Shown: positions 1 to 64,000, numbered from the stretch's first letter. The stretch: 64,000 nt of DNA from Microbotryum violaceum (GCA_001244265.2 LN717261.1:1317591-1381590); one strand, 5' to 3'. Numbers and translations: made by a program. Notes: generated by a model not told the origin, from the sequence alone.

Positions 1-6230
<6,230 letters not shown>

Positions 6231-6734
6231 GATGGATGACAAAGCTCAGCCCAATTCTCTGAACCTGGAATAATACACTGGCTTCCTTCACTTGTCTGTT
6301 TCATCCACTGCCAGAGGCAAGAGTGTTACAGAGAAGTTCTAGATATCCGAGTGGTGGTATTGCGGTGGTAACAACCCAGACCCGGTAGTAACTACGCTGC
6401 ACGTACAGAAGAAACCCGGAGGCCGGGGGAATAACCATCCAGGCAGATATTACCCATGTCAAAGTTAATACCCGGCTGGGGGTATTACCGCGCGCCTGGT
6501 TATTACCCCTCAACTGGGTAATACCCAGCTGGGGGTATTACCGCGCCCCCGGGTATTCCCCGTCGGCTGGGTATTACCCGCGGAGATGGGTAATACCCGT
6601 CAGAGAGTTAATGCCCGACGTGGGGTTAATACCGCGCGCCTGGGTATTACCCGTCAGCTGGGTATTACCCAGGCGCGCTCGGGACAATACCCAGGTGAGA
6701 CCTGGGTATTACCGGAATTAACCGACCCTCAGTG
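6231..6734. mobile_element. Terminus of a CACTA/CMC-type element with subterminal GGGTATTACCC/GGGTAATACCC repeat array
   Basis: Ends in CTCAGTG (reverse complement CACTGAG) at 6728-6734. Many GGGTA(T/A)TACCC motifs at 6440-6715; the same motif and end occur at 49225-49390. Confidence 0.7.
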
Positions 6735-6796
6735 AGGACAACGGCAGGAAACGACGCATCGCGCAAATCGGTGAACGGAGCTGGCACGACACATAC

Positions 6797-7491
6797 CGGT
6801 CAGTCCGTCGTACAGGACCACCTCGCAAGCATACACGTGCTGACAGTGGCATGGTGAAGGAACGTCCAAGTTGTCCTTGTCGCTGTTCGAAACGAGCGGC
6901 AATACTGCCAATTGGTGCTTATGCGTAAATCAAGATAGAGACCCAAAGGGCAGCGCGCTGACTCTCGCGCTGCTCGTGCTCGAGTGTGATAAACTTGAAG
7001 TAACCTTCTTGCTTAGCGGCAACCGGCGGATCGGAGACGCGGGGAGTTGGTAAAATCTTCCGTGCGAGTTCCTGGTGAGTTGAGCGTTGTAAGTCGGGGT
7101 CGGGTGGGATCCAGTGCTCCATGGAAAGATCCATTCCCCCTAGGTCTTCGTACTCGGCCTGCTGCGCAAGAGGGAAGTCTCTGAGATAATCCTCGCTAAA
7201 ATCATTGTGTGAGAAGTTCAGGTCATTGGCGAAGACTGAGCTCGAGGCGACAGGGACGCATTGGTTCGTGCTCGTTTCGACGTTTGACGTTGCAGATGTG
7301 GTGGGAGTGGCATCCATATCTGTCTTGGCCTTCCTCGGCCTCTTACGTCCTCCTTTATCGACGATCGTACCTCCGAAAGTGACAAGGCACAGCGACATGG
7401 TGGCGTATTGATTCGGGCAATCGGGATGGTCGAGGTAGTCCGAAGGCTTGATCCGCGGAAAGCGTGGTTTGAGTCGCGAGGGGCGGCCCAT
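6797..7491 (-). pseudogene. N-terminal half of a CxC1-type KDZ transposase gene
   Basis: MGRPSRLKPRF...QRAALW, then after a frameshift PCHCQHVYACEVVLYDGLT-G|GTATGT donor. Lies just inside the 268-bp terminal repeat. Confidence 0.65.
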
Positions 7492-7728
7492 GGTGACTGA
7501 GCGGAATGAATACGAGAACACAAGTGTAGTAGCTCAGCAGAAACGAGCTCCGGGTGGGACAAGTCTGCGACGATCGCGGTAGTACGTCTGCAGGAAGCAG
7601 CGGCCGCCTGCATGCACGCGCGACAGATTTCTTACGTGCCACTTTGACGTATTCCTCATCTCACAACGCGTCAAGCACGTGACTGGACACCCGCCCATGA
7701 GCATGAGTCCCGGCCTCAGGCGCTCAGA

Positions 7729-7996
7729 GTCTAAACATTTAGAAAATTACGCGCGGTTACTGATTCAACTCCGAACCAATCTTTGCTTCTTGTTATCTGC
7801 TGGAACTATTCATGTCGTCATATGATCAAGGTAGTGGTCTAAACGGACTTGGAAGAGGTAGACGGGCCTGTCCCGGCGCCGAGTTGCTCCCGTTGGTAGC
7901 GGTGTGCCACCGGGCCCAGTTCGCCTGTTTGCATAGGTTTTTCCGGCCGCGCGGCGGCGCTACTAAGACTGGTTACTTTTTAACCTGCCTGAGGTG
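7729..7996. repeat. 268-bp terminal repeat of the KDZ element (left TIR, now flipped)
   Basis: Closely matches 57450-57717. Flanked by GGGAAGTT, the reverse complement of AACTTCCC that flanks the other copy. Confidence 0.85.
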
Positions 7997-8208
7997 GGGA
8001 AGTTGGCATTGGCCCACGGGAAGTTAGCAGAAGTCACATGTCGCCCGCGGCGCGACAATCACATCGAGGTCTTTCTCAGGCCCCGACCTGTCCTGATCTA
8101 TGCCCAACGTCCGCACTTCTTCGGCCTTCGAGCCAACACAACATATTTTGCCACGTCACCGCAAGACTCGCCATCAATTGTTGATCCCATCCGATGCCGT
8201 TCAGCAAC

Positions 8209-9459
8209 ATCAGCAAAATGGGCAAGCGCGCTTAAGCTCGACGACGTTTTGTTAAGCGTCCTTATCGCTTTTCGGCTTTTGCTGCAAGAGTTTGACGCTG
8301 AGGACTTTAGCGCGCGCGACTTCAACACCCGCAGCCGTAAGCCGTGCCCGCACGCAGGCCTCTCGCTGTAAGCCGTGCCCGCACGCAGGCCTCCCGCAGT
8401 AAGCCGTGCTCGCACGCCTGCCTCGAGCATAAGCCTTGGCCCGTAAGCCGCACCCGCGCAGGAATCTCCCCAAGCACGCTCCCGCCGCACTGGGTCAGTT
8501 CCGCACTGCCTGCTGTTGCCGTACCAGTATTCGCTGCGTACCTTTGCCACCTCCTGCCAAGGTTGGTTGCCGTCCTAGATCTCTTCCTGCCCTCACGCCT
8601 TCTGGCTGACAGGTTCCGAGCATCTCACAGGACCTCCCCAGCGATACAAACACGCAACTGCCTCCCAGTCTTCTGCCCTGCCAGACTACGACGGACAGCT
8701 GCCCACTGCGTACGCCTCTTCTTCTCAACCTTCCTTGTTGGATTGTTGACTGACTGTTCATACCCTGTATGCAGCCGTTTCTGCCCTACACCTGCCAGTG
8801 TAGCCGCACCTTATTTTCCTGAGTACCGAGTCACGCTCCCGGAGCTAAGGTACATCACTCCCCCGCATCAGGCTCTACCTTTTGGTACTCCTGCTCACAA
8901 CTGTCCTTGTTGGGCATGTTGGCTTACTTGGCTACCTTCCGCTACAGACTACACTTGCCACCCAACGTGCCAGCGTTCAGGGTCGGTTCCCTCCTTTCAA
9001 GTGTGTCACGCTGTCCAAGCAAAGGTATGCCAAGCCTCCCAGTCTTTGCAGTATTTATGAGTACTAATAGGATCCACGCTTTCCAAGCAAAGTGTCCTGT
9101 TTTTGAGCTCCTCCCGCCCACCCTTCTAAAAAAATAAAATAAAATAAAAAAGTCCTTGCTGGTATCTTTTCTTTCCTTTTTATTATCTCTCTTCTGATCT
9201 CTGGGTCTCTCGTCTTGTGGGGACTTTCTTTCAACCCATTCCGTTTGTTACGGGATGCCGGGTTTCATGCCTGATACTGCAACTCGACTCAAATCCCGCT
9301 ACCTAGCCGCGCTTCTACGAAAGAGTCGAAGCGCGCTTAAGCGCCTCTAAGCGGTGCGCGCCCTTAAGCCGCTGCGTAAGCTCGCGTTAAGCGGGACGAC
9401 GCCGTTAACCCCACTGCGAATCCTTAAGCGAGGGTCTCGCGCGTGCCCATTTTGCTGAT
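8209..9459. mobile_element. Non-autonomous TIR element (ATCAGCAAAATGG family), 1251 bp
   Basis: Ends are ATCAGCAAAATGGGCA...TGCCCATTTTGCTGAT, with subterminal (C/G)TTAAGC repeats. Same ends as 24820-25158. Confidence 0.8.
8330..8465. repeat. Degenerate tandem repeat of about 31 bp (GTAAGCCGTGCCCGCACGCAGGCCTC...)
   Basis: About four units visible inside the TIR element. Confidence 0.8.
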
Positions 9460-10886
9460 TTGAAAGTCGATCGAAACGATTTGGCGCGAACAGCACGCCT
9501 GGGCGAGACACTAAACTAGCACACTTTATACTTTACGTCGACAAAGACACGGCGTTGGGCTGTAATTCAATGCTCATCAACCTACATGAGCCATCGATCG
9601 AGCAAGACCGCCATTAATCTAGCATCACGAGCGCACCGACGTCAGGCTCCGAAGAACTATTCAGAGTCATACGTCGCTTTCTGCCTTGTAAGTCGGTCGA
9701 AGAATGCAAAGACTTTGGATTGGTCACGCCGAACGCCAAAGATTGAAGTGTTGGGGTGTGGTTCGTGATCTGGGCGAGATTCAGTGAGCTCGCTCAGAGC
9801 CTCGACCATGATCGCTTCTGGCCATGGTATGAAAAGTGTGCAGTGCACACGGCCTCGGTCCCAACAAATCAAGTAGCAGGACCTACCGAAGCTTGCTTCT
9901 GTGGGGTAATGATTCAACTGATTTGTTTTTCTTGTTGAAAATCACCGGAGGCTCGTGTGCAACACAGGCTAGGTGACCTAAGCGATGCGGCAGCAGCGGA
10001 GGACTCGACGCAACGGAGAAAGCCGGCGGGCATCTGCGACAGGGGTCTTCAGTCTCGGTGCCGAATATAGGCCACAAGACTAGCTGAAAATTATGTATCT
10101 CATCTCTCTTTATTCGCTCGGTGGCTCGAATCTAGCAATCTTCGCTGGCTGCTACAAATAATGCGCCATGTTTGAGGGCTGGAGCATTAGAAGCGATCAT
10201 CGACGAGTCGCAGTTCACGGGTTTTGAGCATTTCGCAAATAATTAAGCCTGCTCAACGCGGACCATCGCTTCTATTGCTATAGCCTATAAGGATGACGCA
10301 TCATCTTGGCATCCAGCGGAGATTCTCCCGCTTTAGCTTCTGCATAATGCGGCGTGACTTGTGCACTGCAGTGCGCATAACTTATTTCATTTAAACCATC
10401 CGAGCTATTAATAGTCTCGGTTCTCGCACCGCTATCGGCTCCACCTCGGCGGGATGTTCGCCCGTCGAGTCATCGGCATCGGTGTGAGATCGAGACTGAG
10501 TTAGTAGTATTACCTGTCGCAGTTCTCACCAGGCATAGCTATTTAAATAAAGCACAATGTCGTAGGGAGGTAATCGACGATTATGGTCAGTCGCTCGGGG
10601 TCATTCAAACGCCGCAAGCGCTCAAATGACCGACTACAAGTCTTCAGGCGTCTAGTCGGAGACCCTAGCGGCAACTGAAAATCTTGCAAATACCTCATAC
10701 AGGCAGAACTTAAGGTCATTTCGTCCGCCGTCAGCTCCGGGCGGAGGACCGGCAAGGGGATTGAGACTCGGAAAAAGCATAGCCGAGCGATGGCTTTAGC
10801 GCATGATCGGAATGAAGCTGCGATGCGAATTACATTCGATACAAAACGGAGAATTACAAGATAGAAGGGTGGGCAGGGTAGGAGCA

Positions 10887-11908
10887 TCAGGCCATGAGAT
10901 CGAAATCGTCCAGCTCGTCCTGTCAAAGAGTGAATCGCGCAGGGTCAGACAAGACGAAAAGGGAAGGATGAAAAGCAGGCCAGCGGAACTGCTGGCGAGA
11001 CTGACGTTGTATTTCTGGATATGTCGCTTGAGCTTGGATGTATCGACCCAAGTGACAAAGTCCTCCATGTTGCGAGTGACGAGGAACGCCGGATCAGTGA
11101 TCGGGTCTGGCCCTACTCGGACGTGGCCTTGCTCGATGTAGGTCACGGCCTGGACAGCGTCGCAGACGAGGAAAGTCAGCAGATAAGTCAGCAGATACGA
11201 AAAGAAAAACCCACTGACCAGCTTGACGGTCTCGGCCATTTTGAGCCTGACCAAGACAACGGCCAATCGCCTGCGACACAAAGCTCCGACGGTGACTTTG
11301 CCCTCCTTCTTGCCCTGGCCGTCGACCTCCTTGACCTTGCCATCGAAGCCCTTGACGACGGGTGCGTCCGATCCTTCGATGTCGGACATCTTGGCGCCTC
11401 GGTCGAGTATGCCCATGTCGTACAGCTTGGAGAGAAGCAAGTCCTCGTACTTGGCTCGGAACGGATCCGCGGGCGGCAGGCGGGAGAGCAGATAGGAGAG
11501 ACGACAAACTTGGCCGCAGATCTTGTTGTAGCAATGATAATCATCACTTTTGAGAGATCGTTGGGATTGGCGATCAGATTATAGGGCCCAAGACGGATGA
11601 GAAGAGGGCATGCACTGCACGACTGGGAAGCAGCGACACTGACCGGTTCTGCACGTGATAGCGCCTCATCACTTTGACTTCTCGCATGCCCGCATCCGAC
11701 TTCCACGACAGGAAGTCGACCTATGGTGATGCATGCCGCCCACCGGTAGAGGTAGGTTCGGAGAGAAGGTGATCGAGGGAAGGTGGAGTAGGCGAGGCAA
11801 CAGGAGGCGAGTCAGCCTCGAGTTTGACAGCGGTGCTACAGCGCATGATTTTGATTAGTGACATACCTTCTTGAGGAGTTTGGCCTCATGATGCTTGAGT
11901 TGACGCAT
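10887..11908 (-). CDS. IMP3: U3 small nucleolar ribonucleoprotein Imp3 (5 exons, 207 aa)
   Basis: Exons 11908-11867, 11720-11644, 11546-11219, 11149-11006 and 10919-10887 splice in frame (624 nt). Protein reads [21 protein letters not shown]...[54 protein letters not shown]. Confidence 0.95.
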
Positions 11909-12557
11909 GGTGGGCCGGCGACGGTGGTGATGAACGTAGAACAAACGAGCAGACGAGCCAGTCGGAGCCGTGCTGGCGATCGCCGCGGCTGCGAAGCAGT
12001 GCGAAGCGACAGCGCGCGTCATCCCGCGCCGCCGAATCACGTGACTTCTTCTTGTTCGGCGCCGCACGGTCATCAGTGCAGTGCCCGCGCCCCGGCGAAG
12101 ACATTTGAATGCAGCCAAGTTGCAATGGTAGAATAAGAACCCGGGAGCGAAAGCGTGCTGGCGAACCCGTGGAATTTTTGATTCATATTGGATTGCTAAA
12201 TCAGGATAGACTGCACCAACTCAAGGAACGCCGGATAATCGATTATTTCACACTAGGTCGTATCAAGCTTGTAGCAAAATTTGGCCATTTGGGGGATCGG
12301 AGGCTTGTACTCAGCCTCATCACGTGCCAAGTCGATCTCGGCAGCAACAGTACACCAGCACCACAGTGTGTCGCCTATTACACCTACCCCAGAAAGACAG
12401 GATTTCCAACAGCTCCTACACCCAGCAAACATCGCACAGTCATCTTACACCTGCATCGACTTCCGCTCGCGCGCTTCACTCAACATCTTCCGCGTCCACT
12501 CACAAGCTCCGGCGGACCACCTGCCTTCCCTCTCCGACATTTGCGCCAGTACGAACC

Positions 12558-15207
12558 ATGTACTCAGCACTGGATATTCAGGGCATGAAGCGGGCCGAGC
12601 TGCAGGCTCTATGCAAGGTGGGTCGCCTAGCATTTTCCTATGCCCATCTCGGCCGAGCTGACTGACCGGCAGTGACCTCATCGCGCGAATCGGACGACTT
12701 TAGACGAACAAGCTCAAAGCGAATGGCAAAACGGAGATATTGGTGAAGATGCTACTCGATCACTTCAGTCTGTAAGCTACCGGCATGTAGTCGCTCCTTG
12801 TAAGCCTTGTGCCGAGCTGACTGGACAACGTCTTTGGTGGCTCGCCTCAGAGCATCTTCCAGTGCGCTTGAAACAGCACCTTTGACTGCAAGAACAGCGG
12901 TCAGGAAACCGCTGCACGCTCCAGGATCCAGAAAAACCAAAGCGCCAAACACAATCAAGAAGAAACCCATACCGGTTGCTTCCACATTCCTGCCCACGCC
13001 TCAGCGGCCTTCCGGAGGCGCCGACGACGACAATGACAACGAGATGCGACTCCAAACCCCGGTCGCGATCCGAGCGAAAAAAGTGTCGGCGCACAACTCC
13101 TTGTTGAAACGCGCACTCGAGTCATCGTTCACTCCGGCTCTAGCCACGAGGCCTAGAGCCGCCATTCAGGCTCAGGGTGGGTCAGAAACTGCGCTCGACC
13201 CTGCCCGAGCACTGAGGACTGCACACTGACGCTTTGCATCCTATGCCAACAGCTTCATTTTCCACTTCACCAGCAACGAAGAGAATCATCAAAGTTTTGC
13301 TCGCCACAGTTGACACTCTTAAAGCCGAACTCGCGACGACTCGATCTTCGTTAACTCAGCTCGAATCCACCACCAACATCGTCTCAGCACCTTCGACACC
13401 TCCTCTGAAACGGGCGGAAGTGCTTGCCCTCGTGAATGAGCGTATCGTACAGCATCGTGCTCAAGTCAATTCTTCGGTTGAACAACGATTCGTCTCTGTG
13501 AGCGCTCACCTTGCCGAGTTGAGCAAGGCGGTCGAGCTGGCCACCACTCGGGAAGAGCGGGAGTCCATCATCCAACTACGAGATACACTGGACGAGGAGC
13601 TGGAGGGTGCTTTCGAAACACTGCGGTCGAATTTGACGGGTCAAGTCGGGGGGACGACTGCGCCGATGTCTTCAATCTCTCCCGCGCGTGCGTCTTCGGC
13701 ACCGGTTCAGGGTCCCGCATTCGCTTCGCCTACCCTATTGAACTCCTTTCCCCCTTCATCACCAGCACCGTTGATGACTCCGGATATACCCTCTGCGGCA
13801 TCAGAAAGAGCTCCCGCTTCGGCTCCCGTAAGCCCCGCGGTCCTCGGCCTCGCATCCACCCCTGCTCCGAACCCGGCCAGTCCGGCCATGTCAGACGGTG
13901 CTCCCCCTACGACAACTCTGGCTTCCTTTTTGAGCCCCATTGCATCTCCTCGAAGGACTCCCCAAACTCGAAACTCGCATAAGCCAAGCCCCTTAGATAT
14001 CGCCCCGACCACCGTGATCGCCGAAGGGATCGAGCCCGCGCTTGCTTTATCGCTCCACATGCTCTCCCACGTCTCGCCGTCCAAGAACAAATCCATCTCG
14101 CCTCGTCGAGGAGCATCCTCACCTCAGGCGTCTCCCCGGAGGTCCCTCGCTTCGGCATCGACACCTGCGACAGCGATGGTTGTCGCTATGAGTCCTGCAC
14201 GCTCGATCGTTAGGTCCATCGGCAAGCGGCCAAGGCGGGAGCATGATATTGGCGACGTTTTTGTCGATGGCATGGAAGTTCCGGGACGGGCGACCCCTTC
14301 CAGGGCTATGGGAGATATTGGAGCGAGGGAAATCAAGGGCTTGAGTGGTGGACGCGCAAGAAAGAGAATGCGGATCAGCCCCGGTGCCGAGAGCCAAGTG
14401 GAACAAGCGCCGCAAGCCGCCGCAGAGTATGCATCCGAGTCAGAGGAGGATGAGGAGAAGGTGGTGCAAGTGATCCTTACTTCTGACCCTGGAACGTTCG
14501 GTGATGAGGAACTGCTCATTGAAGAGGAGGGCGAGGAGGCTGTCCACCAGGCCGAAGAGACGACTCCACCCGCACTGTTGGATACCCCACGAGAATTTTT
14601 CATCTCGACCAAATCAGGTGATGACTCGTTCGTACAGCCTGTGACACCGTCGTCATCGCGCAACCCCTTTAGGCTCGATGGTGCTCCGTCTCTCTTCGTT
14701 TCGCCGTTGACATCCCGACAAATTCCTCTTGGCCAATCGCCAGCAACGAAGATGGCCTCGCCCTTCTGCGTCAAATCACCTGCTCGATCGCACATTGCAC
14801 GGTCTCTGCATGAAACGCCTCGATGCACTCCCATCATGACCTCGGCAGCTCGCATCTTTGCCGATCCTTCGAATCGGTGCGTTTCGTCGATCGCTGTCCC
14901 TCCGACGCCGTTGGCGAGCAAAACGCTTTATGGAACCGAGCGGATCGAGAATGAAGAGGAGAGGAGATTTGGAGACGTCGTTGTCAGTCCGGGAGGTGGG
15001 ATGTCTTCCCCCATTATTATGGTCAATCCCTTTGGGAATGGAAGGGGTGCGCAGGGCAAAACGTTCGAATGGACCGGGTTGAGGTCGCCAAACAGGACGT
15101 CGACAAGGGAGTTGCCCGACTCCTTTTCCGGGAGGCCTGCCAACACGACTGCGGTGATGTTCTTGTTGTCGATCCATGACTCCATATCGATTGCGCCAAC
15201 CGAGTGA
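12558..15207 (+). CDS. Hypothetical protein: N-terminal SAP/HeH-like motif, coiled coil and long Ser/Pro-rich region; 3' end probably altered
   Basis: MKRAELQALCK|TNKLKANGKTEILVKML spans an intron. Three GT-AG introns, then a long exon within ORF 13234..15207. Divergent from IMP3. Confidence 0.65.
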
Positions 15208-17931
15208 ATGACAACAATGACGTTCGAACACACACTGGCGACCTTGGAGATAAGCTGATTGCCGTTCTGCCACAACTCGAGGTTGTTACGATCGCCTTGA
15301 TTACTATCGACAGTGAGGTAAACTTCTCCCGAGTCCGAAGCAACAAAGACAAGGTACCTGTCCACCGATCGTGCGAGAGGCGGGATCGCGTTTGTAGCGT
15401 TGTTGTCGAGCACAGAGGAGATGGAAGGTTTGGGGTTCGTCTGACCGAGCTTGTAGCGAATGGTTGACAGGGGATTGACAAGATACGGGAAATTCACAGT
15501 TCCTGCGGGCCGGCGGTGGGAAGGATAAAGACTTTGTCAGAGATTATGATCACCAAAGACTCGCTGTAGCTAAACAAAGCACTCACCACTGCCCCAACCC
15601 ATAGCAAATGTGCCATCAAGTCCGCTGCGGTCCGGAAATTCATTAGGGCCATTCTTGGCAGGTCCAGCGCTGAGGCGAAGCGCGAAGAGGTCCGTCAGTA
15701 GGCGAGCCCTCGAGACAAGCATCGCGCACAGCTAGCACTCACTTGGCACCAAAGATGCCTACGCTTTTGAGATGGCTAGCCTTGAGCGGCAGGGCGTTGG
15801 CAATATTCTTGAGCAAGATGTTCGAGGCAGCACCGATCTCTCGGACGAGCTTGTTGTGGTCCGACGAGACGTTGACATGCGAGTTGATGAGACAACAATT
15901 ACTATCGTAGGTGTCCAAGGTGCTGCAAATTGGACAAAACACTCAGAGGGAGGAAGGTTACTAGCCGTTCAGTAAATCAGGCTCACAATGCGGAAAAATT
16001 GATGTCCGGGTAGTCCTTCGAGTCCTGTCCCAACTGGTAGTAAGCGGCCATGGCTGCGCAGGGAACAAAACCGGGAGAGGGCGTAAGTACAGCTTGTTGA
16101 CGGTCCTCCCTTGATTCAATAAACGCAGGGTTTGTGAAAATACTTCGAGTGACGGCGTCCTTGACTCGAGCGAGGGGTAGGGATCCGTTGTTGACGGCTT
16201 GACGAGCTCGGCACCCCAGTAGCTAGTGTTCAATTTGGCGGGATTCTGCTGGTTGTCCAGCCCCTCGGTGTAGGATCGGAAGGCTGCAGAAGAAATAGGT
16301 CTTCAGTAGGTATAAGAAGCTTTTGTTACCCGCGGAAGGATATCTACGGACTTGGCATCAACATGTCCAGACACGCAAGCGCACTGCTGACGCCGCTTGT
16401 CTGTGCAGCCCAATCCGAGACGACAAAGCAATGGAACACCAGGTCTTGCTTGGCGAGCTTGTTCATCAGGTACGAGTTTTCGCAAGCGTGCATCTGATTG
16501 ATACGGTTATACGAGCACATGATCGATCCTACACCGGCCCGGATTGATTCGGAGAAAGGGTGATTCTGAGGGCACATCGATGAATCAGAAAAGGACACCG
16601 GTCAGCTTTGACTATTTGAAGCGCTCGAGAGACTTGCAGTGAGGCAGACTCATGTATACTTCGTGCATGACTCGATCATCGATAGTGCTAGATGAGGTAA
16701 TAGCCCCCAATCCTCCTCGGTAGTGCTCTTGCTCGTTGGCAATATAATGCTTTGCACACGCGATCACACCGGTGCTCTGGATGCCCTTGATTGTCATCGC
16801 GGCACCGAATCCGGCCAGGTAGGGATCGCCACCGAAGTCTTCCCAGTTGCGACCAGCCTCGGGGGCACGTGCAAGGTTCATCATAGGGGAGAGTGCGAAG
16901 TTGACCCCCTGCGATAAGAAAGCGGGTGCAAAGTTCCAAGTATCAGCACCATCCGCACTTGCCGCCGATGGAGAGGGAGGGATCTAGAAAAGTGGGTGGA
17001 CACTCACTTTCCCTCGGAATTCACTTCCCATCGCCGCTCCTCGCTTATACATCAAATCTTTATCTGCGAAGCCCAAACAGCTGGACGTCAGTCTCGGGCA
17101 CTATCATGGTGGGTTAAAATCGTAACACGGCTCACCCCAAGTCGCAGCAACGTTGATGCTAAAGTAAGAGGGGATGCGACCCTGTCAGTCGCACGATCAC
17201 ATTCGAACACACTAGGGTTAGTGAGACATTGTGCCAACTCACGCGGCAGGGAATGCTGACACGCCCTCGGTGGCTCAAACGTCGAGCGGCGAATCTTGAA
17301 AGCAAATTCTGCGTGTGCCGACCGTGCAGCCTTTGTCAACCAAGTGCTCCGAGCTTCTTCCTTTGAGCAATGAAGCCATTTCACCCCATAAAGTTGAGTC
17401 GAGTGACATTGCCGGTCCGGCCAATACAGCGCCCGTGAGAGCCCTGGCCGGTCGTAAGGTTGACGAGCTCTTCGAGTTTAACTGGTTAACAAAGGTGCGA
17501 GCTTTGCGGATCGCTGAGCTCCACTCTGCCAAAGGCTGGGCGTCGATTTCGGTGTAGGGACATCTGCATGAGAAACGACTTGTTGTCAGTTTTCAGCTAG
17601 AATCCCGACAAATTACCCTCGACGCTCAAACGCTCGGACCCACATATTTGCGAAATGCTGGAATGCGAGAGGCGCGTAGTCGCACGAGTCGTCAATTGCG
17701 GAACCCGAGCACGAGCCGACGAACCTACACGCCGGACGTACTATTGACCATAGCCAGCGGGGGCTGCCTCAGGTTTGCGGTTCTGTACGGATCTCCTGAC
17801 GAGCCGGCGGGTCTCGAAGCGAGAGGCAGAGGACGAGTGGTCACCGCAATCATTACCGACAGCAATGGGAGACGCGCGGCCAGTGGAGTGCATGTGATCG
17901 CAAGGAGACCAAACACCACGGAGGCTCTCAT
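15075..17931 (-). pseudogene. Glycoside hydrolase family 3 beta-glucosidase pseudogene, 3'-truncated
   Basis: Signal-peptide-like start, QDSPL, GRNWEDFGGDPYL, ACAKHYIANEQEH, IMCSYNRIN, VVSDW, LLKN and GNSLVDVLFGDLNP motifs. Frameshift near 17475 and in-frame TGA near 17276; similarity stops at about 15075. Confidence 0.92.
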
Positions 17932-18252
17932 GATTGCGGAATCAGAATCGGAGTTGTAGGTGGTGTGGACGTGGTGTAGGGGAAGCAGGAAGCAAAAGGG
18001 GATCAAGACCGGGCCATTACTTAATCCATCAACCAGAGAAACCAATGCTGTAACCGAAACAGGGTGGGTACCTAGGTCCGGATGCCGCCAGGGCTAAAGG
18101 CGAATACACAAAGTGTACCCTTTTTAGTTGCTCTAGCGCGATCCATAGCGCGCCGCGGAGTTTTTGGTTAGCTCGGGGCCTCCACACAACCTCCCCGCCC
18201 CCGCATACGGCCCCCGCGCAAGCCCTGCAACTTTGGGCCCGTACCCATGTCG

Positions 18253-18398
18253 GGGGGTGGGGGAGAGGAAAAGAAAAAAGGGAAAAAAAGAGGGGGAGGA
18301 AAAAAAGAAAAAAAAAAGGGGGGGAGAGGGAAAGAAAAAAAAGGAAAAGGGGGAAAGGAGAAGAGGGAGGGGGAGGTGAAAAAAGAGAAAGAGAGGAA
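18253..18398. repeat. Almost pure purine (A/G homopolymer) tract
   Basis: About 145 bp of alternating A and G runs. Confidence 0.9.
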
Positions 18399-18672
18399 GT
18401 GGTACGGAACAAGTCATTTTGACAACATACATCATATTACAGGTATTATGAAGCTACAAAGTTGTGACATTTCTTTTGATGCCGTGCTCGGCCATTCATT
18501 TCGCCCTTGTCAGTCCTCTACAGAACCTTCGTGATTGTGGGTCGTTCGGATCCATCTTGTCTGTCAGCCCGAAAGGCTTTCCGCAGTCCAAGCACGCCCC
18601 TTCACACCCAGTCACCGATCCGTCATTGCTTAGTTTTGACCCCTTGAGTCGACAAGTAGTTTGACCACAGAA

Positions 18673-20335
18673 TCAACAGTGCCTTGCCCCTTTTGTGGTA
18701 CCCGCGCGCGTCAAAGCGCTGCTCGTGCCCAAGTCCGCGCTCGAACCAGCGTCGCTCGAGGCAGTTGCAACAAAGGGGCGGATGGATGACGTTGGCGGAT
18801 CTGAGGCATCGACTTCTATCTCTGTAAGCCTCCCCAAGACTGGCGGTTTGTGACCAAGTAATGGCTTAGCCGCTAGCATGCTAACATCACGACCGCGGGA
18901 GGGGTCGGTAAGCAAAGCTTGAATCACTCTGACGTCGTTCCCACCCATGTTCATTGTGGCTTGAGCATTTGCCAGCAACGACCATCTCGATGCCCATGTA
19001 TTAATGTGCTCTGGCATCTGTGTGAGAATTGTGCTTCAGCTCAACATCACCATTCAGTGTGACACAGACGCGACATACTTTGTAAAAGATGTCTACTCCG
19101 TTGGCATACTTGTTCCAAAGCTCGGTAATCTCCAATATCCGAAGATTTTGAGGAGCTCCCAGTCGTATCTTGCTTGAGAGATATCTGTATAGCGCTCGTT
19201 CGCTGGGTGTATGGACATGTAATACAGCGAATCGAGTACCCTGACGTTCCGCTAGCCAGTCGTGGCGAAGCTTGCGATCGGTTAGCAGCCGGCTTTGCAT
19301 ATGCTGTATTGCCAACGTATTGTTTTGCAGCAAGTTCCGTGGCGACCACTTGACGGGCTCCAAACGCAGAGTCCCGCGCTCGACGTGATAGGGCTCGATC
19401 AAAAAGCCCATTTACGCTGTTGGCAACTGAACAGGTACGATGCCGAATGTTTCGGTGGATGGGGTGTAGAGCAGCGGGTTGACTATATCTGACACAGTGG
19501 TTGAGTGCCGTGGGAGAAATGCCGAGGTCTTGCGCCTTAGACAATGTAATTCCACAGTGAGCCAGAGGTCGTAGTGCCCCACAAATGGTTTCCCGGTACG
19601 ATTGAACGTCCCAACCTGCGAATACAAGGGATAGTGGGTGAGAAAGGTGGCTGCTTCTTCGAATCGCGATGGTGAAGTTGGACTGACCATGAGATTGTGC
19701 ACTAGCACGTAGTCAGCCAAGCACGCATTGGCATGGCACGGAGAAACACCCGACATTGGAAACCGTTGGCGAAGGTTCCGGTGGATGCCTTCTTCGAGAC
19801 TGTTGGTGCCGCGCTGGCAGGAATATAAACGGACACCGTCATCCGCCTTTCCATCTGGCCCTCCGCAAGGCCCAAGGTCGGTGTACAGCTCGATGCCAAC
19901 TGGATCCGAGACTTGGCCTTTCTGAATCGCCTCAAGACATCTCTTTGCTGCCTCGTGCGCCGCTTTATTGAAAAGTGGTTGCTTCGACTTCGCATCAATC
20001 AATGGTCCGAACTTCTCAAAGACCTCCCGGACCAAAGGCTCGAGAATGCTTGGCGGAGGGATCCATCGACGAACGCGTCTCCAAAGCTTCTTATTCCATA
20101 CCGGCGAACGGACGGCTTCTTCCCACATCATTCCGAGTTTTGCTAGGCGAGCCTCCATCAGGAGTCGATCATCCGCATTCGGGATGAAAACCGCATCGGA
20201 GAACGCGCGAGCAAAGGCTTTGGCAGCGCCATGTTTTTTGGACACATAGATCCGGTCAAAGAAATGCCAGAGATTGATTAGAATCCGCACAGCGGTCTCG
20301 TCTGAGGAAGGGACTAGTGAAAGGGGATAGTTCAA
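18673..20335 (-). pseudogene. C-terminal remnant of a Mutator-like (DxxH-type) DDE transposase
   Basis: RILI(N)LWHFFDRI is a decayed DxxH motif. Also RRWIPPP, SDPVGIELY, RGTNSLEEGIH (catalytic E region) and GHYDLWL; introns and a stop are present. Confidence 0.65.
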
Positions 20336-20577
20336 GATACATACATCAACTCCAGTCCCGGTGCCAGGACTGGGGCAAGTCTGTAGTAACTGACCTTTGC
20401 TTGTTGCAGCCTTGCCCCAGATAGCTTTGCCAACTGCTACATTTTGTCATCCGTGTTATCGGCGCTTCGTTTCCGAAAGAAGCTTGACAGCAGTTGCATC
20501 GTAGGATATGGCATGTTGCAGCATGAAGACAAGGGATGGCCGCGTGCGACACGCCTGATTGCGCCAACTCAAGTGCG

Positions 20578-20712
20578 CTAACTCAAGTGTGCCAACTCAA
20601 CTCGGTGCGCCAACTCACGCGCGCGCGGTGCGCCAACTCGGGCGCCCGACTGCGCCAACTCAAATACTCAAGTGCACTAACTCAATTTGGCGCGCGCGAG
20701 TTAGCGCAAGCG
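20578..20712. repeat. Array of GCGCCAACTC-like motifs, probably subterminal repeats of a DNA transposon
   Basis: About 8 direct copies plus an inverted copy (GAGTTAGCGC). Confidence 0.7.
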
Positions 20713-21849
20713 CACCCCCCCGCACCGGTACCGCCCCGCAACTTTCTTTTCCCACACTGACACCGGTGCTTTTCCGGCACATCAAGTGCCCCTGAGCTCA
20801 TGGATTCGCACGCTTGACATGAACTTTATTGTTGTTGGCGTGAGTTGCGTCATCGATCTTGAAAATAGGAACCTACAAATGCGATTTTCACCCAGGCCCA
20901 GCCCGGTGTTGCGAGGGCAGGGGTGGGGCAAGCTTGATCAGCATCGCAAACCGCATGTCACGAGCCGTCGTGAGCCGCGACCCAGCGAGGCAGCCGGCAT
21001 TTCATACGGCAGCGCCGGGACTTTCTTCCTCCGGCAAGGGCAAGTTTGCGCTCGGGTTGATCTTGGAGGTAAGGGGGTTCATCTTGGCAGTCAGTCCCCT
21101 CTGGTTAAAGGCTTTCTGTTTCAGCTCCGATGTAAAGGGGGGCCATGCGTTCAGGAGGTAAAGTGGTCGAACTAGCCTGGCAACGAACATTCAGGGACCA
21201 AAGTTGTCGACAAAAAAGCACCTTGGCGGTGACGGGAGTGAACTGAATCTCCCAAGAAAGGCCATTCGCCTCGAAAATAGTTCGAACCACCACCTGATCT
21301 CAGTAACGGGAGCAATGGTTCAGCGCTCTTGCTGTAGGCATTGAAGCTGCCGAGAGTGATGCCCAGCAGGCCAGCCCAAGTTCCGGGGAGACCGCAAAAA
21401 CCTGGACTCCCTATTGTCACTCACACTCTTTCGCATTACGAGTGCTATACTGCTCCACGTATCGGAACAAAGGAATACCAAAAAACATCCGAGGAGCGAG
21501 AACCCATATACAGACAAACTCAGGCCCGGGTGGGGTGGATCATGTGGTGGTGGCCATCCTCTTGGATCCTAATCGCTTCCCACACTTGTACTGCCCAGGG
21601 CTTGAAGAAGAACCAAGTATCGAGTGCTCGCCTTTAAATTCCGACGAGGAGTCAGATGAAGAGAAACAAAGGACGAGCATGGAGCTGTGCTAGGATCAAG
21701 CCTGAAGCAGGACTCACATCCGACCTCCGACATGTTCGCCTTCTGAGTCAACTGGTCCCAATGCTGAGTCCGCTGCGCCCAGCCTTTTAGGATTAACAGT
21801 CAAGCTTCAGGGGTCAGTATGCAAGAGCTGTGGTACTTGGGCTCCCATT

Positions 21850-22025
21850 GGAGTCATTTTGGTAGCATCTCGGGCTCAGGAGTCGAGTCGAGTCATTTCG
21901 GGCCGGGTTCTGGAATCATTTCGGACGTAGTGGGGTCGGGTTCTGGGGTCATTCCGGACATAGCGGGGTCGAGTTCAGGAGTCATTTCGGACAAAGTTGG
22001 GTAGCGTTTGGGAGTCGTTTCAAGT
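21850..22025. repeat. Degenerate tandem repeat of about 33 bp (GGAGTCATTTCGGAC...GGGGTC)
   Basis: 5-6 recurrences of the G(A/G)GTCATTTCGG core. Confidence 0.7.
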
Positions 22026-22141
22026 CCCATTGGTTCGGGAAGGGTCAAGCCGCCGGTTTTGGCAGATTTCTCAGCGGTTAAGCGGTTCCGGATAAACTCA
22101 GTACCTCGGTGACTCAAGACTTGACTATCAGCGACAAATCA

Positions 22142-24571
<2,430 letters not shown>

Positions 24572-24577
24572 ACTTAG

Positions 24578-27120
24578 TGTCTGAGTGGATTATATTCTTG
24601 CGCGTGGGCCTATGCCTTTGCAATGCGGACTCCCTTGTTTAGCTTTTCTTTAATCACTTGTTCCTCAACTATCGGTTCTGACACTGCTGCGTATCATTCT
24701 ACTGCTGCCACTTCTATAGGTAGTGCACTTTTACTTCAGGTTATGAGCTCGACACTCTACGTTGAAACAGGCGATGGGGACGCAACCCCTGCCGATCTGA
24801 TCTCCTACCACTCAAGATCATCAGCAAAATGGCCAAACGCGCGTAAGCGCGCAAAACCTTGTAAAGCAGTCGTTAAGCGGCCTAAAGCTGCTCTTAAGCG
24901 CCCTTAACCATTCGTTAAGCTGCGCGCGCGTTAAGTGTCGCTTAGTGTACCCTAGATAAGGGACTCTTACGGCGCACTTACGGCGCACTTACAGCGCGCT
25001 TAAGACTCCTCGCACGCTTTGTTTGCATATGCAGAGCGGTCCGTAAGCGCTCTTATGCGCATCCTTATGCGCATCTTATGCACCATTAAGCGCTGTTAAG
25101 CGCGCGTAATCTCGGGCAAATCCTTAAGCGGGTTTGTGCGCGTGGCCATTTTGCTGATGTCATCAGATGTCAACCAAGTACCGATACTCAAGACAGGCAA
25201 CTACCATGCCTGGGAACGTGGTTTGAAACTCGTTCTGGTCAACCACAACTTATGGGGATGGTCAGCCTCGGTTTTTCAAAAACCGAAGCCTCCGCCCTGG
25301 GACTTGGCCTTCGCCCCGGTGCGGGCCCTCGTCTCACAATATTCAATCTGCTCCTGGCGCCCAAACTGCTCACCGCGCACCAAAAGGTGCTACTTAAACA
25401 AGACGCCAAGGCTCAATCCCTTATCCTGAACTACCTCGACCCCGACAACGCTGTCACCGCTCGCGCTTGCATGACTGCAAATGAGATGTGGAAGAGATTA
25501 CATGACAACCATGTCGGACTGATCTCTGATCAAGTTCGATTTTTAACGGCACAACTTCGCAATCTTCAATTCTCGAAAGGAAAAGAGATTGTGAAGCACT
25601 TCACCAGTATACAAGATCTGTTCACTTAACTCGACGAGCTTGGCCAATCTTTTGATGACATTTACAAGTTGAATCTGATGCTGGACTCGGTCACTCATCC
25701 CGCCTGGGCTTTGACTTTGGACAATCTTCGTTGTCCGCTTGCTCCACCGGCGGAAATCATTACCTACACTCGGCCGGGTCCAAGTTGACTTTGCTCAAAC
25801 TTAAAGCTTGGTTCTCACCTCAATCTACTCCACCTGTCAACTGACTTTCGGATATTTCGCCTACTACTCTCGCCGCTCGTATTTCGGATGCGAGTCAGGG
25901 AAATGGTGGAAAGCGGGGGGGCTTGAAGAGGAACCAAGGACCGAAGCGTAAACCCGACTGCGTCTGTACTGCTTGCGGGGAAAATAGACATTGGTCCATC
26001 AACATGAAGGGCCCTCAACACAAATGACACTCCGAACGGAAATCCAAGTCTGGTAGTTTGGCTGTCGATGCAAATGCGGTGACTGAAATGTCAACAAACC
26101 ATACCATTTACTCCATCGGTGAATCTTTGGGTGCCGCCCCGCTCCAAAACACATGGATTGGCAATACTGGTGGTCATTGTCACTTTGTTGGTGATTGTTC
26201 ATTTTGCGAAACTTCACTCTCGACCCGGTCATGGTCCGTGTAGCCAATGGTTCCCCGGTTCTCTGCAAAGGCTATGGTTCCATTACCGTTTGCACAAACA
26301 AGAACCATACACTCAACATTCAGAAGGTTTATCACCTCCCCGGCGCTGAACAAGGTCTAGTCTCTTTCAAGGCACTCTGTATTGCCGGAGCTAAACTATT
26401 GTTCAGAGATGACGGTTTGACTATCAACCTGCATGTTGGCAATAGCATTGTTGCCAGCACCAGGATTGACACAGATTACAACTTCAACTTCACTGTGGTC
26501 CCTGAAGAACCTGTCAATGCTGTCACTCAATCCTCGACTAGCGCTTCGCTCTATTCTTGGCACTTGTTTTTCAACCATATTTCGCAATTTTCGCTCCTTG
26601 CCCTGCATTGTGCGGGAGCGGTCACTGGCCTTTGCTTGACTGACACAACCGTTGTCGACGGCAAATCGTGCTTCCTTACTCGAATGACGGCAACTCCTCA
26701 TAATCAACAATCCCGCGGGGTAGATCACGTTCTGTATTGCATCTCTATGGATTTGGGATTTGTCGACTATGAAGACTTCCAAGGCCGATCAATCTATCTT
26801 GTTATTGTCAATCAGTTCTCAAACGCGAAGTTCACCTATCCGCTTGTCTCCAAAACAGCCGCCGTCGTACTCAAAGCATGGGATTCGTTTATCACCTACG
26901 CCAAACGCCTGAGTCAAAAGGTCAAGTTTGTTTGTTCCAACAATGGTACTGAGTTTGTCAATCAACTTCTTGGTGATGAGTTCCGTCATCTTGGTATCAC
27001 ACACGAAACTACCGCACGTTACACCCCGCAACAAAATGGTCAAGCCAAACGAGCTAATCTGCAAGGATCTGAACGCCTCCAACTCCTGACACGAGCAACT
27101 GCAGGCGCTTTCCTTTGGTC
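24578..27120 (+). mobile_element. Copia family D, 5' half (LTR, PBS, gag, protease, integrase), heavily mutated
   Basis: LTR at about 24578-24738, PBS GGTTATGAGCTC, gag VPILKTGNYHAW, zinc knuckle. Protease WIG(N)TGG and integrase SMDLG / CS(N)NGTEF / TPQQNGQA(K)RAN. Confidence 0.9.
24820..25158. mobile_element. MITE (ATCAGCAAAATGG family), 339 bp, inserted in Copia D gag
   Basis: TIRs ATCAGCAAAATGGCCA / TGGCCATTTTGCTGAT and internal TTAAGC repeats. Removing it restores the gag reading frame. Confidence 0.88.
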
Positions 27121-27699
27121 TTGAACAACGCTCTTCTTTCAGAGGTTCAACATCTCTCACATTTGGTCTGGATCAGCACTGTCAGGTATCAAGTCCGTGC
27201 CTTGGGTTTGGGATTCATTGGGATCAGAGACTGGCAGAGGAGAGGTGGTTCGGTTGGAGGAAGTGGTTTCCAAGTGGAGTTTATTGAGCTTGGACCCATG
27301 CTTAGTTTGACTGGCTCTCTTGTGCTCGCTTGCCTCTCTGGCTTAGAATCATCTATCATCACCGCCTAGTTTCTTTTGTATCTTGTCATCGACCCCAGCT
27401 TCATTGCTGCTCTTCTCTTGATTGCAAGGTAGTCCTGATACAGCGTATACCTTTGGGTCTTCGTTGGGAGCAGCGCCTCGTGCTTTTGCCTTCGCATTCG
27501 AGTCACATATTCGACTCCGCATCCTCACCTCGTATCGAGCTCTTGTGTGCTCTTCTGGGTGTTGTCCCTCGGTCATCGACTTGCTTTACGGCTTAAGTCG
27601 ATCGTTCTCCCTGCTTGCTGTCGAGTCTTCCCAGCCAGCTCTGCATACCGTTTCGTGCGGTCCGTGTCGCCCCATGCAGGTTGCCCTGCCTCGATCTCG

Positions 27700-28172
27700 A
27701 CTACAACACTCGACTTCGAGGGAGTGGTCCTGTCACTCGTGATCTTCAACTGGAACTTGGCGTCAGTCTTGTCAGCGACACTCAGCTGGTCCGCATGCTC
27801 CTACTCCACATGGATGAGGAACTCTCTCAGCGACTCCGCCTATCCGATGTAATCAAAGGGACTGAGTTGTCACCCGGTGAACTTGACACCTCCATTATCA
27901 AAACCGACCCAAGTACCAGTCCCACCAACTTCGACTTCCAGACATTTGACACAGAAGCCAGGCGACTCTGGCAAGTCATCAGTGCCACTCGCGCTTCCAT
28001 GAAGGCGACCGCCCAAGCCTCAGCAAAAATTGTCCGCCCTACGCACACGTCACACACCATCAAATCGCTGCGCACTACCGTCTCACCGTCTACGCCGCCG
28101 CCATTGCCTTCCAAAATCCGACCACCTGAAAGGCACAAGATCACTCTCGAGCCTCACTGGCTCGCCACCTAG
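27700..28172 (+). pseudogene. Gypsy gag fragment
   Basis: [28 protein letters not shown]...[15 protein letters not shown] aligns by eye with [28 protein letters not shown]...[15 protein letters not shown] in the gag at 37415. Confidence 0.7.
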
Positions 28173-28173
28173 C

Positions 28174-28985
28174 TGACAGGTGCAAGTTATATGGATTGCA
28201 ACTAGCTTCTGGTGTCAGCCCAATGTACAAGAGTGCTGAGATATGGAACACCAGTAATACCTAGCTTCTGGTGTCAGCCCAATGGGGAGGGAACTGAAGA
28301 AACTAGGTGCGCGCAATCTCTATTTCTAATCCCTGTGGCCCGTAGTAAGGCGCGCGCCTTACACTCTCCCCGCCTTGAAACAAATCCCCTCCTCCGGTCA
28401 AAAATCCTACTCCTCGTTCCGACACTCCCACCTATCCAATGCCTCCGTATCCTCCAGTGCCTCGGCAGGCTCCCATGAATTGCTGTCTGACGGTCACGAG
28501 ACCCACGAGACAAGGTATTGCTGCTTGCCAGCACGGATCCTCTTGTTGACAATGTCTTCAATGATGTACTCTGGCTCGCCACCTACCTCCACTGGGCCCA
28601 GTTGCGCAGGTTCACGGTTGGGGAACAGGGTTGTGTTGTTCTTGCGGTAGGTCTTGAGCTTGCCCGTGTGAAAAAATGGTACCGCTGCATCGTCCCCGTT
28701 CAGCTGCAGGGTGTAGGACAAGATTTCCGGTTGGGCCTTGACAATGCGATAGGGACCGTCAAAGTGGTCCATGAGCTTGGCTGCGCGGCGCTTGCGGGTG
28801 TGGAGCCGCTTTCGGCGATCACTCGAGTCAAGAAGAACGAGATCTCCAACAGCCCAAGAGGGTTCATCCTGGCGCTTCTTGTTGGACTGTGCTGCCTGCC
28901 AAACCTTGGAAATGGCGAGCTGGTCCCGGGCGTCTTTGCAGGCTTGGAATCAAAGGGCAAGCAAGGCAAGTTGTCATCACCATAG
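28174..28985 (-). mobile_element. 3' remnant of a second chromovirus family (integrase C-terminus, chromodomain, PPT, LTR 28174-28363)
   Basis: FDGPYRIV..FHTGKLK..EYIIEDIVNKR..YLVSW, then a polypurine tract and a TG..CA LTR with an internal direct repeat. Confidence 0.85.
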
Positions 28986-30624
28986 TTTTTTTTTGTTTAA
29001 CTGGGCTCATAAATTACGATCCTTCGGGTTGGCTAGAATCGCTACAAAAAGAGCTAAAGGAGGTAATAAAGCAACGACGACAAGCAGCTGGGTGAAAATC
29101 AAACCCCTGCGTGCAGAGCGCTGCGCAGATCAAAGGCCGCCGAGCACCTAATGCGGACTCCAACAGGCGGTGAGTACTGCTGCCGCTTCACGTCCCAAGA
29201 GCGGGAGCAAAGATACTCGAAACCAGGCAAGAGCGCCTAGAGAAAGAAGGAAGAGAATATACAGAAAGTCACGACTGGGAACACGGAAAATCAGGAATAC
29301 TAAGACAGAGAGGAGGGGAACACACCCAAGGGGCCAAGGGAATGTCAGAGTGTATGTTGCTGTTTCATCCCACTTCTATTACCGATCATGATTAGTTACT
29401 AGTTGTTGATATTAGTCACCTCGCGCGCTCCTACTCTGCGCTTCTCTTCTTTCTCCAACTGTCTTTACTATCATCCTTGGCTCTCGTACTAAACGTATCT
29501 CATGCCTCGGTTTTAGGTTCTAATCAGGGAGGGGGTCGAAGCCGGAGGTAGAGGTCCCCAGGGACTAACGGGCCGCAGCCAAGCCCCAGCTACTCGTCAC
29601 CCCGACAGCGCCTGATGTCCTCCCTTGGCTGAATCTCGAGTGCTGGCTGTTGAGCCGTTGGGGCCGAGAGAAAAGTGGTCCAGTACAACAAAACGAGCCT
29701 CGCCTTGACGCAAGGATATTGACCAGAAATGAGCAACCTTCCTTCCCGGGCCATGCCGTAGATCTTGACCAACCCAAACAAACGAACCATTCAACGGAAT
29801 CCAACACACGGCTTAGGAGTAAAAGGAGAAGTGGCTGAAGCGTAGTCAACAACCGAGCAACAGGAACGAGAAGAGGAAGGGAAAGGAAAAACTTCACAAA
29901 GCCTCCAACGCAAAGACAATTGACCTGGCTTGCCGATCCATCCAAGAACAAAAAACCGCTACTGCGCAAAGTAGAGAGAGAGAGGTAGAGGTGCACAGCC
30001 TTCCACTGCGCAACAAGTTTCAAGACAGTCATCTTCTAAAAGAGGAGTTGACCTCCGAAAAAGAAGGGAGTAAAATGGGAAGGAAGGATTTAACTCGGTC
30101 ATCACACCTCCCAATCTCGAGCCCCAGGCACAAAACCCGCTCGAGAGAGAAAATCTCGCTAGAACGCTCTGAGTGCACTGGGGAGCGAGGGAGGGCCACG
30201 ACGCGGTCCTTCTCGAACCGCTGATGAACGCGCCAGCGGAGCAGGTGCAGCCGCTGGAAGCCGATCGCGCAAGCCAGCCGAACCCACATCCATTTCGAGG
30301 TCGTTCTCCCACGACCGCGCCAAAGGGGGAGCCCCATCGTCAGCTGCTCTAGTGAATGTCGACGGCTCGACGTCGGTATCCTCGATGCCGAGCTTGTCGA
30401 ACAGAATGCGAAGCACCCCGCCCCAGAAGCTGGTCGAGTACGCGCACTCGAAGAAGTAGTGCGACACCGTCTCGATGACCGCTGCATCGTTGCCGCAGAA
30501 CAGACACGTCGGCGAAGAGGCATGACCCTGAGTATGCTGCCTCTTGCGCGTCAGCGTCACGTCGTACATGAGCCGCCAGTGGGTGTCCTGCTCCACAGCA
30601 GACGCGAACCGGTCATGAAGCCAT
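28986..30624 (-). mobile_element. LINE copy 2 (3' about 1.5 kb), cut off by Copia A
   Basis: Reverse-complement match to about 2910-4395, with poly(T) at 28986-28995. Confidence 0.95.
29343..29526. mobile_element. Solo LTR (184 bp) inserted in the LINE 3' UTR
   Basis: Absent from LINE copies 1 and 3. TG..CA ends with near-perfect TSD GGGAA/GGGAG. Confidence 0.8.
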
Positions 30625-35393
<4,769 letters not shown>

Positions 35394-35934
35394 AAGGCGA
35401 GGCTCGTTTCGTTGTACTGGATCGCTTTTCTCTCGGCCCCGACGGCTCAACAGCCAGCACTCAAGATTCAGCCAAGGGAGGACATCAGGCGCTGTCGGGG
35501 TGACAAGTAGCTGGGGCTTGGCTGCGGCCTGTTAGTCCCTGGGGACCTCTACCTCCGGCTTCGACCCCCTACCTTGGCCCCTCGGGTGTGTTCCCCTCCT
35601 CTCTGTCTTAGTATTCCTGGTTCTCCGTATCCCCAGTCGTGACTTTCTGTATACTCTCCCCCTTCTTTCTCTAGGCGCTCTTGCCTGGTTTTCGAGTATC
35701 TTTGCTCCCGCTCTTGGGACGTGAAGCGGCAGCAGTACTCACCGCCCGTTGGAGTCCGCATTAGGTGCTCGGCGGCCTTTGATCTGCGCAGCGCTGTTTG
35801 CGCGCAGGGGTTTGACTTTCACCCAACTGCTTGCTGTCGTTGCTTTATAACCTCCTTTAGCTCTTTTTGTAGCGGTCCCAGCCAACCCGAAGGATTGCAA
35901 TTTATGAGCCCCAGTCAAAAAAAAAAAAAAAAAA
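35394..35934 (+). mobile_element. LINE copy 3 (3' UTR and poly(A))
   Basis: Matches 3861-4396; poly(A) at 35917-35934. Confidence 0.95.
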
Positions 35935-37096
35935 CAGTGACCAGGTGCGTGGCAGGCTGGACAAAGCGATGGCGTGGCGAGCATGGCCGAAGGCGAGGTG
36001 GAAAGTCCTGCCGAGCGAAGTTGGATGCGGATGCGGTCCGTGAGCGTTGTGAGTTCAGGAAGTTCACGCTGGCTTTGCTGCTCGTCCGTGAAGGTCAGGC
36101 GGAAGCTGTCAAGGCAGGACGGAACCATGGCAAGGACGTCGTTGAGCGACGTTTTGGCATTGCGGATTTCTTGTGCAACCGACATGTACTTGCGGAGCCA
36201 AGTGTCATATGCCTCGACGGAAGCGGGCATCTTCTTGATATCCCAAAGACGGGCAAAGAGTTCGAGGGTGTGCGTGGCATCGTCCGGTGCGAAACGAGCC
36301 TTGAGAGTCGCAAAAATGCGAGGGGCTGACAGCTGGTTGCTGGGGATGGCGTCTCGGGCCGCCGAGACGTTGGCTGAGTCAATAGAGCCAACGATGATCT
36401 CGCGGGCAGTGTCGTCACGGGCGGGCAGCTGCTCGGCCGTCCAGGTAGCGGGGATGACACCGTCAAGGACGTAGCTCCGAAGCTGGTTCGGGAGCGTCAG
36501 ACGGAGTTGACGCAACCAATTTGTAAAAGACTTGGGTCCGTCAAGGCGAGCGTGTTTGGGAAACACGACTTTGGATGCGGTGGTGGCGTGGACCGGCGTG
36601 GCTGCAACGGCCGGGGGCGTGGGGGCGGCAGCGGCTAGGGGCTGCAAGGCCTGCAGAGCGGCGAGTTGCGCCTGGAGAGTGGCGATTTGCGCGCTGAATG
36701 AGGGCTCAGGGGAGCTGGAATCCCTGGGCGGCAAGGGTGCGGCGGGAGGGCTGTCCATGCTGCGAGGGACGTGTGCGGTGCGAGTGGTTGGGCTCAAAAA
36801 ATCCCTCAAGGAGCAGCTGGTAGCTTGTTGGGCTCATAACCTATAAGACAATCACCACTACTGTCAGGAGGGGTTGATAGTCGAACAGAAGTGATGAGGA
36901 GGAAGCTAAGAACAGACAGGAGGCCCGCGCTGAGATAGGCCCAGTTGCGGGTGAAATTGCTAGTGTGCTAAGACAGTTGCGCGCGTCTAAGTCCCCACCG
37001 CAAGGGGGCGGCCTAGCAGGCACGCGCACGGATCCACCCGGCGCTGGCGCGCTGAGTCAGTCGCGCGCATCTAAGTCCCCAGCGCAGGGGGGCGGG
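35935..37096 (-). mobile_element. Copia family B 5' fragment (partial LTR, PBS, gag)
   Basis: PBS GGTTATGAGCCC at 36841-36830 and gag LDGPKSFTNW...CPACHAPGH. Cut by the LINE poly(A) on one side and a Gypsy LTR on the other. Confidence 0.85.
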
Positions 37097-40000
37097 TGTA
37101 AGGCCCGTGCGCCTGGGCCTTAGGAAGAGGGGACGCGTGCCTGGGCACTCTTAGTCTCTCTCCAGCGACTGATACGAGTGTCCAGGTGAGCACAAGGTGG
37201 ATCAGAAGGCATTGTCATACCTGCGACTGATACGAGTGTCCAGTGTCAATTCTACATACTTTGGTCCTGTGATCCTTGTCGTCGTCGCTCAGGTGTACAC
37301 TCCAACGGGGTGTATTACACTTTTTTTTCACACCGGTCAAAGACGCACACTGCCACGTGCGCCAGCGACACACCCACGGAACGAACAAACGACAACGAAC
37401 GGTAACAGACGAACATGGCGCGTGGCAAGAACTCCACCGCCCAACCAGCGCCACCATCGGCACCAGAGGAAAGGGAGGACAGCTCGGACGATGAACAGGA
37501 GGTTGCAACGATGCCAAGGGGCATGAAGCTCAGCACGCCCAAGCTTGCAAAGGGCACGAAACTCACTCTCTCCTCGATCCGCGCATTCCTCAACAACATG
37601 GACAACATGTTCTTCCAGTACCAAGTGAAGAACATGCGACTAAAAATAATGTTCATCGCCAACCACATTGAACACGAGGCGCTCAAGGATTGGCTGGTGA
37701 CGGCGACGGAGGAACGCACGTGGGACGAGCTTAAGGTCGCCTTCATCCGCAAGGCACTACCCTTGGATTTCGCCTTCACGACAGAGCAGCGTATTCGCCA
37801 CAGCCACCAAGGCAACCATGACTACGCGACGTGGGCTTCGGGACTTCGGGCCTCACAGCTGCAGCTCGGCCAGACCGCACTCAGCGACATCGAGTTCATC
37901 AAGATCCTACTGTTCAACATGGACCCTCAATTGAGCGTTGTTCTACGACAGAACGACCTTCTGTTGGGTACTGGCCTACACCAAGATGATTTAGACTACG
38001 TGGCGGCTTCAAAGGCGGCGCTCCCCAAGCTCAAGACATTATCTTACGAGGTGTTTGAGCGATTGGCAAGATCCCAATGGAATGTGATCATAGCGGTTCG
38101 TCCTGTAGCAACTCCCCGAACGCAAACCTCGACTACGAGCCCAAAGACCAGCTCTGGCCGACCTTTCGTGACCTCGGCGACCACTCGACGCAGGCCGACG
38201 AGACTCACGGACCCGATGAAGGATTATCTCTCGGAGAAGGAGGGATGCTTTAGCTGCAGACGCATCAACACGGATCACCGCGCGAGCGACTGTACAGCCA
38301 ACTGGCAGCAGGCACCGGATGTCCCGGAGGGGTGGGCCGAATTCGAAAAGAAGACGGCGAAAGCGGCTAAGAACGACACCCTCCATCAAATTGCGGAAAA
38401 CTCAGAAGACGACATCTCAACGGACGAAGAAAACGAGTACGCCCCTCAGTTCATCTCCACCATTCCCATCACTCTGCACAACAACACAAAGTCAAAGACG
38501 TTGCAGGCACTTGCTGACTCTGGGGCCTCTTCCTCCTTTATCGCAGATAAGGTGGTTGAGAAACTGGGGTTAGTCATGCATCGTCTCCCTGTTCCTACAT
38601 TGGTCAAAACTGCAATCAAAGGCCTAGCACGCGCGTTTCATGTTACCTCGTTTGTAAAGATTCCAATCACGCTCGAGAATGGCGCATGGGAAGCGGGACA
38701 CACGATTCTGAAGGTGGCTAAACTGCAGGAGCCCTTGGAAGTGGTACTGGGGTTCAACTTCCTTGTAAAGCACAAGGTTACCATCGACTTCGCGGCACAC
38801 AAGATCCTGGTGCCACATCCGACCATGCCTGATGTAAAGATTGACCTTCTTGCGCCGGTCTTCGGACCCCACCCCCAGCGAGCCGCGGCGAGGAATGCCA
38901 AACGAAGCGATAAAGCTCGGATCAACTGGCGTGCAGTGATTGCCTACATCGACGGGGTCCAGCAAAGGGAAGCGGAGTTGACGGAGTTGCGACGGCGGGA
39001 GGCAAAGCTACGGGTCGAGTTCGCGGATCGGTTCCCGGGGATATTCCTCCGGTTTCGACGTATGAATCACCGGTCCGACACCGAATCGAGCTGAAGGACG
39101 GAGCAACAAAACCGAACTTGAAGGGTTATCGAGCGGCACACCGTTACCGGGAAGCCTGGAAGCGCCTGATTGATCAGCACGTCGCCAATGGCCGCCTTCG
39201 AAAGTCGTCATCAGAGTTCGCGTCCCCGGCATTTGTCATCCCAAAGAAAGGTATGGATAAGGACCCGTCAATCCAACCACGCATGGTCTGTGACTACCGA
39301 GTACTCAACGAAGGGATGGTCCGAGATCGCACACCTCTACCACTTCCGGACAAGATTCTGTCGGTCTGCTCAAACGCGCGATTCTGGGGGAAGATCGACA
39401 TGACAAACTCCTTCTTCCAAACCAAGATGGCCGAGGATGACATCCGGAAGACGGCGATTGTGACACCGTGGGGATTGTACGAGTGGACGGTAATGCCAAT
39501 GGGACTCTGCAACGCCCCGGCAACGCATCAGCGCCGAGTCAACGAGGCACTCGGAGACCTTATCCGGAGCGTGTGTTTCGTGTACCTCGATGACATCACA
39601 ATCTTTGCCGACACCTTGGAGGAACATGAACGACGGGTGCGACTAGTCCTGGAGGCGCTGAGACGGGCGGATCTGTACGTATCGCCAAAGAAGACGGAAC
39701 TGTTTGCTGCCGAGTGCTTTTTCCTCGGCCACCAGATCACTCGGGAAGGCATCAAGGTCGATCCTGACAAGGTGGAGCGGATCCAACAGTGGCCGCGACC
39801 AAGGACGGTGAAGCAATTGCGGGGATTCCTAGGTCTGGTGCAGTATCTGCGGAAGTTCATCGACAAGCTTGCGGATTTGACGGCGGTTTTAGTCCCGCTG
39901 ACACGGAAAGGGGTGCATGTCGACGAAGGCTGGACGGGAGAGCACGACAAGGCGTTTGAGGCAATCAAGTCCTTGGTGGGCAACCTTCCTTCTCTACATC

Positions 40001-42199
40001 CCATTGACCATTCCAACAAGGGCGACCCATTATGGCTGATGACGGACGCGAGCAATCGGGGAATTGGGGCGGCACTCAGTCAAGGAAAGCAATGGCAGAC
40101 GGCCATGCTGGCAGGCTATTGGTCACGACAGTACAACCCAGCGGAAGGCAACTATGCAGCCCACGAGATGGAATTGCTTGCAATTGTGGACGCCCTTCAT
40201 CATTGGCGGGCGGACCTTTTGGGTGTTCGATTCAAGATCCTCACAGACCACCACTCCTTGGCGGGCTTCATGAAGCAACCAAGCCTTTCACGACAACAAG
40301 CTCGATGGACCGAACGACTGGCCGATTACGACTTCGAGATTGTATATGTACGAGGTCCAGAGAACACAGTGGCTGATGCATTGAGTCGTTACTCTTTCCC
40401 GGAGGAACCCACAGCCGGCCGCCAGGCGAGCGACAATGTCAACGTGCTGGCGGAGGCAACTCTCGATCCTGCCTTCCTTTGCAAATTCAGGGACGGTTAC
40501 CGCAAGGACCCGTAATGTCAACAAGCTATCAAGAACATTGACTCAACACCAGGCTACTCAGTCGACAAGGGAATCGCACGGTTCGAAGGACGGATCCTCC
40601 TGCCAAAGACGGGGAACTTTTGGGAGGACGCGCTACATGACGCGCATGATGCCGCAGGCCATTTTGGACTACACAAGACGTATGAACACCTACGCTGCAA
40701 CTTTATCTGGTCGGGAATGAAGGATGCATGCAAAGATTACGTTGAGTCCTGTGCTGCTTGTCAGACAATGAAGATGCATGGCACCGGTTTTGCCGGTCGG
40801 ATCCACAATTTGAATGTGCCTGACCGGCCAATGCGGGAAGTTGGCCTAGACTTTGTCGGGCCACTTGTACCTAGCAATGGTAATGACGCACTGCTTACGG
40901 TAACAGATTGCCTTTCAGGCTACGTTCGCCTCATCCCCTGCCGCACGACGGACAACGCGACTACCACGGCGGACCGGTTCTTTGAGGGGTGGCATCGACA
41001 CTTCGGCATGCCACGAGTGCTGGTCTCCGACCGCGACAAGCTCTTCACAAGCGAGTTCTGGCGAGCGTACATGGGCCAGCTGGGAACGAAACTGGCAACA
41101 TCGACGTCTTTCCACCCACAAACGGATGGCCAAAGCGAGCAAACAAATCGGACCGTGATCCAAGTCCTGCAAACAATGGTCAACCGACGGCAAAATGACT
41201 GGTCAAAGCACTTGGCTACGGTGGAGTTTGTGATCAACTCCAATATGAACAGGTCGACGGGGAAGACGCCATTTGAAGTGGTACTTGGGTTCACGCCGGA
41301 GCTGACACCGATCACCCCAGTGGAGGGCTCAACCACGTCACAGGCAGTCAAATCCATCGTGGAACAACGTGAAGCAGCGGTTGCGGAAGCCCGAGACAAT
41401 TTGGCAATTGCAAAGATCCGACAGGCCAACCAGAGCAACAAGGCGAGGAAACCGGAGCCCGGGTTTGCAGTTGGCGACATGGTCTTAGTCGACTCGCGGG
41501 ATCGACGACTGCGGTACAAGGCCGATGGGGAAGCACGGTCAGCCAAACTCTTTCCCCGGTTTGACGGCCCCTACGAAGTCCTAGCAGCACGACCCGAAAC
41601 CTCAAATTACAAGCTGAAGCTCAAGGCGGGGGACAAGTCGCACAACGTCTTCCACGCCTCCAAGCTCCGACGCTGGGTAAAGAACAATGGGGTGGTGTTC
41701 CCAGGACGAGAGGCAACGGAACCAGCGGCCATTATCGTCCAAGGAAACGAAGAGTGGGAGGTAGAACGGATTGTGGACGAAAAGGGGAAGGGGTCAAGGA
41801 AGAGGTTCTTGGTGAAATGGAAGGGGTGGGCAGACAGCGACAACACATGGGAGCCATGCTCACACCTGGAAGACACCGCAGCGTTGGAAGAGTGGGAGAG
41901 TGGGAAGGCGGGGGAGGACAAGGCAAGGAGGGGAGGGTGCAAGGAGGGAGGGGAGTTTGGTTTAGGTGGTGGAGAGTGTAAGGCCCGTGCGCCCGGGCCT
42001 TAGGAAGAGGGGACGCGCGCCTGGGCACTCTTAGTCTCTCTCCAGCGACTGATACGAGTGTCCAGGTGAGCACAAGGTGGATCAGAAGGCATTGTCATAC
42101 CAGCGACTGATACGAGTGTCCAGTGTCAATTCTACATACTTTGGTCCTGTGATCCTTGTCATCGTCGCTCAGGTGTACACTCCAACGGGGTGTATTACA
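37097..42199 (+). mobile_element. Ty3/Gypsy chromovirus, copy 2, with two 223-bp LTRs (37097-37319, 41977-42199)
   Basis: LTRs differ at about 4 positions; domains gag, PR, RT, RNase H, IN and chromodomain; PPT present. No TSD (GCGGG vs ACAAT). Confidence 0.97.
37415..42003 (+). pseudogene. Gypsy gag-pol with a frameshift at about 39040 and TAA at 40513-40515
   Basis: [22 protein letters not shown] / SDRD and [16 protein letters not shown] motifs across ORFs 37415, 39118 and 40717. Confidence 0.93.
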
Positions 42200-43497
42200 A
42201 CAATGTCCGATAGGACCAACTTGTCTCCAACGCAATGGACCTTAGCACCCGAGTCAATGATCCATGGAAAACGTGGCATCGTTCGCGAATAGGGGAAAGT
42301 GTAGGTCATCAATGCAGATTCATCTACACCAATGGCAGCTACGTTCGAATTTGAGTCCGAGGAAGCGGGAGCGCTCGCATCCTTGTTCCTGCTTGGACAG
42401 AGACGCCAACCACGCTCGTGTCCCAGTGCTTTGCAGCGCGAACAATACAACTTGGAGTAGTCCTTTTGCGCCGTGGTGGAAATACGGGCGACGAGGCTAG
42501 TATTGTCAACAATCCGAGCGGATAACAATTCCTTTTTTTTGTTTCGGGAATCAGCCATTTCAATGTTCATCAGGAGTTTCGGATAGAACGTGTTCCAATC
42601 CATGTGGATGTCGATGTCGGAGGCAAGGTTCCCAATGATCGAGTCATACTGGGCTGGGAGCGACCGAACAAGCATGCCTGCAAACAGCCAATGCGGAAGC
42701 GGAGCTCCAAGGTTCTGAAAATCGGTCATGGCGATCTTGACCTTGTTGACGAATTCATTAAAAGGAATATCCTCAAAGTAAGGTTGCGCTAGAGTGTTGA
42801 GGAGGTCCATAGTGCGACTCGGGCGACCGTGAGAGTGGAGACCACGGAGGGTGTCCCACATCTTGTACGCCGAGGTAAGATGAATCAAGTGAGAAATCTG
42901 TTCCTCAGAGATCGAATTGGCGATGTACTTGCATGCCAAATCGTTGCGGCGGATGGCCCGTTCGCGATATTCCGCAACCTTGTCCGCAACTTGAACGCTG
43001 GTGAGCCTGGGCGAGGCGTCCGCGTGCGCAGAACCAGAGCCCCCCCCCCCCCCCCCCCAAGCCCGCTAAAGTCGGAGGAGGCTGGTTCAACTGGCGCGAT
43101 GGACGCAGTTGCATGTGCGATAACGAGGGTGGACCGATAGTCCGCGACAAGGGAGTCGATGGATTGATTGACGACATCCCATACTTTGTTGGCTCGAAGA
43201 TTGATAAACGCACGTTGTGACCAGCTCTTGTACCCTTGTGTGTCCTTGAGATACAAGTGATTGCCCGACCCGTTGGGGAAGTCGGATTTGCCCGTTGAGC
43301 TCATAACCTGTTGCAACAAGGACTAGGAGGTACTCCACGACTCAGCTCCGAGATACACGAGTGAGATGATGAGAATAGCGTGGAGAAGGAACCCAGAAGG
43401 AAAAAAGACGCAAAGACAAAGATAGGCACGCGCGCAGAATAAAGTATTAACCAAGACTAATAGTAATGAATTAGGCTCTCAGACCCCACTTCTAACA
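42200..43497 (-). mobile_element. Copia family C 5' fragment (LTR 43309-43497, PBS, gag, protease)
   Basis: TG..CA LTR, PBS GGTTATGAGCTC, CSRCKALGH knuckle and WIIDSGA protease. Frameshift at the C run near 43040-43058. Confidence 0.9.
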
Positions 43498-43499
43498 CA

Positions 43500-46400
43500 G
43501 CTGACCAAACACTTTGCGTGCAATGAATTGCGCAACTCGCATTACATCGTTGATACCCGGTCCCTGCTTCAGCTTGTCACTGCGCCGTCCGTAAAGACCC
43601 AAAGCTTCGGCCCCCGAGTCCCCATTTTCACTCGAAGCTTGTCATGATGCGGCCGCGGACGAACCGCGCATTTGATCTCCCGTTGCGTTCATGAATAACC
43701 CCCGTGACTGTTGCATCTGCTTGTCCTGCTAATGCTTCATCAGTGCCGGTACAGTGATGGGATAAGAGAAGCGAGGAAAGCGCGAACACGCCATTTGCAA
43801 AGCAGCATCCGCACACACATCTGCATGGGTTACAGAGAAGTGGTCAGAGATTTTACATCGCAATCAACTCGTATTCCTTGGGCAGAGCATTACTGACAAC
43901 AATTCACTGCTTCATACGGTAGACAATGAGCCTTGCTTGCAACACGCTTGACCGTTTGGTTGAGCTGCTCCATGGCAAAGCACCAAGTCATGGCAGGTGG
44001 CCCATGCCATTCGATGAAATCGGCTATGTGTAATACCGCATGAACCGAGTGCGGCAGATTGATCAAGTGAACTGATTTCCCTGAGTAATATAATCTGAAG
44101 CCGAGGTAAACAAGGCAGATTAGGGTCAGATGACTGAGGTCCTTCAGGGAAGAGTGGCACCGTGAGGGCTTACGATTCAAACTCGGTACACCAGGAGGCT
44201 ATGTCACGTCGAAGAGCGCCATCCTTGGCTACATCCTCCTTGTTGATTTTCATAGCCATGCAATCTTTAACCCACCTCCGAAGCGCCAGGAAGTGGGCGA
44301 AATATTTGGCGGGCAGTCAATCATGAAGAACACAGGGGCCAACATAGAGAATCCAGTTCGACCAATCCTCTGCAGTCATTGCTCCAGTCTGTAGGTGGAT
44401 GTTGGGCATCTTTCGAGCGAATAGGCTGGGTATTGTCTTTGCGCCGTTGGTAATTTCCTGGCCAATGTCCTCCCATATTTTGTTTGGTATCACCCAGTCA
44501 GGTAAGTCGGTCCCAAGCGCTTCGTCTACTGCGGCCGCGGACGTCGTTGCTTCTGCACTAGCCGCCGATGTCACCTTTCCTTGCGCGGATCTGCCTCTCT
44601 GAGCTTGTGGCGCCTGGATCTTGTAACCCTTTGATTTCTGAGCCGCCAAGTCACCATGCCACATATTGAAGAGCTTTCGAGCGACGTTTTCGAAGACAGC
44701 GTGCATGAAGTCCGAAGGTCCGTCTTGATGAAGCGAAAATCCAGGAAGGTGCGCCGCCGAGCTCAGCTTGCTGAGGCCGAATGTAGGTTTTTTTTCCGAT
44801 GCCGCTTCGCGGATCGTTGCTTCCGAACGCATGGGAAGATCCAAAGCGGTCAGATCAGATCGGTTCGCATGCGATGAGTCGAGAGGCATCTTGAGGGGGT
44901 AGTATTGTGATTGTGGGCAGCAGCGCATGGAACCCCTTGAATGAGGCAGACTCGGCAAGGCCATTTGGCGGTTGGACCCTTGAAACCAAGCATCTTTGAG
45001 AGAGCAGGTCCGTCGCCTCCAATCACGTGTATGAACCATCGCTGTCGCACCATGGTCTGTCAATTCGGCAATGTGCATCAGTCTCCACGGGGCGGAGGAT
45101 ATGCAGGACTTAACTCGGCGACGCTATTACACACCTCTGTAACACCGTCAAAGACCATGTGTCCGTTTCTAGCCGATGCTCGAGCATCTTCGTATAGGGG
45201 AGGAAGAAATGAATCAATGTCTTTGGGGCCCTTGGGGCCGGGTATGATTCCGACGGTCATGAGATGCTTCTTCTTGTAACGTATCTCTGGCGGTAGGTTG
45301 TAATCGATCATCATGATTGGCCAGCATTCGCTCTGAGTCTTGTTGAATAGTTGAATGCCATCGGTGAACAGCCCGAACGCGACGTCGACATCGTTCTCAT
45401 AATACTTGATGTTGATTGTAGAGACGGTCGGTTGGGATGCACCTGCGATAGGTGGGTTCGTCCATGATACGTTCTGATCCAGCTTCTCGCGATAACGATC
45501 ACCGTCAAATAAGTCCACGACCTCTTGAGGATCTCAATTGCGCTCAAAGTCGGATCGATAACGCATCAAGGAGGCGTACACTCGATCGCGCAGGTAGATG
45601 TTTAAGTACACGTCGGGCGACAGGTACAGAAATGTATTTTGAGGATGGCCATTTTGATCCAGTTTCGGCGAATTGCATACTGGACAACGTGTCAATGCTT
45701 CTCTTGGCCCAGTGAAAGCAACACAGGTCTTGACGCAGCAGGGTATCCGAACAGGCTTCAAGCCTAAATCGACGAACTGTCAGCGAACACTGCGCTTTCA
45801 AGATCAAGAATGGAATGCAGCCCGACTACTTACCTGTCAATGCAAACACTTGAGCACATACTTTCTGCAAACTAGGCCGACTCCCAAGTACCTCCCAGAT
45901 TTTGCTCGCCTGGCGCGTCATGTTGTACATATGTCGAAAAGAAAAGTCATACAGTGTGTCCACGTCGTAGTACGGGAGAGCCTTGGCTGAAGGCAGTGGA
46001 GCAGAGGTTCACATCAGGGACGCAGCACTCGCCTACTCACTAGCAACATTTAATTTATGATATGAATCTCACCCAACTCGATCTCTTGGCGAACTTCCTC
46101 CTCTGCCACTGCGCGCTCCTGGGAGCTGGACAATCGGGATGTGGTGGGTGTGTTGTAGACACCATTGGCATCCAACCGTTGATCCGCTCCCCAAAGTTCC
46201 TCGACGACAAGCGGATCGTCATCGTCGAATGGGAGCGAGCTTGAACTGTAATTGTCGAGGGGCTGCAGGGCCGGGGATATCGTCTCCAAAGCGGAAGTCA
46301 TTTCAAACAGTTGTGTCTGGCGAAGTACGTCTTAGTCCGACTCCAGTGCATGGCCTTCGAAACTGTCCATTGACCCCCCGTCCAAGAAGCTCGCTCGAAA

Positions 46401-46776
46401 TCGTAATCGCCTTCAGGGATCTGGGGAAGCTTGGGGCTGATGTTCATACTGAATACTTCGCTCTCGTAGGGCAGCGATGGTGAGTTTGGTGCATCGGTGT
46501 GCGAAATATTACTCGAGACGCTGCCATAGGCTTGTGTGTCGTTTGAAAGCGCCGAGTCATTGAGCTGAGCGCCCATCGAAGAACCGACGAACGCCTTTCG
46601 CGACACGATTCGCTCTGCGGATTGGGTATATTTTTGCGGCGAGCGGGTTGCGAACCAACTGGGTGTAGGTCGTGGGGGCTGGAATAATTGAGACTGGGGA
46701 CCAGGCGGTGCTAGAAGCATCGATGGCTGCCGCGGTACCTCGAGAATGGCAGCCTCTTCGGTAGCGCGGGGTCCAT
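43500..46776 (-). pseudogene. CACTA/EnSpm Tnp2 (Transposase_21-type) transposase, fragmented
   Basis: CCVKTCVAFTG..CPVC, DLFDG, FTDGIQLF..CWPIMMIDYNLPPEIRY..IIPGPKGPKDIDSFL, GDGPALSK..GFKG..PCRVC, DFMH and HAVLHIADFIEWHGP..WCFAMEQ. Confidence 0.9.
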
Positions 46777-47068
46777 TAGGTTGTCAAGCGTGATGGCGGT
46801 AGAAGGTCGCTTTTGACACTGAAGCCCCTTTGCACCAGGAACAAGGGCATGGGCGAGAGGTTGTGTTCCCCGCCATGGCGGAGCGAACGAGCGGTGCACG
46901 TTTACCACCGTTGAGGGTCCGGAAAAAGACTTTGCAAAAATTGTGGCGCAGTCGGCGCAGTCGTGCAGTTTGCGCGCGCGTCTTCGTTTCTCTCTTTCCC
47001 TGCTTCCGCCCACGTGTTCAGTCCTTCTCCCACCCACCATTCATCCACTTCCACACGGGAGCGCCGCA

Positions 47069-49040
47069 ATGGCAGGATCTGCATCACAGAAGGACAAAGA
47101 GAACCAAAGACGGAATGGGAAGGGCACTGGTGAGCTCAGCATGCAGTACTTGTTCTGATTCAAGGATTTGCTTCGCCAGGTTCGGGCTCAGGTTTGGGCT
47201 CAAGCGCTCAGGCCTCAGGAGGCCTCAAGCTTGGGCCGAGTCTCGTTCGGGCTAAGTCAGCCACATTTTCGCTGACGTGTGCCGCATTGGTCCACTGCAG
47301 CCAGAAAATACATTGATGCCGACGGTATGTACGCACAAAAAGACAAGGGCAATATGGGCTTGCGTGATTATACTTGCAAGCGCGGGCAAATTGACAAAAT
47401 CTATTACAATTGGGTTCGCGTAAGTGCCGGCAAGTCCAGCGAGCAGAGCCCCACTACCGACTAGCTCTGACGTCCCTGTGTCACTCGTAACCTTCCTCGA
47501 CCCAGTTGGTGGTGCGGGACGCACTAGTAGTGGCAGGGATCAGGACACCTACCCCGGTCCAGCTGTATGGGCCGCTTGCGGAGATCAACCAGGAGTGGTC
47601 CCCAACCACAATGTTGTGAGAAATTAGTCAAGGGTCAGCGGTCCAGAGGGACTTGTGGCATTGGGAAGTTGGCGCGCGCATGGCGCGGCGCCGGATGGAG
47701 GCAGATGGCGGTGTGGCGTATTGATTGGACTCAGAGGTGGCTTGCACGCGGATACTATCTAAGGCTCTGGTCTCGTTCACTCTCTCCTTCTTCTTTAACA
47801 CACACTCGATATATATCTCGCCCATTTGCTACAGCAAATCTTCATTCATTCATTGGTACTCCAAGTCCAAATCCACAACACACGAGCGCCCAAGTTTCAG
47901 CCCTGTGTTTTTTTTTTTAGTTAGCTTTTTTCTCTTTTATTTTTACTCTTTATTTTTATTCCAGTTTTTTCCCCAGGCCAAGCTGGGCAAAGATAAAATA
48001 CTAAAAAACTGGAATAAAAATAAAAAAGGGGCGCACAACCTGCCCGAAAACTACGATCTCAAGGACGCCTTCAGACTCATCTCTGCCAAAACTAGCACAA
48101 ACACAGTCTTGTGGGGGAATCTCTCCCCTTTGAAGCAACGAGAAATCGTCAAGTATGTAAGTAACACGAAGCCCCCCCCCGGTTGTCACCTTGTTGTGCA
48201 CTCGCTTGCGTGCTGACCAATTACTCCTCCATTGGCACTTGGTCAGATTCGCGAACGGGCTGGTTTCCTTGCGGCCACATCCGGCGACTGGCTCTATGAA
48301 GAACTCGTCATCGATGTCTTGGCAAATATTCGGTCCGCCTGGAAATTAGCGTACAATCGCGAAGTGTGCCGGCTTGCGGGAATCAAAGGTCAGCTCTCCA
48401 AAGCAGACATAGCGACACTTCGCAGCAGGCATGGTGAAGGTCCCAGTCGGAAAGTTAGCCCCTTCTTCTCAACCAGATCAGACTGGATGGTATGCACTGA
48501 TGAGACCGTGATGACTCCTTCAGAGCCAAGACGGGGTCTATTCGGCTTCAGATACAGGCACAAGCGACCTCGAAGAGGAAGAAGTGCTGGCAACTAGGAA
48601 CAGGACCCTAGTGCCCAAGAAGCGAGGAGCGCGCCAAGGAGCAGGATCGCCACAATTGTTGCAGGAGACTCAACAAACAAGCCCCCACGTGGGTTCAAGC
48701 GGCCAACGTTCGACTCCTGCAGCCAGCGGTGTCAGAGGCCCGGGCCCGCCAAGAAACAAGAAGAAGACCGAACACAATCCTAACAGAAGCCAACAGACCA
48801 ACCCAAAGAGAGACCTTGGCAACGGTCGAGCTGAAGAAGAAGAAAACGAGGATCAGGGACAGGATGAAGAAGAAGTTGAGGAATTGGAACGGTCTCCAAG
48901 GACTTGAGGAAGCGGAGCACGTGCGGCAGCTGCGGATGATTTGTATGCCAACAATCCAAATTATCCGGCTACGGGTCAAAGATGGTAACGGAGGTAGACA
49001 CTTGCTAGATAAATACTACAACATCTGGCATGCAATATAA
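47069..49040 (+). pseudogene. Spliced accessory gene of the CACTA element, unknown function, probably disrupted
   Basis: Exon-like segments (LWGNLSPLKQREIVK | IRERAGFLAATSGDWLYEELVIDVLANIR) separated by GT-AG introns, with an acidic tail. Confidence 0.45.
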
Positions 49041-49442
49041 AATGGCTGCATTAACATTAGTAATATGAGCGCGAGTATTAGTAATTTATGATACAGACCC
49101 TAATGAGTAAGCTAATGCCAATTGAGCTCGCACTAGTATTTAATGATACAGAACCTAATGAGCAAGCTAATGTGAATTAAGCTCGATCACGCTCCCAAAA
49201 AGAGCCCCTATTGAGACTTTTTGGATGGTATTACCCATTAAAATTGGAAATACCTGAACCAAAGGGAATACCGTCTAATACCCATCTGAAGGGGTAATAT
49301 GCTTGGGTATTACCCCTTCAGATGGGTAATACCGCAGCCCAGGCAATACCCATTCAGATGGGTATTCCCCGCCAAAAACGTCGCTCAGTGGCGCGCCTGG
49401 TATCACTGACACATGAAACCCCCTCTGCGCCTTGCTGTTCAG

Positions 49443-52400
49443 TCTATTCCAAGCAAGTCACGTTCTGCGCTTCCAATCCGCCCTGTGTTGCGGAAGCTGT
49501 ACGCCTGGCTCAACTTGGGTTTATAGCATTGACCGCTGTCAACCCAGGATCAGCGTTCTCCTTCCGATCCGCCTAGAAAACTCGCGTTGGCGTAATGCCC
49601 CTTACACCCTCACTGGCCACGCTGCAGGCTTCGAAGACTATTTTGCGGACAACGGGTGGTCGAAACCAGAGCATTATCCTGGACACCCATATGTGAGCAT
49701 TTGTTATCGGCTTTTTGCCATGGATTCTACCCGGACTCATTTGCTGCCCGGTTGTGGAGCTCAGGATAAAGAGCTGAGGAAGCAATGGCAGCGGGCGATT
49801 GACGAGTTTTGCGCCATCGAAGCATCTGAGCACGACGTTGGCGACTTTCTCTTGGGCACCGCCGACGCGCTCGCCAACAAATGCCCAGCATGCTTCGGGC
49901 CGAAACGGCTCAACCGACCCCATCACACCCTCCAACTGGATTATATGATCGCGCTCGACGGCAACTTCCAGCAAACCCGAGAAAATAATGCGACATACGA
50001 CGTCCAGGGAATAGTGCCGAGCTTGTTTCTGTCTGATAAAGCCGTCCTGGACATGAAAGCACTCGTCAAGAATACAGCGCGGCCAACGAAGAAGGTGAGG
50101 AGCGTGATGTATTTGCGTTCTACCTTGAATACTGAGTAATATCGCTCCGGCCCCGTCGGAAGGCGTGCACAGAGTCGTGGAAGGCTGCTGACGGGGGCGC
50201 TGGTCGAGTCTCGTCACGCAAGATCGATACAGGACTTGTCGCCGGCGTGTGCCGCCATGATATCGCCCTAAAAATGGTGAATCTTGAGAAGACCGGCGAA
50301 AAGTGAGTGTATTGAGCTTATGTTCCTCTACTCCAACTTGCATTTTTACTTTCACTGCTCATGCTCATGCCTGCCTGCGCTCCAATCACCTAGGCTGTAC
50401 TTCGCTTTAGCCATTGTCAAGCACATCTCGGACCATCTCCCCCAGATGCTAGGATTGGAGTTTTGTACGACATCGCTTGTAGTTTCAAGCACCACATTGA
50501 GAAGGTTTGCATTGACCACCTCGGCTCGGGCCCCTCCGATATGTCGTTGCTGATCATATGGGCTTTGTGTTTCAACCTTTTCAGAGGCATCTTCTGCCTG
50601 AGCTGTTTGAGCGACCCGAGTTTGCCACAAGTGTCTTCCATGCATACGCCCATACCTGGGGTTGCCAGGTTGACTACAACCCCCGTCTTATCCCGAAGTT
50701 TGGATTCACTGATGGAGAAGGTTGTGAGCGACTATGGAGCGCGCTGCGCTCCCTCATCCCCATCAATCGCCCATCAAATAAGTCCCACCGCCTCGTCAAT
50801 TTGGCGGTCCGCACGCAGGCAGTGAATGACGCGAACGTCTCAAGGCTTGGTCAGTGCTCTGCAGTCGCCGCTTCGTCTTTCGCCGTATTGACTCTTTGCA
50901 ACAACTAGGGTCCTGGTTCACCCGCCGGCTTCGCTCAGCCAAGGCTCGGAGCACTGCTGCTCGAAAGGAACTTGAAGCCGTTATCGCCCACGATGCCACC
51001 TGGTCCGAGGAGGCGCTCCGCGTCGCTTGGCAAGACCAGCGACGAGCGCAAGCGTCGAAAACGGCTGCGCAGGAAGCTGAGGAAGATCGTTTGAGGGAAA
51101 GCAAGCTTTATAAACTTGCTGAGGAACTTTACAGGATTGACTGCATCATTTACGTGCTTGGTGCTAACTACTGGAGCTTGAACTTGTCCTTCGTTCTCAC
51201 TGACTCATCATCTTGCTGAGCAGTGACGAGTCTGAACCAGAAGCGCTTGTGGGGCTGAATTCGAAGCACGATCGTCTTGCAAGGGAGATCGATCAAGCAG
51301 CAATTGTCCAACTGTAAAGAAGTGGGACCGGCATCTCGTCCACAGGTTGGCCTTAATTCTCTTACTTAATTTTCCCTGTTCCTGATTGCGATGACGTGCC
51401 TATTTGCTTCACAGAGCTTCGTCACTTGTGCCAGTGTTCTGTTGCGCTGCGCAAGCTTCATCGAGAAGTGATTGCCTACAAAACTAGCCGTGAAATATTG
51501 CTGTCGACGCGTCGCGGCAGGGGCGGGTCAACACTTGGCCAGAGAGAGGCCAACAAAGCTCGCAAAACGGAAGTCAAGACTCACTCTGGCGCTGAAAAGG
51601 CACGTAATGCATACAACAAGGCTGTCAACGCGTTTCGAACGGCAGGCGGATCATCACCATCGCACGTCCTCAACAATCTTCCATCAGTCGGTAGCCTAGC
51701 ATCGATTCTTGATCTTGAAGACACAGATCTCTTCTGGCAAGACGGGTTTTTCCCGCATGTTGACGCTGCTTGGGCCACCGATCCGTGGGTTAAGCGGGGC
51801 ATCGTTGCTGTGCGTGACCTGGATCGAGCTGCGGAGGAGTTCGCTCGGATTGGCGCCGAGGTGCGACAAACCCTTGCTTGGCTCGAAGACGAGCACGACC
51901 TCATCTCTAGTCGCCAAGCACTTTGGCTAAGCGCGACAGGTCAGTTGTCAGTCGAAAGTTACTCCACTGGTCTAGATGCTGATACCTTTTTTGATAACAT
52001 AAATAGATTCCGCTCCAACGATTTATGACCATGATCGTGTTGAACGCGCATTTGGCAGTACCGTCTACGCAACGATCCGGGACCGTGCCCTCGTCATTCT
52101 GGACGCTCGGATGAGGTCTCTTCAAAAGCGCGAACGAGACTGGTTCCGCGATAGCACTTTCTTACTGCTGTGGTACACGACCAGAGGACCAGCGGATACG
52201 CACGAACCAGTCCCTCGAGCTCTGAAGCGTCTCACCCCGCAACTGCTGTTGAACCCGGGCAACGTCTCCAATACGACAACAGCTACTGGAGCTGGCGCGC
52301 GTAGTGTTGCGTCTCGGGAGGACGCATCGGGCGCCTATGCAGCGCCGTCCGAGTCGTTCCGGACCACCGATGACGATCGTCTGCTCGCGCGGCGCATCAC

Positions 52401-52566
52401 GGAGCAGCTGGATACTGACATGAATGTAGAAGGCGCAAAGTCTTTGCATGATCTGACGGTCCAGATGCTGGAGTCGCAAGAGGGCATGCTATACGATTCG
52501 GACAGCTCTGATAATCTGGTTCCCGACGAGGAGCGTTCTTTGTCGGACTCTGACTCGGAAGGATGA
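49443..52566 (+). pseudogene. Kyakuja-Dileera-Zisupton (KDZ) transposase, CxC1 type, central and C-terminal part
   Basis: VTFC..VRLAQLGFI..AFS, CPACFG, IALDGNFQQ, YDIACSF, FHAYAHTWGCQVDYNPR and FGFTDGEGCERLWS motifs, helical C-terminus; introns and frameshifts. Confidence 0.92.
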
Positions 52567-54525
52567 AATGTGAAAAACACTGGCTGCAGTAATTTTACCA
52601 TGAGTTCGAATGATTAATGGTGTGGCGATGATTACTGCATCTGCAATAATGAACCATGACATGTCAGGCAGGGTTCAGCCCACTGTTCGGATGGTCGGAA
52701 GTAACGGGGGTGCGAACGCGCCTCTGCAGAGCGTCCTCTTATCAAGGGGAACATGGCTCGGAGGTTCCTCTTGCCCGAGTCGAGTGACTTTTTCACTCGA
52801 AGCGCCAGTTGTTACTCGAGTAACTGAAGCACGAACCTTGTCAACATGAGTGAGCAGGTCCCTTCGGTATGACCAACATATCTCCTGTCGTTAGGTGGGG
52901 TTCAATCGCAATACTCGGATGTACGCACGAGCGTCATCCTACGGGAACAAGGGTCGGAGGTTCCCCTTGCCCGAGCCATGTTCCCGTGAGCACTGCACCT
53001 GAAGGCGCCTGTTGCCACCCCTTCCTCAGAATTGAGTACAATTTTGCTAGAAGCATAGCTCCTTGTGGGCACTGTCGCATGTTCTATGCGTCTCGACTTG
53101 TGCTGACATCACCCGGGAGTTGAAGCTGAAATTTCAAGGCTCAGCTCAAGTTGCCGCCTTGGAGAGGCCACTGTGGGATCACTCCGATTGAGTCCGAAGT
53201 GATACACTCCGGGGAAATCCTTGCAATTCGAATTGGTTTCTCACTGGTCATGGGTATCGAAGAGCCCATGCGTCATCAGTGAGTAAGTTCACTGCCTGCT
53301 ATTGGGCCGGCCGGCGCATTGCGTCGGTGACTCCGAGCCTCACTACGCGCTCTCAGCAGCGGACAGGACGTTGAGAGGAGCTGAAGGAGCGAAATGTGTG
53401 CAATTTCTACTCTTACAAAGCAGACAAAGCAGAATAAGGCAGCCAAGCTAATACCTGTGGCCGTTAGCCAGTGTGCTGAAAGCATTCCTCCGACTTTTTC
53501 GAAGGTTTCTTGGTACTAAAATAATTGTGCTGTTAATGAGATCTATTCAATAAAAACTAGTATTCTGGCGTCGCTTAAGGTCTCGTGGCGCCGGCCGCCG
53601 GCAGTAACTTCGGATGTTTCCAATCCGTTGTGAACATCTAAATTTTGTTTTCAACACACCGAAATCGCTTTGCGACAAAATCTGAACCCTTCCATCGACT
53701 TTCAACCGGAGTTTGAGTCGCTTTTGAGGAGCTGCAATTTTTGTGGCGTCGCCGCAGTCCCACACCAGCCGGGATCCGCCAAGTTACTCCTTGACAATGC
53801 TCATAAAGTAATATGAATGCGACAAACCAATTCTCTTTTGGCATGGACAGGCATCCACATGTCAGTCTGCAAGGACGAAGGAGCGGCGACTGTGAGTTAC
53901 CCGTCGGAGTCCCGGGCCCACTCACTGGAGTCCCAGCAAGATGGGGTGTAATATTTGTAATAGGCGGCCAATACGAGACGTGCGATTTGCTACATACTGA
54001 GCGTGAGCAGCGCCACTTGGATCGGATGCTACTAGGAACGGCGAGGTTCCCTGACAGTGTTCCTCTCACACTTCAAACCCTAGTAATGATGATTTCAACT
54101 TTAGCACGAAAGGTCGCCTGGTACTTTGGAGTTGAGAAGACCGGCTCGCCTTCCAGACTGAGTTGATTGGACAGATCAGATGAAGCGAAACGTAGGGACC
54201 CCCGTGGCAATTACCTGATGCCCACACCGCGTGAAACACTTTCGGACGAGGCACGACATGCTTGTGGGTTCAACTCGGGGCAAGCACTTGAGCATGGACC
54301 GTCATACTCGGTCGCTAGTCGTCATAATGAGAGATCGGATAAGACTTTTTTGGCCGTGCGCTAGTGTAAAATGATCTCGAAACACCTCGAACACCTCGAA
54401 TACTCAGTGCGGAAATCCGGAACTGCGTATGTCAGAGCGCACTTAGAGAATTGCGGATCCAGAGCGATCTATTTCGGAGGACGCAGAGCACGCTACAATC
54501 CGAAATTTTCAAAAAACGTAGCATT

Positions 54526-56419
54526 TCAGTATTCTTGTTCTGCGGAAGCAGCAGAGGTATCATTACGGTGAACATCATGCAGGATACGCTCGCGGCTTTG
54601 GTGCACTACAGGCACAATCCTTAGCGCACTAAGTCCAGTGACTAAGTCATCTTGCTTCGCCCAGCGGCATCCGCTCGTTGTATCTTCCAACTCAGCCCTA
54701 CACTTCATGTCCGTCCCAGCGCGCTGGCTCATTTCGGCGTCGAGACCTGCTGCCCTAAGCTCTAAGAGTGCTCGTCGGAATCGGGGCGGCTCACCGCGCT
54801 GCCATCTTGGTCGTTGGCAGGGATAGCTGCACCATCTTCATCTTCTGCATCCGCTAGTACCTCTTTCGTTAGCCTGAATCTCAACTCTCCTGCACGCAGC
54901 AGGGGAATGATACGATCTAAGTCGGCTCCCGACATTTTTGGCTTGCCCATGGGGCTGGCGAAGTCCGTCTCCAAGTTGGGGCTCGGGCCGCATTCAACTA
55001 CGATACTGGCCTGTTGCATGAGCGCGGTTGGGTCGTACACCAACCTGGGAGGTTTGTTCTTGTTTTCGTGCCCTTGGTTCTTGGTACGTCGCTTCACGGC
55101 ATCATCTGCACCGAGAAGAAGACTCATCGTTAGTAGTCAACAAGTGAGCAGCAACTGAAATCTCGATTAGAACATAGTCCACACAGAAAAGTTTTTTCAC
55201 GATCGTGCTGTACCACGAGGCTTTTGTTGCAAGATTCGCTTCCGTCAGTGGCGCCTCCCGAACTGCGTGACAGCGTAATGGACATCAATCAGCAAGTGAC
55301 AATAGTCTGTCGGCGCGTGCACCTACTGACCAGCTGCTTCCAATTCGGCCTTTTTCTCCTCCAAGAACGCTCTAACGGTAACGCAATCCGCGAAGTCGGA
55401 GAGCAGCTGTCTTGAACCCAAATTATCGCCCCAGTCTTGTCGATAGGCAAAGGCCAAACCACCGGGGCTCGCGACCATGAAACGCTCCTTATTAAGTTCA
55501 GGAAGATCAGAAGAGACCACAGCAAACAATTGGAGTCCATATTTTTGCGCATATGAAGTGCTCTGGGTTGGTTTTGAGGGTGTTATGATCCTTTCAGTTA
55601 GTTTACTGTGAGCAGTATCAAATTGAGCTTGGACTCACCATGGTTTCCAACGCGGCCTGCATGCATCGGCGCGCTTTCTTAATGGCTTCGTGACTCATCG
55701 GTTTGTTTCGGGCGATCTTGATGGAGGATGAACTTTCGGTCGCTTGCGTTACTTGCGTCGCTTCCTCACGCTCCAAGGCAAGCGCCGCGTCAAACCTCGT
55801 CATCAACTCTGCGTCATCCTTTATGTTGTTCCAATATGGCTTTGCGAGCTTAACCCTCTTCACCAAATTGGTCGGCACTAAAGCGGACCAACCCAGCCCG
55901 TTAGTTCAACAACAGCGTAGTGCAATGCTATGCTAGAATTTAGCACCAGGTAGTCAAGAGCTGTGCCTACCTTCCAATCCATCTTGAAATGCCAGCGATT
56001 CGAAGTACTTGCTCTGCACAAAGTCATTCCAACAAGTGGGAGAGCCAAGGCGAGTCACGGGCGCAACAATGCTCCTCAAATAATCGAGTCGAATATTGTG
56101 TCGGATACAATACTCGAGCTCTTCGTCAAGTCTTCTCTGGGCCCATTGCTCGTGCATAAGTCGTTCGGATTTACGACAGTTGCGCTTAGGGATAGCCTTG
56201 CATTGTTCGTGGAGGCTAAGGGCCCATCGGCCTCTTCGCTGGCGTCAAAGGCGAAACTGCGGTCGGCACGGTGGCAACAGGGACTTGGACGGGGGCGAAC
56301 TGTTGATCCGCGGCGGAAAGTGGTGATGCATGCATTGTCGGGGTGCTTCCATCTACTGATGAGAAATTCGGCGAGGATTGCAGGACGCCCGACGATGTAT
56401 TGGCTTCGTCCATTGGCAA
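54526..56419 (-). CDS. Multi-exon passenger gene inside the KDZ element, unknown function (integrity uncertain)
   Basis: Consecutive minus-strand ORFs 55954-56157, 55618-55878, 55323-55529, 54762-55127 and 54526-54732 are separated by intron-like gaps; contains a helical WNDF motif. Confidence 0.5.
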
Positions 56420-57449
56420 TTGAAGGGGGTCAGGCAGCAGGCGATGCAGGTGATGCAGGCGATTGGCGGCGGAATCGGCGGGACAGGAGGGTCGATTTGA
56501 TGGGTACCCTGTGCTAGTTGTGCTGCCTAGGACAGGGAGGTGGTATGGGAAGGCGGACGCTTGGCTACCCGACTCGAGCGAATAAATTGGATAATCGATG
56601 TTTGCGAACGCGGGAGCGTCAAGCGGTCGGCTGGGCGGCGCAGGACTTGGATGGTACGCATCATATTACTCGCTAGACGAAATCGTATTGGAAGAGAACA
56701 TCGTACAGGCAGAGCTTGGAAGGCGAACAGGGAAAGGTCAGAATGACACGGTGCTGCATTAAACCAATCAAACCGCGCGTCGACGACCGCGCAGCCGCAC
56801 TTCCACCACGCACCCAGAGACTTGTTTGTGAATGATTATCCAGGAGGGAAGGAGCCCGCAATGTTCCGAGGCCACGCGATGAATGCATAGTTAAGACGTG
56901 GATGTCAGCAGGCCCTCAGAAGCTCGTTCTCTGGTAAAGCGGGGACGACAATCGCCGGACATACACGTGGGGCTTGTCGAGCGCCGAAGCGTGAAAACTT
57001 GGTATGAGTTGGCGATGTGAAAGGATCACAAGATCAATGGAGATCAACGAGAGACATGACGTGTATGCGGTTCGGCGATTGAGGACGAGGATATTCGCGG
57101 TGAGACCAATGGGTCTCGTGTTGAATGTACGGGCGAGATGGGGCCTAAAAACAACAGCTGTCAACGTATCAACAACGCACGACACGCGTCGATTCCGTCA
57201 GGTTCGGACGGCGCGCAACCTCGCGCAACCCGCGTCAGATCACGTGTTGCACTGGGCCAGACATACCACGGCTTCAGCAGTGCTGAGGCGTTAATGGATA
57301 TACCTGGACTTCAACAAGCTTTTCTATAAGCTCTACAAGCTTCCCCCGTCAATGACTTACGTTATAGGGCCAAGCCGGAAAATCATTTCCGGATCAATTG
57401 TAATGACTCTAAACCTTAAGCTTTGCGAGCTTGTTCCCGCGTGCTTCTC

Positions 57450-57717
57450 GTCTAAACATTTAGAAAATTACGTGCGGTTATTGATTCAACTCGAAACCAA
57501 TCTTTGCTTCTTGTTATCTGCTGGAACTACTCATGTCGTCATATGATCAAGTTAGTGGTCTAAACGGACTTGGAAGAGGTAGACGGGCCTGTCCCGGCGC
57601 CGAGTTGCTCTCGTCGGTAGCGGTGTGCCACCGGGCCCAGGTCGCCTATTTGCATAGATTTTTCCGGCCGCGCGGCGGCGCTACTAAGACTGGTTACTTT
57701 TTAGCCTGCCTGAGGTG
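57450..57717. repeat. 268-bp terminal repeat of the KDZ element (right TIR)
   Basis: Matches 7729-7996 and is followed by AACTTCCC. Confidence 0.85.
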
Positions 57718-58429
57718 AACTTCCCCCACCTTTCCGCCAACTTCCCCCACGCCTCTGCTAACTTTGCCAACTTCATGCCTAATCGGGCCGCAAGCGGGCC
57801 TCAAGCGGGCGCGCGCGCCTGAAGTTGGCGAAGTTGGCACTCCCTGGACACCGCCAGCGCCCCGAAGAGGGCCGAAGTGTTAAGTTGTGACCAGAGGTCA
57901 CTGGTGATTCGTGAGGCGGCACGAGCCGGATCGTTTCGAGGAGGTTGCAAGGCAGGACGGCGTTGCAGTGGACTCCCAGGTGGAGAAGTCGCGAGGCGAG
58001 CGGACGCGCTCTGGCGGGCGGCCGCAGCGTAGCCGAGCGATCTGTTCTCTACGGAATCTCAGCAGTCTGATTGGTGAGATGAAACGATAGAGAAGAGGGA
58101 AAGAGGCGTGAGAGTGCGCGAGTCTGGCAAGGTTCTGGCAAGGGCGCGCGCAAAGAGGACCCCTGAAAGCCCAGCCAGAGGCGCATGCGGAAAAACGCCC
58201 TTTTTTGGCCTTTTTGTCAAAGTTTTTTACCCTATTTTGGCCCCAAAATGTCAAAATTTCGCATGCGCCTCGGAAATATTATCAAAATGTGTTCTACATG
58301 CTCCAAAAATCGCTCAAAAGTCCTCGAAAACGCGTTCCGAGCGTTTGCGGGCGCGCCGCGGCCTATCGAAAGTGGCTTGCGGCGCGCGTCACTTCGGCTG
58401 GTGTTGCGCGTGGCTCCAGGCTTCAAACA

Positions 58430-61400
58430 AGCCTTCCTTGCTTTGCTGGCTGGCTCGCTGCTTCGTTGTCAGACTTCCTTTTTGCTGAAGTTGAGCTCAT
58501 TGTTTCCGCGGTGGCATTTGTGCGACTTGTAGAGGTTCTGCCGGCGGCATCTCGCAGGCCGGGCACGCTCCGAAGGGCGGCAAAGCTTTGCTCGGCATGT
58601 GCGCTCGTGCTGATTAGGCGCTCGTCCGGGTAACATGAGGTAAGGTCCGTGTTTGAACGATATGTAGTCGTTGACGGGCCTAATGACTCGATGACCTGTC
58701 GACCATCAATCATGCGGAACGGCATAGTGCCATCAATGAGGTGTGTGGAATAGCATGTTTTCTTGATGAGGCGAAGCTCCTGTACGACGACATTTGAGAG
58801 TAGAACCAACGAGGCGAGCGTGTCTTGGTTGCAGTGGTTTGATGTCACTTTGCTGTAGACGTCTCGCACTGTAGGACACAAGACTTGTGTCAAACGAGAA
58901 CTTCACAGCTCAACTGCCACTCAAAACAATGTACCAATTCCGATAGACAGCGCTTCTTCTCCATAAGCAGTTTGATCGCAGCTGAGTGAATGCATGCCAC
59001 GCTTGAGGCCAAAGCAGATCAGAGATCCAATCTCCAATGGTGTGGCAGCGGTTACAGCTCCGTCAAGCGATCCAAAATGAGGATAGCGTTGTGCTAGCGC
59101 TTCGTACTGCTTGTCTCTCTCAGGGAGCTTTTCCTAAAAGTATAGGACCGGCAAAACATTAGATCCAGCTGCCTTCGTTCCTAAATTCAGCAACAACTCA
59201 CTTGAATGCGGCCGTCCTCAATATAGGCGTTCTTCTGCATCTCGTTTGTTGTGAGCGCTCGGGCCACCTGGCCACCTCCAGTCCAGCGAAAGCTCCTTGC
59301 GGTGCCCGCAATGTCTTCGAAGCGAGATGGTCCCATGGACTACACCAACCCTTTCAAGACGCGTGAATGTACTGCACTGCGTCCTTGCTCTGTATTGCTA
59401 ATCTCTAAGCCTGCCTCTCCGTGACTTGTGTCGCTCAATTCCATTGGCCTCCCTTTGAGTAGAACAGCTCTGAGGTGGCTACACTCATGAGCAGCTCGGT
59501 GGGCAATCAAGCTGGCCCAGTTCAGCGAGAAACTGGTATCGCGAGCATCAACAAGAGGCGGAAGTTTCAAGTGTGTAGGCTGTATAGTACCGAAGATGCA
59601 TGAGTTCAGATCGAAATTACGCTAGTTAAGCTTGGTAGACGCACGATTGGACGTAATGAGCTGTTTGCCTTCTCAATGGTCTCGAGTACGTAGCGTTCCT
59701 CAGCTTGTCTGTCAGCTTCGTCGTAAGCGATTTGCACGTCAAGTCTGGCCAATGAGAAAGGAGAACAATATGAGGTCCGGATTAAAAGGTAGAAGAACGC
59801 TTCAGCGCACGTGGCACAGTGAAGTGTCCACTCACAAGGCTGCCTCAACGTCAAAGTCCAGAGCTGCAAGCGATCGAATTGCACGGTCGACAACTTCCCG
59901 CTCGTTTGGGTCCAGTTTCACAACACCTTGGCACGTGCTACGCCGCATGCCATCAAGAGCAAAATCCAGCAATTCGGTGCGGAGCAGACCTTGATCTTCC
60001 TTGGTAGGATGATGGTCTTCAAGATCTACTTCAAGTGGGCATGGTATCCCGTGTCAGATACGCATCACTTGTAGACCAAGTCGTTCGGAGCTCCATACCT
60101 TGAACTGTTGTGCCATGGGCGAGTACGTCCTCGACGAGTATGTCAGGTTGCCGACCTTGGTTGCGTCTGTTGGACGCGATGCGTTGCACAGGCTCCCACA
60201 TGCGTAAACCTGAAAGCAGTTCACGCGCAGTATTTGCCGCTGCAAAACTGGTGAGAGAGATGTCGCCATCACTGGGGTACGTTCGCATCGCAACAAGGTC
60301 AAGATCGTTGAGGTCGTTGTAGGTATGATGGTAGCCTTGACGTGATCCCGCCGCCTCGGTCTTAAACTTCCTCATGAGCTCCAAGAGTGCAGTGACTTTG
60401 CCAGTTGCCTGTCGAATTCTAGTCGGGTTAACTACTGTATAGTTTAGATTGATTTATGAAGAACGCACCTGCAAGAACTCTAAAGCATCGAACTCCTTTA
60501 CAATCTGGCGTATACCCCGAAGAAGTGCTCCACCATTTCTGTGCCATGCCGCCAGGGAATGAACGATTCCTTCGGCCAAAAATCTCGGTAGTTGCGGACG
60601 AGAGCAATCGTTGAGTCAACCATCTTCCTGACCCCATCAAGCGTTTCTTTGGCGAGGAACGAGTGCGAGCTATATCCTGGACGACTTCGGGCGAAGTTAT
60701 ACCACGCTTCGAACGTATACCTGACAACGAGCAACATCCTGATACGTTCAAGGGGCTGAAGCGACCGATTCTGGATGGCATCGTGTAACTCGCCACATAG
60801 GAATAGGTATACGACCGCATCGGGGTCGAGTTTTTTGTCTTCAGCGAGTTCGGTTACGAGTTCGAGCGTCGCCTTGGAGAATGCCCGATGTGTTGCATTG
60901 TCGTCTTGACGATCACGCCCGACCACATCACGACGAGACGGAGTACGACGCGACTCCATTCCTTCCAGGATAGTGAGCATATCCTGGTAGGCAATGCATC
61001 CGAGATCACCGGACAGCAATCTTGCTCCAGAGTCGATAGCGTTCCTCAGACATTTGGCCAGGTGTTTTTCGTCCCGACAGAAGACTATCGGCGTAGAAGA
61101 CTATCGGCGTTCCCGCGACGTTGACGGTCGATATAGTGATCTCAGGAAACACTCCGTCCGGATCTGGGCAGGGGAGGGTGTATGATGACGCGTTCCTTGA
61201 TCCGGTTTGAGCAACAGCGCCACCCTGATCGCGCAGAAGGACGGCAACATTACGTTGCAGCACACCCTCGCTTGCCGCACCATCTGCGGAGATGGATACC
61301 AGAAGGTGTGCGACGCAACGTTTTATTAAATCTTGTATCACTGAATGTAACTGTTTGGTCGCGTCCTCCGCGTTCGTAGTTTCGCCGATCACAAAAGCGG

Positions 61401-63953
61401 CAAACACCTGTGCTGGGGAGCCAACATCGTTCGGTGCTATCATGTAAGCTCGGATCTGAATGAAGAGGCGACACATGTTAAAAGGATCATGGAAATGAAG
61501 TACAAACTTAAAAGCATCGTTGCCACTCACTTTGGTTCCAGCAACCGGGGGGTCAGGTCCGCTGAACATATCAGGGAGTTCACCCGGAGTTTCGTAGATG
61601 CGTGGCGGACCAATTGATCCGATCAGCTCGTGGCGGAATATGCCCTTCGTACGTAGTTCGCGCTCTAAACTGAGGTCTTCTGAGTAGTATGGAGTGGTTC
61701 GCATCCTGGATCGACACTTCGTGTCGTCTACGTTCAAATTGAACGTTAGGCCGTCTGCTTCGAGTTTCGCGCAGACACGATCCATGTTGGACTTGTCGAG
61801 GCCGAGGCGCATCCTGCCTGATGTCGCTCGGTCCATTCTGCAAGCACCTCGATCATTCAGTATGAGGTTGAATTGAAGGAACGAAAGAATAACGGTACTC
61901 ACTGCAGTTTTCGGCTTGTGGATGCGCCGATTGTAGCCTGCAGCACTCTCAGAGCCATCGGAGACGCCAGCGCCATGGCTTGCTCGAAGTCACGCAGCGC
62001 TTCGGACCGCACAAAGCCTCGCATTGATTTGCCCTTGACCATCCGATCGTGCTTGACCGTAGCCGCTTTCACCAATCCCTCCAAGATGTTCGCTCCGTCA
62101 AATTCTCCTGAGGCCACACCTTGCGCGAATCGTAGATACACGGTCCCTTGACCGTTGTCATCCAGGATCTCTTCTAGTCCATGATGTCGCCGGTAGATGG
62201 CCGAGAGAAGTGTATCGCCCGCGACATATTTCTTGTTGGTGTATTTGCGAGTTGCGCCAGCAGCATATTGACGTCGAAGAGCTGCTCGACAGGATGAATC
62301 CTTAGGAAGCCTCGCGCATTCTTCACACGGTAAGCTTGGTCCGTCCTTGTTGATCGAATCTCGAGCGCTATACTTGCGACAATTCACACTGATGATGCGC
62401 GGTGCTCGATGATCGTTGCGCCACTTCCATTCATTCGCTTCCAATTTGTCCACCTCCTTCCTCTCGAGCTCCGTCATTGGTCGTTTACCAATTTTGGGAT
62501 AGAGGCGCAAACAAAGCGTCCGTCAAGGAGGGGCCCCGCCACCCTGCGCCGCAGTTGATGAAAGATAATGCATCGCCGTTTCAGACGTAAGGCCGGGGCA
62601 CGGTCCTAGCGAGGGGCTGGTAGCAGTTGAGCCAGAGGCGATAGGTCTGAAGAAATTGCTGATGGGTTGGAGGTTGACACACTTCTTATTGCCGAGATGT
62701 AATTGAAATCGTGCCTTGCACAGCAAGGCCGCCATTGGAACCAAGACATAACAACGTCCACACCGCACGTACTTTGGATTGTTGACGTCGACATTCGATC
62801 CCGGGCAAAGATCTTCGACTTTTTCAGCAAACCTCCTGAAAAGAGGCGGATGGTCGCGAGCCCACGCCGTATGCTCCTCGGGGTGAGCTCTCGAGCTTTC
62901 GTCGGCTTCGATGCCTTGGTGAAGGTCGTTTGAAGTCGAGAAGTTGGCGGGTTTTTTGAGGATGATGCGACTCGTTGATTTGTTGGCTTGATTGTCGCTG
63001 CCTTGCCGGACTCTGCCGACGTGCTCTTGCTGCTCAGTGTTCCGGCAGCGGATCCCCTCCCAGACTTTGCCTTTGATTTTGCGCCCGTGGCAACGATGGA
63101 TTCGATCTCTTTGGGATCCTCGACAGCACCAACCAGAGAGGATAAACGACAGAATTGACGGAGCCGTGACATGTGAGCGCGCGCTGCGTTGAATGACCCA
63201 ATCCCGAGCACCTCCGTCTCCACTGCATTGATCGTAGCCGGCCCGCACGAGTAGCTGTCTTCCTGTTGTTCCGCCTTAGGAGTATGAGGGAACTCGTTTT
63301 TGATGTCCAGCTTCAGAAATTTGAATAGCGTAAGGACGGCCGTCCGAGTAGCCGCGGTGATCGGAGTGGCGGAGAGTGAGTTGATCACAGACCATGTCCG
63401 CTTGTGCATGTTGATGCGGGCCAGACCCAATGGCTGTCGGAGCAGAGGGGTAGAAACCAGATTGACTTTGACGTCGGCGTGTTGCGCATGCAATCGCCTA
63501 GCTCGATGAGATTCCGATACTGGTTTGGCGGGCCGAAAAAGCAGGCTTTGAAGACCGAATGAGGATCCGAGTCGGGAGGGCGAGCCATTACCAAGGAGAT
63601 GACGGTGGAGGGTATAAGTCCATACGATGTTTCAAAATCGGGATTCTGCACTCGTCCAGCTCGAAGGACACTTTCAATTGACAAGTTCACCGCGGCTTCA
63701 CCGAGCCAATCATGACCTGGGTAGTGACGCGAATAAGCAAGTTGCCTCAGATACGAGATGAATACGAGTGGCCAGCTGAAGGATTGGTGTACTGACTTAA
63801 GAATCTCAGGAGATAAACCAAACTCGTTCCACTTGCAAGAAGAGGCAATGGTAGAAGCCCGTCTTGCTCTTGCCATTGCAATCCGTTCAGTATGCGACGT
63901 GCGACAGCGATACGGTTGCGGTCAATTTCGTTGATAACGATAATTTTGTCCAT
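58430..63953 (-). pseudogene. Large P-element-like DDE transposase gene with upstream Ulp1/C48 protease and Cys-rich modules, fragmented
   Basis: LNVDDTK (D), SISADGAASE (D), DEKHLAKCLRN (DxxH..KxxRN), DRQDD and GTEMVEHFFG (E). Upstream: WLGEAAVN, SHWV, INSL and QQEDSYSCG. Confidence 0.75.
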
Positions 63954-64000
63954 CCATCGTTGAGCTCGCAGCGCCCAGCTTTGAACGTCTTTTGCTCGGT

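Follow-up and report, generated by a model that had tools for sequence, protein, structure and literature searches.

Are two oppositely oriented remnants of a KDZ transposon the halves of a single element and, if so, what separated them? This question is raised by a 64,000-nucleotide stretch of Microbotryum violaceum DNA, hereafter the window. The locus is anther-smut fungus DNA from a region rich in transposons, and the rearrangement that it records is an ordinary one. The answer that we consider highly probable is that it holds one dead, two-gene KDZ element, which was first hit by a CACTA element and then torn into opposite-facing halves 41 kb apart.

Two oppositely oriented pieces carry one KDZ transposase gene

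The anatomy of the locus is observed directly. P0003, an intact KDZ transposase of 1104 aa from Microbotryum saponariae, maps in both pieces, with residues 1-232 aligning to 7491-6798 on the minus strand and residues 232-1103 to 49439-52560 on the plus strand, in keeping with the preliminary description of a KDZ transposon split into two oppositely oriented halves. Specifically, exon 1 (6797..7491, minus strand) comprises codons 1-232 and the first base of a split codon, and terminates with ...YDGLT and a G at 6797, followed by GT; the plus-strand exon begins after an AG, at 49443, with TC-YSKQVTFC, the junction codon being split G|TC across the two halves. The intact homologues P0003 and P0048 read uninterrupted across this point (...VVLYDGLT-V-YSKQVTFC...), bearing out the proposal that the two exons share an intron phase and join continuously. 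All three intact M. saponariae transposases examined, P0003, P0004 and P0048, show 93% identity over exon 1 and map to the two pieces in this way. The intron itself survives as a 62-nt 5' part on the minus strand (6735..6796, GT at 6796-6795) and a 52-nt 3' part on the plus strand (49391..49442, AG at 49441-49442).

In P0003 the CxC1 Pfam domain (PF18802, residues 213-300, 43.8 bits) lies N-terminal to the KDZ domain (PF18758, residues 382-595, E 1.3e-50), and the split at residue 232 falls inside CxC1. The window exon piece 49439-49567 alone scores 24.3 bits against CxC1 (E 3.5e-5), under the 26.9-bit cut-off, and the 36-aa left piece alone gives no match to this domain, which is cut by the split. 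The remaining exons (49443..52560, plus strand, codons 232-1103) encode what remains of CxC1 as well as the KDZ catalytic domain, the latter recognised in the window ORF 50516-50905 (E 2.4e-19, 70.3 bits, cut-off 26.6).

Decay is seen in both halves. Exon 1 is dead: it has lost 1 bp at each of two sites, near 6901 and near 6944, where other copies retain the letters; an internal intron within exon 1 was rejected, the stretch being coding sequence with these two deletions. The right half is dead as well, carrying a frameshift near 49567 and in-frame stops. It also bears a second gene, convergent with the transposase gene (54765..56701, minus strand, homologue mapping 56701-54765). The family of this gene encodes proteins of about 515-540 aa in which no Pfam domain was found, and for 13 of the 16 M. 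saponariae KDZ entries listed, the gene-2 homologue and the transposase gene have locus tags no more than 3 apart.

Terminal repeats and a target site duplication delimit the element

Two direct repeats of 268 nt, at 7729-7996 and 57450-57717, show 95.5% identity (12 differences), terminate in ...CCTGAGGTG and occur in just two copies within the window. As had been proposed, they become inverted once the left piece is flipped, as is a feature of KDZ elements, and thus constitute the 5' TIR (7729..7996, minus strand) and the 3' TIR (57450..57717, plus strand); a 5' leader, 7492-7728, separates the 5' TIR from the ATG. The next 8 bases are GGGAAGTT on the left (7997..8004, minus strand) and AACTTCCC on the right (57718..57725, plus strand), a single instance in which the two are exact reverse complements at 8 of 8 positions. 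Zisupton and Dileera are described as making 8-bp TSDs (PMC12730594), and AACTTCCC provides one, in the orientation expected after the flip. Both the perfect duplication and the expectation of an 8-bp TSD for this type of element therefore hold.

The motif AACTTCCC occurs 7 times in the window, counting both strands, and 4 of the 7 are in the two flanks: on the left they lie at 8018 and 7997, on the right at 57718 and 57739, a spacing of 21 bp on either side. The right TSD copy doubles as the opening unit of a 21-bp array (57718-57764). Because the motif is locally frequent, the evidence from the 8-mer alone is weaker than 1 in 65,536, in line with the earlier caution that the match might partly be due to chance. 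The 21-bp spacing is preserved after excision of the KDZ element and one TSD copy, and the true junction phase ranks first, narrowly, among the 21 phases for matches at a lag of 21 bp (45 versus 34-44); against this, the 21-bp array delimited by TRF reaches only 4 bp past the rebuilt junction. A chance origin of the TSD/TIR arrangement is nevertheless very unlikely, given its orientation, the repeat motifs common to both flanks and the complementarity of both the KDZ and the CACTA pieces.

Contigs from four related runs (X1, X4, X7 and X19) were compared with the window. The TIR has its own contig, spanning 7729-7991 in X1 and 7729-7995 in X4. Relative to the KDZ body, its depth is about 1.5-2.2 times in three runs (X1, X4 and X7) and 1.1 times in the fourth, X19. 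These bounds and depths rule out the TIR as an independent dispersed element. The same bounds, at 7729 and 7991/7995, and the presence of the family's second gene in the 3' half agree with the element boundaries initially put forward. The run contigs carry the right-TIR letter at 6 of the 12 TIR differences, and at the other 6 none of the matches listed departs from the left TIR. This comparison of letters suggests that each TIR may have acquired about 6 private changes, that is, a similar decay.

A CACTA element was probably split together with the KDZ element

The DNA abutting both intron halves belongs to an inserted element, here X, which is a true CACTA/EnSpm element. The Transposase_21 (tnp2) domain typical of the superfamily is found in the minus-strand ORF 45081-45533 (E 2e-14), and the X transposase is 96% identical to P0007, a 1221-aa M. 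silenes-dioicae transposase with PF02992. The 5' part of X (43498..49390, minus strand) contains P0007 residues 1-1010, mapping to 46876-43498 on the minus strand, subterminal repeats at 49227-49369 and the plus-strand terminus CTCAGTG at 49384-49390. The 3' end piece (6229..6734, plus strand) contains the last 14 transposase codons and the stop (6229-6273), GGTATTACC subterminal repeats (6481-6713) and the terminus CTCAGTG (6728-6734). Its codons at 6229-6270 match the P0007 C-terminus at 10 of 14 residues, and in the X1, X4 and X7 contigs that fit the window from 6231 the preceding letters encode REESREYIFDR of P0007. Thus CTCAGTG ends, as in the CACTGAG/CTCAGTG termini of CACTA elements, are present at both 6734 and 49390. 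Motifs of the GGTATTACC type give 16 matches, 10 at 6481-6713 and 6 at 49227-49369, all within about 290 bp of the two X termini and none away from them; the earlier observation that both intron halves abut CTCAGTG with the same subterminal repeats is therefore accurate.

The two X pieces do not overlap, and jointly they contain both termini and about 84% of the transposase; the equivalent of P0007 residues about 1011-1207 (~200 codons, about 0.6 kb or more) is absent from the window. Their complementarity and opposite orientation are what one X in the KDZ intron, later split, predicts. Since the left KDZ and X pieces are complementary and opposite in orientation to the right ones, flipping the left piece restores both elements; the KDZ element rebuilt in this way from window coordinates measures 9,589 bp and comprises 268-bp TIRs, an 8-bp TSD, a CxC1 and KDZ transposase gene and the convergent second gene. 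The claim that a CACTA element entered the KDZ intron is supported by the Transposase_21 domain and the complementary 5' and 3' pieces, but X has no 3-bp TSD, which is expected of CACTA/EnSpm elements as described in PMC12730594: the flanks are CCT (the reverse complement of AGG, 6735-6737) and GCG (49391-49393). A small deletion at the junction is a possible cause.

An unlikely alternative is that the CACTA transposase itself made the inversion by reversed-ends (alternative) transposition into the KDZ intron, a process described for maize Ac/Ds, where it produces inversions (PMC1592236; 10.1101/2021.03.08.434479). One X would have supplied its 3' terminus and a nearby X in direct orientation its 5' terminus; cut together and inserted jointly in the KDZ intron on the same chromosome, the two would have inverted the DNA between them, X never having been a simple intron insertion. 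The topology fits: on the plus strand both junctions read ...CTCAGTG|, and each adjoins half of a single target, the left half being the inverted one; moreover, the left X piece runs for only 504-506 bp before foreign DNA, and a separate X copy could continue beyond the left end of the window. A 3-bp TSD, here in inverted orientation, is expected under this model too, but is absent. The non-overlapping X pieces, with both termini and ~84% of the transposase, would be a coincidence under two copies, whereas a single split X predicts them, and as many later truncations are required as under the split of one KDZ element with its X insertion. Our literature search, a weak one in that it was not aimed at fungi, found no report of reversed-ends inversions by fungal CACTA elements. 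As in the maize products (PMC1592236), transposon termini stand at both inversion junctions, each on half a target; Ac/Ds belongs to a different superfamily, and here no TSD backs a transposase-made junction and the terminus pieces look like those of one element. If true, this alternative would represent a transposase-catalysed chromosomal inversion in a fungus, possibly within a non-recombining mating-type region.

It is highly improbable that the halves come from two KDZ (or KDZ::X) copies, each independently inserted in the same type of 21-bp array and each truncated. Such an origin would accord with the flank being itself a repeat (about 5 times single-copy depth in X1), with the recurrence of AACTTCCC in the flanks and with the multi-copy nature of KDZ, whose 17-member M. 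saponariae cluster includes 190-aa models covering exon 1 only. This, however, requires that the same X broke both copies at an identical nucleotide of one intron, that the X pieces happen to be complementary and not overlapping, that the 8-bp TSDs match and are correctly oriented, and that the two TIRs show similar private decay. In addition, the other KDZ copies in the four related runs have no X at the intron site, as seen in X7 and X19, where the contigs fit the window from 6737 and 6735, respectively, and then diverge from it.

Related runs and the integrity of the assembly

In X1, X4, X7 and X19, the unique flank 9621-10600 is found at 99.8-100% identity, and the KDZ contig is a paralogue 97.4% identical to the window, whose own KDZ letters were not seen, bearing in mind that contigs cannot prove absence. 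None of the matches listed from the four runs bridges 6734/6735 or 7996/7997. A false inversion generated by mis-joining at repeats would be consistent with this lack of bridging contigs and of window KDZ letters, with the position of the inferred inner junctions in high-copy repeats (gypsy LTR, MITE) and with the best run containing just 0.58 of the sampled words. Nevertheless, a simple false flip would restore X and is therefore disfavoured: re-inverting leaves X unrestored, with ~200 codons missing and foreign TE ends at both inner junctions. The junction repeats are short (136-224 bp), and the KDZ/X and TIR/flank junctions are unique sequence. Assembly error is the least probable of the explanations considered here.

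Inner junctions and proposed history

On its inner side, the left X piece is bounded by a palindromic MITE-like repeat (6095..6230, with 39-bp perfect arms at 6095-6133 and 6192-6230) which has no TSD. This repeat is high-copy in related genomes, reaching a depth of 1702 in X1, against 44.8 for single-copy DNA, with loose ends at 6230/6231; a second copy was not found in the window. The left inner junction consists of a gypsy LTR plus 14 bp, the MITE and X; the right one is a regular copia LTR end: a copia fragment (42200..43497, minus strand, LTR start and gag) interrupts the X transposase at codon 1010. The LTR terminus of this fragment meets X at 43497/43498, and the fragment is itself cut at 42199/42200 by a gypsy LTR. 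The window contains no reciprocal gypsy fragment on the minus strand, no reciprocal junction or inverted repeat pair at the inferred breakpoints, and none of the homologous inverted copies with swapped TSDs that mark ectopic recombination; a repeat partner may have been deleted or may be situated beyond the window.

The original left flank, flipped with the KDZ 5' half, extends from 8005 to about 22500, an approximate limit (minus strand). It comprises repeat R with the 21-bp motif array (8005-8205 and 9463-9650), a 1257-bp TIR insert (8206-9462) and two single-copy host genes, an S4-domain IMP3/uS4-like gene (10799-11578, minus strand) and a GH3 glycosidase gene (about 14931-16983, minus strand).

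We infer the following order of events and a break-and-rejoin mechanism. The KDZ element would have inserted in a 21-bp repeat array, duplicating AACTTCCC, and X would then have entered the transposase intron that follows codon 232, in antisense orientation. Retrotransposons, among them the copia at X transposase codon 1010, would have nested in X. At least one inversion would have followed, and X would have lost about 0.6 kb or more. One breakpoint would lie between transposase codons 1010 and about 1208, either in X itself or in its nest, and the other in the left flank; the segment turned around relative to the rest would have comprised the 5' half of the KDZ element, the 3' end of X and at least 16 kb of flank, including the IMP3-like and GH3 genes. 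Last would come the decay of both halves, seen as C-to-T-type changes, frameshifts and stop codons. The likeliest mechanisms are ectopic recombination and end-joining among the numerous repeats of the locus. A single clean inversion is insufficient: ~200 X codons are gone, a MITE and a copia LTR occupy the inner junctions, and X is without a 3-bp TSD. Where the preliminary description left the choice between an inversion and several rearrangements, the latter stands and a single clean inversion, which leaves X unrestored, does not.

Comparison with known systems

Canonical Zisupton architecture is described as CxC4, KDZ and SWIM (10.1101/2024.08.15.608186). A Pfam search of P0003 at E<=0.01 returned CxC1 and KDZ alone, with no SWIM. 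The initial label of Zisupton-type thus agrees with the 8-bp TSD but not with the domains, and by predicted domain content the element resembles the Dileera type more than canonical Zisupton. Kyakuja does not fit, having a 7-bp TSD and no TIRs. KDZ1, KDZ2 and KDZ3 of Cryptococcus neoformans, of the Dileera clade, are likewise described as large fungal DNA transposons (about 6-11 kb) with TIRs and TSDs, the KDZ1 transposase combining an N-terminal CxC1 cluster with KDZ and the elements carrying extra ORFs without known domain; those elements are intact and were shown to move, whereas the Microbotryum one is dead, split and from a different subphylum, Pucciniomycotina (10.1101/2024.08.15.608186). 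Zisupton and Dileera elements of rusts, such as Zisupton-1_PGr of Puccinia graminis, share Pucciniomycotina KDZ and the 8-bp TSD with the element described here, but are described as carrying a TET/JBP dioxygenase, while Microbotryum gene 2 has no Pfam match (PMC12730594).

Transposon-associated inversions of Microbotryum likewise involve a dead transposon gene cut by inversion in a TE-dense region and reconstructable from its TSD. In the present case there is no swapped-TSD inverted pair at the breakpoints, extra loss and nesting are needed, and a single event has split both the KDZ element and the CACTA element nested in it. The mating-type chromosomes of M. lychnidis-dioicae reportedly show a 'chaos of rearrangements', in the words of a paper title.

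In conclusion, these data suggest that the locus is a fossil recording a rearrangement, nothing pointing to a present function. A rearrangement of this sort is ordinary for Microbotryum, and the KDZ element is another member of a known family type.

A KDZ transposase gene split between two oppositely oriented halves

The window is eukaryotic and rich in transposable elements (TEs), and derives from a Microbotryum anther-smut fungus; the nearest proteins come from M. silenes-dioicae (96-99% identity) and from M. saponariae (93%). When the 190-aa first ORF of the left KDZ half (6922-7491, minus strand) was used as query against longer proteins, 4 matches at E<=0.001 were recovered among 502 candidates. 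Two of the four are full-length M. saponariae proteins carrying both PF18802 (CxC1) and PF18758 (KDZ), with 93% identity over 96% of the query.

Specifically, tblastn placed residues 1-232 of P0003, an intact M. saponariae KDZ transposase, at 7491-6798 on the minus strand, and residues 232-1103 at 49439-52560 on the plus strand. The mapping of P0048, another intact transposase of the same species, agrees with this split, which is spanned by the CxC1 domain of P0003 (residues 213-300). The left exon ends with ...YDGLT plus a G at 6797, followed by GT, and the right exon starts with TC after an AG at 49441-49442; the joined codon, G+TC, encodes valine, as at the same position in the intact proteins. 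The preliminary description had assigned the minus-strand exon ending at 6797 and the plus-strand exon starting at 49443 to one gene, and the mapping of both proteins across them, together with the valine codon, bears this out.

Exon 1 carries two 1-bp deletions: other copies have one more letter following 6901 and another following 6944, and the frame changes relative to P0048. A frameshift near 49567 affects the right half, and the copy contains at least two in-frame stops. This KDZ copy is dead in both halves.

Terminal repeats, target site duplication and element boundaries

A direct repeat of 268 nt, present in just two copies within the window (7729-7996 and 57450-57717; 12 differences, 95.5% identity), terminates in both copies with ...CCTGAGGTG. 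The 8 bases beyond it, GGGAAGTT on the left and AACTTCCC on the right, are exact reverse complements, so that flipping the left piece gives inverted termini with a direct 8-bp duplication, in agreement with the original reading of the repeats as terminal inverted repeats (TIRs) flanked by a target site duplication (TSD). The rebuilt KDZ element measures 1262 + 8327 = 9,589 bp.

The caveat that the TSD sits in a repeat array proved justified: counting both strands, the window contains the 8-mer 7 times, 4 of them in the two flanks, where the copies are spaced 21 bp on each side (8018/7997 and 57718/57739), and TRF starts a 21-bp array exactly at 57718. In the empty site rebuilt by script, the motif spacing is preserved, TRF lengthens the array by just 4 bp leftward, and the true phase ranks first of 21 in the lag-21 match score, narrowly (45 versus 34-44). 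This continuity of the array supports the junction weakly, and the 8-bp TSD, taken by itself, would be moderate evidence for a common origin of the halves.

The stretch 5601-10600 was compared with Logan contigs of four related sequencing runs (X1, X4, X7 and X19) at a likeness of at least 88%; the best run contains 0.58 of the sampled window words. In these runs the TIR appears as a separate contig, with limits at 7729 and at 7991 (X1) or 7995 (X4). Its depth, compared with that of the KDZ body, is 155.6 versus 102.8 in X1, 121.7 versus about 55 in X4 and 24.6 versus 9-12 in X7, a ratio of 1.5-2.2 in these three runs, and the ratio is 1.1 in X19 (7.12 versus 6.21). Since two TIRs per element predict a ratio of about 2, we conclude that the 268-bp repeat is not an independent dispersed element, a possibility raised at the outset.

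Within the KDZ 3' half, protein mapping located a second gene, convergent with the transposase, at 56701-54765 on the minus strand (gene 2; residues 1-515 of its homologue P0030). In M. saponariae, the gene-2 homologue lies at most three locus tags from the transposase in 13 of the 16 KDZ-family entries listed (e.g., Chr5-2g07929/07931, Chr1-3g01630/01629 and Chr9g10640/10641). This recurrent adjacency indicates that the family is a two-gene element and makes 57717 a sensible outer end; with the TIR contig bounded at 7729 and 7991/7995, the ancestral boundaries proposed earlier can be maintained.

Gene 2 is conserved in the Microbotryum KDZ family and has very few relatives beyond the genus. 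Its proteins (P0030 and the homologue P0033) are about 515-540 aa long; the N-terminal third is disordered and the C-terminal part helical. A Pfam search gave no domain match, just 12 representatives were found at E<=0.001 among 1.84 billion proteins, the neighbours in the protein atlas are unnamed Basidiomycota clusters, and AlphaFold models the protein poorly (mean pLDDT 50.6, pTM 0.27).

A CACTA element within the transposase intron

CTCAGTG ends are found at 6734 and 49390, and all 16 GGTATTACC-type motifs of the window adjoin these two ends. A Transposase_21 domain was detected at 45081-45533 (minus strand, E 2e-14), and residues 1-1010 of P0007, a 1221-aa M. silenes-dioicae CACTA transposase, align to 46876-43498 on the minus strand. 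The inserted element, X, is thus a genuine CACTA/EnSpm element.

On the left side, positions 6229-6270 (plus strand) encode QMDDKAQPNSLNLE followed by a stop, matching the last P0007 residues at 10 of 14 positions (E 0.087 in a deliberately permissive search). Where contigs of X1, X4 and X7 join the window at 6231, their preceding letters encode REESREYIFDR, the P0007 residues directly before its last 14. The left X piece is therefore the 3' end of X, lying on the plus strand and complementary to the right piece, and a single flip of the left side brings both transposons, KDZ and X, back into order and orientation. That both are restored together is the strongest argument that the halves derive from one KDZ::X composite. 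The CTCAGTG ends, the Transposase_21 domain and the complementary P0007 pieces are in line with the proposal that both intron halves abut CACTA ends with common subterminal repeats; likewise, the TIRs and TSD, the transposase and the X pieces agree with the central claim of one KDZ transposon split into two opposed halves.

The fit of other KDZ copies to the window starts at 6735 (record 11 of X19, a 4333-bp contig) or 6737 (record 26 of X7, 2472 bp), and beyond the fit these contigs run on for 3.5 kb and 2.1 kb, respectively, in sequence that differs from the window. This divergence indicates that the X insertion is particular to the window's copy and that 6734/6735 is a real boundary.

EnSpm elements are described as normally making a 3-bp TSD (PMC12730594). 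At the flanks of X this duplication is absent (CCT versus GCG). Shifted boundaries were tried as well: CCT is seen again 5 bp into the right flank, and a match at such an offset is likely due to chance. A TSD at X is predicted both by the main model, the flip of one composite, and by the rival of alternative transposition; a small junctional deletion would be the simplest, if conjectural, excuse for its absence.

Rearrangement history

The proposed order of events would be KDZ insertion, CACTA (X) insertion, copia nesting and inversion. At the right inner end, X is interrupted at transposase codon 1010, where it directly meets the precise end of a copia LTR (43497/43498); this is a normal nested insertion. 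The 3' LTR of gypsy-R (37097-42199) in turn cuts the copia fragment at 42199/42200. At the left inner end, X begins at about codon 1208, after a MITE (6095-6230) preceded by a gypsy LTR and just 14 bp of gypsy interior. The window lacks X residues of about 1011-1207 altogether, and no reciprocal junction was found within it. The missing codons and the unpaired inner junctions led us to reject a single clean inversion; of the "inversion or several rearrangements" originally envisaged, it is several rearrangements in the region that these observations support. The inverted block covers at least 6231-22500 (X end, KDZ 5' half and host-gene flank) and at most 6231-43497; at least 16 kb, including host genes, were flipped.

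We also considered LINE-A (2911-4399) and LINE-B (28983-30624), which is inverted and 92% identical to it, as the ends of an inversion. Re-inversion between them would turn all the TEs in between into a nest within X. This route needs more events, however, since TSDs are absent from both copia-1 (30625-35393) and gypsy-R. Transposon-linked inversions are commonplace in Microbotryum, and we regard the locus as ordinary decay, not as a new mechanism.

Among the contig pieces listed from the four runs, none spans 6734/6735 or 7996/7997, although contigs cannot prove absence, and the window's own KDZ letters are in none of them, the sole KDZ contig in X1 differing at 26 of 1013 positions. The junctions are therefore without independent read support. 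The unique flank 9621-10600 is 99.8-100% identical to the run contigs (0-2 differences in 980 bp).

Across 5601-10600, most differences pair an A or T in the window with a G or C in the run contigs; of the 69 differing places in X1, 17 are A>G and 18 are T>C. C-to-T hypermutation of repeats has been reported for Microbotryum, and the A/T-ward differences would fit such a process.

Other repeats in the window

The MITE-like palindrome at 6095-6230 is 136 bp long; its arms are perfect over 39 bp, and a TSD is absent. It reaches about 38x single-copy depth in X1, and its flanks vary in other genomes. Its position coincides exactly with the inner breakpoint of the left X piece, so the palindrome may have joined in the rearrangement. 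The adjacent region 4412-6087 comprises a gypsy integrase, chromodomain and LTR and, directly after the LTR, the initial 14 bp of a gypsy interior, which indicates a tandem gypsy in which one shared LTR serves as both 3' and 5' LTR. Past 6087, gypsy copies of other genomes carry on with internal sequence; hence the window's second unit is truncated there.

A non-autonomous TIR element of 1257 bp (8206-9462), with ends ...ATCAGCAAA / TTTGCTGAT..., is skipped by contigs of all four runs (joint 8205->9463); in X1 and X4 the sequence of the element itself is present at high copy number with 100% identity. The solo copia LTR at 23290-23665, 99% identical to the copia-1 LTRs, has a 97-bp internal tandem duplication (23444-23525 / 23541-23622) and an intact 5-bp TSD, CATAA, which provided a positive control for the TSD test.

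The full-length copia-1 contains a 1344-aa ORF and LTRs about 99% identical, and shows no TSD (flanks gccat / aaggc). It lies between LINE 3' fragments (28983-30624 and 35394-35929) of opposite orientation that overlap in LINE coordinates, a sign of further rearrangement with a partner outside the window. The complete gypsy/Ty3 element gypsy-R has LTRs 98% identical and also no TSD (flanks gcggg / acaat). In M. silenes-dioicae, the annotated 1070-aa model P0008 (compared with 42115-45465) fuses a CACTA transposase with copia gag-pol and probably reads through a similar copia-in-CACTA nest, although the transposase residue at the fusion junction is not the one seen in the window.

Relation to known elements and significance

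With its 8-bp TSD and TIRs, the KDZ element resembles Zisupton and Dileera, for which the same features are described, and differs from Kyakuja, described with 7-bp TSDs and no TIRs (PMC12730594). As presented in 10.1101/2024.08.15.608186, Cryptococcus KDZ1, of the Dileera clade, is alike in CxC1+KDZ, no SWIM, an extra ORF and a length of about 10 kb. A full-text literature search for Microbotryum and KDZ returned no description of such an element, as judged by titles and abstracts, and CACTA and Zisupton go unmentioned in the main text of a large Microbotryum TE study.

In conclusion, the locus supplies the complete anatomy of a Microbotryum KDZ element of 9.6 kb: TIRs of 268 bp, a TSD of 8 bp, a transposase with CxC1 and KDZ domains, and the conserved gene 2. 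In addition, it is a dated marker through its ordered insertions (KDZ, CACTA, copia), which would have been followed by inversion. If the window lies in a non-recombining mating-type region, such breakpoints could help to order the rearrangements there.
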